Virus record (IMG/VR): IMGVR_UViG_3300035670_000068 | Location: 46,317-110,316 of that record | Direction: 5' to 3' (one strand) | From: a virus | DNA: 64,000 nucleotides | Shown: positions 1-64,000 of the stretch, one piece after another | Position numbering within the stretch: position 1 is the stretch's first letter | How the letters are laid out: each line of letters starts with the position of its first letter | The notes under the pieces: model-generated | The model's database searches: none | What the model was told of the DNA's origin: nothing | The model's input: only the letters and a program-made list of their open reading frames with translations | Program-made: the position numbers and the translations under genes

Positions 1-393
1 CCGCTGGTCGTCGTTGGGCTCTGTTATCCAGGTGCCGTCTGCGCCGATCTCGTCCGTGCAGACGATCCAGACCATTCTCTCGGGCTCCCAGACTATCCAG
101 GCCGACCCTAGCCTCTTGCCATATTTGGCTACAGCCAGGGCGAACACACCGTCTTTGGCTACCGGCTCTTCAACCCTTCCAATGCTGTTCTCCCAGCTCT
201 CGTAGTAGGCAAAGCCTGTGGGCAGCACCAGCACCTCGTCGGAATACTCGAACGAGATCAGGTGAGGGCTGCGCTTCAATTTGGTCAGGAAGTTCGGGGT
301 GCCATCTACGCAGACCAGAAAGGCGGTTCTATCCCGGATTTCTTCGAACGATATGGCTCTGTTGACCAGGACGTTCTGGTATTTCTTGCTCAT
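1..393 (-). CDS. Hypothetical protein, runs off the left edge of the window (MSKKYQNVLVNRAISFEE...)
   Basis: ATG at 391-393 overlaps the stop of the upstream ORF (ATGA); frame open to position 1; translated by hand. Confidence 0.7.
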   Translation of the reverse strand, partial: MSKKYQNVLVNRAISFEEIRDRTAFLVCVDGTPNFLTKLKRSPHLISFEYSDEVLVLPTGFAYYESWENSIGRVEEPVAKDGVFALAVAKYGKRLGSAWIVWEPERMVWIVCTDEIGADGTWITEPNDDQR

Positions 394-878
394 GACCAGG
401 CTCCATAGAGTCTTGGCTTAGGTGTCTTGTCAGGCACTTTGCGAGGTGGCTCTTGAGCAGGTCGAGCCTCATCCCTGGCCAGGTAAACCAACATGGCCAT
501 CTTCATTTCAAACTCTTCGGAGCAAGAGCTGATCAGCTGGGAGAAGGTTGCCCAGGCATCGTGAAAATGGTCGTGGTATTCGTTCCCGGAGCACCAGCAG
601 TTGCCTGTCCAGTAGACCTGGGCGATCACCTCTTGGTCCCGCACCAGCATGGCGAATCTCTGCTTGGCAGCCATGTTTCTCGGGACATAAACCTCGCTGA
701 TCCGGGAGTGATCTCGAACCAGCTCCACGCCTTCTACGACCGTCAACCCCTCGTCGTTTCCGATGTGTGTCGTTACCGGCTTGAGGTTCACCGGCTTGTC
801 GTAGAGGTCTTGACCAGGCTCATTGACCAGCTTTGGAATCATGGAGTGGTTGATCTTGATCCACACCACTTCACTCAT
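390..878 (-). CDS. Hypothetical protein with C-terminal YGAWS motif
   Basis: ORF track 390..896; likely start MSEVVW coupled to the upstream stop. Confidence 0.75.
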   Translation of the reverse strand: MSEVVWIKINHSMIPKLVNEPGQDLYDKPVNLKPVTTHIGNDEGLTVVEGVELVRDHSRISEVYVPRNMAAKQRFAMLVRDQEVIAQVYWTGNCWCSGNEYHDHFHDAWATFSQLISSCSEEFEMKMAMLVYLARDEARPAQEPPRKVPDKTPKPRLYGAWS

Positions 879-1405
879 GAGAAGGCTCCAAAGCACTCAG
901 GCTTTTTGACGGTCTTGATCTTGGTTGGCTTCACGGCGGTCGTTTGAGCCTTGTAGATTCGCTTCATGATCCTGGCCTGGTCTGGCTCAAGTGAAACCAG
1001 GTCTGCGAACTCTTCCCAAGCCTGCATGAACAACGGGAAGGTCTCGACCTCCTTAGTGGGCACAGCGTTCTTGCTGCCGGCGCTGACGTTGTTTACAACC
1101 CAGCAGCAGCCGTCAGTGCGGTCAGGCTCGTAGTAGATCGAAAACGAGCTCCATGAGCCTTTGGCGTTCTCGAAGCGGATCAAGGCTACCGGGTTCCAGT
1201 GCTCGTCTTGAAGCCTGTCGAACGGGAAGTCCCTGCCCTCTTCCACCTCGACGTTCACGAAGTCCCGTAGGTAGAGAATCTGGTCGCTGTCGTAAGCGCC
1301 CATGCCCTCCATGATGACCTGGTAGCCTTTTACCTCTTGGTCTTCGTTAAGCCAGGTCTCAAGCGGCCCGAGCATCAGTTCGTAGGACTTGGTGGTCATG
1401 CCCAC
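875..1405 (-). CDS. Hypothetical protein with C-terminal FGAFS motif
   Basis: 176-aa ORF in a coupled operon. Confidence 0.75.
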   Translation of the reverse strand: MGMTTKSYELMLGPLETWLNEDQEVKGYQVIMEGMGAYDSDQILYLRDFVNVEVEEGRDFPFDRLQDEHWNPVALIRFENAKGSWSSFSIYYEPDRTDGCCWVVNNVSAGSKNAVPTKEVETFPLFMQAWEEFADLVSLEPDQARIMKRIYKAQTTAVKPTKIKTVKKPECFGAFS

Positions 1406-1620
1406 TCCCCGAACGATTCAGGCTTCGGAGCTGGAATCCGGGATTGCTCGATCTTCTCCACATGGCGATCGATCGCTCGCTTCATGAGTTCGGTTTCGCT
1501 GGGTATCTGCTTCATCAGGGCTCTGACGGCGGCAGCTCCTACCTCTGGAGGCAGCGGCTTGTGCATGGCCGCCTCCCGACGCTCAACCTCTTTCATCAGG
1601 TAGTCAAAGTAGTCCGACAC
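1396..1620 (-). CDS. Small hypothetical protein with C-terminal FGEWA motif
   Basis: GTG at 1618-1620 preceded by AGAGG RBS; lies downstream of the operator/promoter at 1661. Confidence 0.7.
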   Translation of the reverse strand: MSDYFDYLMKEVERREAAMHKPLPPEVGAAAVRALMKQIPSETELMKRAIDRHVEKIEQSRIPAPKPESFGEWA

Positions 1621-1660
1621 TTCCCAATGCCTCTCTGCGTTTATTAGTAAATGGTTAATA

Positions 1661-1678
1661 ACTAACTCTCTAGTTAGT
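1661..1678. promoter_or_regulatory. 18-bp operator ACTAACTCTCTAGTTAGT next to a minus-strand -10-like CATACT
   Basis: Perfect 7-bp arms ACTAACT/AGTTAGT; member of the ~30-copy family. Confidence 0.75.
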
Positions 1679-2028
1679 AGTATGACAGTGAGGACTTGGG
1701 AATGACAGATCACCTCGTCCGGGAGCCTGTCTCTGGAAACGCTCTATAAGCTCGTCTGACGCTTGCCCATTTCGAAGCGCTATCTGCGCTCGTCTTTTTC
1801 GAGATCGTTCGATACCGCGCAAATCTGAGCGCTTCCCGAGCGCTTCCCTGCTCAGTCATCAGCTCAGTTTTCGACTAGCGCGGGTCTATGAACAAAATCG
1901 CAACTTTTGTTGCGCTCCCGGCAGGCTGAGAGCGTGACTTGGTGCGGGGTTGGAGCTACCCGAGGTGGCATTTTGTGAAGTTCAAGTTCACAGAGGTTCA
2001 CGCCTCGGTTGATCATTTTTTGAGCAAT

Positions 2029-2052
2029 AAAAAGCCCTCACTAGGAGGGCTT
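2029..2052 (-). terminator. Rho-independent terminator
   Basis: AAGCCCTC-ACTAG-GAGGGCTT hairpin with an A-run (U-tract on the minus strand) just after the stop at 2056. Confidence 0.7.
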
Positions 2053-2055
2053 GGA

Positions 2056-2286
2056 TCACATGGCCATCTTGTATTCGTGGTACAGATAGTCGAGCAGAAT
2101 GGCTTTCTTGGTGTCTCTGTCGAGAACCGACCACTGAGCTTCTGCTGGCGAGCCAGAGAAGAACATGGATGCGTTCATTCCGTCACCCTGGTCGATGAAG
2201 TCCTGGATCAGCCTTACGGAGTCATCGAGGTCGCTGTACTCACAGGCGTCGTCGATCAGCTGCTTGATCTTGGTCAGGTGACTCAT
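2056..2286 (-). CDS. Hypothetical protein
   Basis: ORF; likely start MSHLTK coupled to the upstream stop. Confidence 0.65.
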   Translation of the reverse strand: MSHLTKIKQLIDDACEYSDLDDSVRLIQDFIDQGDGMNASMFFSGSPAEAQWSVLDRDTKKAILLDYLYHEYKMAM

Positions 2287-2606
2287 TTCGGACCCCCAGC
2301 CTGCAGGCAAGCATAGACTTTGAGGCTGACTTCCAGATCACCGAACTCGTACAGACCGGCCTGGTATCCACCGGCGTCGTAGCTCTGCAGAACGTCCTCG
2401 TTGCGAATCTTGTCGCCAATTCGAACCACGTTCAGCACTCCGCTGATGTGGCGATCTGCATCGACGAAGGCAACCCGGTCGACATACACCATCGAGCCAT
2501 CGTCGCTCTTGTCTTCCTCGACCACCGTGTAGGCGATGCGCTGACCGTTGGTTAGGCAGTACATGCGGCCGGTGTTGAAGGCGTAGAACTTGTCGTTCAT
2601 GGTCAT
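2283..2606 (-). CDS. Hypothetical protein
   Basis: 107-aa ORF with GGAG RBS. Confidence 0.7.
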   Translation of the reverse strand: MTMNDKFYAFNTGRMYCLTNGQRIAYTVVEEDKSDDGSMVYVDRVAFVDADRHISGVLNVVRIGDKIRNEDVLQSYDAGGYQAGLYEFGDLEVSLKVYACLQAGGPK

Positions 2607-2682
2607 ACTCCGTTTACCCTTTCTCGCTTGTTTGTTGCTGTTGCGAGCATTTTACAAGCGAGATCGAGGCAGAAGGAGGCAA

Positions 2683-3099
2683 TTAGGACAGGCTAAGCGG
2701 GGGCCATTTGCTCAGATCGACACCGCACATGAGGCTCAGAACACCTTCGGGGATAGGCGAGAACCTGGGGAAAGACTCCTGGACCCAATACTCGAAGCGC
2801 TGCTGGTCTGGCCAGAACACTCCATGCTGAGCAGCTGGTCCCATCCACATGCGAGCCCGGTAGTCGATGTAGGTGCCATCCGGCAGTTCGATCCACCAGT
2901 GAGTGACGCCAACCAGGTCGTCACCGGACACCGCTTCGTCATCCATGAGCGCGCGGTCAGTGAGTAGGCCTGTGTTGATGTGGTGATCGATGCCGTTCTT
3001 GTCCAGGAGCAGCGATATCACCCTGGACATGCCGTCACATTCCATGTGCCTGATTGGATCGAGGGGATCGAGCCAGGCCTGCAGCTTATCCACGCCCAT
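2683..3099 (-). CDS. Hypothetical phage protein (ECDG...HWW...IDYRARMW motifs; possible papain/transglutaminase-like C-H-D triad)
   Basis: 138-aa ORF; motif reading only. Confidence 0.6.
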   Translation of the reverse strand: MGVDKLQAWLDPLDPIRHMECDGMSRVISLLLDKNGIDHHINTGLLTDRALMDDEAVSGDDLVGVTHWWIELPDGTYIDYRARMWMGPAAQHGVFWPDQQRFEYWVQESFPRFSPIPEGVLSLMCGVDLSKWPPLSLS

Positions 3100-3503
3100 C
3101 AGTCGTGATCCGCAGTCACCGCAGCGTACAGAATCCCTTCTGCGGTCTTCTTGGCCTCTTCCAGCTTGGCTTGCATCCGCGCAACCATCTGCCTGTGAGC
3201 AGCCTCTGCATCTGACCAGACTGACGTTCTGAATACCGGCTCGAAGTGGCTCGGTTTCAACCTGCCTTCTTCGTGCATGAACACCATAGTCTCGAAGAAC
3301 AGAGGCTCCTGACCAAACCTATGGGACAGGTCGTAGCCCATGAACACAGTGCTGACCCATACATTCTCTATCATGGTCTCAGCGACTCGCCGCTCTTCGC
3401 TTTGCATGAACAGCACCCATTCCTCTACGGATTCGCAGAGAACCGGCGCCTTGTCCTTGAGAATGTATCGGCCAAATCTCACTGCTTCACACCTTCTACC
3501 CAC
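3099..3503 (-). CDS. Conserved phage hypothetical protein (VSTVF.G.D...PLFFETMVF)
   Basis: Motif recurrent among phage hypothetical proteins. Confidence 0.65.
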   Translation of the reverse strand: MGRRCEAVRFGRYILKDKAPVLCESVEEWVLFMQSEERRVAETMIENVWVSTVFMGYDLSHRFGQEPLFFETMVFMHEEGRLKPSHFEPVFRTSVWSDAEAAHRQMVARMQAKLEEAKKTAEGILYAAVTADHD

Positions 3504-4015
3504 CAGTCGATGCTGGAGAACTCATTGGCGTACAGAACAATGTCGTTGTTCGGCATGATCTGCGCCACCTGGAAGCCATCGGTCAGCCCCAGACCGAATT
3601 TTTCTGGCTTGTTGCTTGAGCCAGAGGATATCACCTGCAGCTCACCCGGCTTAAACCCGTTGTTCTCGATGCGCTCGAAGGCCGCATACTTGAACTTCGG
3701 CATCGCAATGAACGGGCAGACCTGGACAGCGTACTCGGCACATTCCTTGTGCATGGGCAGATCAGCGAACAGTCGGTTGGAAATACTGATCGGGCCGCCA
3801 ACGAAAGCCATTTGACCATCAAGCCTTTGACCGCAAATGCCGCACTTGTGGTTTTTGACCGCATCCACCCACTTGAGCTGATCGATCACCCGGAAGTCAG
3901 GCTTGCCGTTGACCCACTGAACAGTGTGCGGGATCGGATAACCCCGCTCGTCCTTCTGCAGATCAGCCACGCGAGCAGGCGTTTCAACCAGGTTCAGGTC
4001 TTTCCAGGTTTTCAT
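3479..4015 (-). CDS. Zn-binding phage protein (CxxC...HxxC...CPF)
   Basis: 178-aa ORF with CGICG and MHKECAEYAVQVCPF. Confidence 0.7.
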   Translation of the reverse strand: MKTWKDLNLVETPARVADLQKDERGYPIPHTVQWVNGKPDFRVIDQLKWVDAVKNHKCGICGQRLDGQMAFVGGPISISNRLFADLPMHKECAEYAVQVCPFIAMPKFKYAAFERIENNGFKPGELQVISSGSSNKPEKFGLGLTDGFQVAQIMPNNDIVLYANEFSSIDWWVEGVKQ

Positions 4016-4209
4016 GCTTCAAACCACTCGATCACGGACCAGTCGTAGCTCAGCTCAGAGCCATCCGGGAGGCGCCAGTTGCAGTCGCTTTCATCGACGG
4101 CGACCAGTTCGTGCTCCTGGACGTTCTTGGAGCTGCAGTGCTCAATTCGGCACAACACCTGAGAGCCCGGCTTCGGCTGTTTCTCAAGAGCCTTGACCCA
4201 GCCCATCAC
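4012..4209 (-). CDS. Small hypothetical protein (DUF551-like)
   Basis: W...P..G..VL...W pattern, coupled ORF. Confidence 0.55.
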   Translation of the reverse strand: MMGWVKALEKQPKPGSQVLCRIEHCSSKNVQEHELVAVDESDCNWRLPDGSELSYDWSVIEWFEA

Positions 4210-4676
4210 ATGAACCTCGCAAGCATCGGCTGTACCTTGCCGAACTTCTCTTTCTCGTAGCCTTCCTGCCAGGGCAGTTTGCCTTTGGTGTCAGGCCACA
4301 CCCACTGCACAAACTCGGGCTTCTTCCAACCCATGTCCTCTGCGAAGGCGAAGGCTTGAACCGCATAGTCGTCAGCTCGACCGCTCTCGACGTTGACCAC
4401 GCTCATGGGCATGTTGAACCAGTCGTCTTCCGGGCTGAGCACACCAGGGCCGCCACAGCGAGTCTTCTGGTTGACGATCTCGTCGTAGTAGCGATTCAGG
4501 TACGGAGCCACCATTCGCATATCCAGGCCGAACACGATGACTTCCGGGAGTCCGTGCGCAGCGAAGCCGATGGTGTAGGTAAATGGCGGCGACTTCTCGT
4601 CACCGAAGATGCCGAACAGGTGCAGGCCGCAGCGGTCGACGTTCTGCTTGATATCGCCGTAGTAGGGGGAAATCAT
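4206..4676 (-). CDS. DUF4262-like protein
   Basis: PPFTYTIG...GLPEVIVFGL...QWVWPD..GKLPW..GY motifs. Confidence 0.7.
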   Translation of the reverse strand: MISPYYGDIKQNVDRCGLHLFGIFGDEKSPPFTYTIGFAAHGLPEVIVFGLDMRMVAPYLNRYYDEIVNQKTRCGGPGVLSPEDDWFNMPMSVVNVESGRADDYAVQAFAFAEDMGWKKPEFVQWVWPDTKGKLPWQEGYEKEKFGKVQPMLARFM

Positions 4677-4746
4677 TTTAGGTTCTCGCTTTCGATTAAC
4701 TATGCGCTTAGTTTATCGAAGCGCATCTGGCAAGTGCTGGGCTTTG

Positions 4747-5139
4747 TCAGGGGAAGTAGCTTATTGCCGCGTGAGCAGAGTATTTCTGGAGGGTGGCGTC
4801 GTGGGTCAGCAGGATCATGCCTTCGATCTGAGCCTGGCCAATCAGAGCGCGGTCGAAGGGATCGCCGTGAATGTGAGGAAGGCTGGAGGCAGCGATAGCG
4901 TGATCGGAGCTCATGGCGAGCTCCAGGTAGCCGGCACCAACGAGAGCCGTCCTGATCACCCCAGGGTCGTACATGAAGGCGATCTTGTTGAGCGCTCGTT
5001 TGATGCCGATCTCCCAGATGCTCATGGAGCTGAAATACAGCTCGCCGGGACCGTTGATGATCTGAGGCACGCCGTTCGGAAGAGCTCCTGGACATACGCA
5101 GGCCCAGAGCAGCAGGTGAGTGTCGAGAAGGTACTTCAT
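4747..5139 (-). CDS. vapC: PIN-domain (VapC-family) toxin
   Basis: YLLDTHLLLW, SSMSIWEIGIK, HGDPFDRALIGQA, LLTHD motifs. Confidence 0.92.
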   Translation of the reverse strand: MKYLLDTHLLLWACVCPGALPNGVPQIINGPGELYFSSMSIWEIGIKRALNKIAFMYDPGVIRTALVGAGYLELAMSSDHAIAASSLPHIHGDPFDRALIGQAQIEGMILLTHDATLQKYSAHAAISYFP

Positions 5140-5378
5140 AGACCGAACATTTCCTCGATCTCCTTCTGGAACGGCGTGTCGATATCATCAGGCACAGGTG
5201 GGTAAACCCCAACCAGCATACCCATGCGGCTCTTCTTCTCGGGCTCGTAAGCGACAACCTTGACCATAGGCTTGCCGGCTTTAGCGATGACGTACTCGCA
5301 GCCGCCGCTGACCACCTTCTCGATGACTTTGGACAGGTTTGTCTTGGCGTCGTGGATGTTCATGGTTTCGGTCTTCAT
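5136..5378 (-). CDS. Phd/YefM-family antitoxin
   Basis: MNIHDAKTNLSKVIEKV...VIAKAGKP; overlaps the toxin start. Confidence 0.92.
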   Translation of the reverse strand: MKTETMNIHDAKTNLSKVIEKVVSGGCEYVIAKAGKPMVKVVAYEPEKKSRMGMLVGVYPPVPDDIDTPFQKEIEEMFGL

Positions 5379-5394
5379 GATGACCTCCGCTTGT

Positions 5395-5420
5395 GATTAG
5401 CTAAATCAGTCTAGCTAATC
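5395..5420. promoter_or_regulatory. Inverted repeat GATTAGCTA-N8-TAGCTAATC, probable autoregulatory operator of the TA operon
   Basis: Perfect 9-bp arms directly upstream of the antitoxin RBS. Confidence 0.65.
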
Positions 5421-5453
5421 CATCGCGGCGCGTGAACAGCGTTTCGTCGCAAG

Positions 5454-5477
5454 AAAAAGCCACCCGTAGGTGGCTTA
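5454..5477 (-). terminator. Rho-independent terminator
   Basis: AAGCCAC-CCGTAG-GTGGCTT hairpin with A-run. Confidence 0.6.
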
Positions 5478-5774
5478 TTTGAACACTCGACTGACCGCAG
5501 CGTCTGCCGTGATCTCCATCAAGGCCTTGAAACCTGTAAAGACCCCGTTTCGGTGCAGAATCTGGTCGTACATGCCTTCGCTATCCCGGTACACAACCGG
5601 CGTGTTCGTCAGATCGAAAGCCTCATGAGCTACAGCGATCACATCCTCTGCATCGTTGGTCACGCTCATGGCGCCGCGATTCAGATCGACGATGATCAAG
5701 CAGCGGCCTTGATCGGTTTCCGCCAGTGTCCAGGTCCACTCAGACCGAGTTTTTCTTGGGCTTTTCAATGCCAA
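5475..5774 (-). CDS. Hypothetical protein (SVTNDAE...YRDSEG.YD family)
   Basis: 99-aa ORF. Confidence 0.65.
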   Translation of the reverse strand: MALKSPRKTRSEWTWTLAETDQGRCLIIVDLNRGAMSVTNDAEDVIAVAHEAFDLTNTPVVYRDSEGMYDQILHRNGVFTGFKALMEITADAAVSRVFK

Positions 5775-6150
5775 TATCCTCTGGCTCGATGATCAGGTCG
5801 TGGAAGGGCTTGAAGTCTTCCGGGTTGTAAACGTGCATTCGCCGCATGACCTGCATCAGTTGGTTCTCGACGCCCAGCTTCTGCATCATGATCAGCGAGC
5901 CGGCGCATTGCTTCTCGTTGCCGCTCTGTTCGTAGACCTCGTTGCCGTCTTCGTCTTCCGTCCAGGTGCCACCAGTCTTTCGGTTGTGGACCGTCTTGTG
6001 ACAGGAGAAGCTGGTCGCTTCCCCCGTCAGCAGGTCTTTGACGATACCCGGAACCCGCTCGGGGTGAAGATCGATAGCCTTGCTCTTGTCCTTGAGGAAC
6101 GGGCAGTTGGCACACGGCTTCTTGAGCGAGTAGGGGTTCCATTTAGCCAT
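5740..6150 (-). CDS. Cys-rich protein (PCxxCPF...FxCHK...CAG)
   Basis: Likely start MAKWNP; similar to the 56598..57038 product. Confidence 0.7.
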   Translation of the reverse strand: MAKWNPYSLKKPCANCPFLKDKSKAIDLHPERVPGIVKDLLTGEATSFSCHKTVHNRKTGGTWTEDEDGNEVYEQSGNEKQCAGSLIMMQKLGVENQLMQVMRRMHVYNPEDFKPFHDLIIEPEDIGIEKPKKNSV

Positions 6151-6457
6151 GATCTTCGGCCTTGATCGTGTGAGATTCAGGGATTGGACCGCGAGCAAAC
6201 TCCCAGCGAGCAACCGGCTGACTTGGCCGCTCAATGCTGTCCAGCCAGTCCTCGACGTAGCCTAATTTCTTGCCGATGAAGTGGAACATCTGAGCGTCTT
6301 TGACGGTCATCCAGCGGAAGAAATTGAGCGGCGAGCCCCCGTAGGTGCTGCGGGTCATCACTGTATCAGACTGACCAACGTACTCGATCTCCATATAGCG
6401 GACCCAATCGTCCCCCCTGATCACGTCGTCTCGTTCAAGGATGCCGATGCTGATCAT
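6143..6457 (-). CDS. Hypothetical protein
   Basis: 104-aa coupled ORF. Confidence 0.65.
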   Translation of the reverse strand: MISIGILERDDVIRGDDWVRYMEIEYVGQSDTVMTRSTYGGSPLNFFRWMTVKDAQMFHFIGKKLGYVEDWLDSIERPSQPVARWEFARGPIPESHTIKAEDHG

Positions 6458-6864
6458 ACGCGGCCACCCTTGATATCGCCGCTCACAGTTCTGACATTGC
6501 CGGCGATGTTCCCACCAGCCTGCACGTCACCGCTCACGGTCTGTACGTCACCGAAGCAGCTCTGGTTCACGCGCACATCGCCGCTGGTGGTCTTGATATC
6601 GCCCACGTCACCCGCAACAGCGACGTAGCCGCTGACCGTGTTCAGGGAGTTGAGCGATCCAGTGACCTCGATGTTGATCGGCCCGATGTTGCAGAGGCTG
6701 TCGATCACGGTCTTGCCGTCGATGATCACGCTGTTGCCGACCACCAGATCACCACCAACGTAGGTGCCGCTGATGTTCACGCCTTTGATCTCGATCTTGG
6801 CTTTGGTGGAGCCGCACAACGATCGGTTAATTTTCGCGAGCAAGCTCTTGAGACGGTTTTCCAT
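6454..6864 (-). CDS. Beta-solenoid repeat protein (TVSGDV repeats, DUF4097-like)
   Basis: Repeats NTVSGYV, KTTSGDV, QTVSGDV, RTVSGDI. Confidence 0.7.
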   Translation of the reverse strand: MENRLKSLLAKINRSLCGSTKAKIEIKGVNISGTYVGGDLVVGNSVIIDGKTVIDSLCNIGPINIEVTGSLNSLNTVSGYVAVAGDVGDIKTTSGDVRVNQSCFGDVQTVSGDVQAGGNIAGNVRTVSGDIKGGRV

Positions 6865-6957
6865 TTTCAGTTTCCGATTAGTTACTCGGCATGTAAACGC
6901 ATGGGTAGAACGTAAGTCACCCGTTAGTGAGCGTTTCGGACAAACTAAGGCTAGGCC

Positions 6958-7473
6958 TCAGTCGATGATCTCCGCGATCTCGGAGAGCTCCGGGTGCTTC
7001 GAAAGACGGGGGACAATCAAGTCCAGTTCCTCTTCCGTCAGATCACGGCAGCCCTCACCTTCCCCTTTCGTGATCATGAAGCGCACACGGCCGGCGAGCA
7101 TATCCAGCAGACCGTGATACTGGTCGTGGATGTAGTCGCGCAGAGGGTGGTCAGGCTTCTTCTCAGCCAGCTCCATCGAGATCATGGAGAGGGTCATGAG
7201 CCAGATTCCGTAGCTCACAGCTTCCATGCTGCAGGTGACGTAGTTGCCGTTGAAGGTGATCGGCTCGACTTCGGTGCTGTCCGGGAAGACCATGCACACA
7301 GCGCCATTCGGATACTTGCGGAACTCCCACATACCGCCCTTGTACTTCTCGCCGCACATCTTGGTCATGAAGTGGTAGGGGTAGGTGTCCAGAGGAACCG
7401 CTATGTCCTCGTAGTGAGTCAGCAGCGGGTTCGACTCATGCGGAAGAACGTCATACGGCTGGATGGTGCTCAT
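6958..7473 (-). CDS. Antirestriction protein, ArdB/KlcA family
   Basis: YKGGMWEF...NG...FP...NGN...SMEA...LMTLS...YHGL pattern typical of the Antirestrict family. Confidence 0.7.
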   Translation of the reverse strand: MSTIQPYDVLPHESNPLLTHYEDIAVPLDTYPYHFMTKMCGEKYKGGMWEFRKYPNGAVCMVFPDSTEVEPITFNGNYVTCSMEAVSYGIWLMTLSMISMELAEKKPDHPLRDYIHDQYHGLLDMLAGRVRFMITKGEGEGCRDLTEEELDLIVPRLSKHPELSEIAEIID

Positions 7474-7548
7474 TGATCTCTCCTTGTGATTTTGTTTCTG
7501 AGCGTATTGTCTCGCGCTCAGCGCGGCAGCGATACGCTGTCCTTGCGG

Positions 7549-7803
7549 CTACCGTCTTGCGATCCAGCCTACCGGCTCGCTGTCACGGTCTTCGAGTCGG
7601 TCGAACTCGCTGTGAGCGAGCTCCACATTGTCGAAGCAGAACCTGTTGGCGTAACCGCAGTAGTCAACGTCGGTCACAATAGCGGTGGTGAACATCAGCT
7701 TGATCATGGCCACATAGGTTCCGTCTTCGAGCTGACGCCACCTGAAATACCCGTTGGACGGGTTCTCAAGCTGCCTCTCGATCTCCGGGACTCGATCAGC
7801 CAT
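7549..7803 (-). CDS. Hypothetical protein
   Basis: 84-aa ORF. Confidence 0.65.
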   Translation of the reverse strand: MADRVPEIERQLENPSNGYFRWRQLEDGTYVAMIKLMFTTAIVTDVDYCGYANRFCFDNVELAHSEFDRLEDRDSEPVGWIARR

Positions 7804-8185
7804 CGCACTTGCCCGTCTGGAGCCTGTTCAGGAACTTCTGAGAGATAGGCGTTGCAAAGCTCTCGAAGGAGGAAAGGGTGAGCTTCGTGCCGCCATCACC
7901 CTCGGCTCTGCCTCGAATCAAATCAGTCGCTTGGCCGCCTGCAGAGAGTGGGGAGTTGGCGATGAAGCGAATCTCGAAAGACTGGCTGTAGCCGTCGAAC
8001 CGGCTATCCAGGCGCCAGTTGAAGCCGCAGTAAGGGTAGGCATTCAGATTGTCGTAGACCTGCTGAGCAGGCATATCGACAGTCACAACCTTGTAGGGCT
8101 CGCGATGCTCCAAAGGAGCGCCGGCGCAACCGGCTAGAACAGCCCCAACCACAGCAAATCCAAACAGTCGCGCCAGCACCATCAA
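7796..8185 (-). CDS. Putative lipoprotein
   Basis: Signal peptide with lipobox LAGC. Confidence 0.65.
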   Translation of the reverse strand: MMVLARLFGFAVVGAVLAGCAGAPLEHREPYKVVTVDMPAQQVYDNLNAYPYCGFNWRLDSRFDGYSQSFEIRFIANSPLSAGGQATDLIRGRAEGDGGTKLTLSSFESFATPISQKFLNRLQTGKCDG

Positions 8186-8502
8186 TTGATCTCCGATCTT
8201 TCAAGCAAAACGGCATTGCCGACGATCATATCATCGATGGGTAGAGCCCCCATAAGCGTGACCATCGACGTGGCCACCATGTTCAGAGGCAGCTTCATGA
8301 GCTTGCCTTCCTCGTTGCAGGCCAGGTAGGCGTACTCGACACCGGCGATCTTCAAAGGCTGGGCGAACGTCACAAGCTCCACCCAGCCACCGAAGAACTC
8401 GCGCAGCTTTTCCATGTTGATTAAGCCTTCCTCGAACCAGCCACCCGGAGAGCTCTGGTCGATCATGAAGGCGTTGCCGTTATGCGGGATTGCAAGCGCC
8501 AT
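8182..8502 (-). CDS. DUF3846-like protein
   Basis: GGWVE...CNEEGKLMKLPLN.VAT...IVGNAVL. Confidence 0.75.
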   Translation of the reverse strand: MALAIPHNGNAFMIDQSSPGGWFEEGLINMEKLREFFGGWVELVTFAQPLKIAGVEYAYLACNEEGKLMKLPLNMVATSMVTLMGALPIDDMIVGNAVLLERSEIN

Positions 8503-8680
8503 AAGTCACCCCACCATCCTTTGCGCCGATCACGTTCTTACGGAACACCGAGCGCTGTCCTTCGTCGAGCGGCCAGTCGATCTCATGACCACAGCCAGTA
8601 CACATCTTCTTGTCTTCACCGTGCAGCAGCACCAGCTCGGAGCACTTGCACTTAGGGCAAACCTTCGTCGTCATCCCCAT
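8480..8680 (-). CDS. Small Zn-ribbon protein
   Basis: CPKC...CTGC. Confidence 0.6.
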   Translation of the reverse strand: MGMTTKVCPKCKCSELVLLHGEDKKMCTGCGHEIDWPLDEGQRSVFRKNVIGAKDGGVTYGACNPA

Positions 8681-8829
8681 GTCCCATACTTGCTTTTGAC
8701 TTCAAACTCTTCGAGCTCGGCGATGCCGTCCTCGATCTCCTGCAGTTCGTTGGCCCTGGCCTGCAGAACGCCGGCGAGCTCGGTCAGAACGAACTTGCGC
8801 AGCCGCTCTTCGAACGGCGGAAGGCTCAC
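8671..8829 (-). CDS. 52-aa protein missing from the ORF track, ends in YGTWG
   Basis: Translated by hand: MSLPPFEERLRKFVLTELAGVLQARANELQEIEDGIAELEEFEVKSKYGTWG; GTG start overlaps the upstream stop, GAGG RBS; fills the gap between neighbours. Confidence 0.75.
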   Translation of the reverse strand: MSLPPFEERLRKFVLTELAGVLQARANELQEIEDGIAELEEFEVKSKYGTWG

Positions 8830-9038
8830 AGCTCACCTCGCAGCTTGCGAATCCGAGCGACGTTGCGAGCGATGGCATCGATCATCACCTGCTCACGCTC
8901 CTTGAAGCGATCCAGCGGAAGACCCTGCTTCTCTGCGTCGGCGGTTTGTTCACGCGCAGCCTTGAGGCCCATGCCCAGGACGCCGCACTTGACGCTCAGA
9001 ACGAACGCCAGCGGCCAGGTAACAAGGCGGCGCATCAC
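8826..9038 (-). CDS. Hypothetical protein
   Basis: 70-aa coupled ORF. Confidence 0.6.
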   Translation of the reverse strand: MMRRLVTWPLAFVLSVKCGVLGMGLKAAREQTADAEKQGLPLDRFKEREQVMIDAIARNVARIRKLRGEL

Positions 9039-9451
9039 TGCGCCGCCAGGCTTACGGAGATCGACCAGGTGTCGCCCTGGAGCAGCAGCTGCTTGGTGTC
9101 CAGGTCTACACCGCCGCAGTCATGACCGAACGAAGCAACGACCGTGTGGTTGTCGCCGCTCTTCGAGAAACTGAGGTGAGTCAGCTCGATCACGGTGCCG
9201 GCGTCGAAGTCACCCAGGAAGGGCTGAACGCCTTTCTCTCGGCTCAGCTCTTCGACCAGGCTCAGCGCCTCGATATCGGAGAACTTGAAGGTCTGCTTGT
9301 TGCCTGCCTCGTTGGGCACGAACAGCTTCTGGAAGGCTTCCTTCTCAGCAGTCCGGCCCTTGAAGATGATCTTGCCGCTGATCTCAGCAGGCCGGCTCTG
9401 GGTCGCAACCCGGAGTTGTCGTTTCTGTCGCATATTGGCTCCTATGACCAT
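9035..9451 (-). CDS. Hypothetical protein
   Basis: 138-aa ORF. Confidence 0.65.
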   Translation of the reverse strand: MVIGANMRQKRQLRVATQSRPAEISGKIIFKGRTAEKEAFQKLFVPNEAGNKQTFKFSDIEALSLVEELSREKGVQPFLGDFDAGTVIELTHLSFSKSGDNHTVVASFGHDCGGVDLDTKQLLLQGDTWSISVSLAAQ

Positions 9452-9723
9452 GTTCCAAATTCTTGAGGTCTACTGACCTTCTTGACTTGCTTCGGCCTCG
9501 ATTCGAGGTCGCTGTTCTCAGCCAGGCTGTCGTATTCGTCCAGCGCCATCAGATCGACCTCCTTAGCCTTCTCCATCATCGTCTTGAAGGCCTCGATGGC
9601 TTTCTTCTCCTGCATGGCTTTCATGACAGCCTCATAGGCTTCCTTCTCCACTCCGAGCTTTTCGATGGAATCGATCAGCTCGGGCATACTGGAGAAAATG
9701 CTTTTGCCTTTCCCTCGCATCAC
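9442..9723 (-). CDS. Hypothetical protein with C-terminal FGTWS motif
   Basis: 93-aa ORF. Confidence 0.7.
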   Translation of the reverse strand: MMRGKGKSIFSSMPELIDSIEKLGVEKEAYEAVMKAMQEKKAIEAFKTMMEKAKEVDLMALDEYDSLAENSDLESRPKQVKKVSRPQEFGTWS

Positions 9724-10109
9724 GCAGCCTTCGGAAGCTGACCGCTCTCTTCCAGGAACTCGACGATCACCTGGATCGCTTTGTCCGTGAACGGAGTCGA
9801 GCGCTGATCGACTTCAACAGCCCAGGCACCGCAGCGAGAAAGGTTGCGTGCGTCATCGAGCGCTTCGGTCAGAGTGTTGAACTTCACCACGTCGAAGCGG
9901 ACACCCGGCTGCTGCTCGTCTCGGCTGACGCGATACCAGGTGTTCTTGAGCTTGCCGTCCACCGTGCGGATGTACAGGATGCCCTGGTCATCCGGGTTGA
10001 CGGTGCTGACAACGTGCGCGACGAAAGAGCCGTACAGCTTGTTCGTCGGGTCAAACTGGAGCGGTTTCGGGTCGCTCACACCATCGATCATCACTACCAT
10101 CTGTTTCAC
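9720..10109 (-). CDS. Hypothetical protein
   Basis: 129-aa ORF with GAGG RBS. Confidence 0.7.
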   Translation of the reverse strand: MKQMVVMIDGVSDPKPLQFDPTNKLYGSFVAHVVSTVNPDDQGILYIRTVDGKLKNTWYRVSRDEQQPGVRFDVVKFNTLTEALDDARNLSRCGAWAVEVDQRSTPFTDKAIQVIVEFLEESGQLPKAA

Positions 10110-10168
10110 CTCGTTGCTTTGTTTGTTCTGTTCACAGCATACAGCTAACTAAGCGGTTAGTCATTCTG

Positions 10169-10810
10169 TCAGCTAAAAGACCCGAACCCTGGAACGCTGC
10201 TGGGAACGCTCTCTGAGCGCGTTTCTGTCTGAGCGCTACGCTTGCGCGTAATCGACTGGAGAACGTCACTAGCGAGCGTTTTGCGCGCTTCCCGACGCTG
10301 TTCCTGATCGACTTCTGCAGACTCGCGAACGTATCTGTCGCCGTTGTCCAACCAGGACAGATTGATCGACCATTCAAACTGGCTTCGCCACTCCCAGCGA
10401 TTCATTTCGACCTCTGCATAGGCTTCTGCCATGTGCAGCGGCCAATTGTTGACCTTCGCCATGTGCTTGAGCGTGGGTTCCAGGAAGCCCATGCGCGCAG
10501 CGTTGCCGATATGCTTAACCCGGTGGCAGCTCGGGCAAAGGCTGATCAGCCCGGTCAGGGTCTGGACCTTTTTGTCGTCGTCGTAGTGCCAGATTTCATG
10601 GCACTCGACAGGGTGCTTCTTCCCTACCCCGCCGCAGATTTCACAGCGATGACCGGCGTAGACAAAACAGGCTTTCTTGAGCAGACCCCACTGACTCTCT
10701 GTGATCCTGGCCCGCACGTTGTCGAACCACTGACCGAACGGGACCAGCTCGATGGTCAGCCTGGGCGGATCGAAGGGTTCGAATGGGTTTTCAGCGATCA
10801 TATTTGTCAT
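10169..10810 (-). CDS. HNH-family endonuclease-like protein with C-terminal FGSFS motif
   Basis: CEICG...ECHEIW...LCPSCHRVKH. Confidence 0.8.
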   Translation of the reverse strand: MTNMIAENPFEPFDPPRLTIELVPFGQWFDNVRARITESQWGLLKKACFVYAGHRCEICGGVGKKHPVECHEIWHYDDDKKVQTLTGLISLCPSCHRVKHIGNAARMGFLEPTLKHMAKVNNWPLHMAEAYAEVEMNRWEWRSQFEWSINLSWLDNGDRYVRESAEVDQEQRREARKTLASDVLQSITRKRSAQTETRSESVPSSVPGFGSFS

Positions 10811-11060
10811 ACCAGCTCTTGTTGCAGAAGCCGCCGATGTGACCCTCTTCGTTCATTCGAGGGATGATTCCACCTGCAGGGTTGCCGACGTACTGACAGC
10901 CCGTCTTTGCGTCGGTGAACAGCATCAGACCACTGCGGCCGTTCTCCGGGTCAGTGTCGTCTTTGTCCTTGAAGTAGCCATGAAGGCTGGAAACTACGAT
11001 GGCGATGATCACCAGCCTGATCAGGTCTTTCTTCACCTGTTTGTAGACTTCCATAGCCAC
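10791..11060 (-). CDS. Small membrane protein (DDTD...RSGL..TDAKTGCQY)
   Basis: One TM helix followed by a conserved-looking TGCQY motif. Confidence 0.65.
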   Translation of the reverse strand: MAMEVYKQVKKDLIRLVIIAIVVSSLHGYFKDKDDTDPENGRSGLMLFTDAKTGCQYVGNPAGGIIPRMNEEGHIGGFCNKSWYDKYDR

Positions 11061-11063
11061 CTC

Positions 11064-11300
11064 TTACGACCAGGAGCCTACAACTTCGGATTCGGTCTTC
11101 ACGGCCTCTTCCTCTGCTGGCTTGTCTTCGATCAGAGCCAGCACATGCACCCGCCCGGCGATGTAATGCCAGTCGTGCTTGTAGCCGGTTCGCTTGGTTT
11201 CGGCAGCACAGTAGTCTTCTGCCTCCTGCTTGGACATGGCGAAGAGACCCATGCTCTTGCCCCGATCAAACACTTCCTGGTCACACTTTTCGGTACTCAT
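11064..11300 (-). CDS. Hypothetical protein with C-terminal VGSWS motif
   Basis: 78-aa ORF. Confidence 0.7.
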   Translation of the reverse strand: MSTEKCDQEVFDRGKSMGLFAMSKQEAEDYCAAETKRTGYKHDWHYIAGRVHVLALIEDKPAEEEAVKTESEVVGSWS

Positions 11301-11357
11301 TTCTGTTCTCCAAATGCCATGAAGCCTGCTTTCGCAGGCTTCGGGCTCTTCCGTTGA

Positions 11358-12125
11358 TTAGGCGGACAGCATCGGCAGCAGCAGACTGTCCGGGTTGGCG
11401 ACGAGCTTCCCACCGTCCTTGCGGGCGAGCTCCAGGACTTGCAGCACCTTCATCAGCTGGGTGCATTGCGAGTTGGCAGTGCCGACGCTGTACGGGCGAG
11501 CGATGTAGGCGTCACGCAGAGCCTTCGATGTGATCTCGCCTTGCTTGACGAGAATGTCCACCGCGATCTTGGTGTAGTTCGACAGCGAGGCGCCGTTGCT
11601 CAGGTGGGCGTAGAAGTTCACGACCTTCTCCTGAATCTTGATCGGCAGCGCATCGATCTCACCGAGCTTGGCGTCGATGACGGCTTTCAGATCGTCAGCC
11701 GGCAGCTCAGCGTTCTGCATCGTCAGAGCCAGGTAGTCGTTGAGCTTCGCGCCCAGCGCTTTCGACAGCGCTTCGGACTTCTTCACACCGGCGACGGTGA
11801 TGCGCTTGGTGGACGGAGCAGTGCGCTTGGGCTTGGTCGGCTCGATGCTGCCGGTAGCGATGCCTGCAGCGTCATCGACGGGCTCACCCACTTCGTCCAT
11901 TTCAGCCAGCGCTTCGTTGCGGGCTTCTTCGATGCTGGCCTGGATGCCAACTTCTTCCAGCTCGTCGTCGCTCAGCTCGGCAACGGGCTCTTCGATCACC
12001 AGTTCACCGGAGCCATCAGCTTCCAGTTCTTCGAACATGGCTTCCAGCTCGTCCAGTTGATCGAGCGGATCAACGGCAGCGGTGGTGGTAACAACTTCTT
12101 CTTGAACTTTCAGAGCAGCTTCCAT
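11358..12125 (-). CDS. Protein with acidic N-terminus and probable C-terminal winged-helix domain
   Basis: 255 aa; strong codon bias; YSVGTANSQ resembles YTNGTASSQ in the 41093..41668 product. Confidence 0.7.
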   Translation of the reverse strand: MEAALKVQEEVVTTTAAVDPLDQLDELEAMFEELEADGSGELVIEEPVAELSDDELEEVGIQASIEEARNEALAEMDEVGEPVDDAAGIATGSIEPTKPKRTAPSTKRITVAGVKKSEALSKALGAKLNDYLALTMQNAELPADDLKAVIDAKLGEIDALPIKIQEKVVNFYAHLSNGASLSNYTKIAVDILVKQGEITSKALRDAYIARPYSVGTANSQCTQLMKVLQVLELARKDGGKLVANPDSLLLPMLSA

Positions 12126-12250
12126 CTTGAGACACCTCGTATTGGTTTAAGCGTTCTGCGCTTCTTTTGTGTCGCGCTTCAACAGTTCAAATACTAAAGA
12201 TCATCCTGCGGCTGATATATAGCGCCGAAAGGAAGCCCGTAGGATTGCCG

Positions 12251-12853
12251 TTACAACACCGGAATCAACGGATCAGATATCACCAAGTTAGTGCCATCAG
12301 TCATGAAGTTAGCCGGATTCTGCAGGTCAAGAAGAACATCGTGGTCGCTCTTCTCGATGTAGTCGGATATCGCCAACAATGCCCAGGACACCGATGCCGA
12401 AAACATCCTTGAAGCCGTCAGGTCTTTCAGCGCTCTCGCATGGGAAAACTTGCCCAACTCCGGCTTCTCTCCAAGCTCGCGCGCTGCAAGCCTGAAATCA
12501 ACTGCGCTGGCTACGGCTTTACTCTCCAGAACCATAGTTTCATTTTCCCACTTATCCAGCGGGCGCAACTTGACCACTTCCAGCAGAGATATTTGACCGT
12601 AGTCCTGGCAGTTGAAACTTCCGTAGTCGTTCACCAACTTGGGAACACCTGGCACTCCAGACTTCAAACGAACAAAGTCTGGATATACCGGGTCGCAAGT
12701 TAGTTTGAGAACCGTATTGTCGGTGCATTCGTAGACGATTGAATAACAGCCGCGACCGACAATTTTCTTGCCGGTCAGAACTGGAAACTTCTCAATAATC
12801 AAATCCCGGTCTGGGTCGAATGACTCAGTGCCGGATTCACCGAATGCCATCAT
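12251..12853 (-). CDS. Protein-kinase-like protein (resembles T7 gp0.7)
   Basis: Gly-rich loop GRGCYSIVY, VLKL, catalytic loop DLQNPANFM, ISDP. Confidence 0.65.
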   Translation of the reverse strand: MMAFGESGTESFDPDRDLIIEKFPVLTGKKIVGRGCYSIVYECTDNTVLKLTCDPVYPDFVRLKSGVPGVPKLVNDYGSFNCQDYGQISLLEVVKLRPLDKWENETMVLESKAVASAVDFRLAARELGEKPELGKFSHARALKDLTASRMFSASVSWALLAISDYIEKSDHDVLLDLQNPANFMTDGTNLVISDPLIPVL

Positions 12854-13344
12854 TACGACCAGCCCCCGATATTGATGCCTTTCGCGCTCGCTGCTTCCAG
12901 GAGCTCTTCGTCAACATCGATGGCCAGCTCCTTCATCACCGGCGCCAGCTCGTTGCCCTCTTCAACCAGCACCATTTCCCCGTCCTCGTCTTCGTCGAGG
13001 TAGGAGCCTGTGTATTTCAGGAGAACGTCTTCATAGGCAGCCATCGCTGCAGACTTGGTGCGGAAGGTTTCGGTGGCGCCGTGATCGATCACCCAGCCCT
13101 TGTCTTCCAGGACACTCTCTTCCTCCCACTCGCTCTTGCGAACCTGGAGGCGGGTGCGAACGAAGATGCCGTGCGAATGCCGGTATTCGGCGGGGAGCTT
13201 CTTGTCGTAGCGACCGATCCACTCAACCGCGATCCAGATGCGGTCGTTGCGGAACTCTTTGATGATCCAGTCCTTGCAGTGGCTCTTTTCCTCCCACTGC
13301 TTCTTCGACAGGCCTTTGCCGTCAATGTCCTGGTAGATGAACAT
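12853..13344 (-). CDS. Hypothetical protein with C-terminal IGGWS motif
   Basis: 163-aa ORF downstream of the operator at 13363. Confidence 0.75.
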   Translation of the reverse strand: MFIYQDIDGKGLSKKQWEEKSHCKDWIIKEFRNDRIWIAVEWIGRYDKKLPAEYRHSHGIFVRTRLQVRKSEWEEESVLEDKGWVIDHGATETFRTKSAAMAAYEDVLLKYTGSYLDEDEDGEMVLVEEGNELAPVMKELAIDVDEELLEAASAKGINIGGWS

Positions 13345-13521
13345 GATGTTTTAGCTCCTGTAACTAACGGTTTAGTTAGCCATCCTCTCAAAAAAACGGG
13401 CCATATTTCATGCCCGCAAGAGAGATCAAAAATCAGCTAAAACACACGGAAGACGATATTTCCGCGTGTTTCAGTATGTCAATTTACCGCTAAATATTCA
13501 ACATCCTCCTGAATTGTGGTT

Positions 13522-14100
13522 CTAAATGCCAACAAATTGACAGGGCTTGTCGAACATGCCGAACTCGATGCCGTTCCAGTAGGCTTTTTCAAGCACCTCA
13601 ACGTCGTAATCGGCGGCGTGAGCAGCATCCGGGTCGTAATCAACGCCAGTTGCCCAGCAAAGCTCTCTCAGGTTCGGAACCTTACCGAACCCGGTAGATG
13701 GTCGGCCTTTCAGCATCGTATCGAACACCTTGATCGGCGGCACTCGATAGCCCAAACGAATCAACTCCAGGGCGATGAAGGGTGCGTCAAAACCTTCGCC
13801 ATTATGGGCGACAAAAATCTGACACATGGACATGATCTTGTGGACCTTCGGGGCAACATCCTCCCAAACCGGGCAGCCACGCAGGTCAGTGATCGAAATC
13901 CCATGCACTGCTTGAGCGCCTGGATCGATATCACGCATGGGGTTGATACGCTGATTCCAGGTCGAGCCGACCTTGCGCTTATCGCCCGTCGCCGGGTCGT
14001 ATTTCCAGACACCGAAAGCTACTTCGATGATGCGGTGGCCGGACTCCTGGCTCAAGCCAGTGGTCTCGATATCGCCAACGCAGATGTTGATGGTGCTCAT
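13522..14100 (-). CDS. DEDDh 3'-5' exonuclease (DnaQ/epsilon-like)
   Basis: DIETTG, AHNGEGFD, HAADYD motifs. Confidence 0.9.
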   Translation of the reverse strand: MSTINICVGDIETTGLSQESGHRIIEVAFGVWKYDPATGDKRKVGSTWNQRINPMRDIDPGAQAVHGISITDLRGCPVWEDVAPKVHKIMSMCQIFVAHNGEGFDAPFIALELIRLGYRVPPIKVFDTMLKGRPSTGFGKVPNLRELCWATGVDYDPDAAHAADYDVEVLEKAYWNGIEFGMFDKPCQFVGI

Positions 14101-14549
14101 ACCAGCTCCGTAAAGCCGCGCTTTGTCAGTCCTTCTGCCAGCTCGTTGAAGTGCTGGCAGGCCCATTTGTACTCGTCATCTGCCGAGTCGTTCTTGATTT
14201 CCTTCGTGGCCACGCGAACATCAGGCTGACGAACGATCGCAGTCATCAGCACTCGGCCAGACTCGCGATCCAGCTTGAGGATCACGATGCGCTCAGCGGT
14301 GTAGAAGGCACGAACATCGCCGGCATCGATGTGCGACAAGCTCATGCGGCGCTCAGACGCCCACCTGCTGTACTCGTCTGGAATCAGGCCAAGAAGAGCC
14401 ATATCCAGGGCGATCAAAGCATTGAAGAAGGCGTTGTCGCTCAAGCACCCGCGCTTGTACTGGTTATCGAGCCAGGAATAGGCCTCACCAGCTTTGCGAG
14501 TAAGCTCTTCGGACAAGCTGAAATCTTCTGCCTGCATGACCATGATCAC
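14097..14549 (-). CDS. Hypothetical protein
   Basis: ORF track 14097..14588; likely start near 14543-14549. Confidence 0.65.
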   Translation of the reverse strand: MIMVMQAEDFSLSEELTRKAGEAYSWLDNQYKRGCLSDNAFFNALIALDMALLGLIPDEYSRWASERRMSLSHIDAGDVRAFYTAERIVILKLDRESGRVLMTAIVRQPDVRVATKEIKNDSADDEYKWACQHFNELAEGLTKRGFTELV

Positions 14550-14698
14550 GCACTCGCCAGCCGACGCTTCTGACGAATCCGGCTGCACTTCGAATGGTTA
14601 GTGGTGGCGTTACGGTGCCTGCCGCAAACGTCGCAGTAGGAATTGCACGCCTTCACGATGCTGCGCATACGCAGCGGGACAACCTTGAACTCTTGCAT
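14546..14698 (-). CDS. 50-aa basic Cys/His protein missing from the ORF track
   Basis: Translated by hand: MQEFKVVPLRMRSIVKACNSYCDVCGRHRNATTNHSKCSRIRQKRRLASA; first gene after the operator at 14709. Confidence 0.6.
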   Translation of the reverse strand: MQEFKVVPLRMRSIVKACNSYCDVCGRHRNATTNHSKCSRIRQKRRLASA

Positions 14699-14759
14699 AT
14701 TGGAACTCACTCACTCGTTACTGATTTATTATGACAGCGCTACGACGGCAGGGGTTGGG

Positions 14760-15116
14760 TCACAGCCCTGCCCTCTCTTCTGCTGCCAGGAGAGCGTCAC
14801 GACGCTTCGAGAAGCCGATGCAGGCGACGTTCTTGCCGCACGGCTCGCCCGTTGGGTAAACAGCCACGCTATCCGGGTCATCGACAGCCTGAGCGTTCTT
14901 GATCATCCAGTCGGGCAGACAGGAAATGCTCGGGCTCTGCTGGTTCTCGTCATAGACCCAGCAAGTGACCTGGCGAACCTTGTCGTGGCGCACACTGACG
15001 TAAGGGAACGGCTCGTTGATCGACTTGTGGCGAGCTTCACGAAGGCGCTCAGCGTCAGTTTGAGGCTTGCAGCCGGCGATAATCAGAGCAGCGGCGATCA
15101 GGATCAGGCGCTTCAT
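14760..15116 (-). CDS. Putative lipoprotein
   Basis: Lipobox IAGC; VTCWVY...ISCLPD. Confidence 0.7.
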   Translation of the reverse strand: MKRLILIAAALIIAGCKPQTDAERLREARHKSINEPFPYVSVRHDKVRQVTCWVYDENQQSPSISCLPDWMIKNAQAVDDPDSVAVYPTGEPCGKNVACIGFSKRRDALLAAEERAGL

Positions 15117-15508
15117 GAGAACATTCCTATGCCGAGCTTCTCGGCGTTCTGAGCGATTTCCAGTCGAACAGCTTCGACCAGGCGCTCCAGGGTTTGACGA
15201 TCCAGAGCCAGGTCTTTGCCGACTCGCTTCATGACCGCGATGAACTGGCCCTGCATAGCGTCACTGGACGCCAGCAGCGCTTCGCGAACCATGCTCTCGA
15301 TCATGGCCTCGTCGGAGATCACCTTTTCGAGAGCTCGACTCACCGCAGCCTTGATCACCAGCTCGTTGCCGGTGATCACCTGGTCGACCATTCGATTGAC
15401 CTGAACCTTGATCTGAGAACCGCTGCCGAGCATGGCGTCGCGGATTGCCTGGTGAGCAGCAGCCTCAACTGTGCTCTGCAGGCCGGTGATGGTCAGAGAA
15501 TCAGTCAT
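15113..15508 (-). CDS. Helical hypothetical protein with C-terminal IGMFS motif
   Basis: 131-aa ORF. Confidence 0.7.
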   Translation of the reverse strand: MTDSLTITGLQSTVEAAAHQAIRDAMLGSGSQIKVQVNRMVDQVITGNELVIKAAVSRALEKVISDEAMIESMVREALLASSDAMQGQFIAVMKRVGKDLALDRQTLERLVEAVRLEIAQNAEKLGIGMFS

Positions 15509-15770
15509 CAGCCCTGATCTCCAACTTGCCCCCGTTCTTCTCCATGCTCGACTTCGCGGCGAGGATCATGCAAACGTCCTCTTCGGTCTGGCTGTAGCCT
15601 GCAGCGCACTTCGCAGCCATCGGATCGATGCCAGCTTCGATTGCGCGGTTGATGGTGTTCAGCTCAGCTTCGGTTTCCTGGGACTTACAGGAAGCGATCT
15701 GACCCACAGCGATAGAGAGGGAGATAACGGCCGCGACACCGAATATCGTCCAGCCTTTCGTTTCGTCCAT
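15501..15770 (-). CDS. Small membrane protein
   Basis: N-terminal TM helix, GIDPMAAKCA. Confidence 0.65.
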   Translation of the reverse strand: MDETKGWTIFGVAAVISLSIAVGQIASCKSQETEAELNTINRAIEAGIDPMAAKCAAGYSQTEEDVCMILAAKSSMEKNGGKLEIRADD

Positions 15771-15771
15771 T

Positions 15772-15990
15772 TCAGATGCCTTTACGGGTGTTGATGATTG
15801 CGCGGGCTTCGGTGCGATAGAAGCCGGCCGGGAGTTCGCGGATCAGGTCTTCCAGCTCGTCGTCAGGCTTGTCTGCCAGGTTCGCGACGATGGGCTCCAG
15901 GAGATCATCCTGAGCCGCATTGAGTTGGCTGATCAGCAGCTCGATCTTGCGAGCTTGATCGAGGCGCAGTTTGCGTTCTTGCAGTTCCAT
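15772..15990 (-). CDS. Hypothetical protein
   Basis: 72-aa ORF. Confidence 0.6.
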   Translation of the reverse strand: MELQERKLRLDQARKIELLISQLNAAQDDLLEPIVANLADKPDDELEDLIRELPAGFYRTEARAIINTRKGI

Positions 15991-16292
15991 CAGATCACCG
16001 CCGTCATTGTCTTGGAGCCATCGCCGCTCTCGGTGGTGATCATCATCGGAGCTGCGCGACCGCCACGACGCAGGAAGGTGACGCAGCCGGCGAACATCTT
16101 GTTGTGATTGCCATCGCCATCCGGCACCAGGGAGGTGCAGAGCAGGTTGGAGCAGTCCTCGCCGTTCGGGCCTTCGCCATCGTGAGCAATGTCGAAGCTG
16201 GCCATCATGGCGATGCCGTTCTCCTGGCAGATTTCGATGATCTGACGCATCAGCGGGCTGATTTGGGCGTCGTAGATTTGTTCCTTGTTCAT
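15990..16292 (-). CDS. Conserved phage hypothetical protein (KEQIYDAQISPLMRQIIEIC)
   Basis: N-terminal motif recurrent in phages. Confidence 0.7.
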   Translation of the reverse strand: MNKEQIYDAQISPLMRQIIEICQENGIAMMASFDIAHDGEGPNGEDCSNLLCTSLVPDGDGNHNKMFAGCVTFLRRGGRAAPMMITTESGDGSKTMTAVI

Positions 16293-16993
16293 GCTACTTT
16301 GACCTCGATGGGCGCCAGGTCAGCGAGGAAGCTGCGGACCTGTTCGGCGTTGACGTTGGACGGGAGAGTGGCTGGTTGATGCTTGCCGACGACTTCCAGG
16401 ATCAAACCCTTGATCTCCGGCAGCTTCTCGATCAGCGACTCGACGTTGTGCGTGGACTTCACGACTTCATGAACGCCACGCAGCGCATCGAAGCTGGCCG
16501 GAGCTTTCGAGAATTTTTCGAAGACCTGGGAGCGGAAGTGAGCTGCGATCTTGGCCAGGTTCTCGCTGCCCTGCAGGCGAACAGCAACGTCTGCCATCAG
16601 ATCGGCCGGGTACTTGATATCGTCGGTCTCGAAATTGACCAACACGGTATGGAGAGTGCAGTCGCTCCAGAAAACACCCAGGTGCTCACCCAGGAAGCGC
16701 CAGTCGCCACTGCCGAAGCTCTGGTGCATATCGCGGAACGAGTCGTTGCCGCCGATGAAGGCGTCATCGAGGTTCAGGTGAGTGAGTGCTTTGACCAGAC
16801 CGGCTTTGTGCAGAGTCTGCCAGCTGTTGTGAAGCTCGCCGTGACCGTACAGCTCCTGGTAGAAGGCTTGGGTTTGATTGCGTACCGCCTGACGCAGAGC
16901 ATCGCGGTCAATCGCTTTGAGGATCGCGCTCTTGAAGATCGCCTGCATGATCGACTTCTTCATGGCGGCGCTGAGCTTGGTCTTTGCAGACAT
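16289..16993 (-). CDS. Hypothetical protein (possibly Nmad5-like)
   Basis: 234 aa; C-terminal TxNVESLIEKLPE...LP pattern. Confidence 0.6.
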   Translation of the reverse strand: MSAKTKLSAAMKKSIMQAIFKSAILKAIDRDALRQAVRNQTQAFYQELYGHGELHNSWQTLHKAGLVKALTHLNLDDAFIGGNDSFRDMHQSFGSGDWRFLGEHLGVFWSDCTLHTVLVNFETDDIKYPADLMADVAVRLQGSENLAKIAAHFRSQVFEKFSKAPASFDALRGVHEVVKSTHNVESLIEKLPEIKGLILEVVGKHQPATLPSNVNAEQVRSFLADLAPIEVKVA

Positions 16994-17072
16994 TGGCTTA
17001 CTCCTGATTGTGGTTTATGTGTAACTAACTGCTGACTGAGATTATCAGTCAGCAGTTACGGGACAGCAAGCG

Positions 17073-17639
17073 TTAAAGAGTCAACGCCCTGATCTCTTCC
17101 ACCCGCTGAGCCAGGTCAGAAGAGCGGATCGTGGAGAACTCGATGCCGTTGGCCGAGAGGATGCCGCGCAGGATAGTGTCCAGCTTATAGCTGTAACCCC
17201 AGGACAGATTCGCACGCATCTTGTCGGTGCTTCCTTCGACGAAGCACTGATTCGGCAGAACAACCAGCTTGTCGAAGAACTTGACGTAGTTGCCCAGACA
17301 GTTGCCCAGGTAGTAGGAAAGCATGGCCTCCTGCTTCTCGGTCAGCTTGTCGTAGGTGTCAACGTCAGCCAGCGTGTAACCCATCAGATCGATTGGGGTT
17401 CTATCAGTGATAGCGTTCTCGCCGGCGTAGCTCTGCCACTCGACACGCAGCTCGTTGAGGATCGCGTACTGGACCTCCAGGCGCTCGTCGAATGTCATGC
17501 GAACAGCCGGGTCTTTACCCAGGCGCTTGTAAACGTCGGAAGTCGAGGTCTTGCAGAAGTGGTAGCCGAGCTTGTCGGCTACCTCCTGAGCGAGAGTCGT
17601 CTTCCCGGTGCCGTGAACACCGATCAGACCGATCATCAT
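17073..17639 (-). CDS. P-loop nucleotide-kinase-like ATPase (AAA_28/dNMP kinase)
   Basis: GVHGTGKTT Walker A; ITDRTPID. Confidence 0.8.
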   Translation of the reverse strand: MMIGLIGVHGTGKTTLAQEVADKLGYHFCKTSTSDVYKRLGKDPAVRMTFDERLEVQYAILNELRVEWQSYAGENAITDRTPIDLMGYTLADVDTYDKLTEKQEAMLSYYLGNCLGNYVKFFDKLVVLPNQCFVEGSTDKMRANLSWGYSYKLDTILRGILSANGIEFSTIRSSDLAQRVEEIRALTL

Positions 17640-18301
17640 GCCGAGACTTCCTCTACCAGCTTGGTGTTCTCGACGACAGCTTCCAGGACGATCTTCGTCC
17701 AGGGCTCCAGCTCCAGACCGGATTCGAGCAGTTCGGTGGCGGTCATCGGCGCCAGCACTTCCAGCTCTTCTTCGTTGGCCTTCACGGTCATGCCCTTCGG
17801 CAGCAGAGCGGTCAGGATCACACCGACGTGGACCCGACCCACTTCGTTGGAGTTGTCGATCAGCAGGCCGTTGTCGAACATGCTGATTTCTTCGGAAGAG
17901 GCACCTTCGAAGATCAGCTCTTCACCCAGCTCGCGGGTGGCGGCGTTGCCGATGGTCTGGAACAGATCGACCACGCTGTCCTGGTGGACGATATCAGCCA
18001 GGTCGATGTGGCCACCGAAACCTACGCTGACCTTGCCAGCGAGACGACTTTCACCGACGCCCTGGTTGCGACGATACGGGATGAAGACGGTCTTCTCTTC
18101 GTCAGCCACAGCCAGGCAGACGTAGGGGATGATCTGACGGTAGGCTTCGTCCTGCTCCAGCTGGGCGCGCTCACGGATGATCAGGTCGCTGTTGGCGTTC
18201 TGCACGAACGAAGCCATGCTGACCTGGCTCAGACCTTCCGGCAGTGTGTTCAGCGAGCCAGCGGCCATTGCGAGGATGAATTGCGGGTGTTTCTTCTGCA
18301 T
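17636..18301 (-). CDS. NUDIX-fold phosphoesterase
   Basis: QIIPY...ESRLAGKVSVGFGGHI...ATRELGEEL...VGRVHVG...LEPWT. Confidence 0.8.
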   Translation of the reverse strand: MQKKHPQFILAMAAGSLNTLPEGLSQVSMASFVQNANSDLIIRERAQLEQDEAYRQIIPYVCLAVADEEKTVFIPYRRNQGVGESRLAGKVSVGFGGHIDLADIVHQDSVVDLFQTIGNAATRELGEELIFEGASSEEISMFDNGLLIDNSNEVGRVHVGVILTALLPKGMTVKANEEELEVLAPMTATELLESGLELEPWTKIVLEAVVENTKLVEEVSA

Positions 18302-18317
18302 TGGTAGATGCCTTGTG

Positions 18318-19151
18318 TTAGACCAGTTGGTCGAGGGTGTGATGAAGGAAGTTGATCTCAGCCAGGGATTCGAGCCGGATCAGGAACTCGTGACCGTTGG
18401 CGAGAATGCGGATCGCATTGCGCTCACGTTCACGGGTGTAGCGGGTGACAGTGCTCAGGTGGAAAGCGTGCTCACCATCCACAGCTTTGATCTTGAGGAA
18501 GCCAGCAGGCGTCACTCGAACAGCAGTCGGCGCGAACGACATGCGGTCGTAGATGAACTCGAAGCGGCATTTTGCCTTCAATGAGTCCGGCTTGCTCAGA
18601 ACAACGGTCTTCTCGACGACCTGGCTGTAGGTGCTGAGCATCTTGGCGTTGACCAGATCGCAGACGGTCTTGCCTTCCGGGAGATCGATCTTCACCTTCA
18701 AGTGTTCTTCCGCAAAGCATTCCTGGTTTGCGTCAACCGTCGCCACATAAGCCACGTCGATCTTGTGGTCGCTGGAGAAGAACTCCTGGTAGACCGACTT
18801 GCCGCCGATGATGGTGTAGCCACACAGACCAGCAGTGTTCGCGAAGACGCCGGCGTCGATGATCGCGTCGTCCAGGCTCTGCGCGTAATACACATGCGGG
18901 ATCGGCTCGTCATCGAGGCAGCCATTGGCGCTGATCACGATCATCGGACGCTCAGCAGTGGGCTTGAAACCCACGCCGATCATTTCGTTGGCAGTCACGC
19001 GGCCGACGATCAGGACGGTGCGCTTGGTGAACTTCTTGAAGTTCGCCATATCTTCTGCGGACCAGAAGGCGAGCTGGCCGTCGAAGCCGATCAGGCCGTC
19101 AGAGGTGCAGCAGATTGAGAGTTGTCGAATCATGGCAGCCTCACACTGCAA
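18318..19151 (-). CDS. Dihydrofolate reductase with C-terminal extension
   Basis: [20 protein letters not shown]...[14 protein letters not shown]; directly downstream of thyA. Confidence 0.75.
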
Positions 19152-20121
19152 TCGGGGCTTTGATAGCCGGCAGCGGGCTGTAACCGATCAGCTCGATATC
19201 GTCGAAGGTGTAGTCCTCTAGGCGATCACGCTTGGTCTTGATCTTCACCTTCGGATAGATGCGAGGAATCTGACCCTCTTCCATCCGTTTCAGCTGTTCA
19301 GTCACCTGCTCCTGGTGATTGCCGTAGATGTGGCAGTCGCCGCCGACCCAATGAAGGTTCATCGGGTGCATATCGACCGTCTTGGCCATCAGGTAGGTCA
19401 GGAGCGAGTAGGAAGCGATGTTGAACGGGACGCCCAGGAAGAAGTCGGCCGACCGCTGATACATCTGGCAGGACAGACCCAGGCGCGGAACACCGGCCTC
19501 GTCCATCAGCTTCATTTCGTACTCTTCGGCTGCGATTCGAGTGTGGTTGCCCCAATCGATGCCGTACTCGCCAGAGATACGCAGCCTGGCGCGGTAGTCC
19601 AGCTGCTCGACGTAGAACTGGAACATGGCATGACAGGGCGGCAGCGCCTGCAGGCCGTTCTCAGCGTTCTCCTTCGGGCTGAACTTCGGATCGGGCAGAA
19701 CAGCCGGGTTCCAGGCGCTGACAATGTGACGACGGCTGAACGGGTCGTTCTTGAGGTTGTTCACCAGCTCAGCGATCTGGTCTACATGAACGCCGGCACC
19801 AGGGCATTCCCAATTGCGCCACTGAGCGCCGTAGACCGGGCCAAGCTCGCCCTCTTCCGTCGCCCACTCGTTCCAGATACGGACGCCGTTCTCCTGCAGA
19901 TACTTGACGTTGGTGTCGCCGCTCAGGAACCACAGCAGTTCGTGAACAACGGACGGCCAGTGAATGCTCTTGGACAGCAGCAGCGGGAAATCGCGGCTGA
20001 TGTTGAAATCCATGTTGCGGCTGAACACCGAGATAGTCCCGGTGCCAGTGCGATCTGGACGCTCGGAACCAATCATCTTGATTCCGTTGAGCGTGCCCAG
20101 GTATTCGATATCGTGGTGCAT
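19141..20121 (-). CDS. thyA: Thymidylate synthase
   Basis: [48 protein letters not shown]. Confidence 0.97.
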
Positions 20122-20133
20122 CTAACTAAGCCC

Positions 20134-20463
20134 TTAGTGAGTCATGGCGACAGGTTTATCGGAGCAAGCCTGAGCGATAGCCAGAGGCTTGCAGTATTCG
20201 TCGGCAATCCGCTGCTCGTCCTTGCCGTTGAAGATTGCTTTGCAGGCGTAGAAACGATCGTTCACCTGCTCAGCCTTGCCCTGGGGGCATTGAAACGTCA
20301 CCTGCTGGTCTGCGAGCGCCAGGGTGACAGTCTCGTACTTGTTGGCATCAGCAAGAGCTGCAATGGAGCTCAAGCCGATGCCAGCGATCAGGGTTACAAC
20401 TGCAGCCCGGTTGCAGGCCACTCGAACCAAACTACTCATAGTCGTCTTCCTTAATTTAACCAA
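20134..20463 (-). CDS. Putative exported protein
   Basis: Signal-peptide-like segment, 4 Cys. Confidence 0.55.
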   Translation of the reverse strand: MVKLRKTTMSSLVRVACNRAAVVTLIAGIGLSSIAALADANKYETVTLALADQQVTFQCPQGKAEQVNDRFYACKAIFNGKDEQRIADEYCKPLAIAQACSDKPVAMTH

Positions 20464-20524
20464 AAAGACTCTTTGTTTGTTTCAAGGCCAAGCGCCAAAT
20501 CTCGGCCCGGTGTTTCTTCCAAAC

Positions 20525-20773
20525 TTAGCAGTCACAGCCGCTACCTTCTTCGCAGTAAGCCTGGTCGCAATCGCTATACTCTTCGTCAACCTCGAAGTCG
20601 TCGCTGTCTTCGCTCACCCATGTATCGTCTTGGTCGGGCTCGTCTTCGTCCAGCCGGGTCTCGTCAGCCTCTTCGTAGGAGATCGAGTAGTGCATCGTCT
20701 CAGCTTCTGCAGCCACAACTGCAGTATCAATAGACAGAACAAGAGCGATAGCAACCGCGACCCGCTTAATCAC
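20525..20773 (-). CDS. Putative exported acidic peptide
   Basis: Signal peptide followed by a D/E-rich region and a Cys tail. Confidence 0.55.
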   Translation of the reverse strand: MIKRVAVAIALVLSIDTAVVAAEAETMHYSISYEEADETRLDEDEPDQDDTWVSEDSDDFEVDEEYSDCDQAYCEEGSGCDC

Positions 20774-21097
20774 TTACTTTTCCTCGTACACATGGAGAAC
20801 AAAACCCCCGTCCGAATAGAGAACGGTGTTCTTGAAGGTGTACTCGTCCCTGAGCATCTTGGCAGCTACCGGGTTCAGTATGACGCCGGTAGCTAGCAGA
20901 ACGAACTTGCGAACGGTCTTGTGCGGGGTGTGAGGGTCAACCCAGGCCCAGCAGCAGAGATCGTCACCTTGAGCTTCCACGCTGACTACTTCTGCCCCAA
21001 TTGGCATATCGACCAGCGTCACGCCCAGGCCGTTATGCTGACCAGGGCGCATGAAGCTGTTCATCGGGATTTGATACTTGAAGAGTGCCAGATTCAT
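20774..21097 (-). CDS. Hypothetical phage protein (MP.GAEVVSV..Q...CWA.VDP)
   Basis: 107-aa ORF. Confidence 0.7.
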   Translation of the reverse strand: MNLALFKYQIPMNSFMRPGQHNGLGVTLVDMPIGAEVVSVEAQGDDLCCWAWVDPHTPHKTVRKFVLLATGVILNPVAAKMLRDEYTFKNTVLYSDGGFVLHVYEEK

Positions 21098-21125
21098 ATT
21101 TACTCCAAAGCGTCTAAGCGCTTAG

Positions 21126-21872
21126 TTAGATTCTACGCAGAGAAGAACGGGCTGTCATCTGCTCCCGAGCTTTACCAATGAGCTGCCGGGTGACGATCTT
21201 CATGCCACGCCCGAACAGCATCATCGACTGCACCAGGAGCTCTTTCGGGCTTTCTTCGACGACCTGACGAGTAGCAGCGGCCATAGCCACATCAGATATC
21301 GGCTCTACAGTCTCAGCCTTAACTCTGGGCTTTCTGTTCATGATCCTGCGACCGTTAGACTGCTCGATGTAAGCCTGCTGAGCCGCCCCTTTGCAGACGG
21401 CCATAGAGGCGGCAACGTATGCGGAGCCATCAGCCACTTGCGTAACCTGGTCAGACTCCCACTCTGTAAAATCGATTGGCGTGACTACAGGCTCTTCTTT
21501 GCAACCGATGCTCTTAGCGACGTAGGCTGCAATTTGATCCACCTGGCTTTGCGGGATGAATTTGCTAGCGTAGAGCCACAACTCGCATTGCAGAGTCTCC
21601 CGATTCTCGTTCGGCTTTAGCAAAATCATGAAGTCGGGAATGTTCTGAGCCTCTTTACCCAGAACGCTTCTGAACGAAGCTGTCGCCTTGTTAGAGATCA
21701 CGCTTTGAGCTGGCGAGCGCTTGGTCAGTGGCCCGTGATCAAAATGAGGAAATTGAATCCGGTGGACAGCCGCGTCTTCTCCACTCTGGCGCGCACTCAT
21801 GTAGTTGAGCGCCGTGTACACGCGAGCGTGCGGAGTCATTACCGGCCAGGACATTCTTGCTTCTGTTGCCAT
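21126..21872 (-). CDS. Hypothetical protein
   Basis: 248-aa ORF. Confidence 0.65.
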   Translation of the reverse strand: MATEARMSWPVMTPHARVYTALNYMSARQSGEDAAVHRIQFPHFDHGPLTKRSPAQSVISNKATASFRSVLGKEAQNIPDFMILLKPNENRETLQCELWLYASKFIPQSQVDQIAAYVAKSIGCKEEPVVTPIDFTEWESDQVTQVADGSAYVAASMAVCKGAAQQAYIEQSNGRRIMNRKPRVKAETVEPISDVAMAAATRQVVEESPKELLVQSMMLFGRGMKIVTRQLIGKAREQMTARSSLRRI

Positions 21873-21931
21873 GTTTTCGATTCTCTGTGTAAGGGGAAGT
21901 TGGGACTTCGAAAAATTTTCGGCGGCGAAAA

Positions 21932-22132
21932 TCAGTTCCTGGGCTTGGGAATGAAGTCAGGCACGCACGACAGGTTTTCGCGGTACAGGTAGCAGCGAAC
22001 GCCATCGCCCTGAACCTCGTCGATATCCTTTTCACCGAACTCGATCATGACCTTACCGATCAGCGCGACCAGCTGGTACAGGATGAATAGCGTCAGCAGA
22101 ACGCCGAGAAGAATTTGGTTGAACTTGCTCAT
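21932..22132 (-). CDS. Small membrane protein (GVRCY...LSCVP)
   Basis: TM helix; GAGG RBS. Confidence 0.6.
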   Translation of the reverse strand: MSKFNQILLGVLLTLFILYQLVALIGKVMIEFGEKDIDEVQGDGVRCYLYRENLSCVPDFIPKPRN

Positions 22133-22147
22133 GTTTCACCTCTGAGA

Positions 22148-22174
22148 GAAAGGGCGACCGAAGTCGCCCTTTTT
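22148..22174. terminator. Rho-independent terminator after nrdB
   Basis: AAAGGGCGAC-CGAA-GTCGCCCTTT. Confidence 0.75.
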
Positions 22175-22178
22175 ACGA

Positions 22179-23192
22179 TCAGTCGAAGGACAGCGGGGCG
22201 TCCTCGTACTCGATCACCTTGTCTTCGAAGAAGTTGGTCTCGATGCCGTGCTCGCGGAGATAGGTGTTGGTCCACTCCAGCGGGTCTTTGGTGACTTCCG
22301 GGAAGACCGGCTCCAGGCCGACAGCACTCACAACCATGTTGGCGTTGTGCATGACGTGGCCATCGACGATGTGGTCAGTCAGGCCCAGGATGCCACCTTC
22401 GATGATGTGCTTGCCCCAGGCCATTTCCATCAGCGCCGCTTCTTTGATGATCTGCCGGCAGTCTTTGAGGACTTGCGGGGTGAACAGCTCGGGGCGTTCG
22501 GCTTTCAGGTCGCGCCACATGCTGTTGAAGATACGCAGGTGGCTCATTTCATCGCGGTTGATGTAGCGGATGTTCTTGGCGGCGCCGGCCATCGAGCCAC
22601 GCTTGTGGACGACGTAGAACACCTTGAAGCCGAACTGGAAGTACACGCCTTCGAGAGCCTGGTTGGCAGCGATAGCGCGGACGAAGTTCTCGCCGCTGTA
22701 GTCGTCGCCCAGGATTTCAGCCATGCGGATGATGTGCTCGTTCTTCTTGCGGAGCAGTTCATCGGTCATGAACAGGTTGTAGGTCTCGACCGCATCCATT
22801 TCGAGGTTGGTGATCATGCGGTCGTAGGTCAGAACGTGGATTTCTTCATCGTAGGTCTGACGGACCAGAGCCATCCGGTATTCCGGCGCGGTGATGTAGC
22901 GACCGATGGAGTTGGCCAGGGTGTTGAGCTGGATGCCGTCCAGGTTGGACAGGAAGCCCAGGTCTTTCTGGATCGCTCGCTTGGTCTTGGCGTCGAGCTT
23001 CTTGTACTGGTTCAGGTCGTCCACAAGCGGCACGTCCCAATGGAACCAGTTATCACGCATGGATTTCTCCATGATCTCCAGCGGAGCGCGGTATTTCACC
23101 GGGCTCATTTGCATCAGCTTGTCTTGCGGGCCGTCGATGATGCGACGGTCTTCGAGGGAAATGAACTCAAGGGTCATTACTTCTTCTCGCAC
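22179..23192 (-). CDS. nrdB: Ribonucleotide reductase class I beta subunit
   Basis: LSNLDGIQ, DEEIHVLTY, LEGVYF, INRDEMSH, TNFFE. Confidence 0.95.
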   Translation of the reverse strand: MREEVMTLEFISLEDRRIIDGPQDKLMQMSPVKYRAPLEIMEKSMRDNWFHWDVPLVDDLNQYKKLDAKTKRAIQKDLGFLSNLDGIQLNTLANSIGRYITAPEYRMALVRQTYDEEIHVLTYDRMITNLEMDAVETYNLFMTDELLRKKNEHIIRMAEILGDDYSGENFVRAIAANQALEGVYFQFGFKVFYVVHKRGSMAGAAKNIRYINRDEMSHLRIFNSMWRDLKAERPELFTPQVLKDCRQIIKEAALMEMAWGKHIIEGGILGLTDHIVDGHVMHNANMVVSAVGLEPVFPEVTKDPLEWTNTYLREHGIETNFFEDKVIEYEDAPLSFD

Positions 23193-23461
23193 TTCTCGGT
23201 GTAGTTGAAATCACAGTCCTTCTCGGACGACCCGCCGATAAACAGCGGGAGCCAGGCGTTGCTCGGGGCATGAACCGGAGTGGCGCTGCTCGAAGATCGA
23301 GCCTTAACGATCGGAGGCTTCGCTTGAACTGCAGGAGCTGGTCGAGCGACTACCACCGGCCTGGGTGCAATCACCACAGGGCGAGCGACAACAACGGGTG
23401 CTGCTTGAGCAACCTGAACAAGAGCTGCGGTGATCACCGCAGCCAGAAATTTCATCTTCAT
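23177..23461 (-). CDS. Exported Pro/Val-rich small protein
   Basis: Signal peptide AQA-A; PVVVAR repeats. Confidence 0.6.
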   Translation of the reverse strand: MKMKFLAAVITAALVQVAQAAPVVVARPVVIAPRPVVVARPAPAVQAKPPIVKARSSSSATPVHAPSNAWLPLFIGGSSEKDCDFNYTEKCEKK

Positions 23462-23472
23462 TGGCTTCTCGA

Positions 23473-24402
23473 TCAGTGAACGGTCTTGCTGGCCGGGAAC
23501 GGGATCACGTTGTCGGTGACAACCTGGCCGGTCGAGTTGCAGGCTTCGCAGTCGGGGTTGCCGCAGCCCTCCCCTTCTTCGAGCTTGTCTTCGGCGCTGA
23601 GAGTCGGGATCGGGCCGAGCACTTCGGTCAGCAACTGGCTGGAGCGCATGGCGAACAGGGTCTGGACAGGTGCCGGGCTTGCGATAGCGCTGATGACCGA
23701 GATATCGCGGGCGCCTACGATCAACTCGCGAACGCCGGTCATGGAGAAGGCGAAGTTGTCCGGGTCACACATGCGCTTGGTGGCGATAGCTGCGATAGCG
23801 CCGATGATGGCGGCCAAAACGGCAACCTGCGGGCCTTGAGCCTTCATATCTTCGCTCATTTGAGTAGCGACTTCGGCTTGCTCCAGGGCGAACGCTTCGG
23901 AGCCGCCAGCGATTGCGGACCAGTGTTCAACCAGCTTGGACAGCGGGCCTTCCACCTTGACCAGCTTGTAGCCGGTGACTTCTTCGCCGCCTTCGGTCGC
24001 GATCTTCTCGGCGCGAATCTTCTCGACCAGAGCCTTCGACTCTTCGTCGAGCTCGCTCTCTTCGCCTTCGAACTTGATGTGCTTGTCGATGCCATCGAGG
24101 GTGATGGCATGAGCCAGCTTGGCCATGCGCTTCGAGAAGAAGTCCATGTACAGGCCGGTCAGCTTGTGCTGAGCCTGAGCCAGCTCTTCGCCGTCGCTGC
24201 GAGCGTCAGCCTCTGCAGGCGTCTGGATGTAGTAGTTGACGTTGGCGATCAGCAGGTCGCGAGTCGCTTGAACGAAGGCAGGGCCGTCGCTGCTTGCGAT
24301 CAGGCGGTTCTGCATGAAGCCTGGAACCAGGAAGTCGATGACGATCTCCTGGATCGATTCGTTTTCTTTGGGCTGGAACATCGCCGGATCGGGCTTTTTC
24401 AT
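23473..24402 (-). CDS. Hypothetical protein with C-terminal CxxxxCxxC
   Basis: 309 aa, strong codon bias, own operators at 24420/24495. Confidence 0.75.
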   Translation of the reverse strand: MKKPDPAMFQPKENESIQEIVIDFLVPGFMQNRLIASSDGPAFVQATRDLLIANVNYYIQTPAEADARSDGEELAQAQHKLTGLYMDFFSKRMAKLAHAITLDGIDKHIKFEGEESELDEESKALVEKIRAEKIATEGGEEVTGYKLVKVEGPLSKLVEHWSAIAGGSEAFALEQAEVATQMSEDMKAQGPQVAVLAAIIGAIAAIATKRMCDPDNFAFSMTGVRELIVGARDISVISAIASPAPVQTLFAMRSSQLLTEVLGPIPTLSAEDKLEEGEGCGNPDCEACNSTGQVVTDNVIPFPASKTVH

Positions 24403-24560
24403 CTTGATCTCTCTAGATAACTAAGTAGTTAGTGCTCGGGGGTATGTGAGGGTTCACGTCCCGCCCGCTCTTTTTTGCTTGCGTGAGAATTATCACTCAG
24501 CAGTTAGTTAAAAGAAAGAGCGGGAGACTAGCCCCCGCTCTCTTGCCTATCAGCTACCGC

Positions 24561-26807
24561 TTACTGGCAGGCTTCGCACTCAAAACCCTCGACAGCCGGA
24601 GCCGGCGCTTTCTTGAGGATGTTGGCGTCTTGGCTCTGCTGCTCGGTGGCTTTCTGGATGCGCAGGTAGTAGGTCGTCTTGACGCCCTTCTTCCAGCAGC
24701 GGCGATACCAGGCGTCCAGGTCTTTGCCGTTCTTGCCCTTCGCCATGAAGATGTTGAGCGACTGAGACTGGTCGATCCACTTCTGACGCACAGCTGCGGC
24801 ATCGATGGAGTATTCCTGGCTCACTTCCCACACGGTCTTTTCCAGCTCCGGGCGGTTGTGCTTGCGCAGCGGGCTCACCTGGACGAACACACCGGACAGG
24901 TTCTCCTTCACGGTTTCGCGCTCGTTGATCGGCTCGATGCAGGCGGTGGTGCCAACTATGTTGGAGATCGTCGCGGTCGGCGCAATCGAGGTGATGTTCG
25001 AGTTGCGAATGCCGGTGGTCTTGACCTTGTGGCGCAGGAAGTCCCACTCGGTCTTGCCGAACACATGGCAAGTCTTGTCGCGGGCGTGGTCGATGGTCAG
25101 TAGACCCTGACTCCAGGTCGAACCCTTGAAGGTCGGGTAGGCGCCGCGCTCGATGGCCAGATCAGCGGAGGCGTCGATGGAGTAGTAGGAGATTTCTTCG
25201 AACAGGCGGTCAGCCCAATCGATATGCTCCTGGCTGTCCCAATCGATACCGCACTGAACCATCGCTTCCTGGTAGCCCATGACACCCAGGCCGACCGGGC
25301 GATGCTGCAGGTTCGACCGCTTGGCTTCTGCAGTCGGGTAGAAGTTGATATCCACCACGTTGTCGAGCATCCGAACAGCGGTGCGGACGGTCTTGCGCAG
25401 CTTCTTGCTGTCGATCTGACCGTTCGGCAGCACATGGCGAGCCAGGTTGATCGAGCCCAGGTTGCAGACGAACACCTCGTCCTTGCTGTTGTTCAGGGTG
25501 ATCTCGGTGCAGAGGTTGGAGTTATGGATCACACCAACGTGAGCCTGCGGGTTGCGGCGGTTGCACTCGTCCTTGAAGGTGATCCAGGGGTTGCCGGTGC
25601 GGAACAGCTTGTCCAGCAGGTAGCGCCACAGGTGCTGAGCCTTGACCACCTTGCGAGCCAGACCGGCAGCTTCTGCTTTCTCGTAGGCGGCCTTGAAGGC
25701 GCTGCCGTACAGATCGTGCAGGCTCGGCACATCGTTCGGGCAGAACAGAGACCAGTCGCCATCTTGATCCAGGCGCTCCATGAACAGGTCAGGAATCCAG
25801 CCAGCCGGGAAGATATCGTGAGTACGCAGGTGCTCGTCGCCGGTCTTGAGCTTGAGGTCGCAGAACTCGTAGATATCCGAGTGCCACATCTCCAGATACG
25901 GAGCGAAGGCGCCCTTGCGCTTGCCGCCCTGGTTCACCGCGACGGCCACGTCGTTGTAGATTTTCAGGAACGGAACCACGCCAGCGGATTCGCCGTTGGT
26001 GGACTCGATGATCGAGCCTGCAGAGCGAACCGGAGTCCAGGAGGTGCCGATGCCGCCTGCGAACTTGGACAGCATGGCGTTCTGCTTGAAGCCCAGGTCG
26101 AAGATTTGCTCCAGGTCGTCCGGCACCATGCCGCCGTAGCAGCTGGACAACTGCGGGAAGCGAGTCGCGGCGTTGAACAGTGTCGGAGTCGAAGCCATGT
26201 AGTCGAACTCGGACAGCACGTCATAGAACTCGACGGCGCGGTCGGTCGGGTTGTCTTCGTTCAGCGCCAGGCCCATCGCTACACGCATCAGGAAGTGCTG
26301 CGGCAGCTCGTAGGTCTTCTTGCGCTTACCGACGATGGCCGGCTCTTTCAGCAGGTAGCGGTCGTTCAGGGTACGAATGCCCTGGAAGGTGAAGTAGAAG
26401 TCGCGCTCGGGCTTGATAGCCTGGTTCAGCGCGCTCAGGTTGAAGCGACCGTCCACCAGGCGCTCGTCGATCTGGTTGAACGAACGGCCCTTGCTCAGAT
26501 AGGACATGAGGGTCGGGTACTCGATGCCACCGCCAGTCACCTCTTTGTAGATGGACTGCAGGGTCAGGCGAGCGGCCACGAAATCGAAGTCCGGCTGCTT
26601 GGCAGAGATCAGACCGGAGGCGGTCATGATCAGAGCGTCAGCGATCTCTTTGGTACTCATGCCGTCGTAGAACTGGATGTTCAGGTTGGCTTCGAGTTCG
26701 CTTTGGCTCACGTCCAGGCCCTCGCAGGCCCAGGCTGTGTGCGCTTGAATCTTGGTCGGGTCAAACGGCTTCACATCGCCGTTCGCTTTTACAACGTGCA
26801 TTCGCAC
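24561..26807 (-). CDS. nrdA: Ribonucleotide reductase class I alpha subunit with ATP cone
   Basis: VVKANG ATP cone, STPTLFNA, LSSC, SNLCTEI, IAPTATIS, KTTYYLR, C-terminal CEAC. Confidence 0.97.
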   Translation of the reverse strand: MRMHVVKANGDVKPFDPTKIQAHTAWACEGLDVSQSELEANLNIQFYDGMSTKEIADALIMTASGLISAKQPDFDFVAARLTLQSIYKEVTGGGIEYPTLMSYLSKGRSFNQIDERLVDGRFNLSALNQAIKPERDFYFTFQGIRTLNDRYLLKEPAIVGKRKKTYELPQHFLMRVAMGLALNEDNPTDRAVEFYDVLSEFDYMASTPTLFNAATRFPQLSSCYGGMVPDDLEQIFDLGFKQNAMLSKFAGGIGTSWTPVRSAGSIIESTNGESAGVVPFLKIYNDVAVAVNQGGKRKGAFAPYLEMWHSDIYEFCDLKLKTGDEHLRTHDIFPAGWIPDLFMERLDQDGDWSLFCPNDVPSLHDLYGSAFKAAYEKAEAAGLARKVVKAQHLWRYLLDKLFRTGNPWITFKDECNRRNPQAHVGVIHNSNLCTEITLNNSKDEVFVCNLGSINLARHVLPNGQIDSKKLRKTVRTAVRMLDNVVDINFYPTAEAKRSNLQHRPVGLGVMGYQEAMVQCGIDWDSQEHIDWADRLFEEISYYSIDASADLAIERGAYPTFKGSTWSQGLLTIDHARDKTCHVFGKTEWDFLRHKVKTTGIRNSNITSIAPTATISNIVGTTACIEPINERETVKENLSGVFVQVSPLRKHNRPELEKTVWEVSQEYSIDAAAVRQKWIDQSQSLNIFMAKGKNGKDLDAWYRRCWKKGVKTTYYLRIQKATEQQSQDANILKKAPAPAVEGFECEACQ

Positions 26808-26889
26808 TCCTTACATCATGTGGGGGTTTATGGGTTTCTCTGAACCCAGATATTGTATCTGCTAACTAACGATTTAGTTAGCAGGTTAG

Positions 26890-27057
26890 TTAAACGGGAT
26901 CGACTAAATTTTTCAGCCAGTCGATGACTTCCTTGTGAGCAGTCACCTTGCAGCCCGATTGCCAGTCGATGAACATGAACAGCGGAGTCAGAGCCAGTGC
27001 GAAGGGGAGCATGACCAGAGCCGCTACTACCCGCGCAAGCCTGTTCAGCGCTTTCAT
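26890..27057 (-). CDS. 55-aa membrane protein missing from the ORF track
   Basis: Translated by hand: MKALNRLARVVAALVMLPFALALTPLFMFIDWQ...; ATGA-coupled to ruvC. Confidence 0.55.
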   Translation of the reverse strand: MKALNRLARVVAALVMLPFALALTPLFMFIDWQSGCKVTAHKEVIDWLKNLVDPV

Positions 27058-27611
27058 GCTGCTACCCGCCGCATCATCGCAACGATGGCCTGGAACTCGC
27101 TGTTCTGCAGACCGGCGTTGATCGCGCCGATGGCGTCAGCCATGTGCTCGTTGTCATCGATCAGACGACCCCTGCTGGTCAGCCATCCGGCGTTCGGGAA
27201 CAGATTGAAAGCCCAATCGATCATTTCCCGCTTCGTGGCGTTCTTGTCGTCCACTGCGGCGATCTTGACCTCGTTTGGCGTCAGCTGGATCACCGGAATG
27301 TCGAGTGCAGCGACCAAGGCCATGCAGGCGCCGTAACTCATCATTGCCCGAGCAGACTGACTGCCCACGGGCATTTCAACGAATGCGATACGGGCGCTCT
27401 TCTCTGCCTCCTTCAAACCAAGATACTGCGCACGGCAGCGGTCGAGGTCATCGGAGTTTTTCCGCGTGGTCTTGGACTTTGCGGCAGAAGTCTTGACGAG
27501 GCTGACTTTTTCAACCTCAAAACTCATTGTATCTAAGTCCAATTTGGCATGTGCGAAACCGAAGTTTCGCAATGCCGGGTCAACACCTATTACCTGGATG
27601 ATATTGCTCAT
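27054..27611 (-). CDS. ruvC: RuvC-like Holliday junction resolvase
   Basis: IGVDPALRNFG, FVEMP, PNEVK, ATKREM, EHMADA. Confidence 0.85.
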   Translation of the reverse strand: MSNIIQVIGVDPALRNFGFAHAKLDLDTMSFEVEKVSLVKTSAAKSKTTRKNSDDLDRCRAQYLGLKEAEKSARIAFVEMPVGSQSARAMMSYGACMALVAALDIPVIQLTPNEVKIAAVDDKNATKREMIDWAFNLFPNAGWLTSRGRLIDDNEHMADAIGAINAGLQNSEFQAIVAMMRRVAA

Positions 27612-27615
27612 GCTC

Positions 27616-28401
27616 TTATCCAAACATGCCAATGGGATACTTCGCTTCTTCGGTTTCGATAACGCCCACGCCAACGTATGTGTCCTGTTCGCCACTTACG
27701 CCGAAGAAAGAGAAGCCGTTTTCAAATAGGAACTTCACGGCCTCTTCGATTGAGGCCAGATATTCCGAGTTGTGTGTCATGAACTCGATTACCGGGCCTC
27801 TGCGCTTTTGCAGCCAAGCCTTGTCGAGCATTTCCCCATAAGGGGCCATGTACATTTCTTCAAATACGGTGTCGGTTTGCGGATCACGACGCTTGCGGCC
27901 TTTGTAGAGAAGTCCGACGCCCTGTTTCTTGTCCGTCTCGAAGACCGAAATACCCTCAAGCCGGCACTCGCGAAGGTCCACGAACATCATGTTGCGGCGC
28001 TCAAGCGGGCCGGACACTTCGCCTTCCGAATCCAGCCAGCCGGCGTGCAGAGAAATCCGCTCGCGGTTGCCTTCCAGGTGAGCCAGGTTGGAGCTGGTCC
28101 CACGAACTGTCTGGAACCAGCTATAGCAGTCCTTGTGGCGCTCGATCATCTTGGAGAGAAGGTGCCGAACGTCTCGAACCTTCTCGGAGTCGGTGATCTC
28201 CGACAGCTTTGTCAGCACCTCTTCATGAGCGCTAACCAGGAACAGCGCGTAGTCGGAGAGAAACGTATTTTTGATCTCCATGCGCTGATCAATCACGTCG
28301 GCAATGAAGTCATCCGAAGCGTTGTCCAGTACGTCTCGCATGGAGGTCAAAAATGCGGGGAGAGTTTCCCCTTCGAGTAAATACCCCTTCAAACTAAGCA
28401 C
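27616..28401 (-). CDS. Hypothetical protein with C-terminal IGMFG motif
   Basis: 261-aa ORF. Confidence 0.7.
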   Translation of the reverse strand: MLSLKGYLLEGETLPAFLTSMRDVLDNASDDFIADVIDQRMEIKNTFLSDYALFLVSAHEEVLTKLSEITDSEKVRDVRHLLSKMIERHKDCYSWFQTVRGTSSNLAHLEGNRERISLHAGWLDSEGEVSGPLERRNMMFVDLRECRLEGISVFETDKKQGVGLLYKGRKRRDPQTDTVFEEMYMAPYGEMLDKAWLQKRRGPVIEFMTHNSEYLASIEEAVKFLFENGFSFFGVSGEQDTYVGVGVIETEEAKYPIGMFG

Positions 28402-28405
28402 TTAG

Positions 28406-29128
28406 TTACCCCCAAGTTCCAAAGTTTTCAACCTTCTCGTAGCGCTTATTCGCCTCTTCGAGAGCCTTCCGGCGCGCTTCTTTCGGTCTGAGCATCCGGT
28501 GTAGTTGCTCGAAGGCACCCTTCACGCGCTCGGCGTTATTCGCGTGAGCAACCAACTTCTGAACGTAAGCCTTCAACTCTGGCGAGTAGTCGCCCAGGTC
28601 AGAAAGGGCGATGGCCAATACTGCCGAGTTGTGCTTGTTGACCACGTTGACCTGGTGCGACGGGAAGTCCTTGTGCGGCCAGGCTCGGAAGGTAATCACG
28701 ACCTCGTAGCTCATGAGCTTCGCGGCGACCGGGTAGAACGCCCAATCTTCTGTGAAGGCGACGTTCACCGGGTTCAGCTTGGCGTCACCGCCGATCACGC
28801 TGAACTTGTGGTTCGGTTTACTGGGCGAGAAACCAACGCCAAGCGTTTTCTCGAAAACATTGGTCAGCTCGCAGACCAGGTTGATATAGGCGCTCTCGTT
28901 CAGCTCGATGATCTCGTCGCCTACATGAACGTCCTCTTCCGCCAGGGTTCTCAGCGCTTCAATCACCGGCGCTGAGCCAAGCTTCGATCTACCGACCCGG
29001 AACGAGGTGTCTCGCCCGGTGCGGTAGTGTCGGATCAGGTCTTTGTTCAGAAGAGCTCGGTTGAACTCTTCTTTGCGGTCCTCCCACTGCTGATCCAGTG
29101 GGATCGCTCCATGTCGAATCAGAGGCAT
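28406..29128 (-). CDS. Hypothetical protein with C-terminal FGTWG motif
   Basis: 240-aa ORF. Confidence 0.72.
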   Translation of the reverse strand: MPLIRHGAIPLDQQWEDRKEEFNRALLNKDLIRHYRTGRDTSFRVGRSKLGSAPVIEALRTLAEEDVHVGDEIIELNESAYINLVCELTNVFEKTLGVGFSPSKPNHKFSVIGGDAKLNPVNVAFTEDWAFYPVAAKLMSYEVVITFRAWPHKDFPSHQVNVVNKHNSAVLAIALSDLGDYSPELKAYVQKLVAHANNAERVKGAFEQLHRMLRPKEARRKALEEANKRYEKVENFGTWG

Positions 29129-31056
29129 ACGGACTCCAGATAAGACTTGCCTCCCTTCTTGGTGATGGTGATCGAGTTGCGAATCCAGTCACGCAAGTCG
29201 CTGTGGCTAATTACAAGGACAGTCCCCTTGTCGTGGGACTTCTCTTCCAGGATCGTCATCAGTCGCTCCAGACCAGCCGGGTCCAGGGCGTGATCGATCT
29301 CGTCTGCGATGAAAATCTTGATCGGCTTGCTGGCTCTGCTCGACACCAGGTCTTGTAGCGCCATTGCGCAAGCCAGGCGAACCTTCCGCTTCTCGCCACC
29401 CGACAAGCCCTTGAACGACTCGGCGCCTGTTGCAGACACCACGTCGATGCTGAACTTCTCGCGCAGCTCACCCTTCGAGGTGGTGCTGATCGTCGACCAG
29501 ACGGCGGTGATGTTGCCGTCAGTGAGCGCAGACAGGTAGTGAGAGGTTCGGCTGTTCAGATACGGCGTCACTGTGTCCAGGATGTGCGCTCGAACACCTG
29601 CAGGGCCGAACACCCGGACGGCTTCTGCAGCAACGTCAGCCTTGATCTGAGCTGTCTCCTGGTGAGCCTCAAGCGCTTCGAGGTTTTTCTCAGCCTTGTC
29701 GATGGACTCGCGAACATGGCTCAGCATCTTGAGGTAGGGGTTTTCCTGTTCCTCGATCTGCTTGCACTCAGCTTGAGCCCGAGCGAGCCGAGCCTTCTTG
29801 TCCTGCTCGTTCCGAAGGGCGGTCTGGAGCTTCGTGCGCTTAGCGCTCAGAGCTTCGATTTCAGCGACGGTAGCGCTAACGTCTGTCATCGTAGCGACGA
29901 AAGCAGAAAGCGCATCAGAAGCGAGCCCAGCGCGTTTCTCAGCGTCTTCCAGCTCAGCTCTCAGACGTTTAGCTTCATGAGCTTTTTCCAGGGCGACTTT
30001 CTTGGCAGCATCTTTCGCACCGGCAACGTCAGTCGCCTCGATCACATGACCGCACTCACCGCAGGGCGAGCCCACTTTGGCGTCAGCGTGCTCGAAGGCG
30101 TGCTTGGCTTTCTGAGCGTCAGCCAGGGCGCGGTCGTAGTCACGCTTGGCGGTGATTACAGCCGAGCTGGTGTTGTGAGCATCCCGGCGAAGATCGGCTT
30201 CTTTCTTCTTCTCTTCTCCAACAGAAGCGATCTGCCCCTGCAGGTCCAGGATTTGAGAAGCGATCTCGACCAGCTTGCTCTCGATCTTGCCTTCCATAGC
30301 CGGGTCAATCGAGCCAGAGATATCGCGGAGCTCGATTGTCTTGGCTTCAACGTCGAGCTTGCGCTTCGCTTCGAAGGCGTCGCGGTTCTTCTCGGCTGTT
30401 TCCAGCTGATCATCCAGAGTGGTGATTGCAGCTCTGGCACTTGCGATCTTGCCGCTGATCTCTGCGAGGGCGTTCTTGGCGTCAGAGTGCTTGGTCTTGG
30501 CCGCTTCGAATGCAGCCTGCAGGCCGTTGATGCCAGCTGCTTCTTCGACCAGGAGCTTGAGCTGCTTGTCGGTCATGCCGGGTAGATCAGGCATTGCCTC
30601 CTGACCGGCATAAATTGCGCTCGCGAACACCTCATGAGTACAGCCGATGACCTTGTTGACGACTTCCTGGGTGAGCTTGTCGGTGCCTTTGGTGAGGTCT
30701 TTCCAGCTCTCCCCTTCCTGAATCTCCAGGCGCAGCATGTTCTTGTAGGCCTTGTCCTTGCGGTAGCGGCTCACTCGATACACGGCGCCGGCTTCGTCCA
30801 GGAGCTCGACGACAACCTGGGTGCCCTTCTTCTCGGTGCGGTTGACCACAGCATCGCCAGTTTCACCGCGAGCCGTCTCACCGTAGAACGCCCAGCAGAG
30901 CGCTTCGGCAACAGTAGACTTACCGGCTCCGTTCGAGGCCTGGCTGCTGTCGTCTTCGTTGTTGCCTTGAATCAGGATCAGACCCTTGTCGTTCAGCGGC
31001 AGAGCAGCTTCGCCAACGGCCATGAAGTTCTTGATGGACAGATTGAGGATTTTCAC
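29119..31056 (-). CDS. SbcC/Rad50/gp46-like SMC ATPase
   Basis: NGAGKST Walker A, coiled coil with CGEC Zn-hook, LSGGE signature, IADE Walker B, VISH. Confidence 0.93.
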   Translation of the reverse strand: MKILNLSIKNFMAVGEAALPLNDKGLILIQGNNEDDSSQASNGAGKSTVAEALCWAFYGETARGETGDAVVNRTEKKGTQVVVELLDEAGAVYRVSRYRKDKAYKNMLRLEIQEGESWKDLTKGTDKLTQEVVNKVIGCTHEVFASAIYAGQEAMPDLPGMTDKQLKLLVEEAAGINGLQAAFEAAKTKHSDAKNALAEISGKIASARAAITTLDDQLETAEKNRDAFEAKRKLDVEAKTIELRDISGSIDPAMEGKIESKLVEIASQILDLQGQIASVGEEKKKEADLRRDAHNTSSAVITAKRDYDRALADAQKAKHAFEHADAKVGSPCGECGHVIEATDVAGAKDAAKKVALEKAHEAKRLRAELEDAEKRAGLASDALSAFVATMTDVSATVAEIEALSAKRTKLQTALRNEQDKKARLARAQAECKQIEEQENPYLKMLSHVRESIDKAEKNLEALEAHQETAQIKADVAAEAVRVFGPAGVRAHILDTVTPYLNSRTSHYLSALTDGNITAVWSTISTTSKGELREKFSIDVVSATGAESFKGLSGGEKRKVRLACAMALQDLVSSRASKPIKIFIADEIDHALDPAGLERLMTILEEKSHDKGTVLVISHSDLRDWIRNSITITKKGGKSYLESVCL

Positions 31057-32126
31057 AGCTCGACCGCCTCTACTTCATTCATGATTTCCTCACAGAGCTT
31101 GGAAACTTCCTCTTTGTGAAGACCGATGTTGTGCGTCACCCACTCTTCGATGGACTGGCGAATAGTCGGGGCGCTGCTGACGGACACCGCTCGGGTGGTC
31201 GCTGCAGTCTTGGGAACCGGGATTGCTTGCACGACGCAACCAACTGCATCGAGAGCCATAACGTGATCGCGGATCATGGTCACTTCCTCGTCGGAAGCTG
31301 AGCCCAGGCGAACACGCACGAAGTTGCCGGCGCACTTGTCTGCCGCCTCTGCAACGTCCCAGGAGCTGTCGTAGTCGATGAACTTGGGCGCCTTGCTCTC
31401 GTAGAAGAAAACCCCCTCGTCGTTGACGATGGAGTAACCCGCTTTGGTGTTCACGTCGTTCCAGGTCTGGTGAGTCAGAGCGCCTACGCTGTAGACCTTC
31501 CCGCTCTCGAACGACTTGTGGTTGTGGTAGTGGCCACAGAAGACTCGCTTGAAGCCATGCTTGGCCAGCTCAGCAGCCCAGAAGCCATGATCAGGAAGCC
31601 CTGCAATCACGCCGTTCACCGGGACATGCAGAACCAGGGTCCACTCATGCTCAGCGCCACTCAGCTCGGTGAGGATCGATTCGATCTCGGCGCGTACCCG
31701 GTCCATGCTGTCGTACCAGGGAATCATGGCCACCTTCTCGTCACCGAACAGCTTGGGTTCAGAGACGACAATGACGCCATCGATCGTGCGCAGCGCTTCG
31801 CAGGCGCTCGACATAGCCTCAGAGTCACGCGACTCCAGGTCGTGATTGCCGGTCAGCACGCGAATGCACAAGCCATGCTTGTTGGTCAGCTTTCTGAATA
31901 GGTCGATAGCGGGGTTGAGGACGGTCGGGCTGACAGAGCCGCGAACGTGAAAGAGATCGCCCGCGATGTACAGCGTCTTGCCGCCATTCGCTTTCACCTT
32001 CATGCCGGCGTTTTCGATCTCGTCGAGAATGTGGCCGAGACGGCTGTTCAGCCCGTCAGCTGTCGTCGTTGCGAATTGGCTCCAGTTGTGCAGATGCACG
32101 TCGGAGCAGATACCGAACGGTTTCAT
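31053..32126 (-). CDS. SbcD/Mre11/gp47-like nuclease
   Basis: SDVH, AGDLFH, GNHD, GHYH metallophosphoesterase motifs; adjacent to SbcC. Confidence 0.92.
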   Translation of the reverse strand: MKPFGICSDVHLHNWSQFATTTADGLNSRLGHILDEIENAGMKVKANGGKTLYIAGDLFHVRGSVSPTVLNPAIDLFRKLTNKHGLCIRVLTGNHDLESRDSEAMSSACEALRTIDGVIVVSEPKLFGDEKVAMIPWYDSMDRVRAEIESILTELSGAEHEWTLVLHVPVNGVIAGLPDHGFWAAELAKHGFKRVFCGHYHNHKSFESGKVYSVGALTHQTWNDVNTKAGYSIVNDEGVFFYESKAPKFIDYDSSWDVAEAADKCAGNFVRVRLGSASDEEVTMIRDHVMALDAVGCVVQAIPVPKTAATTRAVSVSSAPTIRQSIEEWVTHNIGLHKEEVSKLCEEIMNEVEAVEL

Positions 32127-32223
32127 TGGTTAGTGACTCCTGTTTGACTGCTGTCAGTGTAACTAACTTGTGAGTGATTTTGTATAGCGGAAAGACGGTA
32201 TCCGAGCAGATACCGTCAGGTTG

Positions 32224-32706
32224 TTACTTGCGCTTGAGATAGATTACCGAGAACGAGTCAGCGTTCGCCAGGTAGTTCGGGCCGTACATATTGCGGATGC
32301 GTCGCTTGAGTTCGCTGGCGGGCTTTTCGTGCGGCTCAGCGATCATTAGGTGGTTGTGCTGCGCGTGCTCCTTGAGCATTTCATCCTTGTCGCCGCAGTG
32401 AACCGCTTTGACGATAGCCTCACCGACCTTCAAGCCTTCCCTGTTCAGGAGTCCAATCAACTGACCGGGTTTGACTCGACGGGACCAGGCTGAGCCCAGG
32501 CGGAAGGTGTTGAACTCGTCACCCATGCCGTCGAGCTTCTTGAACGGGATCACCGGCTGATAGTCGGTGCAGACCTGCACCTTGTCGCCTTTGATCGAGC
32601 AGGATTGGCAGTTGCCACAGGCGTCACACAGTCCACTTTTCATGTGGTAGAACTCGGCGTCAACGACCTTCAAATGGCGCAGATTACTGTTTATTGGTTG
32701 AGTCAT
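32224..32706 (-). CDS. ASCH/PUA-like protein with N-terminal Cys cluster
   Basis: CDACGNCQSC; FNTFRLG...VKPGQLI. Confidence 0.5.
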   Translation of the reverse strand: MTQPINSNLRHLKVVDAEFYHMKSGLCDACGNCQSCSIKGDKVQVCTDYQPVIPFKKLDGMGDEFNTFRLGSAWSRRVKPGQLIGLLNREGLKVGEAIVKAVHCGDKDEMLKEHAQHNHLMIAEPHEKPASELKRRIRNMYGPNYLANADSFSVIYLKRK

Positions 32707-32721
32707 GTTTCACCTACAAAG

Positions 32722-32748
32722 CAAAAGGGCGGAATGCCCGCCCTTTTG
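32722..32748. terminator. Bidirectional-type terminator
   Basis: CAAAAGGGCGG-AATGC-CCGCCCTTTTG. Confidence 0.7.
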
Positions 32749-32778
32749 TTATAGGTGACTCACAGGTTAGTGAGTGAT

Positions 32779-33141
32779 CTATGCCTTACCAAACCGCGCT
32801 TCTGCCGCAGCGAGCCTTTTTTCGAGGCTCTGTCTCAGCTTGCTCGTCTTGGGCCTGTAACCCATTGCGCGACGAATGATGCGGACGGCGAAGAACAGGA
32901 AGATGCACAGTGCCCAGGTCTGCATGAAGCCAGGCGTCTGCCAGCCAACCGGCAGGAAGGTCAGGTACACGCCCAGGCCGAACTTGGTCAGCAGGGTCCA
33001 GTAGATGACTGCCGGGATCAGTGCGAGAGCGCAGATGACGCCCACGAAGATCGAGATCGCCAGTACGAAGGCGCCCAGGATCATCAGCAGTGCGCCAAGC
33101 GCCAGACCTACAACCTTCACACACTCAAGAAACGCCTTCAT
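32779..33141 (-). CDS. Membrane protein
   Basis: Several hydrophobic helices; start MKAFLEC. Confidence 0.7.
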   Translation of the reverse strand: MKAFLECVKVVGLALGALLMILGAFVLAISIFVGVICALALIPAVIYWTLLTKFGLGVYLTFLPVGWQTPGFMQTWALCIFLFFAVRIIRRAMGYRPKTSKLRQSLEKRLAAAEARFGKA

Positions 33142-33142
33142 T

Positions 33143-34240
33143 TCACTCACCTTTTGCCAGTTCGGTGGAGAGATCGGACTCAGCAACGTCTTCGGGAACG
33201 TCCTCGCTGCTGTCGTCCACCAGAGCCATGAGCTTCTTCATGGCGTCGGGATCGGTCTGCAGATGCGCAACCAGGGCGGCCTCGAAATACTTCTTGCCCT
33301 CCCACTCGATGCGCTTGCCGTCGCGAACCATGAAGCCTTTGCGCAGCAGAAAGTCCACAGTCGAGCCGATCACGTCGATCAGAGCGCCGCCACCTTCCTT
33401 GAACAGCACACGCCACTTCGCTTTCTGGAACGGGCGAGCGACCTTGTTCTTGACGATGTTGGCGGTGATCTCCTGGCCGCTGATCTGCTTCTCGTCGCCG
33501 GTCTTGCCGTTGGTGATCATCTTGCGACCCAGGCTGATGCGGATCGAGGCGTAGAACTCTGCAGCCTGGCCACCAGGAGTAGTGGTCGGATCGCCGAACA
33601 TCACACCCGGCTTCATGCGAATCTGGTTCAGCAGCAGGACGGTCATGTTGTAGTCCTCTGCGAACTGCGCCAGGATCGGGTAGCTCTGAGAGGTGGCGGT
33701 CGCCAGGGCCAGCTTGTCGCGCATGTTGTAGTCGCCAGCAGCGCGACGGTTGCCCTTCTCGTCGTACAGCTTGTCGTGCGGGATCATCGACGCCACAGAG
33801 TCGAATACCCACACCAGCGGGGCGTCGTCCGGGATCAGCTTGCGCTTGCGCACTTGCTCGGCGAAGGTCACAGCGATCTGGATCGACTCTTCGAAGGTCT
33901 GCGGACGCTTGTACACGAACAGACCAGTGTTCGGGTCGGTCTCCATACCCAGGCTGGCGGCGAGCTTCGGATCGAAGCTGCGTTCGTGGTCGCTGAAACC
34001 GGCGATACCGCCAGCTTCTTGGGCCGCCTTCATGATCATGGTGGCGATGAAGGTCTTACCAGAAGAGGCTGGACCGAAAATCTCGATCACTCGACCACCA
34101 GGGATGCCGTTCTCGTAGCTAGCAGACAGAGCCTTGTTCAGCTCCGGGATGCCGGTGTCGAGCCAGTTCTTGATGCCTACTTGCTCAGCGTTCTCACCGA
34201 TGATGCCGGCGAGAGCTGCAGCCAATGCAGTCTTGGTCAT
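33143..34240 (-). CDS. recA: RecA/UvsX-like recombinase
   Basis: GPASSGKT, DHERSFD, FDSVA, LNQIRMKPGVMFGDPTTTPGG, KNKVARPF. Confidence 0.95.
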   Translation of the reverse strand: MTKTALAAALAGIIGENAEQVGIKNWLDTGIPELNKALSASYENGIPGGRVIEIFGPASSGKTFIATMIMKAAQEAGGIAGFSDHERSFDPKLAASLGMETDPNTGLFVYKRPQTFEESIQIAVTFAEQVRKRKLIPDDAPLVWVFDSVASMIPHDKLYDEKGNRRAAGDYNMRDKLALATATSQSYPILAQFAEDYNMTVLLLNQIRMKPGVMFGDPTTTPGGQAAEFYASIRISLGRKMITNGKTGDEKQISGQEITANIVKNKVARPFQKAKWRVLFKEGGGALIDVIGSTVDFLLRKGFMVRDGKRIEWEGKKYFEAALVAHLQTDPDAMKKLMALVDDSSEDVPEDVAESDLSTELAKGE

Positions 34241-34258
34241 TTTCTTGATCTCTCAGGT

Positions 34259-35224
34259 TTATTTGGCGAACTTTTCGAACGCCTGTTTCCATGCAGCCTC
34301 GTTCTTCACGATGCTCGCGAAGCTCAGCTCATGGCATTTATCGATGAAGCCATCCATGTCCATTGGGGAATGGGACTTGACGATCTTCTCGATGATCTCG
34401 GTAGAGCGGTGGCGCTTGGACAGGAGGTTCATCAGCTGCATGTTGCGCTTGAAGATTTCCAGGCCATCGCCATAGGCGAAGTTGCTCAGCTTCTTGCGCC
34501 AGCGAGACAGCTCTTCCGGCAGGTCGCCCTTCTCGAACTCGCCGCTTGCATGGCTAGCGTGAGCGCCGGACCACTGGATGAACTTGGGGATGCTGCCGTA
34601 CAGCTGGAACAGCAGAGCAAGGCACTTCTCCCCTACCCCTTCGACGCCGTTGATGTTGTCGCTGGAGTCGCCCAGGACAGCTTTCGCTTGGCTGAACAGA
34701 ACGGGGTTGGCGTAGCCGGTCTTCTCTTCGAAGCTCATGGCAGTGATCAACCGGCCCTCTTCGCGAGGATCGAACCAGATCACGTCGGGGCATACGAGCT
34801 GGAGCCAGTCCTTGTCGCCGCTGACCAGGACGATCTTCTGACCAGGCTCGCGGTTGTGAACGATGGCAGCGCCCAGGTCGTCAGCTTCTTCACCTTGAGC
34901 CATCCACTGAGCTACGCCCAGCATCGAGAGCATCTTGCGAATGACCGGCGTCTGCTCCTTGTACGCAGCGCGAGACTTGACCTTCTCAGGACTGTCGTCG
35001 CGTTTGCCTTTGTACTCGGGGAAGATTTCGTAGCGCCACTTGGCTCGGGAGTCCCACAGAACGATCAGCTCGGAGGCGTCTTGACCGAAACGATCGATCA
35101 CCGCCTTGATCATCTTGAGGGTGAAGAAAATTGCTTGGACTTGCTTGCCGTGAACGGTCAGCTCGCGAACGCTATGGGCTGCATAGCCGATGGAGTTGCC
35201 GTCGATGACAATCTTGGTGCTCAT
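34259..35224 (-). CDS. 5'-3' exonuclease (PolI N-terminal / T4 RNase H-like)
   Basis: IDGNS, YKGKR, EADD, SGDKDWLQL, GDSSDNINGVEGVGEK. Confidence 0.93.
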   Translation of the reverse strand: MSTKIVIDGNSIGYAAHSVRELTVHGKQVQAIFFTLKMIKAVIDRFGQDASELIVLWDSRAKWRYEIFPEYKGKRDDSPEKVKSRAAYKEQTPVIRKMLSMLGVAQWMAQGEEADDLGAAIVHNREPGQKIVLVSGDKDWLQLVCPDVIWFDPREEGRLITAMSFEEKTGYANPVLFSQAKAVLGDSSDNINGVEGVGEKCLALLFQLYGSIPKFIQWSGAHASHASGEFEKGDLPEELSRWRKKLSNFAYGDGLEIFKRNMQLMNLLSKRHRSTEIIEKIVKSHSPMDMDGFIDKCHELSFASIVKNEAAWKQAFEKFAK

Positions 35225-35299
35225 ACTCGACTCCTGGATGAAGTGAGGGGCCGTTAAGCCCCTCACATTGCTTTGCCTAACTCACTTGTTAGTGAGGTA

Positions 35300-36115
35300 T
35301 TAGCCCAGCAGTTCATCCAGCTCGTCGAGGTCGTCCATGTCCAGGTCAGCAGGCTTGGAAGCCGAGCCGCTTACCGGGATATAGTCGGCGTCTTCCGCGT
35401 CGGACATATCAGCCAGAGCAGCGCTGCTGCGCGAAGCAGGCAGAGCAGTGGCCGGCGCCGAGACGCCGATGATAGTGCCGATTGCGTTCAGAGCTTTCAG
35501 CTGGCCAGCGGAGTTTTCCTGAGCAACGAACTCGTCCAGGTTCACCAGGTTCACCAGAACCGCTTTGTTCACCGGAGTGGACTTCGCGCTCGGGAGAACG
35601 GTGTAGCTGGTATCCAGACCAGAGCCTTCACGCTTGATCTTGATATCGATGCCGCTGTCCAGGTCGGTGATATCACCGTATTCCTTGACCAGTTCGCAGA
35701 TGGACTCGAACACACCCTGACCAACTTCGAGCACCTGGACTTTGGTCGGCTCGGAGCCGGTCAGGTGCAGGACGTTCATCAGGTAGCGCTGGGCGGAACC
35801 AGCTTTCTTGAGGTATTCGGTCATCTTGTCGTCGGTGGAAACACCGAGCGACTTCTTGATGCACTCGCAGACTTCACAGGGCTTACCGAAGGTCTTCTCG
35901 GTGCAGACGTAGACCGCTTCCGGCTTGTCACCGGAGGCCGGCGACTTGATGAAGTGGATCGCCCAGTCGTGCCAGAACTGCTTGTCGTCACCACCGCGCC
36001 AGCCAGGCAGGATGCGATAGCGATGATCACCGGCTGCCGGTTTCAGAGTCGCTTGACGCGACTTCTTGGCTGCCATTTCTTTCTGCTTGTTCTGGATCAG
36101 TGCGAGAATATCCAT
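35300..36115 (-). CDS. gp32-like single-stranded DNA-binding protein
   Basis: RILP, H...C...CxxC Zn site, G.DIKIKREGSG.DTSY, acidic tail DDLDELDELLG; lies in the recombination cluster. Confidence 0.75.
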   Translation of the reverse strand: MDILALIQNKQKEMAAKKSRQATLKPAAGDHRYRILPGWRGGDDKQFWHDWAIHFIKSPASGDKPEAVYVCTEKTFGKPCEVCECIKKSLGVSTDDKMTEYLKKAGSAQRYLMNVLHLTGSEPTKVQVLEVGQGVFESICELVKEYGDITDLDSGIDIKIKREGSGLDTSYTVLPSAKSTPVNKAVLVNLVNLDEFVAQENSAGQLKALNAIGTIIGVSAPATALPASRSSAALADMSDAEDADYIPVSGSASKPADLDMDDLDELDELLG

Positions 36116-36237
36116 AGTTTTTACGCCTCGTTTCGGATGTTGGGATTTTTCGAATCTTCGAATCTTCGGATTTTTCAGACTCACCAACTAAGCAGCTCGC
36201 CGTAACTAACTGCTTAGTGATGTTTGTAGTCTAACAG

Positions 36238-36750
36238 TCAGTCGCACGAACTGCTAGAGGTAGAACAAGAGCTGCCGCTATCGCTGCTCGAACTGCCGCC
36301 CCAGGAGCTCGAACTGCCGCAACTGCGGGAGCTTTCGTAGCTGCTGGAAGAGCTGTACGACGGCTCACAGGAGCTGCTGCGCGAAGAGCGGTCGTCGTCC
36401 AGGTTCAGCGGGTTTGCCGGGTTCAACGGATGCGACACGCTCATGGGGTTCAGCGGGTTGCTCAGATCGTTGTCATAGCGACGTGCCGGCGTTGCGTGCG
36501 CGGTCGGCTTCGGTTCGCGTCGAGTCGCAGGTGCAGCCTTTGCGACCGGCTTCGGTCGGCTGATCTGATCAACACGAACAGGCGGAACAACCAGATCGCT
36601 GGCGAAGGTAGGAGCTCGACGAGCCTCGATCTTCTTCTCCAGCTCACGGATCGCCTGTTGGCGCACGCGGTTGGTGTCGCGATAGATGGCATAGCCAACA
36701 GCTACAACAGTGAGCAGTGTGGCGCCGCCCAGGATCAGTTCAGTGTTCAT
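36238..36750 (-). CDS. Membrane-anchored protein with Ser-rich C-terminal tail
   Basis: N-terminal TM helix, NPLNP repeats, SSSS...CD tail. Confidence 0.7.
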   Translation of the reverse strand: MNTELILGGATLLTVVAVGYAIYRDTNRVRQQAIRELEKKIEARRAPTFASDLVVPPVRVDQISRPKPVAKAAPATRREPKPTAHATPARRYDNDLSNPLNPMSVSHPLNPANPLNLDDDRSSRSSSCEPSYSSSSSYESSRSCGSSSSWGGSSSSDSGSSCSTSSSSCD

Positions 36751-37664
36751 GCGGTTTTACCCAATGCTGCGAGGGCGGCTGCGCCCGGATGTTCTTTGGT
36801 ACGGACGCTGCCCTGCGCTTCTGCACGCAGATCGGCGCCAACTTGGATCAGCATGTCCCGGCGATGGCGGAAGCTGTCAGCGGCAGACTTGACCATTTCG
36901 GCAATAGCCTTCGCTTCGTGCTTGCGCATCAGGGTCTTCTGATACTTGGTGTCCTTGATGATCGCGGACTTGATCATGTTCTCGGTCGCTTTCGTACCGG
37001 CGCTGGCGAAGGCGTCGCGATACTTCTGATCCAACTGAGCTTCAACCAGGTCAACCTGTTGATCTGCGCGGTCAGCCTGGAACTGAGCCTTGTGTGCGAG
37101 CATCGAGTAGTGGGCGAACAGTGAGGCTTGGCGGGTCATCGCCAGACTGATGTTGGTCTGAGTGAACGCCAGGTCTTCGCGAAGCTGATCCGGGTCAATG
37201 TAGGTCCGCAGGTCAGAGCTGGGGGAGAAATCGTCCACCACCTCTTCACGCTTCGGTTCGACCGGCTCGGGCTTGGTCGGCTCAGCAGCTTCGACGGAGG
37301 CGAGTAGAGCTTCGACTTCATCGACCTCTTCACCGATGCCTTCTTCGATCAGCGCCAGCTCTTCGGCTTGCTGTTCTTCGGTCAGCTCGCGGGCGGCGAT
37401 CACGTTGTCCTGGGGCAGCTCGGTCAGAGCTTCTTGAGCCAGGTCTTCTGCAGTCACCTTCTCGGCGACTTCCGACTGCGGCTGCTCGATCTCTTCCAGG
37501 GCGGCCAGATCAGCCTCGTCCAGCTCGATCTCCGCTACCGGCTCTGCAGCCTTCGGCGCTTCAACTACGGGCGTGGTTTCGGCTGCAGCGATTGCCTCGA
37601 TATCTTCATCGAGACCGGCAAGCAGCGCCTCCAGCTCGTCGATTTCTACTTCGGGTTTGGACAT
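36747..37664 (-). CDS. Acidic N-terminus plus putative UvsY-like recombination mediator domain
   Basis: Helical C-terminal ~135 aa resembles T4 UvsY in pattern; context of RecA and gp32. Confidence 0.55.
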   Translation of the reverse strand: MSKPEVEIDELEALLAGLDEDIEAIAAAETTPVVEAPKAAEPVAEIELDEADLAALEEIEQPQSEVAEKVTAEDLAQEALTELPQDNVIAARELTEEQQAEELALIEEGIGEEVDEVEALLASVEAAEPTKPEPVEPKREEVVDDFSPSSDLRTYIDPDQLREDLAFTQTNISLAMTRQASLFAHYSMLAHKAQFQADRADQQVDLVEAQLDQKYRDAFASAGTKATENMIKSAIIKDTKYQKTLMRKHEAKAIAEMVKSAADSFRHRRDMLIQVGADLRAEAQGSVRTKEHPGAAALAALGKTA

Positions 37665-37721
37665 TTCTGTGCCTCGTTCTCGTTGTTTCTGCGACTATTA
37701 ACTAACTATTTAGTGAGGGGC

Positions 37722-40700
37722 TCAAGTAAAAATCTCTGCTACCTGAGCGAATACCGCATCGAGCAGTCCTTGTTTCGAACCGTCGAAGGCGATTTGTGCA
37801 GGGTTGAGTCCAAAGACGATGGTGCAATCCATCTTCGGGTCATAGTGGCTCTTGCCCACCAGCTCTTCCCATCCACCTTTCACCTCCGGGACCAGGTGTC
37901 GAATCGTCTTCGTACCCAGCGCCACGATGACAGGCGGTTTAAGCAGCTCGATCTCTCGACGCAAGTATCCTGCGCAGCCGTTGATCATGGAGTTCTCAAG
38001 CTCCATTTCCTTCGGCTTGCGGGCCTTTATCAGAGAGGTCATGTAAACGTCCTTCATCTTGAAGCCATGCTTGTCCATCGCTTCTTTGATGTAGCCGGCC
38101 GTATCGCCCACGCCGAACATGCCCTTCTCTTCCTCTTTCCAGGTCGGCATGTCGGTGATCAGCATCATGCGGGGCTTCTTACCCAGCGAGGGGTTCGGGT
38201 GCGTCAGACCGCCCAGCGGGCAAGCAGAGCAAGCGCACGTCTCGTCCACGATCTTGACCAGCTCACCCGCGACATACGGGTCAACCATGATCACCCGCTC
38301 AGCCTTCACGTTGTTCGTGACGATACCCGGCAAGAGCTCCTTCTGATCACGAAGTCGATCAGGGTGCCTGGCGTCAGGCTGAGTAGGCTCGATCTCTGCG
38401 AAGGCGCCCACTTTGTCCAGGGACTCTTGGACCCTGACGTTGCAGGATCGTCTGTTCACCCGCGCAATGAAGTCAGCCTTGTCTTTGAACGGGCCGCCCT
38501 TTCTCGCCTCCAGGATCGCCTGCGCGCCTGTTTCGGATAGACCCTTGATCGCTTGGAACGGCGCGTACAGCACCTTCTGCCCGCGACGGTGGTCATAGCC
38601 AATCTCGTAGCGGTCGGAAGACTTGTTGATGCTCGGCGGCACGATGTTGATTTCGTGCTCCAGGGCGTCTTTAGCCAGGCCCTGCAGGCGGTCTTCTGCC
38701 AGGATGCTCATGCAAGCGGCGAAGAAAGCCTCCGGGTGGTAGGTCTTCACCCACATCGTAATGTAGGAGATCAGGGTGTAAGCGGTTGCGTGCGACTTGT
38801 TGAAGGCGTAGCCGGCGAACTTCTCGATCTGCTCGAACAGGTTGGTGGCCACCAGGCGGTCCAGGCCCGAGACAGATTCACAGCCATCGACGAACTTGTC
38901 GCGCTGCTCGGCCATCTTGATCGGGTCTTTCTTACCCATGATCTTGCGCAGCCCGTCCGCTTCGGCCATCGAGTAGCCTGCCAGGTCTCGGGCCACCTGC
39001 ATCACCTGCTCCTGGTACACGATGACCGAGTAGGTTTCGCGAAGTGCAGGCTCTACGCTCGGGTGGATGTACTCGGGCGACTCGAAGCCTCGCTTGATCT
39101 TGACGTACTGATCCATCAGACCGGATTGCATCGGGCCTGGTCGATAGAGCGCTGTGGCAGCTGTTAGGTCGTCGAAGGTCAAGTTGCCCTCGCTGCCCAG
39201 GTCTTTCAGCAGCCGTCGCATACCGCCCGACTCGAACTGGAATACACCGAACGTCTTGCCGGCTGCGAACGAGTCGAGAACCTTTCTGTCATCCAGGCGC
39301 AGCGTCGTGAAGTCGACCTCGACCCCCGTCTGTTCCTTGATGTAGCTCTTGGCCAGGCGCATCACGTCCAGGTTGGAAAGACCCAGCACGTCGAGCTTGA
39401 TCAGACCGAAGTCCTCGACCACGCGCTTGTCCCAATTCACGACGTTCATGCCTTTGTCGTTCTTGAGGACGGCTCGATTCGCTACCGGCTCGCCGGCGAC
39501 GATCACGCCCGCTGCGTGCTGAGCGAAGTTACGGAAGCAGCCCTGCAGACCGACAGCCGTTTTCCAGACGGTCGGGTTGGCAATGGCGAAGCTCTCCAGC
39601 TCGGGCACCATCGCGACCGCTTCTTCAATCGGGATCGGCTGACCCGCTTCTTTCGGGACCAGCTTGGAGCAGTCGTAGTCGGACTCGCTCAGACCGTGCG
39701 CCTTGCCAGTCTCGCGAATCGCGCCCGCGCCCGCGATGGTGTTGTAGTTGGCGATACAGGCTACCCGGTCCTCACCGAAGTGCTCGACCAGGTGCTCAAC
39801 CACGTCCTGACGGCGGCTCGACATAAAGTCGAGGTCGATATCGGGAAGGTCGATACGCTCCGGGTTCAGGAAGCGCTCGAAGATCAGGCCGAAACGGATC
39901 GGGTCCACGTCAGTGATGCCCATCAGGTAGGCGACAAGCGAACCGCCGACAGAGCCCCGACCTGGACCTACTGTGATCTCGTTGCTCTTCGACCAGTCCA
40001 CGATGTAGCTCACCAGGAGGAAGTAGTCCTCAAAGCCCATGCGGTTCAGAACGCCCAGCTCGTACTTGAGGCGATCTCGATAGACCGGAATCTGCGATGC
40101 GTCAGGCTTGTAGCCAAACACCTCTTTCGTCAGGCGCTTCGACCAGCCCTTTCTGCACTGCTCAACCAGGGCAGCCAGCGGATTCGGGGCCATTTGCGGT
40201 AGGCTGACGGGCATCTTGTCCCACTTGTAGGTGGTGCAGATGAAATACTGGTCGGTGGCGTCTTCTGCGCGATCAAAGACCACTTTCAGATCGGACTCGG
40301 CGTAACCGAACTTGGTCAGGCGCTCGATGGTCTGGTTGATCTCGTAGCGCATTTCACCCGGCGTCAGAACGTGCAGGTCTTCTGCTGGCTCACGGCGGAA
40401 GGTGTCAGTGACCTTCTGGTGATCCAGGATGCAGTTCATCGTGTTGCGGAAAGCCACCTCGCCTTTGCTGTTCAGCGTGGGCCTGGTGATGATCGATCCA
40501 AAGCCCCAGCGGCCAATCGCCTCGCAGGCCTTTGCGTTGTGTCTGTCGTAGTACAGCGAGTTCACGGGAACGAGCTCTACGCACGCGGCAACGTCGCTAC
40601 AAGCGTCGGCAATCTTCTTGCACTTGTCGTATGCGTCTTTCATGGAGAACACGCTGTACGCACTTCCCAGCGTCATCCCGATGTTGCCCCGCTTGAAGAC

Positions 40701-41096
40701 CTCAAGCACCTCGTCGAGCGAGAGCTGGGGTCGCGCCGGCTTCTTGCAGCGATGATCCTCTCTGTTCGCCAGGGTCAGCAGACCGATAATGTCCTTGAAG
40801 CCTTCTTCGTTGTTCGCCATCAGGGTTGGCATGAAGAACGGGTTCGGTGCTTTGCGCGGCTCACCACGCTTCGCTGCCACCCAATTCAGATCGTCCACGA
40901 CATACACCTGGACGGCCAGGCCGATATCGACACCATCAGCCTTCTGACTCAGGATCGGCATCGCGTCGATACTGTGAACGTCACTGACAACCAGGCCTTC
41001 CCAGCCCGCTTTCGCTACGTCCTTGACCAGATGCTCGGGATTGCAGATCGACTCCCCGAGCGAGAAGTGCGTCTTGGCTCCGATCAGAACCTTCAT
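37722..41096 (-). CDS. dnaE: DNA polymerase III alpha (DnaE) with C-terminal uracil-DNA-glycosylase-like domain
   Basis: PHP domain, GPGRGSVGGSLVAY, FERFLNPER, PDIDLDF, KLDVLGL, YAFNKSHA; C-terminal CSACPL...EIELLKPPVIVALG. Confidence 0.95.
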   Translation of the reverse strand: MKVLIGAKTHFSLGESICNPEHLVKDVAKAGWEGLVVSDVHSIDAMPILSQKADGVDIGLAVQVYVVDDLNWVAAKRGEPRKAPNPFFMPTLMANNEEGFKDIIGLLTLANREDHRCKKPARPQLSLDEVLEVFKRGNIGMTLGSAYSVFSMKDAYDKCKKIADACSDVAACVELVPVNSLYYDRHNAKACEAIGRWGFGSIITRPTLNSKGEVAFRNTMNCILDHQKVTDTFRREPAEDLHVLTPGEMRYEINQTIERLTKFGYAESDLKVVFDRAEDATDQYFICTTYKWDKMPVSLPQMAPNPLAALVEQCRKGWSKRLTKEVFGYKPDASQIPVYRDRLKYELGVLNRMGFEDYFLLVSYIVDWSKSNEITVGPGRGSVGGSLVAYLMGITDVDPIRFGLIFERFLNPERIDLPDIDLDFMSSRRQDVVEHLVEHFGEDRVACIANYNTIAGAGAIRETGKAHGLSESDYDCSKLVPKEAGQPIPIEEAVAMVPELESFAIANPTVWKTAVGLQGCFRNFAQHAAGVIVAGEPVANRAVLKNDKGMNVVNWDKRVVEDFGLIKLDVLGLSNLDVMRLAKSYIKEQTGVEVDFTTLRLDDRKVLDSFAAGKTFGVFQFESGGMRRLLKDLGSEGNLTFDDLTAATALYRPGPMQSGLMDQYVKIKRGFESPEYIHPSVEPALRETYSVIVYQEQVMQVARDLAGYSMAEADGLRKIMGKKDPIKMAEQRDKFVDGCESVSGLDRLVATNLFEQIEKFAGYAFNKSHATAYTLISYITMWVKTYHPEAFFAACMSILAEDRLQGLAKDALEHEINIVPPSINKSSDRYEIGYDHRRGQKVLYAPFQAIKGLSETGAQAILEARKGGPFKDKADFIARVNRRSCNVRVQESLDKVGAFAEIEPTQPDARHPDRLRDQKELLPGIVTNNVKAERVIMVDPYVAGELVKIVDETCACSACPLGGLTHPNPSLGKKPRMMLITDMPTWKEEEKGMFGVGDTAGYIKEAMDKHGFKMKDVYMTSLIKARKPKEMELENSMINGCAGYLRREIELLKPPVIVALGTKTIRHLVPEVKGGWEELVGKSHYDPKMDCTIVFGLNPAQIAFDGSKQGLLDAVFAQVAEIFT

Positions 41097-41668
41097 TGAT
41101 TGCCCCTTACTACAAAGCAGCCATCTTGCTCCAGGATGATCCCGAGCTTCTGAACTGCCGCGATAACAATCGACGCCTGGGAAGACGCCGTTCCGTTGGT
41201 GTAATCGAACGCTCGCTTCAAAGCCTCGATGAAGGCCTGGCGAGTCGTTGGGCCGGCGATCAGCAGATCGAACAGAACCTCGACAGTCGCTGGCTTTTGA
41301 CCGCGCATCGAGTTCACACCGGCGAGCAGACTCTTACGATGGTTGACCCCCACCTGGATCATCGCTCGCGCTGTGCGGGCCGCATGATTCGGCAGGCTGG
41401 AGATCAGGGCCTCGACTGCTTCTGGCAGTTTTGGCTTGTTGCTGGCGGCTTGTTGAGCCTTCTCTTCACGCTTTGCGGCCTTTCTCTTGACCGCCTCTTC
41501 TTGCATGAGCTTTACCAAGCTGTCAGTTCCGACAATCTGCGACAGCTGGGCAATGGATTCTTTGGCGGCTTCTCCGCACGCCTCTTTGTAGCTGCAGGTT
41601 TGGCAAACCTGGGAGCGCACGTTGTAGGTCACTGCAAAACCGAAACAACCTGGCTTTTCAAACTGCAT
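41093..41668 (-). CDS. Cys-cluster / winged-helix protein
   Basis: PGCFG...CQTCSYKEAC; GTASSQ. Confidence 0.65.
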   Translation of the reverse strand: MQFEKPGCFGFAVTYNVRSQVCQTCSYKEACGEAAKESIAQLSQIVGTDSLVKLMQEEAVKRKAAKREEKAQQAASNKPKLPEAVEALISSLPNHAARTARAMIQVGVNHRKSLLAGVNSMRGQKPATVEVLFDLLIAGPTTRQAFIEALKRAFDYTNGTASSQASIVIAAVQKLGIILEQDGCFVVRGNQ

Positions 41669-42266
41669 GGTCAAGCTCCAGGCGCTTAACCTCTTCCTTC
41701 GCCCTGGACAACTCGCTGCTGCTAACACCAATCGCTGCCATCAGAGAGGCTACGAAGTTCAGGTTCAGCTCTGGCGGGTAGCGCTCGTCGATACCCAAGC
41801 TGCTTGCCATCTTTCGCTTTGCCTCAACTGCTGCGAACTGGTCTTTGATCTCCTTCGGCGGGTTCAGCAGAAGCTCTGCCATCAACTTCGCTACCGGAGA
41901 CAGCGCGTTCATTGCCTCTTCAACTCGCTTCCCGGCTTGGAACTCAAGCTCAGGGTTTTGGCTCTCGTCTTCCACGAAATCCAGAACCGAAAGGTCGTCA
42001 TCGATCTCCAGGCTCTGCGTGCGTTCATCGATCATTCGACCAAGCATGTTGTGGAAGTGGTGGTTCGCTGCGACGTTGAAGTAGGTGGAAAAGGCCCAGC
42101 CCTTTGTTGGATCGAACTTCTTGAATGCGTAGATGAAAACCATGAAGCCCTCTTGAACCAGGTCGTTGTAGTCCATCGACACACCAGCCTTCTCAAAACT
42201 CTTCGCCCACTTTCGTGCAACGTAGTGGACAAGCGCTTGATGGTTCAGAGGGTTCATGGGCAGCAT
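41658..42266 (-). CDS. Sigma-70 region-2-like transcription factor
   Basis: DLVQEG...AFKKFDPTKGWAFSTY. Confidence 0.78.
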   Translation of the reverse strand: MLPMNPLNHQALVHYVARKWAKSFEKAGVSMDYNDLVQEGFMVFIYAFKKFDPTKGWAFSTYFNVAANHHFHNMLGRMIDERTQSLEIDDDLSVLDFVEDESQNPELEFQAGKRVEEAMNALSPVAKLMAELLLNPPKEIKDQFAAVEAKRKMASSLGIDERYPPELNLNFVASLMAAIGVSSSELSRAKEEVKRLELDHAV

Positions 42267-42295
42267 CCTTGCTATTTCACCGATTAGTTAGAGCA

Positions 42296-43513
42296 TCAGC
42301 CGAAGATACGCTTCGCGATACCCAGCGCTGCTTCACGCTCTGCATCCGGCAGGCGGTTGGCGTAGGCGTACTGCACGCCCTCAACGAAGTCACCCTTCAT
42401 CATGCCGACGCGAGCCATGTTGATCGCTACACGCGGGCCGATGGTCAGAGACACTTGGTTCGGGAACGCCTTCACGCGAATCTCGTCAGCGAACTGGCGA
42501 ATCTTCTTGGCGTCGTCAGCGTGCAGACCAGTGGCTGCGCTGATCATCGCGACTTCCTGCTTCTCTGGCGGATAGTCCACCTTCGCTACCAGGCCGAAGC
42601 GCTCGATGGTCGCAGCGTCTTGCACCAGGGTCGCTTGATACAGGCCGGTCTGGTCGCCAGTACCGTTGGTGTTGCCGGTTGCAGCGAAGCAGAACAGCGG
42701 GTGCGGCTTGATCATGCGCAGATGGGCCGGAGCGTTCTTGATGATCAGCGGCTCACCTTCGAGGATCGCTTGATAGGCCGACAGGACGGTCGGGCTGGAG
42801 CGGTCCATTTCGTCAGCCAGGTAGAGCCAGCCGTTCATCATTGCCAGCGGCAGCGGGCCAAGCTCGAACTCGGTGACGCTGATCGCATTGCCGTTCACGT
42901 CGATGTGCTTCTTGACCACCCACTGACCGACGATGTGGCTTTCTTCGGTATCGACAGTGTGCTGGAAGCGGAACAGACGACGGTTGGTGCCTGCGCAGAT
43001 TTGCTTGAACACAGAGGACTTGCCGACGCCCGAGTGACCGTACAGGAAGATCGGCGAGCGCAGCTCAAGGCCCATCATGATGGTCTTGGTGAGTTCCGGG
43101 TTCAGGATGTAGTTCTCGTTCCACTCCGGGACCAGGTAGTCGTGCTCGTCGGAGCGGTTGTCGCGGCTGATCGGGATCGGGTTGCCGGTCTTGGTGAAGG
43201 CCGACTTGGTGGATTTCGGGAAGCGGAAGGCTTCGTGGAAGAACACCTTCTCGATATCAGCGTGACCGCTTGCAGCCGGCTTGGCAGCAGGTGCAGCTTC
43301 TTCACCGCTAGCAGCCTTCTCTTTCTCTGCGCGCTTTTCGCGGGCGATGCGCTCAGCGGTTTCGCTCAGCAGCGTGGCTTCCGGGAAGCGCTCGCGATAC
43401 TCAGCCAGGGTGCAGGTTTCGCTCGCACCGTCGCCGTGTGCGGACTTGAGGTGGGTTGGGATGCTGTGTACTTCTTCGCCACAGATTTGGCACTTGATCT
43501 TATCGGTAGACAT
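42296..43513 (-). CDS. CobS/MoxR-like AAA+ ATPase with N-terminal C2H2 Zn finger
   Basis: CQIC...HLKSAH; GHSGVGKS; ADEMD; ATGNTNG.GD; DAATIERF. Confidence 0.88.
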   Translation of the reverse strand: MSTDKIKCQICGEEVHSIPTHLKSAHGDGASETCTLAEYRERFPEATLLSETAERIAREKRAEKEKAASGEEAAPAAKPAASGHADIEKVFFHEAFRFPKSTKSAFTKTGNPIPISRDNRSDEHDYLVPEWNENYILNPELTKTIMMGLELRSPIFLYGHSGVGKSSVFKQICAGTNRRLFRFQHTVDTEESHIVGQWVVKKHIDVNGNAISVTEFELGPLPLAMMNGWLYLADEMDRSSPTVLSAYQAILEGEPLIIKNAPAHLRMIKPHPLFCFAATGNTNGTGDQTGLYQATLVQDAATIERFGLVAKVDYPPEKQEVAMISAATGLHADDAKKIRQFADEIRVKAFPNQVSLTIGPRVAINMARVGMMKGDFVEGVQYAYANRLPDAEREAALGIAKRIFG

Positions 43514-43607
43514 TTCGGTGAAGCTCCTTGATTGCGTTTAAAAGTCACTAATTAGTTAGTGATGCTGCGCATGATAAGCACAGCATCACGGGAAAACAAC
43601 ACTGTTT

Positions 43608-45755
43608 TCAGGCGGACATGAGGGCATCGCGCAGCTGATTCAGGACGATGCCTGGCAGCTCTTCCACGTTGTCCAGCTTGACGTTCTTGCGGTAGAAGTG
43701 GGACACCGAGTCGGAGCAGATGCCGATGCCGACGATGTTGGTGCCTTCCTTCTCGATGCGGGCGACGGTCTGCTTCAAGTGGTTGTTCAGCTTGGAGCTC
43801 GACACGCTCGCAGCCGGCATACCATCGGAGAAGACGATCATCATCTTGCCTTTCGGCTTGCCCTTGTTCGCGGCTTTGCACAGCCGTTCGTAGGCGTACT
43901 GCACAGACTCGCCATCGACGTTGTTCTGGAGCGCACCGCGAATGTGGTAGTACGAGGCCATCCGCTTCTTCTGCTCAATGCCGAAGCGTTCGTCGAAGGA
44001 CTTGAACACTGGCATACGGATGGGCTCGGTTCGATCCCAGCTGCGACCGTGACTCCACTCGTCGCTCAGCTCCCGATACAGCTTGCGGCCTTCGTCGCTG
44101 TCGTAGTCGCCAGTAGTGAAGCCGATCACTTCGTTCGCCACGCCCAAGCGAGTCAGAACCTCGCTCACTACCCAGGCCGCGCACATGGCGGTGAAAATCT
44201 TCCGCCCTCTCATGGAGCCAGAGCAGTCAACCACCAGGGAGACGGCAACGTCTCGGGTGCGGTGCTCGATCTTCTTCTTGAAAATCTTGTCGTCACCGGC
44301 AGTCAGGCGATAGAGGTTGTTCGCGGACATTTTCCCCTTGTTCTGACCCTGCTGCCAAAGCGACTTGTTGCGCGCAGTGAAGGCACGCTCCAGCTGACGT
44401 GCGACCGGGCCAACCATACCGTCGATAGCCTTCTCGATCTCGGTCATCCAGGCAGGGCTGTAGCTGCTAGGGATTTTCGGGGGCTCGATCTGGTCCCACT
44501 CGCGGGTAAAGATCGTGTAGGTCTCGTTCTCCATTTCGGAGGTACACAGCTCAGTGACGTGCTGGGCGAACTCGGTGCCCATATCCTGAACCTTGTTCCA
44601 GTCGAACTCGGCCAGCATCGAGGCGCCGCCTCGCTCGGACTGGATGACCTCTTCGTCTTCTTCCATGTCCTTGCGCTCGGACTGGTCGGAGTGACCGTCA
44701 GCGCCTTCTTCGAGCTTGTGCGGCTCGTCGTCGGACTCTTCATCGTCAGACTTGCCTTCGGCTTCTTCACCTTCGTCTTCCGACTCTTCGCCCTCTTCCT
44801 CGCCTTCCTCGCGCTCTTCGGGGGCCTCTTCGCCCTCTCCTTCCTCACCGGAAGAGCCTTCTTCGTCGCGCTCTTCCTCTTCACCAGAGCCACTGCCAGA
44901 GCCCTTACCGCCCGAGCTCGAACCTTCCTCTTCTTCGTCAGATTCGCCCGAGCCACCGCCCTCCCCTTCTTCGCTACCAGCGGGAGACTTGTTCTTGCGA
45001 CCGCTGGAACGCCCGCCAGCAGCTTTCATTCCGCCCTTGCCCTTGCCGCTCTTCGACTTGTTCTCGTCGCCGAACGGGTTGTGACCGTCGCCCTCCAGGG
45101 GCTCGCCTTCTACGACGTTGCGAATCTGCTTCGCCATTTCGTAGGCATCTTCGGGCTTGGTCATGCTGCCAATCTTGGAAGCAATCGGGTCGAGCTCCTT
45201 CTGGATGCCGGCGATCAGCGACCACTTGTCGCTCATGTAGTCCTTGAAGAACTCTTGACCGCCCCAGGCGCGCAGAGCGGGAATCGCGAGCACCTGGAAC
45301 AGCTGCTGCTCACTGGCGCCGTTCGCGAGCGCTTCTTTCAGCTTGGGCTCGATGAACTTGTCCACGAAGGCCTGGTGCATGTGGTTCAGGTTCTGACGCG
45401 AACCCGGAAACGCCTTCGTCATGCTCTTTTCACAGAACAGCGATTCGATGGGCTTGTAGATGCCTTCCAGCTTCTCGTACTTGGAGCGCAGAGCAGAGCG
45501 CGGGTCTGCGTATAGAACTTTGGCGATCTCGCCATCCAGGAAGCCCTGAACGGCATCGATCAGCTCGTCGGAGGCGTCGTCCGGGATCATCGGGAGATTG
45601 ACTCGCGACGGCTTCATGGTGTGCTCGTCGTACTTGACGAAGGCCTGAACACCGGCCTGAGTCACAGAAACTTTGTCGTCGGTCAGGATTTTCGCGATCT
45701 TGGTGATCGATTCGCGAATCACCTGGATGCGCTTGGCTTTGGCGCTGCTGCTCAT
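43608..45755 (-). CDS. CobT-like protein with acidic linker and C-terminal vWA (MIDAS) domain
   Basis: VDCSGSM MIDAS, NVDGES, FSDGMP, VGIGI; long E/G/S-rich linker. Confidence 0.88.
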   Translation of the reverse strand: MSSSAKAKRIQVIRESITKIAKILTDDKVSVTQAGVQAFVKYDEHTMKPSRVNLPMIPDDASDELIDAVQGFLDGEIAKVLYADPRSALRSKYEKLEGIYKPIESLFCEKSMTKAFPGSRQNLNHMHQAFVDKFIEPKLKEALANGASEQQLFQVLAIPALRAWGGQEFFKDYMSDKWSLIAGIQKELDPIASKIGSMTKPEDAYEMAKQIRNVVEGEPLEGDGHNPFGDENKSKSGKGKGGMKAAGGRSSGRKNKSPAGSEEGEGGGSGESDEEEEGSSSGGKGSGSGSGEEEERDEEGSSGEEGEGEEAPEEREEGEEEGEESEDEGEEAEGKSDDEESDDEPHKLEEGADGHSDQSERKDMEEDEEVIQSERGGASMLAEFDWNKVQDMGTEFAQHVTELCTSEMENETYTIFTREWDQIEPPKIPSSYSPAWMTEIEKAIDGMVGPVARQLERAFTARNKSLWQQGQNKGKMSANNLYRLTAGDDKIFKKKIEHRTRDVAVSLVVDCSGSMRGRKIFTAMCAAWVVSEVLTRLGVANEVIGFTTGDYDSDEGRKLYRELSDEWSHGRSWDRTEPIRMPVFKSFDERFGIEQKKRMASYYHIRGALQNNVDGESVQYAYERLCKAANKGKPKGKMMIVFSDGMPAASVSSSKLNNHLKQTVARIEKEGTNIVGIGICSDSVSHFYRKNVKLDNVEELPGIVLNQLRDALMSA

Positions 45756-45822
45756 GCTTGAGACTCCTGGTTGTGTTTAATCGCCTAGTAACTAAGCGCT
45801 TCGTTAGTATGATGCAGAAATA

Positions 45823-45847
45823 GAAACGGGAGCGCAATGCTCCCGTT
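45823..45847 (-). terminator. Rho-independent terminator
   Basis: AACGGGAGC-GCAAT-GCTCCCGTT. Confidence 0.6.
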
Positions 45848-45864
45848 AGGCCAACCGCTAATGC

Positions 45865-46050
45865 CTATAAGGCGATGACAGCTGCGCCAGAGTCAGCGTC
45901 CAGCTCGTTCAGAACCACCAGGCTGGCGTTTCCTTCGTCACCGCTCGTCTTGAAGATGGTGAGTCCACCAAGATGAAACTCGCCAGCAGCATTCTCCAAG
46001 AGATCAAGGGCGTCCTCGTAGGACACCTTGTTTACGCACAAGCTCATCAC
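45865..46050 (-). CDS. Small hypothetical protein, divergent from the repressor
   Basis: 61-aa ORF with GGAG RBS. Confidence 0.55.
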   Translation of the reverse strand: MMSLCVNKVSYEDALDLLENAAGEFHLGGLTIFKTSGDEGNASLVVLNELDADSGAAVIAL

Positions 46051-46340
46051 TTCTCCATAGCCCTTCTATGGGGCTTCCAGTTTCAGCTGATTGCTTCGAT
46101 GTGAAGCGCTACGCATTTTGACAGATCGCCCAGCAAGTAACTAGATGGTTAGTTGCTGGGGATAGCGAAATCCATAACGAACCCCCTATCTGTGTGAAGA
46201 ATGGTAGCAATGAGCCAGCGGGCGATTCAAGCGGTGACACCTGTAACAAATGTGAAATTTTTGGTCCGATATCGGGTTGACAGGCGACGAATGACCTTGA
46301 TTTTTCTGATTTTTTCCATTTTTAGGCTTTGGAACCTGTG

Positions 46341-46393
46341 ATTCATTGATTAGTTAGTCACCACGCTATATCTTTACTAAGCCCTTAGTTAGA
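46341..46393. promoter_or_regulatory. Two 18-bp operators upstream of the repressor gene
   Basis: ATTCATTGATTAGTTAGT (46341) and ACTAAGCCCTTAGTTAGA (46376). Confidence 0.65.
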
Positions 46394-46457
46394 CCCTACA
46401 GGGCTCACAATAATAGAAAGCACTAAGCTGAACCAGAAAACTTGTGGAGAAAATGCG

Positions 46458-46994
46458 ATGACCAACACCAGACAAGCCCGAGTAGTCTTCAAAAGCGAGA
46501 CTGCAGACCTGGTACGCCAGATGATCGATGCTCAGGTTCGCAAGAACCAGGACGAGATCGCGAAGGAAACCGGGTTCGAGCGCTCGAACGTACTGACCAT
46601 GATCAAGCAGGGCCGTACCAAGATGCCGCTCGACAAGATCGAGGCTTTCGCAAAAGCGTGTGGTCAGAAGCCCGACAAATTGTTTCGTACCGCCATGCGT
46701 GAATACAACCCGGTCGTGGCCAGACTGATAGGCACCATCTACAAAACCCCGATGTTCGAAGGCGCCGAAGATATCGTGCAGACCTTCAACGAAGCCCTGA
46801 CCGAAGCCCTGACCGAAGCCAAGCGCGAGCACCGCGATGCAGCTGCAAGCCCGAGCGATGCGGCTCAAGTGCTCCGACTGAACGCCTCCCTGGATATCTC
46901 GGGTAGCAAGAAGGCGGACCTAAAACGGTTCGTAAAAACCAATTTGGTGAAGGTGATGGCAGGCGATGAAGAGGTTGCTAAGTTCACTTCCTGA
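46458..46994 (+). CDS. XRE-family HTH repressor
   Basis: KNQDEIAKETGFERSNVLTMIKQGRTKMPLDKIEAFAKAC; divergent from the lytic operons. Confidence 0.85.
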   Translation: MTNTRQARVVFKSETADLVRQMIDAQVRKNQDEIAKETGFERSNVLTMIKQGRTKMPLDKIEAFAKACGQKPDKLFRTAMREYNPVVARLIGTIYKTPMFEGAEDIVQTFNEALTEALTEAKREHRDAAASPSDAAQVLRLNASLDISGSKKADLKRFVKTNLVKVMAGDEEVAKFTS

Positions 46995-47010
46995 TACCAA
47001 ACCAGGACCG

Positions 47011-47042
47011 AAAGCCCGCTTCTAAACAGAGCGGGCTTTTTT
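47011..47042 (+). terminator. Rho-independent terminator after the repressor
   Basis: AAAGCCCGCT...AGCGGGCTTTTTT. Confidence 0.8.
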
Positions 47043-47111
47043 ATGCGCGCCTGTCAGACTTGCGCGTAGCTGCGATTTCTACCAGAATCGTGAAAACGGC
47101 AGCTACGCCGT

Positions 47112-48341
47112 ATGAAACGAAATCAACAATCTGGGGGAGTCATGACCGAGATCGGTAATGAAACTGAGCTGCTGGCTATTGAGCAGAGTATGGGCACAAA
47201 CAACGCCGGTCTGTTGTTTGAGCAGTTTGCCATAGACGGCAACGCAGACCTGGATGCAGCCAGAACCCTTATCACCCACCCAGAAGACCGCAAGAAAGCT
47301 CGCACCTGGGGCATCAACGAAGCGGCCCCGATGATTGGGCGCTCTATCAGCTATATCCGTCAGAACGAAGCCGACAGTGTAATCCGGGATGAACAGGGCC
47401 GCTGGCACTTCACACTGGGCGATATCAACCGTCTTCGCGAAAAGTACGGCACCCTCTACAAGCGCCCAGCCGGCTCCAAGGCTATGGTCCTCGCGATCAG
47501 CAACTTTAAGGGCGGCGTAGCCAAGACCACCACTTGCATTCACCTAGCTCAGAAGGCCGCGATGGAAGGTCTTCGCGTCCTGGTTGTCGACCTCGATCCG
47601 CAGGCCTCGACCACCTTCAACATGGGCAGCGTGATCCCGGATATCGAAGTAGGCAAGCGGGACATTATCAACGACTCGATGATCGTTGACCCGCAGATGA
47701 TCCAGACGGCCGTCGTTCACACCTACTTCCACAACATTCACCTGATCCCCTCGAACCTGCACCTGCAGGAGCTCGACGTTGTTTTGCCCAATGCGGAAGT
47801 CAACAACAGCGCGCAGCTTGGCCACCCAGCTTATCGCCTGGCCAACGCCCTGGATGTGATTCGCGAGGACTACGACCTGATCATCCTGGACTGCGGCCCG
47901 AACATGGCTTCGGTTTCGGTCAACGCAATGACCGCTTGTAACGGCCTGATCGTTCCGCTTCCCCCACAGACCTTCGACCACGCCTCTTTCGTGATGCTCA
48001 GCTCTTCCCTGGCCAGCTACTTCAAAGCGACAGGCAAGGAGCTGGACTACCTGCGTCTGCTGATCACTAAGCATCCGGGTAGCCAGAGCAAGGGCGCTGC
48101 GCTGATCGAGCAGAAGATTCGCCGCATGTATGGCAGCTACGTCCTGAACAACGTGGTCAGCATGACCGCCGAGATTCAGAAGGCCAGCTCTGAAATGTCC
48201 ACTGTGTACGACCAGGCTGCAAACAAGAACAGCCGTCGTACCTACCAGCGCGCAATCGAAATCCTGGACGCCGTGAACAACGAGATCATCGGCGACCTCA
48301 AGATCATCTGGGCGCGTCAGGCTCGGGAGGCAGCTAAATGA
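47112..48341 (+). CDS. parA: Type Ia plasmid partition ATPase ParA/SopA
   Basis: N-terminal HTH, FKGGVAKTT deviant Walker A, VDLDPQAS, ILDCGP. Confidence 0.95.
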   Translation: MKRNQQSGGVMTEIGNETELLAIEQSMGTNNAGLLFEQFAIDGNADLDAARTLITHPEDRKKARTWGINEAAPMIGRSISYIRQNEADSVIRDEQGRWHFTLGDINRLREKYGTLYKRPAGSKAMVLAISNFKGGVAKTTTCIHLAQKAAMEGLRVLVVDLDPQASTTFNMGSVIPDIEVGKRDIINDSMIVDPQMIQTAVVHTYFHNIHLIPSNLHLQELDVVLPNAEVNNSAQLGHPAYRLANALDVIREDYDLIILDCGPNMASVSVNAMTACNGLIVPLPPQTFDHASFVMLSSSLASYFKATGKELDYLRLLITKHPGSQSKGAALIEQKIRRMYGSYVLNNVVSMTAEIQKASSEMSTVYDQAANKNSRRTYQRAIEILDAVNNEIIGDLKIIWARQAREAAK

Positions 48342-49330
48342 TCGGGAACGAAGAAGAGAGAGCCCCCGGAGTCTTCGGCATTTTTGCCCAGGAGATTCAA
48401 CAGGGGCAGCCCCCGAAGGGCGGAAAAGGACTCCAGAAAGTCCACAGAGATTTGCCGGCCACTGCGCCGGTTTCTGTCATTACGCCGCCCTCCCCTACCG
48501 TCAAGCCGAAGCCTGCTCAGAAGGTAGAGGCTGATGCTTCGGACGATACGGTCTATCTGCTCGACCCGAATGACATTGAGCCCTGGGCCTTCGCAGACCG
48601 TCCCGAGCATGAGTTCGGAGACCTGACGAGCCTGACCGAGAAGATTCGCGTTCACGGCCAGGAAGTCCCTGCTCTGGTTCGTCCAGGCAAGGTGAAGGGC
48701 AAATACGAGCTGATCTACGGTCGCCGTCGCTGGACCGTCTGTAAAGACCTGGGTATCAAGCTCAAAGCCTTCGTCCGCTCCATCGATGACCAGGAAGCAC
48801 ACGCTCGGATGGTCATCGAGAACGAGCGCGACCCGGTTTCTACCTGGGCGAAGGCCATGAACTACAAGAAGGTCATCGAGGCCGGGGTCTACCCGTCCGA
48901 GTCTGCTCTTGCTGCGAAGCTGGGCATTCACCGGGCGTCCCTGAGCAACATCATGGCCTACAACCGCATTCCTGAGCCCGTCGTTGAAGCTCTCGGCCCT
49001 CAGTGTATGTCCGGGATGGGCATTCACACGGCTAAAGCGATCCTGGCCGCTTCGAAGTCGCCAGAGGACGTTGAAGTCCTGGTCAGCAACGCGAACAAGA
49101 TCGTCTCTGGCTCTTTGACTGGCGACAACATCCTCAAGCTGGTCAACAAAGCGAAGGAGTCCAAGCCTCGCGAGACCAAGATCGTCACCGACGACAGCGG
49201 CCGCAAGCTGTTTTCCCTGCGTACAACGGGTCGCGGCATGACCGAAGTGATGTTCTACCAGGAAGCGGTCAAACAGTTCGGTGGCGACGAAGCCTTTGTT
49301 AGTAAAATCAAGGGGTTATTCTCTAAATGA
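48338..49330 (+). CDS. parB: ParB/RepB/Spo0J partition protein
   Basis: GQEVPALVRP, YELIYGRRRW, ENERD, HTH. Confidence 0.93.
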   Translation: MIGNEEERAPGVFGIFAQEIQQGQPPKGGKGLQKVHRDLPATAPVSVITPPSPTVKPKPAQKVEADASDDTVYLLDPNDIEPWAFADRPEHEFGDLTSLTEKIRVHGQEVPALVRPGKVKGKYELIYGRRRWTVCKDLGIKLKAFVRSIDDQEAHARMVIENERDPVSTWAKAMNYKKVIEAGVYPSESALAAKLGIHRASLSNIMAYNRIPEPVVEALGPQCMSGMGIHTAKAILAASKSPEDVEVLVSNANKIVSGSLTGDNILKLVNKAKESKPRETKIVTDDSGRKLFSLRTTGRGMTEVMFYQEAVKQFGGDEAFVSKIKGLFSK

Positions 49331-49344
49331 GAATCATTCTCTCA

Positions 49345-49434
49345 ATGTTGTACCCCCTACAACATGGTCCCTGGTCGATGTTGTACCCCCTACAACATCT
49401 ACCTGGACCCCCAATGTTGTACCCCCTACAACAT
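49345..49434. repeat. Three identical 21-bp palindromes ATGTTGTA-CCCCC-TACAACAT, candidate parS
   Basis: Copies at 49345, 49378 and 49414, immediately downstream of parB. Confidence 0.8.
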
Positions 49435-49489
49435 CGAACTGAGACCCCTCACCCGCTAGACCGAAACCCACAAGACACCAACCACACAG

Positions 49490-49514
49490 AACCCGCCCCC
49501 AGGCGGGTTTTTTT
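49490..49514 (+). terminator. Rho-independent terminator after parAB/parS
   Basis: AACCCGCC-CCCA-GGCGGGTTTTTTT. Confidence 0.75.
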
Positions 49515-50777
49515 ATGCCTGGAGAAAAGTGCATGAAGAGCCGGAATGTTATCTGCTCACCGCAAGCGCTTACTTATCTGAAAGATCGGAAAGAGTTTCG
49601 AATCGTCCCTGCTCCAATCTGGCGTCATGTTCAGATGAATGACCAACTCAGTATCGAGAGCCGCTTTTTGTGGGGAGTTCTATGGGAACTCTGCGCGCTG
49701 GAAAAAGATTACGAGCGCCGACTGACTTGGGGTTTTCTGAGCAAGCGTCTTGGTAAGAGTGAGTCGTCGATCAGACGGTGGGCTCGCCAACTTCAAGCTG
49801 ACGGATATTTGCAGGTCACTCAGGTATTCAACAAAGACGGCGGTCAACTTCCGAGTGTTTTCAGAATCGGCGTACCGAATGGAATTGCTCAAGAGATCGC
49901 AATGAACTCTCCAGATCGGCGCGTGAAAGTAATTGAGCCTGAAACTTCCGACACTGAATCGGCAGATCAGATTCCGGCGTGTGTTGAACCTGATGAACTT
50001 GGTTCGGCTTCTTCGCAAGAAGATCGGCGCGAAGATAACGGTTCGATCATGAATGCCGAAATTGAATCTAGTGCGCCGACTTCTAACGATCATGTTTCGG
50101 ATTGCGGCGCAAAACAGCGCGAGGAAGTTCAAGCGCCGGAATTTCGATCAGCTGGCGGCGTTCATGCCGAAATTACAGACAGTGACTCGAATGCGCCGGC
50201 GTATCGCGCCGAATCTCAGACAGCGTGCATGAAAATCGGCGCAGAAAATGGCACCTCTAGACTGCAATCGATCTTGTCCAAGGACAGAAGCAGGGGCGGG
50301 AAGGGGTCTGGGAGCTCGCACAATGCGAGATCGGAAGAAAAACGTCTCGACGTACAGGGTCAACCCGGATCGTCGTATGAGCGCGAAATTGAAGAGATCA
50401 GGAAACGGGCTTTGAAGCTCGAAAAAGAGGGTCAGAAGAGGGCAGGGGAGGGGGCTTTCAAAGTCGAGCTACCCCAGGGTTTCAAATCTGGCACCCAAAA
50501 CAAAGATTCTTCTGAGCAAGTAAATAACAACAACACCCCCGCGAATGTGGATAGAACCATGCTCAGGGTGAAAGGCGAGCTGCAGAACAAAATCGGAATC
50601 GGCGGCCAGATCGACAAGCTCGCGAAGGAGTTCACCTTCGCGATCCTGTTTGGGGCTTTCAAGAAAATGGAGTTTGCTAAGGCGATCAACGTGGGGGTGA
50701 AGCTAGTGCGCGAAGGTCGTTGGCAGTCTCCGCGCTACTCAATCGATGGTCAGACGGTGTGCGTTCTCAATGGTTAG
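49515..50777 (+). CDS. Putative replication initiator with N-terminal winged HTH
   Basis: LTWGFLSKRLGKSESSIRRWARQLQADGYL; position after parABS; internal DNA repeats. Confidence 0.65.
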   Translation: MPGEKCMKSRNVICSPQALTYLKDRKEFRIVPAPIWRHVQMNDQLSIESRFLWGVLWELCALEKDYERRLTWGFLSKRLGKSESSIRRWARQLQADGYLQVTQVFNKDGGQLPSVFRIGVPNGIAQEIAMNSPDRRVKVIEPETSDTESADQIPACVEPDELGSASSQEDRREDNGSIMNAEIESSAPTSNDHVSDCGAKQREEVQAPEFRSAGGVHAEITDSDSNAPAYRAESQTACMKIGAENGTSRLQSILSKDRSRGGKGSGSSHNARSEEKRLDVQGQPGSSYEREIEEIRKRALKLEKEGQKRAGEGAFKVELPQGFKSGTQNKDSSEQVNNNNTPANVDRTMLRVKGELQNKIGIGGQIDKLAKEFTFAILFGAFKKMEFAKAINVGVKLVREGRWQSPRYSIDGQTVCVLNG

Positions 50778-51427
50778 CCGATTCCAGGACGAACATCGTC
50801 GCGAACTCCTTCGCGTCTTCGTGGGTATCGACCGGGATCAGGTTCGAGCACAGATCAGCGAAGACTTGCCAGGATGCTTTGGTGACAGCCCTGAATCGAG
50901 CGTCGAAACCAACCATCGCGGTCGCACACTTCTTGTTGTCCAGTTCCCAGAAGACGAACGGGCAAGTGATGTGTCGAGGGATGCCAGCAATGAAGCGCCG
51001 AAGTTCGCCAGACCAATTGTTGATGTTGGCTTCTTTCTTGATTTCTTTGTGTTGAAGGAAAGAGCACTCGGTCAAGTTCTTTCCCGTAGCCAGAGCGAAT
51101 ACGATCAGCCGGCGTTCCTCGATGGTGAACTTCATCAGGATCGTCCTGAACTCACCAAGAGTCAGCTTCGGGACCGGCAGTTGGTATTCGGTAGCAGGGC
51201 AGGGGTCTACCAGGCCAAGTATCTGGGCGCGTGCCAGTTCGGTGACGATCTTCTTCATCACGCACCGGCCATGCTTACGCCCAAGTTTGGACTCGACTGT
51301 TTTGTTCAGGATCATCATTTCGAAACCAGTGACGGACTTCACCGGCTTCGAGAAAACATCCATCGGATCAACCCCAGCTTCTGCCAGGATCGATCTGATT
51401 TCTCCTACTTCAATAAAAAGGGTCATG
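50767..51427 (-). CDS. Degenerate tyrosine-recombinase-like protein
   Basis: IVFALATGKNLTECSFL resembles the integrase box I (TG.R.sE..L) without the Arg; no box II seen. Confidence 0.45.
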
Positions 51428-51487
51428 CTTACCTCCGCTGATGCCGCGAAGACTAGCACGACCCTTTTGGGTGGCTTCAAGAAGGCC

Positions 51488-51667
51488 TTAATCGAAGTCG
51501 AAGTCGCCTCCGGTGGCGATATTGCTGATCAGCCAGTAGGTGAGGGCGTCGGTGACGAAGGCCAAGAAGATGCTCAGCGGCCAGCTCAACTCGAACAGGT
51601 AGTGAAACAGGCAAGCCTCGATCACCCACAGAACTACGAACAGGAGCACCTCTCCTACAGTTCTCAT
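51488..51667 (-). CDS. 59-aa membrane protein missing from the ORF track
   Basis: Translated by hand: MRTVGEVLLFVVLWVIEACLFHYLF...GGDFDFD; ATGA-coupled to ligase. Confidence 0.55.
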   Translation of the reverse strand: MRTVGEVLLFVVLWVIEACLFHYLFELSWPLSIFLAFVTDALTYWLISNIATGGDFDFD

Positions 51668-53043
51668 TCGACGCCCACCATGTTGATCGCGTTCTCGAAC
51701 TGTTCCTCGATGCGAGTCAGGTCATCAGCGACAGTCTTGTCCAGGCGCTCTTCGACAAAGCGAGGCAGGAACAGACTGTGCGGCTTCTTCTCCGAAGACG
51801 AATAGAGGATAGAGTTCGAGCGAACGGTGATGATCGTACCTGGGTAAGTCTCGCGCTTGAGGTGAATCTCCATGCGCTTCTCCAGGGTGAAGCCGGAAAC
51901 ATCGACCACCAGCTGACGACAGGAACTGGCGCAGCGCAAAGAACCGAAGGTGTCCTTGTGCATACCCGTCTCGTCACCTGGCACGAAGTCGATCACTTCC
52001 AGCTCGCACTCGGCTTCCAGCTTGAGCTTCACCTGGTCCTTGCTAGTGTGGTCCTTCCAGATCATCTGCCGGCGTTTGATGATCGTGCCTTCCTTGCCCT
52101 GCAGCAGCAGCTCTTTATAGTGGGCGTAGGCGTCCTTCAAGGACTTGACCACTCGCGTCTCAATCAGAGAGACGGTCTTGCTCGCGCCATTCTTGAGCTG
52201 CGCGTACAGGGCAGACAGGCGCTTGTCGTAGGGCACTTCGTACTTGCCCTTCTTGACCACGCACTTGAGCGGGATTTGATCCCATACCTTTAAGATCGGC
52301 TTATAGCCTTCCTCCCAGGCGCCGCCCTGAATCACGCTGTTCAACATGCCGTTGCCGATCTCGCGGGCGAGAACCTTGCCGTTAGCGTCGATAACCAGGA
52401 GCTCGCCATGAGTCTGCGAGTCGCGATAGAACAGGCGTTCGCACTCGGTCAGAAGCTCTTCGAAGCCTTCGTAAGGTAGGGGAGTGCCCTGGCGGCTGGA
52501 CATAGAAGCGGAGCCGGCGCTGTCGATGTTCGTGTTGACGAACATGCCATCAGCCTTCTCCTGGGAGAAAATGCCGTTCGCCCAATCCCACTTGTTCAGA
52601 TCGGTGTGGCTGGGCAGCGAGCAGCGCATATAAGGAAAGGACGGGATCAGGCCTTTGCAGACCTTGTTGATCGTGCTTTCACCGAAGCCGGCCTTGAGGT
52701 CTTTGCGAATGATCCGGCGTAGCAGCTCTGCAGACTCACCGTTCAAGGCCTCCAGCTCGTACTGGATTGCCTCTTGGGCGCCATTGCCGGACAGGTTGCG
52801 TAGAGCCAGGTTGTCCAGAAGCGAGTAGGTCTCGGAGGTGAAGCCTTGTTCTCCAACAAAGCCTGGCGTTGGTAGCTTTTTGACGCCGTAGGTCTTGAAG
52901 GGGTTGTAGGTGTAGTCGAGAACCTTTTTCAGCTCGTCGCCAATCGGAAGCTGCATAGCCTCCGAGAGAATGGCGATCTTGTCGTTCTTGCCTGGCGTGG
53001 CTGCGATCTTCTCGATCAGCTGGAAGACGGTCACGGAGTTCAT
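51664..53043 (-). CDS. ATP-dependent DNA ligase
   Basis: EKADG motif I, HGEL, EGTIIK, KLK, LFLPRF. Confidence 0.93.
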   Translation of the reverse strand: MNSVTVFQLIEKIAATPGKNDKIAILSEAMQLPIGDELKKVLDYTYNPFKTYGVKKLPTPGFVGEQGFTSETYSLLDNLALRNLSGNGAQEAIQYELEALNGESAELLRRIIRKDLKAGFGESTINKVCKGLIPSFPYMRCSLPSHTDLNKWDWANGIFSQEKADGMFVNTNIDSAGSASMSSRQGTPLPYEGFEELLTECERLFYRDSQTHGELLVIDANGKVLAREIGNGMLNSVIQGGAWEEGYKPILKVWDQIPLKCVVKKGKYEVPYDKRLSALYAQLKNGASKTVSLIETRVVKSLKDAYAHYKELLLQGKEGTIIKRRQMIWKDHTSKDQVKLKLEAECELEVIDFVPGDETGMHKDTFGSLRCASSCRQLVVDVSGFTLEKRMEIHLKRETYPGTIITVRSNSILYSSSEKKPHSLFLPRFVEERLDKTVADDLTRIEEQFENAINMVGVE

Positions 53044-53681
53044 TGGGCTTCCTTCATTGCTTGCATGGCTTGAGCCCGACGCTTCGCGAACGCCAGCGGG
53101 CTTTCACCCGGTTCCGGCTTGAGAGCGAGCGGGGCAGGGGAGGGTTTCTTTTCTTCCTTCATCAGCACGTTCACCAGGTCAGCCATCCCCTCAGTGACGT
53201 ACCCGTCTGCAGGCTTGGGCTTCTGGGCCGGGTTCTTGAACGCAGGCTTGTGCTGGACGGCTTTGCGACCAGACTCTTGATCAGACTTTTTGGTGGAGCC
53301 GACCTGCGCCCATCCCCGTGCGTAACTCGGGTTGTTCAGGTCGTACTTGCCAGAGCTGACGGAGAGGGCAGAGGCCTGAGCCTCAGTCTCCGACCTGGTG
53401 TTGGCCGGGTTGATGTTCGTGCGTTCCTTGAAGTACAGCGCCTTGCCCGCAGCCTTTTCCTCTGCGCGCATCTTCTTGGCCGGGCAGGTGTCGTGAGTAC
53501 AGGCCCGCTGGCATTCGATGAACTGGTCACTCTTGATCCGGTTCTCTTCGATTGCGGTGATGGTGTGCAGACAGACCGCATAGCTCGCGTGAGCCCCGCG
53601 CGTGTCGCAGAAGTGGTAGAAGGCGTTGCGCCCACTCATGCTGTCCTTGAGCGGGTGAATGATCTCGGCTTGTTCGCTCAT
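53040..53681 (-). CDS. Cys-rich hypothetical protein
   Basis: 213 aa; SMSGRNAFY..C...YAVC...C...C...CPA. Confidence 0.7.
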   Translation of the reverse strand: MSEQAEIIHPLKDSMSGRNAFYHFCDTRGAHASYAVCLHTITAIEENRIKSDQFIECQRACTHDTCPAKKMRAEEKAAGKALYFKERTNINPANTRSETEAQASALSVSSGKYDLNNPSYARGWAQVGSTKKSDQESGRKAVQHKPAFKNPAQKPKPADGYVTEGMADLVNVLMKEEKKPSPAPLALKPEPGESPLAFAKRRAQAMQAMKEAQ

Positions 53682-53779
53682 AACGAACCTCTCTGGTTTA
53701 GGTTTTGTTTAACTAACTGCTGAGTGAATTATAAGCGCACTTGAAAGGGAAGTGCGCTTATCCGTTTGGCGATCGATCG

Positions 53780-54604
53780 TCAGCCAAACGCACCCCAGGC
53801 CGAGTAGACCTGCTCAGGCATCTTCACCTCTTTCACCGGCTTGGCTTCTTTGGGCGCGTAGACTCGGGAGGCGGTATAGACTTCGCCAGACGCCTCGTCG
53901 TCGAACCCTTTGCTGGAGAGGGTGGCGGTCAGAAGACTTCGAACGGCCGGCAACATCACCGAGAGAGTCATGTTCTCGGTTCTTTCTACGCCTACCAGGT
54001 AATCGGCTTCTTTCAGAGCCTGTTCGAGCAGACCAGCGCGGCTGATTCGACGGATCAGTCCCGAGACTACGGGGTTCGCCATCATGCTATTCGCGATCTT
54101 CTCACCAACTTCCTCGAAGCCGTTTTTAGCGACCATATCGCGAAGCTCGCCGGTGCTGATGCCAAGCTGATGAATCGCCACGTCTTTCTTGTGAAGCTCA
54201 GAGCACCAGGACTGGTTTCGATTCCATCCGGTTTCGCGACCGCAGTAGGCGAGGACTTCGTAGCCTTTGGCAATCACCTTCGAGCCAACGGTCGCATACC
54301 ACTGCTGTGAGGACTCGGCTTTCACGTTGACCTGGCCGGGTAGACCGGGTTTGCGGTTCCACCAGGTAATGCTGACGCCGTTCATCGAGCTGGAGTTGGT
54401 CGGCAGGAAGATCGACTGCCAGGACTTGCCCTCAGAATGAGTACAGATGATGGCCGATATTTCGAGCGAGACCACGTTGATCTCGGAAACCACCGTCTTG
54501 TGCAGGTAGTTCTTAACATTGTCGCCGACGCTCAGGAAACCAGGCGCGACCTCACGGTCGTAATCTGGAAGGTCTCGACTCGGGAAGAGAGGGGTAAATT
54601 TCAT
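53780..54604 (-). CDS. Hypothetical protein with C-terminal WGAFG motif
   Basis: 274-aa ORF following the operator at 54614. Confidence 0.72.
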   Translation of the reverse strand: MKFTPLFPSRDLPDYDREVAPGFLSVGDNVKNYLHKTVVSEINVVSLEISAIICTHSEGKSWQSIFLPTNSSSMNGVSITWWNRKPGLPGQVNVKAESSQQWYATVGSKVIAKGYEVLAYCGRETGWNRNQSWCSELHKKDVAIHQLGISTGELRDMVAKNGFEEVGEKIANSMMANPVVSGLIRRISRAGLLEQALKEADYLVGVERTENMTLSVMLPAVRSLLTATLSSKGFDDEASGEVYTASRVYAPKEAKPVKEVKMPEQVYSAWGAFG

Positions 54605-54622
54605 GGTTCAGTAACTCACCGA

Positions 54623-55729
54623 TTAGTGATTCAACAGTCTGTATTTTGACAGCAGACGGATGGCGTTGATAGTCGTTACCTCCTGAGCTTTGATGAATGC
54701 CTCACGAACTACCTGGGGCGGCACTTCGTTAGGGTCACAGTTCAGAGGCAGCTCGGCGACCTTCGTCTTGAAGCCGTATCGACGCAGCTCCAGGGCAGCC
54801 TCGACAGCGGCGCAAAGGGTAGAGGGCTCACCGTCCCACATCATCGTGATCTCTTTCAAGCCCGCCGCCTTGAGCTTCTTCAAGTCGGACAGCTGATCGT
54901 TGTCGCCACCAGATTCGGCCATCGACAGCGACTTACCGAAAGAGCCAATCGGGGCGATATCGCGGAAGGTAGGGTCTTCGTCGAACGCCTGCTTGATCGC
55001 TGCAACGTCGAGCGCACCTTCACCCATCACCACCTTGTCGAAACCCACAGCATTGTTGGCGTTGTAGATGTACCGGCCTGCACCTGGAAGACCTGGAGGG
55101 AAGATGTACTTCCGCAACGGGTTCGGCTCGATGCTTCGGCCCTGGAACGTCACCAGCTTGCCTTCAATGTCGTAGACCGGGATCACGACTCGATTGGAGT
55201 AGTCCTGAGCTTTCTGCTCGCCGGCCAGGGTGTAGCGGTAGGCGCCTTCCTTGCAGAATCGCCAACCAAAGAACTCGGCCGTCTCTGCAGTGAACCCGCG
55301 ATCAGACAGATACTTGAGGTTCTTACCCTTGATCGGCAGCTCGTAGCTCGGGGGGAGGGCAACGTCAGTTGTCACCTCGTCTACCGGCTTCGACTTGACC
55401 TTCGGACGCCAGCCAGTCGATGCGGCGTAGCTCTTGAGCTCGTTGATGGTTGCCTTGTAGTCGCGACCAAGTAGGTTGAATGCGTAGGAGAACTTGTTGA
55501 AGCCAGGTTCGCCCACACAAGCGCCATGAAAGCAGTTGCCCAGGCCTGTCTCTGCGTTCAGGTAGACCTTCCAGTCTCGACCGCCGCAGCGAGGGCACTC
55601 ACGAAGGTTCAGCTGTGTTCCGCTGCGCCCGCGAGTGACCTTGTAATCGACAGCCTCGAAGACCAGAAAGTCCTCGATCTCGACTCGATCCAGGAGCTCG
55701 TCCAGCTCTTCACTGCTCAGCTTTGCCAT
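54623..55729 (-). CDS. DNA primase (Zn-binding plus TOPRIM)
   Basis: CPRC...CFHGAC; FQGR; GEGALD; MWDGE; DPNE. Confidence 0.9.
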   Translation of the reverse strand: MAKLSSEELDELLDRVEIEDFLVFEAVDYKVTRGRSGTQLNLRECPRCGGRDWKVYLNAETGLGNCFHGACVGEPGFNKFSYAFNLLGRDYKATINELKSYAASTGWRPKVKSKPVDEVTTDVALPPSYELPIKGKNLKYLSDRGFTAETAEFFGWRFCKEGAYRYTLAGEQKAQDYSNRVVIPVYDIEGKLVTFQGRSIEPNPLRKYIFPPGLPGAGRYIYNANNAVGFDKVVMGEGALDVAAIKQAFDEDPTFRDIAPIGSFGKSLSMAESGGDNDQLSDLKKLKAAGLKEITMMWDGEPSTLCAAVEAALELRRYGFKTKVAELPLNCDPNEVPPQVVREAFIKAQEVTTINAIRLLSKYRLLNH

Positions 55730-56052
55730 CAGATAGCCGCCATCGCTTCTTCGATCTTCTTGAGCTTGTCCTGGACGAACTCGAACTCGGTCTTACTGAG
55801 GAAGGCGCACTCCGCGAACATCGGGTATCCGTTGATACCGCGAGGCATCGCCTTGCTCATATCGCAGAAGACCAGGTGAGGGGTGTCTTTCTTCCAGGCT
55901 TCGCGCAGCTCTTCGCCGGCGAACAGCAGCGGCATGAAAATCGAGCCGAGTAGGTGAGTGTCGTTCGGATGAACCGACATGCTAGAGAAGATCGCACCGG
56001 AGTGAATCTTCTTCGCGATTTCAGTCAGCTCTTCTGGCGTGCGCTCAGTCAT
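55729..56052 (-). CDS. Hypothetical protein
   Basis: 107 aa; AMPRGINGYPMF. Confidence 0.7.
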   Translation of the reverse strand: MTERTPEELTEIAKKIHSGAIFSSMSVHPNDTHLLGSIFMPLLFAGEELREAWKKDTPHLVFCDMSKAMPRGINGYPMFAECAFLSKTEFEFVQDKLKKIEEAMAAI

Positions 56053-56254
56053 TGGTCAGACCCTGATCGATCTGCGACAGCAGGTAGATCATCTGGCCTT
56101 CGTCAGCGATGACTTCCTCGTCTTCGCCGTTTGGCGACTCAGCGATCTTCTCGTTTAGATAGGCGGCAGCCTTCGATTCCTTTCCGAATACGACTTCGGT
56201 CAGTTTCAGGTAGTTGCCCAGGGTGGAGTTGTGGCCGGTGGAGAGCTTCTTCAT
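56045..56254 (-). CDS. Hypothetical protein
   Basis: 69-aa coupled ORF. Confidence 0.65.
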   Translation of the reverse strand: MKKLSTGHNSTLGNYLKLTEVVFGKESKAAAYLNEKIAESPNGEDEEVIADEGQMIYLLSQIDQGLTND

Positions 56255-56257
56255 GGT

Positions 56258-56542
56258 TCAACCCTTTCTGTCTTCGACGATGGATACATGGATGAACTCG
56301 AAGCCTTCGAAGCGATTCTTCACCGCTTCCTCTGGACCCCACCAGCACTCCATGCCGTAGACAGTGTTGCCGTCGTCGAGTCGAATGCAGGGGTTCTTGA
56401 AGCCAGCGGCTTTGAGGCCTTCATTGTGCTCGAAAAGCTGTTCGCCTTCGTAGACCCCGGAGCCGTAGACGAAGACTTTCTTGGCGTTGTTGTCTGCGCT
56501 ACGCAGCGCCATTACGCGATCACCGATCTGTGCAGATGGCAT
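56258..56542 (-). CDS. Hypothetical protein (NPCIRLDDG..VYG.ECWW)
   Basis: 94-aa ORF. Confidence 0.7.
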   Translation of the reverse strand: MPSAQIGDRVMALRSADNNAKKVFVYGSGVYEGEQLFEHNEGLKAAGFKNPCIRLDDGNTVYGMECWWGPEEAVKNRFEGFEFIHVSIVEDRKG

Positions 56543-56597
56543 ATCAAACCCCTTTTTTATTCCGATTTAACATAATGTTGATTATGCGAACTGGTTA

Positions 56598-57038
56598 TCA
56601 GTCGCGTTTGGGTGTGCGATCCGCGTTCAGGAACCGCATTTCGGCCTTGCTCATTTCGATCCTGAGCAATTCAGCTGGATTCTGGTGCATCAGCTGATTC
56701 ATCGCCTCGAAGAGCGTGATCTGCTTGTGGTGCGCCAGGAACTCGACCGGGCTGGAGAAGACTTCTTCGTGATCAGCCGGCAGCTTGTTCACGCCTTTGG
56801 GCATCGCTTTGTCCCAGCCGCAGTTGGCCCGGAAGATTGCAGAGCCCGCGCAGCCACCTGTGCAGTGCAGATTCTGCCGCAGCTCTTCGTTGTTCTCTTC
56901 GTAGGTCATGTGGCAAGGAATGAAGAACGGCCCGAAGCATTGGCCGATGTAGACCTCTGCTGGCGATCCACCAAGAGCTCCTGGTGTCGAGCTGCGCGAG
57001 AAGGCGCACTCCTTACACGGCTTCTGCAGGTCTTTCAC
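56598..57038 (-). CDS. Cys-rich protein (PCxxC.F...PCH...CAG)
   Basis: Paralog-like to 5740..6150. Confidence 0.7.
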   Translation of the reverse strand: MKDLQKPCKECAFSRSSTPGALGGSPAEVYIGQCFGPFFIPCHMTYEENNEELRQNLHCTGGCAGSAIFRANCGWDKAMPKGVNKLPADHEEVFSSPVEFLAHHKQITLFEAMNQLMHQNPAELLRIEMSKAEMRFLNADRTPKRD

Positions 57039-57267
57039 GAACGTCCTCTCCGTCTTTGATTACCTGGTAGGCATCAGCTGGCGAATACCAGCGGATCACC
57101 GGGTAGGTTTCGTTGAATGTGTCCCGAGCGCCGCACTTCGGGCAGATGTGCGGGTATCGAGGCGGGTTGGTTAAGTAGGCCTGACCAGCGGGGACCATGT
57201 TGGTCCCGCACTTGTCACAGCCGTAGTTCACTAGCAGCGGAGTGATGGGCGCGAACGTCTCGGGCAT
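57013..57267 (-). CDS. Zn-ribbon protein
   Basis: CDKC...YPHICPKC. Confidence 0.65.
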   Translation of the reverse strand: MPETFAPITPLLVNYGCDKCGTNMVPAGQAYLTNPPRYPHICPKCGARDTFNETYPVIRWYSPADAYQVIKDGEDVRERPAEAV

Positions 57268-57322
57268 TGTCTCGTCCTCTACTAACTATCTACTGACTTA
57301 TTGTCGCACGCGAAAAGCGGGA

Positions 57323-57646
57323 TTACTCGAAGACCAACTTGGTTGCCAGCGAGAGCATGTAGGCCACACCTTCCATCTTGCGCTCATGTTCGGGCTCGAA
57401 CGATTTCAGGTGAGCAGTAACAACCTTGCCCATCTGAGCGCTGCGACCCTCGAAGCCCTCGCGCATTACCAGTGTGCCTGCAGGGTGAGGACTGCCGTAG
57501 AACATCGCTGCCACGAACTGCTCGTAGAAATCCCGGTGGTCGTAGTTCGGGATATCAGAGCGCTCGGGCAGCAACTTCATGGTGCCGAACGCCGCCTCAA
57601 CATCGGTGACGGTATCCAGGTCTTCTGGTTTCAGTGTGTAGGTCAT
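57323..57646 (-). CDS. Hypothetical protein (SFEPEHERK.EGVAY)
   Basis: 107-aa ORF. Confidence 0.7.
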   Translation of the reverse strand: MTYTLKPEDLDTVTDVEAAFGTMKLLPERSDIPNYDHRDFYEQFVAAMFYGSPHPAGTLVMREGFEGRSAQMGKVVTAHLKSFEPEHERKMEGVAYMLSLATKLVFE

Positions 57647-57657
57647 CTTCTCGTTTC

Positions 57658-59139
57658 TCAGGTTACGTCCAGGATGCCGGTCATGAAGCGCATCTTCGAC
57701 AGGTCTTGACCGATTCGCAGGGTGAACTCGCCTTGCTGGTTACGGGATGCGGCGAAGAACAGTCGAGCTTCGCCCTTCTTCCGTTCGTCTTCCGAGCGGT
57801 TGATGGTCAGCACCAGGTCAGCGATACGAATCTTGTTGAAGTCTTCGGAGGCGTGTTCCGCTTTCGCCACGTCAGCCTTGAAGCCTTCTCGGTTGGTCTG
57901 GGTCGCGGTCAGAACAGCTGCGTTTTCCTCGAAAGCGATTGCTCGCAAACCGAGCCAGATTTGCTTGCTGTCGTTGATCTCGTTACCCGTCTTGATCTCA
58001 GGAGCCATAATGTCGGCGTAGTCCACGACGATCATGCCGAAGACGATGCCTTGAGCCCGGTAGAACTCGATGACTCGACGCAGCTCGGTCGGTGTCAGGG
58101 TGCCGGATGCGAACTCGGTGACTTTCAGAACGCCAGGCTTGCGCAGCTTTGCCCGCTCAGCGATGCCGGTGTTGACCTCGTTGAGCTTCGCGTTCAGCTC
58201 GTTCATATCGATGCCAGAAATGTTGGCATCCATACGATCCTGGATGATCTGGCGCGATACTTCGAGGGTCACATACAGCACGTTGTAACCGGCGACCGAT
58301 GCAGCCAGGGCGAAGTGCAGCAAGCCCGTAGACTTACCCTTCTTGGCGCCGCCCATGATGACGCTCAGCTCTTTCCGGCCCCAGCCGTTGTGGTAGAGCA
58401 TCTTGTCGAGCTTCGGAATGCCGGTCGTGATGCCCTGCTTGGTGATCAAGCCGGCCTCTACGTCGCGACGGTACTGTGTCCGCTTCTCGATATCGTTCCA
58501 GTAGTCGCTGTCCTCGACGACCGCTTTCGCGCCAACCTGGAAGGCCTGAGCCATGCGACGCTCTGCCTTCTCGAACTCGCCCTTCTCGATCATGGGCAAG
58601 GTTTCGAGGTAGGCCAGCTGCACAGCCTGGTTCTTCGCGAACTGGCCGATCTTGTCAGCTGCGTAGTCGCCGCCTTCGTATGCAGCGCCCTTCAACTTCT
58701 TGAAGGTGGCCACCATGTCAGGCAGATCGTCTTCGCGGATTACGCGCTGCTCGCGTGCGTCCTTGAACAGCTCTTTCCACTCGCCAGTTGTCACCGGCAG
58801 CCGGCGATAGCGAGAGTGGAACTGCTGGGTTACATGAACCAGAGCCGCTTCGGACTTGTTCTCGAAATACTCCGGCTTGACCAGGCCATCGACGCGCCGA
58901 TAGAACTTCTCGTCCTTGATCAGCAGCGAGGCGATCTGGGTTTGGAACTCGGCTTCGAAGGTGAAGACCGCCCCGCCCTCTTCTCTTTCCGGCATCGGCG
59001 CCATTCGGCTGGCCAGGCTCAGGATGCTCTCGATCTGATCGTCTTCATCCTGCTCGACAGCGGCAGGCTCTTCGGCCATGCCCATCTGTCGAGCCATCTG
59101 ATCGACCAGGGAATCCTTGATCTCTTCTTCCGCCGACAC
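57658..59139 (-). CDS. DnaB-like replicative helicase
   Basis: GGAKKGKS Walker A, VTLEVS, VVDYAD, ATQTNR, ASRN. Confidence 0.92.
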   Translation of the reverse strand: MSAEEEIKDSLVDQMARQMGMAEEPAAVEQDEDDQIESILSLASRMAPMPEREEGGAVFTFEAEFQTQIASLLIKDEKFYRRVDGLVKPEYFENKSEAALVHVTQQFHSRYRRLPVTTGEWKELFKDAREQRVIREDDLPDMVATFKKLKGAAYEGGDYAADKIGQFAKNQAVQLAYLETLPMIEKGEFEKAERRMAQAFQVGAKAVVEDSDYWNDIEKRTQYRRDVEAGLITKQGITTGIPKLDKMLYHNGWGRKELSVIMGGAKKGKSTGLLHFALAASVAGYNVLYVTLEVSRQIIQDRMDANISGIDMNELNAKLNEVNTGIAERAKLRKPGVLKVTEFASGTLTPTELRRVIEFYRAQGIVFGMIVVDYADIMAPEIKTGNEINDSKQIWLGLRAIAFEENAAVLTATQTNREGFKADVAKAEHASEDFNKIRIADLVLTINRSEDERKKGEARLFFAASRNQQGEFTLRIGQDLSKMRFMTGILDVT

Positions 59140-59141
59140 GA

Positions 59142-59453
59142 TCAGTCCTCGCGCACAGAACTGGTTGCCTGGGTGAAGCTGCGCATGTCGTGCTTGAAGA
59201 AGGTCTCGGGCATCCCGTCGTTGTCGTCCGGGTAGATCGTGATGGTGAAGTTGTCGAACTGACTGATCCGGCCGTAGACCTGGGTGCCGTCGCGGAAGGT
59301 GATTGCTATCTCAGCCTTCTTCTTGATCAGCGTGCGCAGAATGGCCTCATGACCGTTGCGCGGGTCCAGCGGTTTGCTGGTCGAGCGGGCGGCTTCGTAG
59401 GCTTCGGATACGCGAGGGCGAAGGCTAAGAACATTGGATTTGGGGGTTTGCAT
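59142..59453 (-). CDS. Hfq-like (Sm-fold) RNA chaperone
   Basis: ILRTLIKKKAEIAITFRDGTQVYGRISQFDNFTI...FFKHDM aligns by eye with Hfq Sm1/Sm2 (FLN.LR....V.IYL.NGIKL.G.IESFDQF....VYKHAI). Confidence 0.8.
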   Translation of the reverse strand: MQTPKSNVLSLRPRVSEAYEAARSTSKPLDPRNGHEAILRTLIKKKAEIAITFRDGTQVYGRISQFDNFTITIYPDDNDGMPETFFKHDMRSFTQATSSVRED

Positions 59454-59516
59454 AGGGGTGTCCTGTTTTACTGCTTTGATGCAGATGATATTACAACTAA
59501 CTAAGCGGATAGTGAA

Positions 59517-60257
59517 TCAACCGTTTAGAACTTCCGCTTGGTTAATCAGCGATTCACCTGTTCTCGGGAAAATCTGTCTGACGATCTCATGGCTTATTTG
59601 CCCCTTCTCAAGCACGCTGGCCAGGACTGCTGCCGGGTAATTCGACTCCCTGATCTTGTCGCCCAGGTAGTTCAGGTAAGCAATCTGCTCCGGGCCGCCC
59701 TGGAAGTTCTCCACCAGGTAGGCTTCGTGAGTCGCGTATGGGATCGAGGTCTGAATCCTGTCGAGCCACTTGGAGCCGATGAACGTCAGCATCGAGACTG
59801 CGAAGTCTGTGGTTTTCAGGTGCTCGGGAATGTTGTCGCTGTAGAGCTGAATCGGCGTCGGCAGGTTTTCCCATCGAGCTACGTCCGCGAACAGCATGGC
59901 CGCCTCGCAGTAGAAGTCGTAGGGCATACCCATGCGATCAGCCATCTGACGGCCTTTCCAGAAGCCTGTGATCGTTCTGGCGTCCAGGGTGTAGATCACC
60001 GGGTCTTTCAAGCCCTTCATGTTCCGCCCTACCCAGATATCCGTGCGCCGCTCGACAGCGTGCTTCTTAGCTTGCGCATAGCAGTGAGCGAAAAGCTGAG
60101 TGGCTTGAGCTGGGTGAAGGAAGCGATAGTCCCAGTGCTTCGTGCGGAAAAGCTCCCCTTCTTCCGGCAGCAGATTCAGCGGGGCGAACCGAATAGCCAG
60201 AGCTTCGCACTCGTGCCGGGTCCATTCTGCGCCAGGGAAAGAGGTGTGGTTGATCAT
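59517..60257 (-). CDS. Conserved phage-plasmid hypothetical protein
   Basis: 246 aa; WDYRFLHP..AT, RQMAD.MG.PY. Confidence 0.7.
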   Translation of the reverse strand: MINHTSFPGAEWTRHECEALAIRFAPLNLLPEEGELFRTKHWDYRFLHPAQATQLFAHCYAQAKKHAVERRTDIWVGRNMKGLKDPVIYTLDARTITGFWKGRQMADRMGMPYDFYCEAAMLFADVARWENLPTPIQLYSDNIPEHLKTTDFAVSMLTFIGSKWLDRIQTSIPYATHEAYLVENFQGGPEQIAYLNYLGDKIRESNYPAAVLASVLEKGQISHEIVRQIFPRTGESLINQAEVLNG

Positions 60258-60463
60258 GCCGTTCTACTAACTGATTAGTGAGTTAATGTTAGCGATCAGT
60301 TTGCTTGGCAGCAACAGGAATCTCTGGGTCCGGGATGGTTGGAAAGCTCCGTCCCAATGCCACGCTGCGTATATCTTATATCTAAGGTAAAAACTTTTAT
60401 CTAACTAACTTGTTAGAGAGCCGGGTGGCGCTGGGCTTACTCTTCCCAACACCACCCCTACCC

Positions 60464-61228
60464 TTACGCTGCCTTCCGGTAGCCTTTGACGATCTCGCGG
60501 ACCAATGGATCGCGCTGGATATCGTCCTCAGTGAACTCGACCACGCCGAAGCTCGACTTGCCTCTGAATCGAGCCAGGGCATCCACCAAGCCAGATTTCT
60601 TGCCGGCCGGCAGGTCGGTCTGCTCAACGTCGCCATCAACCACAACGCGAGAGCCTGCGCCGAGACGGGTCAGGAACATCTTCATCTGGCCTTCGGTGGT
60701 GTTCTGCGCTTCGTCCAGGATCACGAAGGCGTTACGGAAGGTGGAGCCTCGCATCATCATCAGCGGCTTGGCGACGATCTTGCCGTACTTGAAGTAGGTC
60801 TCGACCTTCTTCTTGCCCAGCTTACCTTCCAGAACATCCATGAACGGGTCGAGCCAGGGTGCGTACTTCTCCTGCTCAGTGCCCGGCAGGAAGCCGATCT
60901 CTTCTTCACAGCCCACCATCGGTCGGGCGATCACCAGACGCTCGATCTCGCCGGCTTCCAGCATTTCGGCGGCCAAGCTGGTCGCTACGAAGGTCTTGCC
61001 GGTGCCAGCAGGTCCGGTGACGAAGGTCACGCGCTTGCTCTTGATCGTGGAGATCATCTGACCCTGAGCCTCGTTTTGAGCTTGCAGCGGACCAAAGATG
61101 ATCCGGCTCATTTCGTGCTCGATCTTGGCTTCGAAGTCGTCCCGAACCGCTACCAGTTCGGGATGGCGATTGGCGTTGCGGCGCTGTTGACGCGCTTCAC
61201 GCTTGTGCTGACCTTTGCCTCTGCTCAT
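60464..61228 (-). CDS. phoH: PhoH-family ATPase
   Basis: GPAGTGKT, IGFLPG, MRGSTF, ILDEAQN, FLTRLG, GDVEQTD. Confidence 0.95.
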   Translation of the reverse strand: MSRGKGQHKREARQQRRNANRHPELVAVRDDFEAKIEHEMSRIIFGPLQAQNEAQGQMISTIKSKRVTFVTGPAGTGKTFVATSLAAEMLEAGEIERLVIARPMVGCEEEIGFLPGTEQEKYAPWLDPFMDVLEGKLGKKKVETYFKYGKIVAKPLMMMRGSTFRNAFVILDEAQNTTEGQMKMFLTRLGAGSRVVVDGDVEQTDLPAGKKSGLVDALARFRGKSSFGVVEFTEDDIQRDPLVREIVKGYRKAA

Positions 61229-61238
61229 ACAGCCTCTC

Positions 61239-62534
61239 TTACTCACCGGGCGCACGGTGGAAATACACGCCACCTACTACAGCCATGTCAGTCACCGGGA
61301 CGTACTCCATGTTCACGGACTTGGTGACGGTGTTGACGTGACAGATGTTGAAACCCATCGACCAGAACTCGCCTTCGGTGTACGGCGCTTTCAGGTGGTG
61401 GCCACAGCCGAGTTGCATCCAGGGATAGGCGCCGCGCAGAGCGTGCTTGCAGTGATCGACCTTCCAGGAATGGTGGTGGCCGTTCCAGCCAGGCAGACCC
61501 CAGTTCTTCGCGTGCGGGTGGTGATGAACTAGGACGGCATCGTCGTAGATCACATAGGACTTCTGGACTTCCTTCTCTTGGCTAGACTTGTCCCAAGCGG
61601 CCAGGTCGGCGCGGGCGATGTAGTTCACTTCGAACTGGTCGAGACCCAGGAGCTTCGGAACGGTCAGACCCAGGAGATCGCTCAGCAGGGCTTTGAGTGC
61701 CGGCGTAGCGTCAGCCAGATGACGGAGCAGGCGGAACTCATGGTTTCCTTCCACGAAGTCGATCTGAGCATTCGGGCAGGCTTCGCGCAGCGGCTTGAGG
61801 ATGTGTTCGTGGACGAACTTGATGCGGCCTACAACGTCCCACTCACGAGGATCGACGCTGTACTTGCCGAACTCCGGGAGGTCGAAGATATCCCCACCCA
61901 GGTTGATGATATCGGGCTGAACCAGACGGCAGCCTTCGATCAGTGTGCGCAGATAGAAACGATCGATCTCCACGTCATGCAGGTCGGAGCAGCCTACGAT
62001 GACCTTGATCTTCTTGTCCGTGTTGCGCAAGTAGCGGCGGTCCAGCTCGCTTCGCTGGTTGAACTCGCGGTAGTGGTCGACCGAAACATGCTTGGCGATC
62101 TGGCGCTCAACAGCATGTTGGTTGCGGTTCATTTCCAGGCCTGCCTGGCGCTTGAACTCCAGGAAGGTGCCGAAGTATTTGTTCCAGGACGAGTCGCTGA
62201 TGTTGGTGTGAGCGCGGAAGCGATCTCGGGTGATCGGCGTATCCGGGTTGGCTCGCCACATTTCTTTGAGGGTTTCGATCAGCTCGGCCTGGGTCAGCTC
62301 TTTGTACTCATGCTGCATTTCCGGCAGAGTCGAGCGTTCGGACGGAGCGACGGTTCGATCAAGCAGCCTGGGCAGCTTCTCCCCGCTTTCGAGTCGAGTG
62401 CGATGCCGGCGTGCGCGGTTCTTGATCGTCTGATAGGCCATGCCGGTGTGCTCGGCAATGTCTTTCAGAGTGGGGAATTTTTCGCTGTTGTTCCACAGCG
62501 AGGCGAATTGCTGGTCAGTCAGGCTCATTGGCAT
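61239..62534 (-). CDS. Metallophosphoesterase with N-terminal HTH region
   Basis: SDLHD, GGDIFD, EGNHE, GHHH. Confidence 0.8.
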   Translation of the reverse strand: MPMSLTDQQFASLWNNSEKFPTLKDIAEHTGMAYQTIKNRARRHRTRLESGEKLPRLLDRTVAPSERSTLPEMQHEYKELTQAELIETLKEMWRANPDTPITRDRFRAHTNISDSSWNKYFGTFLEFKRQAGLEMNRNQHAVERQIAKHVSVDHYREFNQRSELDRRYLRNTDKKIKVIVGCSDLHDVEIDRFYLRTLIEGCRLVQPDIINLGGDIFDLPEFGKYSVDPREWDVVGRIKFVHEHILKPLREACPNAQIDFVEGNHEFRLLRHLADATPALKALLSDLLGLTVPKLLGLDQFEVNYIARADLAAWDKSSQEKEVQKSYVIYDDAVLVHHHPHAKNWGLPGWNGHHHSWKVDHCKHALRGAYPWMQLGCGHHLKAPYTEGEFWSMGFNICHVNTVTKSVNMEYVPVTDMAVVGGVYFHRAPGE

Positions 62535-62595
62535 CGAAGAAGCTCGGCTAATGATATGAGAAAGGCGCCCTTTCGAGCGCCTTGTGGTAGGGGTG

Positions 62596-62940
62596 TTAAG
62601 TGCTCTTGAGCTTGAGCTTGAGCTTGCTGGCCACAGCCAACGCTGTGTCCTTGTTCAAGGCACTGTCGCCGGCGTAGCCGATGGTGAACACAGTGATCAG
62701 GCCCGCGAACGAACTCAGGTCGAGCTGTCCTGCCGTGAACATGGCGAACACGGTGCTGATCACGGCCAGGACCGCTTGCACAGTGGACTTCCAGGACTCG
62801 GCGCCGAACAGGTAGGTGAACAGCGATTCGTGAATCTCGCCGCGCAGCCACTTCTTGACGTAGTGGGCAAACATGCCCAAGAGGGCGATACCCAGCGCCA
62901 GTGCAAGCGCCAGGAAGTTCAGAGCTTTGAGCTCTTCCAT
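62596..62940 (-). CDS. Putative holin
   Basis: Three TM helices, basic C-terminus, adjacent to the endolysin. Confidence 0.65.
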   Translation of the reverse strand: MEELKALNFLALALALGIALLGMFAHYVKKWLRGEIHESLFTYLFGAESWKSTVQAVLAVISTVFAMFTAGQLDLSSFAGLITVFTIGYAGDSALNKDTALAVASKLKLKLKST

Positions 62941-62943
62941 AGG

Positions 62944-63408
62944 TTAAATCTCCGCTACTCGATACAGGGTTTTCCCGGAAACCTTCTCCGCATAGAGGAA
63001 CTGGTTTCTGGGTCTTGCTTTGGCCAGGCCCACATGGACCCAACGGCCAAATTCGTGGATCACCTGATCAGCAGGCATGTCCCACATGAGTTCGTCGATC
63101 AGCTTGAACAGCGCATCCACGCTCAGCCCCGGCACGCGAATGTCAGCTGCCAGTGCGCTCATGTGGGAGGAAGTTTTCGAGCCGCCAATCGCCTTGTTCA
63201 GCGCCGGGCAGCGATACCCGGACGAGACGACGATCTGGACTTCTTTACCCAGGTGCTTGCAGAGACGGTTCCGCAGTACCTGGAGCCAGGAGGCCAGAGC
63301 TGTGACGTTGGGGATCAGGTCTTTCGGGATCGAGTTGTCCACACCCAGACGCGCAGCTGTGTCAGAGGCTTCGAACTCGCGAATCGAGAAGTTGTCAGTC
63401 AGTTTCAT
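62944..63408 (-). CDS. Peptidase M15-family endolysin
   Basis: LTDNFS..EF, SSGYRCP.LN.AIGG...SSH...AAD, WVHV. Confidence 0.9.
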   Translation of the reverse strand: MKLTDNFSIREFEASDTAARLGVDNSIPKDLIPNVTALASWLQVLRNRLCKHLGKEVQIVVSSGYRCPALNKAIGGSKTSSHMSALAADIRVPGLSVDALFKLIDELMWDMPADQVIHEFGRWVHVGLAKARPRNQFLYAEKVSGKTLYRVAEI

Positions 63409-63878
63409 TTCGGCGTCTCCAGTTGCTGATACTGAGCGCCACGATCTGCCGGCTTGCTGACGATAAGCGGGAGGTCTTTTGCGTTGTTACCCAGCCAACC
63501 TGCCAGGCCGATGACTGCAACCGCCTTGATGATGTTGGTCCAGATGGTTCGATTGACCGTCCGGTATCCATCGATCACTTCTGCGATCTGGCGGTGCTGC
63601 TGAACATGATCGTCGCGGTTCATGCCCAGGTTCTCTTTGATGGCGTTCTCCATGCGGTCGCCGAGCTCGTCGCGCAGACGGAGCTCCATTTCGCGCATTT
63701 GCGTCTGTACCTGGGAAGACAGACGGGTGGCCATCACCTCTGCGGTGCTTTCAGCCACTGAACGCATTTCGTGTCTGAGGGTGCCGGCCTGTTTCTCAAC
63801 AGCTCTCGACGCGGCGGCCTCGGCAATAAGCTGCATCACCTGCATGTCCTTATCGTTGAGGGTGTGAGTAGTTGTCAT
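63405..63878 (-). CDS. Coiled-coil protein with C-terminal TM helix (first gene of the lysis cassette)
   Basis: 157 aa; follows the operator at 63936. Confidence 0.65.
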   Translation of the reverse strand: MTTTHTLNDKDMQVMQLIAEAAASRAVEKQAGTLRHEMRSVAESTAEVMATRLSSQVQTQMREMELRLRDELGDRMENAIKENLGMNRDDHVQQHRQIAEVIDGYRTVNRTIWTNIIKAVAVIGLAGWLGNNAKDLPLIVSKPADRGAQYQQLETPK

Positions 63879-64000
63879 CGCTCTTCGGCGCTCTCTTGCG
63901 AAGTGGCTGAATCGGAAGGCTTTATTTTACCACTAACTAACCAGTTAGTTACACCCGAGAAGGCAAAAGTGTCTTCGCAAGGTTCTTCCAGGACTGCCCC

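Follow-up and report, generated by a model that had tools for sequence, protein, structure and literature searches.

A C-terminal tail shared by unrelated proteins of a Nickie-like phage and its relatives as a candidate docking motif

Known C-terminal docking peptides and the phage tail

In phage T4, the C-terminal tails of gp43, gp55 and gp33 bind gp45, and the end of gp43 reads ...FLFG. The ribosomal P-stalk proteins of eukaryotes and archaea end in ...MGFGLFD-COOH; to our knowledge, bacteria have no such stalk tail. Encapsulin cargo carries a short hydrophobic-Gly-x-hydrophobic peptide that follows a flexible linker and binds inside the HK97-fold shell. SspB docks on ClpX via a C-terminal, LRVVK-like peptide, and the XLF tail, ...KKPRGLFS-COOH, docks on the Ku80 vWA domain.

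The tail considered here recurs at protein C-termini in a 64,000-nucleotide window, bases 46317-110316 of a 110,316-bp virus record that is complete and carries direct terminal repeats. The P-stalk tail, which docks in hydrophobic pockets of its partners, has the identical register, F(-5)-G(-4)-x(-3)-F(-2)-x(-1)-COOH, and a flexible linker. The stalk recruits several different partners through multiple copies of a single tail, whereas in the phage many different proteins share the tail, and the resemblance is one of pattern only, with no homology. Clamp toolbelt motifs are likewise short hydrophobic peptides on many unrelated clients, often C-terminal after a flexible stretch, with one hub pocket, and the ...FLFG end of gp43 also sets an aromatic before a small residue. 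In contrast, the phage tail lacks both Gln and an aliphatic pair, its Gly is invariant, and the proteins that bear it (its clients) are mostly small ORFans rather than known DNA enzymes. Encapsulin peptides are also terminal, behind a Pro/Ala/Gly-rich linker, and their reader has the HK97 fold of phage capsids, but they are made of Leu/Ile/Val and have basic final residues. SspB-type ClpXP adaptors share the layout of a body, a flexible linker and a conserved C-terminal peptide tethering to one machine; their peptide is LRVVK-like, however, and proteolysis would be conjecture for the phage tail. The XLF tail combines a basic-Pro stretch with Gly/hydrophobic-Phe-Ser-COOH and a vWA reader, and the phage encodes a vWA protein, CobT. 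The XLF motif is, however, eukaryotic and has a single client, and this similarity may be chance. Our literature searches found no published account of the phage tail, in agreement with the initial annotation, which had presented it as undescribed.

Tail-bearing proteins of the genome

A new gene call on the whole 110,316-bp record gave a set of 160 genes. The pattern [FYWIVLM]-G-x-[WF]-[SAG] was scored at the exact C-terminus, and the chance level was taken from the same pattern at internal protein positions (12 matches in 32,560) for a binomial test. The 12 termini listed in the initial annotation were all recovered as written, each followed directly by a stop codon: YGAWS (stop position 390), FGAFS (875), FGEWA (1396), YGTWG (8671), FGTWS (9442), FGSFS (10169), VGSWS (11064), IGGWS (12853), IGMFS (15113), IGMFG (27616), FGTWG (28406) and WGAFG (53780). 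Two further tails, FGAFS and YGTWS, lie 5' of the window, with stops 652 and 167 bases before it. In the whole 110-kb genome, 14 of about 160 predicted proteins, or roughly 1 in 11, end in the tail, against about 0.06 expected (binomial P 3.7e-29), which bears out the earlier estimate of its rarity. The tail is also exactly terminal, as had been noted: no copy was found 1-7 residues from the end of any predicted protein of this genome. Among non-gene frames of at least 50 aa, 3 of 907 end in the pattern. The sequencing runs that match this phage DNA are subsurface and wastewater metagenomes, with no RNA runs among those listed.

The description as a pentapeptide stood in part, for the motif is present but its final small residue is dispensable, related phages ending on W or F. 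The motif often spans 9-10 residues, and in many tails the fuller form [KR]-P-[ED]-x-[FY]-G-x-[WF]-[SA] is seen; an alternative upstream feature is a Tyr about six residues before the core. The 64 Nickie-like tails all have Gly two residues before W/F; the residue directly before W/F is G, A, T or S, and there is no conserved Gln. The tail is absent, as first observed, from the core replication enzymes (DnaE, DnaQ, DnaB, primase, SSB, RecA, SbcCD and ligase), and likewise from CobS and CobT.

All client genes located below lie on the minus strand; positions are those of the window unless marked as genome positions. At the window edge, the gene call placed a 186-aa client with its N-terminal part in the window (1..393; genome 46149-46709) and its tail, ...PKPSSYGTWS, 167 nt before it. 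A 162-aa client follows (390..878; tail ...KTPKPRLYGAWS, tail codons 393-407), the TGA stop of which overlaps the next ATG, and then a 174-aa client (875..1399; ...KKPECFGAFS), a weak paralogue of the upstream client, and a 74-aa client (1396..1620; ...PKPESFGEWA). The claim that the protein bodies are unrelated holds in general but not for the four tandem genes at genome 45664-47715, which are similar at E 2e-5 to 1e-2 in all-against-all BLASTP and, judged by these alignments, are weak paralogues. Clients occur in arrays of small genes, with five in a row here and eight in a row in Stenotrophomonas phage ANB28.

The unannotated 52-aa ORF at 8671..8829 (...KSKYGTWG) is a real gene, as it has a tagged 55-aa orthologue, ending ...SNYGKWA, in the uncultured relative G001. 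A 92-aa client at 9442..9720 (...SRPQEFGTWS) stops with TAG, and the next start is 8 nt downstream. The 210-aa protein at 10169..10801 is an HNH endonuclease by its matches to phrog_5200 (E 7e-49) and to Pfam HNH; a linker and the tail ...SVPGFGSFS have been added to it, and the next gene lies 68 nt away. A 78-aa client at 11064..11300 ends ...ESEVVGSWS, its orthologues ...SDWA, ...SPWA and ...GIWA. The conserved acidic client encoded after DnaQ (163 aa, 12853..13344, phrog_5241) ends ...INIGGWS, and its orthologues keep ..[IALV]GGWS in five of five cases at 57-60% identity. The orthologues of a 131-aa client at 15113..15508 (...LGIGMFS) end ..GMGAFA and ..GAGAFA.

Two clients follow sbcC. The 240-aa protein directly after it (28406..29128; ...KVENFGTWG) has orthologues at only 24-31% identity, all five of which are tagged (FGGWA, FGEWA). 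The second gene after sbcC encodes a 241-aa client (27616..28341; ...KYPIGMFG), and in nickie, G001-G003 and hairong the genes at this position encode proteins ending ..IGGWA, ..IGMFG, ..IGEWS and ..IGSWS. The 274-aa client directly after the primase gene (53780..54604; ...YSAWGAFG) is uncoupled from the next gene, which lies 98 nt away; its five orthologues, as well as orthologues from additional IMG/VR loci, all finish with WGAFG or WGGFA. An IMG/VR search with this post-primase client alone found no loci.

Overall, the clients are confined to the early and replication region, some of them at conserved places after primase, sbcC and dnaQ. Searches of the clients against Pfam, PHROGs and NCBIfam gave matches only for the HNH endonuclease and to two PHROGs of unknown function, and ESM Atlas look-ups yielded nothing usable. 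Because almost all clients are ORFans, the link to DNA metabolism is drawn from gene position and from three annotated clients.

The tail could in principle be a by-product of gene overlap, in which the last codons supply the ribosome-binding site and start codon of the next gene or tune termination and re-initiation. Overlap is indeed common, with ATGA shared with the next start in 7 of the 14 tail genes versus 18% of other genes. The last tail codon is mostly GCA or TCA before TGA. For the Gly at -4, 67% of the 64 tails use GGA or GGG versus 17% genome-wide, and this codon doubles as the ribosome-binding site of the next gene. Yet 25 of the 32 genes with an ATGA overlap have no tail, three tail genes are separated from the next gene by gaps of 64-98 nt, and neither the Trp/Phe nor the aromatic at -5 has a ribosome-binding role. 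Tails of related phages, moreover, end directly on W or F, and the WGAFG or WGGFA end of the uncoupled post-primase protein is retained in each of the five Nickie-like genomes, its Gly being encoded by GGT, GGC and GGA. Shine-Dalgarno/ATGA coupling therefore fails as the full cause and accounts for the choice of Gly codon only; we regard the by-product explanation as largely refuted already and hardly tenable. The codon variety reported at the outset (four Gly codons, TTC and TTT, all three stops) was also borne out.

Conservation of the tail in related phages

We compared nine genomes: this phage, the cultured Pseudomonas phage nickie, three uncultured relatives (G001, G002 and G003), ANB28, the Rhizobium phages RHph_N1_10 and RHph_X66, and SSU5. 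There are 9-13 tails in each of nickie and G001-G003, 13 in ANB28, eight in RHph_N1_10 and seven in RHph_X66, with enrichment P values from 4e-10 to 2e-28 in these genomes. SSU5 has only three (GWATW, TWATW and EAGAF), a marginal enrichment (P 4e-3). The wording differs by lineage: Nickie-like tails carry the extra small residue, those of ANB28 end ...[FY]-G-x-W, and those of the Rhizobium phages end ...N-[FY]-G-[RA]-F. Such lineage-shifted wording fits a co-evolving, phage-encoded reader. The tag thus ranges over phages and phage-plasmids of about 100-120 kb from Pseudomonas, Stenotrophomonas and Rhizobium, and is weaker in those of enterobacteria.

The tagged proteins do not form one paralogous family, their bodies not being alignable apart from the four weakly related tandem genes. 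The 96 tagged proteins of the nine genomes fall into 64 sequence families, and many clients are found in one genome only. One-genome clients in arrays of small genes would also fit fast-evolving, host-directed proteins tied to a protease, unfoldase or packaging route.

Where orthologues exist, the tail is kept while the linker diverges, which was a check proposed with the initial annotation. Orthologues at 24-60% identity retain it in five of five cases in three families, and amino-acid identity among orthologues is 0.78-0.84 in the tail versus 0.12-0.57 in the preceding 15 residues. The tag is also gained as a module: the HNH endonuclease is tagged in this genome only (one of five), and its four orthologues (178-184 aa) have no tail. 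Other known proteins that carry the tag are a Mu Gam-like protein in nickie and a WGR-domain protein in the Rhizobium phages. The tail therefore has the properties of a short linear motif, being short, placed in a variable and flexible region, conserved in orthologues and convergent on unrelated proteins. Together with its strictly terminal position, these properties uphold the proposal that selection acts on the peptide.

Candidate readers of the tail

Conservation of the tag in related phages makes an address label, with a single partner to read it, its most likely role, and one shared receptor, still putative, would be the most economical explanation. We therefore favor, at a probability of about 0.55, a C-terminal short linear docking motif for one shared, phage-encoded receptor that is likely part of the DnaE-based replication/recombination module. 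The core, an aromatic or aliphatic residue followed by Gly, any residue and Trp or Phe, with one small residue in this phage and the free carboxylate, would be presented at the end of the flexible linker. We infer that its two aromatic side chains insert into a hydrophobic pocket of the receptor, so that the tail would act as a plug-in label and any protein acquiring it would be held there. The receptor would be encoded by the phage and kept throughout the Nickievirus, Rhizobium-phage, ANB28 and SSU5 group. Most likely it would sit in the DnaE-based module, and accessory and host-takeover proteins would be gathered at the sites of phage DNA handling.

No reader is singled out by gene distribution, since the conserved phage proteins are, without exception, shared by all tagged lineages. 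In a presence/absence screen of all proteins against eight relatives, only PhoH and a 191-aa protein encoded upstream of dnaE were missing from SSU5, and since SSU5 carries its own tag variant, these absences do not single out a reader either. The 191-aa protein (41093-41668) has a Cys4 N-terminus and a winged helix; it is probably a DNA-binding regulator, and it is neither a clamp nor an obvious hub. The 246-aa conserved protein at 59517-60257, which like the 191-aa protein is encoded next to replication genes, was considered as a hidden clamp and rejected, its confident model being all-helical (pLDDT 86.5). It had no Foldseek match at E 0.001 or better, and its best VIA-align match, the KaiA C-terminal domain, reached Z 5.4, below the meaningful level for helical bundles. 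PDB sequence searches of three conserved unknowns returned no matches. One complex prediction, of the tail region of the 28406 client with the P. aeruginosa beta clamp, SbcD and the CobT vWA domain, was neutral (score 0.02, mark 0.32).

The host beta sliding clamp was weighed as the reader, with the tail as an unusual clamp-binding motif that assembles a toolbelt of phage proteins on it. The phage has DnaE and DnaQ and no detectable clamp: even with an E cutoff of 10, the 110-kb genome contained no match to PF02916 (gp45-type) or PF00712 (beta clamp), a result compatible with a very divergent clamp. In seven of seven aligned genomes DnaE retains the clamp-binding motif DQxELLPG near residue 918, so the host clamp is probably used, and clamp motifs are often C-terminal, with phage proteins known on the host clamp (PMC11139829, PMC12867686). 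That motif in DnaE is of the ordinary kind, however, and the tail lacks the Gln and aliphatic pattern that define the bacterial motif, Q-phi-x-[LM]-(x)-[FL] (PMC11139829): the motif seen in the 64 Nickie-like tails matches neither Q-phi-x-[LM]-[FL] nor Q-phi-x-[LM]-x-[FL]. Changing the final Phe to Trp weakens clamp binding (PMC11139829), and the wording of the tail varies by lineage whereas the clamp pocket is conserved in proteobacteria. We thus find the host clamp a very improbable reader.

Capsid targeting, by which the bearers would be packed in the head and injected with the DNA, has the layout of encapsulin cargo in its favor, in which many unrelated cargos each carry a linker and, at the terminus, a short hydrophobic-Gly-x-hydrophobic peptide. 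Early delivery would also suit DNA-end and anti-defence proteins, of which the Gam-like client of nickie is an example. All clients are nevertheless encoded outside the structural module and are acidic to neutral like the remaining proteome, and SSU5, the capsid protein of which is 52% identical, has weak tails only. Literature searches found no virion proteomics for this phage group, and packaging seems improbable to us.

Delivery to an AAA+ unfoldase or protease, either of the bearer itself or of a target held by its body, is unlikely, though it has more to recommend it. Candidate machines are host ClpXP, Lon or HslUV, or phage CobS (MoxR-type AAA+) with CobT (vWA). Constant tails on fast-changing bodies in small-gene arrays would be expected of such a degron or adaptor tag, the layout is like that of SspB, and docking of SspB on ClpX and of the XLF tail on the Ku80 vWA domain offer parallels. 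On the other hand, some clients keep fixed places beside replication genes, and we know of no degron or ClpX-binding peptide that resembles the tail. All tagged lineages encode CobS (AAA_5) and CobT (CobT_C vWA, residues 492-710), so the distribution of this pair neither supports nor excludes it as the reader. The phage HslV-like peptidase, in contrast, is excluded by distribution, since ANB28 has 13 tails without the gene and Vibrio phage vB_VaS_L1 has the gene without tails. This gene is present here and in G001, RHph_N1_10 and nickie (where it is annotated), weak in RHph_X66 and absent from SSU5 and ANB28. A rather doubtful version is that the clients form a phage adaptor family, in which diversifying bodies would grip host factors such as defence proteins and the tail would deliver them to a single machine, possibly CobS/CobT. 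If true, this would be the first client-recognition code for a CobS/CobT pair that is found in many tailed phages.

On the preferred reading of a shared docking motif, the tag makes one system of dozens of functionally uncharacterised proteins in each genome, and the identity of the reader, if found, would at a stroke place many ORFans in a working context. A synthetic tail peptide would be a ready bait for the shared partner in nickie, which can be cultivated on Pseudomonas syringae. The reader may also show how a DnaE-based phage replisome without its own clamp or tau organises its accessory proteins.

Occurrence and conservation of the C-terminal tag

The C-terminal tag is a real, conserved, peptide-level feature of the source phage. 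Gene calling by codon-usage log-odds on non-overlapping ORFs gave 160 genes in the whole genome, and 14 of these end in [FYWIVLM]-G-x-[WF]-[SAG], 12 inside the window and two just before it. All twelve C-termini listed in the initial annotation were borne out on re-reading. The enrichment it had proposed also held, with 14 termini against 0.06 expected (P = 3.7e-29), the expectation being taken from 12 internal occurrences at 32,560 positions. The tag is exactly terminal, no copy being offset from the end by 1 to 7 residues, and of 907 non-gene frames only 3 had a tagged end.

The virus record is complete (110,316 bp, direct terminal repeats, G+C ~57%) and carries nearly all of its genes on the minus strand; the window covers bases 46317-110316 of it. 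Among named phages it is closest to Nickievirus, whose members infect Pseudomonas syringae (DnaE 64% identical), followed by the Rhizobium phages RHph_X66, B1VFA, and RHph_N1_10 (42-45%), Stenotrophomonas phage ANB28 (43%), and SSU5-like phage-plasmids (37%). We applied the identical gene caller to each whole genome of the Pseudomonas phage nickie, three uncultured IMG/VR relatives (G001-G003), RHph_X66, RHph_N1_10, ANB28, and SSU5, and counted tails per genome with strict patterns; the endings given here are the typical ones. The ending of the source phage recurs in G001 (9/133 genes, P = 1.9e-18), G002 (12/172, P = 1.6e-25), and G003 (13/156, P = 2.4e-28), and nickie has 11/157 genes ending in G-x-W-[AS] (P = 4.1e-24) plus two further tails with Ala at -5. 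The ANB28 tails end in [FY]-G-x-W with nothing after the Trp (13/167, P = 2.0e-20), and eight small genes in a row carry them. RHph_N1_10 uses P-N-[FY]-G-R-F (8/166, P = 5.2e-11), often with a Tyr nine residues ahead of the last Phe, and RHph_X66 uses [FY]-G-x-F (7/156, P = 3.9e-10). A weak variant was found in SSU5 (GWATW, TWATW, and EAGAF; 3/125, P = 4.0e-3). The final small residue is a lineage feature.

When the 64 tails of the source phage, nickie, and G001-G003 (the Nickie-like group) were aligned on the W/F, Gly was invariant at -2, position -3 held F/Y/I/W/M, and A/S/G followed the aromatic residue. The core is very often preceded by [KR]-P-[ED]-x, so the motif is up to 9-10 residues long.

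A second end-tag, Ala-Ala, was observed in the Rhizobium phages, closing 28/156 proteins of RHph_X66 (P = 2e-24) and 19/166 of RHph_N1_10 (P = 1e-13) where ~2 are expected. Its bearers include ligase, 5'-3' exonuclease, RecA, SbcC, RuvC, DnaQ, CobS, and rIIA. Each of the four Ala codons is in use, and the genes are both overlapping and non-overlapping. This end recalls the 'AA' ending of ssrA/ClpX. The excess is absent in ANB28, nickie, G002, and G003 and mildly raised, at 5-6 each, in the source phage, SSU5, and G001.

Selection on the peptide and overlap with gene starts

Together the nine genomes encode 96 tagged proteins (clients), which sort into 64 families by sequence. Three families have five orthologues, namely the genes after dnaQ (12853-13344), after sbcC (28406-29128), and after the primase gene (53780-54604), and each keeps the tail in 5/5. 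The linker diverges, with identities of 0.78-0.84 in the last five residues vs 0.12-0.57 in the preceding fifteen. Retained tails, variable linkers, and the number of families all support the earlier proposal that selection acts on the peptide.

The alternative that gene overlap causes the tag draws on the DNA of the tails themselves. Half of the tail genes have an ATGA overlap with the next start, the Gly codon at -4 is GGA/GGG in 67% of the 64 tails vs 17% genome-wide, and most tails close with GCA or TCA; the tail DNA therefore often doubles as both ribosome-binding site and start for the gene that follows. Dual coding can be read at 393-407 (GGA GCC TGG TCA TGA) and at the matching codons of the other tail genes, where the codon for the invariant Gly serves the following gene as its ribosome-binding site and the next ATG overlaps the stop. 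Such coupling, which the initial annotation had allowed for the Gly of some tails, shapes codon choice, but it does not explain the peptide: of the 32 genes with an ATGA overlap, 25 are tailless, and 64-98 nt separate three tail genes from the next gene. Among these three is the post-primase client, whose Nickie-like orthologues all end in WGAFG/WGGFA, with GGT, GGC, and GGA as Gly codons. The tailless overlap genes and this uncoupled, conserved tail largely rule out overlap as the cause.

The tag is also gained and lost in modular fashion. In the HNH endonuclease at 10169 it comes with a ~30-residue linker, and both linker and tail are absent from the four orthologues; a Mu Gam-like protein is tagged in nickie (FGHFS), and RHph_X66 and RHph_N1_10 both have the tag on a WGR-domain protein encoded after the primase gene.

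Clients and the search for a reader

The clients are 52 to 274 aa long and acidic to neutral, as is the remaining proteome. Their bodies had been described as unrelated, which stands for most of them, with weak similarity among four tandem genes. Searches of the clients against Pfam, PHROGs, and NCBIfam gave no match beyond the HNH enzyme, save two PHROGs families of unknown function. All clients are encoded in the early/replication part of the genome; core replication proteins are untagged, as had been noted, and structural proteins in the 160-gene call are untagged too.

The replication module is T4-like but centered on a Pol III alpha subunit. It includes DnaE, DnaQ, DnaB, primase, and a gp32-like SSB (PF08804, E = 7e-23), together with RecA, a 5'-3' exonuclease, SbcCD, RuvC, ligase, ribonucleotide reductase, thymidylate-synthesis genes, CobS (AAA_5), CobT (CobT_C vWA), and a sigma-like factor. 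The phage DnaQ (13522-14100, minus strand) has only 192 aa, ends in CQFVGI, and is without the C-terminal extension through which E. coli epsilon binds alpha; the gene after it encodes the most conserved client, of 163 aa. A plus-strand block of four genes (46458-50777) sits within the minus-strand replication genes; of the four, the first alone is related to a gene elsewhere, one for an XRE-type regulator in RHph_X66.

No sliding clamp gene was detectable in the phage genome. The phage DnaE (37722-41096, minus strand) has a canonical internal clamp-binding motif, DQxELLPG or DQxELM, at residue ~918 in all seven genomes aligned, the position of QADMF in E. coli. Because this ordinary motif is kept and no phage clamp is detectable, the phage probably uses the host clamp through it. 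The tail does not match the clamp-binding motif, in which Trp is disfavored (PMC11139829).

Two conserved proteins were rejected as hidden clamps. The 246-aa protein between PhoH and DnaB (59517-60257, minus strand) is kept in 9/9 genomes at 25-68% identity; its confident AlphaFold model (pLDDT 86.5) is all-helical, which rules out a clamp, and comparison with the PDB gave no significant match. The 191-aa protein encoded just ahead of dnaE (41093-41668, minus strand; its stop codon overlaps the start of dnaE), present in all relatives save SSU5, has an invariant N-terminal P-G-C-F-G-F...C-x-x-C...C (Cys4) motif and a C-terminal winged helix, an architecture that excludes a clamp. Its N-terminal K-P-G-C-F-G-F is loosely like the tail motif.

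An HslV/proteasome-like peptidase (genome 36969-37442, minus strand, outside the window) initially appeared to track with the tails, before the full ANB28 genome. It was rejected as reader, since ANB28 has 13 tails without the gene and a Vibrio phage has the gene without tails. Homologues occur in 325 phage records from many unrelated groups, and in Vibrio phage vB_VaS_L1 the gene belongs to the head-gene region, just ahead of the major capsid gene. A phyletic profile of all proteins across the eight relatives picked out no single reader. CobS (42296-43513, minus strand) ends in [KR]-[IV]-F-G in the source phage (RIFG) and SSU5 (KIFG), in RVFGS in ANB28, and in RVFGGAAA in RHph_X66, an aromatic end that is conserved yet distinct from the tag.

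The tag as a probable docking motif

In its anatomy the tail matches short linear docking motifs. It occurs strictly at the terminus, behind a linker that varies, and has an invariant Gly flanked by two aromatic positions; many unrelated proteins bear it, and its wording shifts in step within each lineage. One receptor pocket reading the tag would be the most economical mechanism. We favor a reader that the phage itself encodes, as part of its replication/recombination module, because the wording differs between lineages, several clients are fixed beside primase, sbcC, and dnaQ, and the small number of clients with an annotation act on DNA ends. As rival readings, the numerous small, lineage-specific clients would fit equally well as adaptors or substrates of an unfoldase/protease, CobS/CobT included, and less well with a capsid-loading signal.

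Clamp toolbelt motifs and T4 gp45-binding tails are closest to the tag in function. Its letter pattern and register come nearest to those of GFGLFD-COOH, the tail of the ribosomal P-stalk, and its architecture to that of SspB adaptors and encapsulin cargo peptides. The tag falls within the definition of none of these systems, and we found no description of it in the searchable literature. It is an undescribed version of a known principle.
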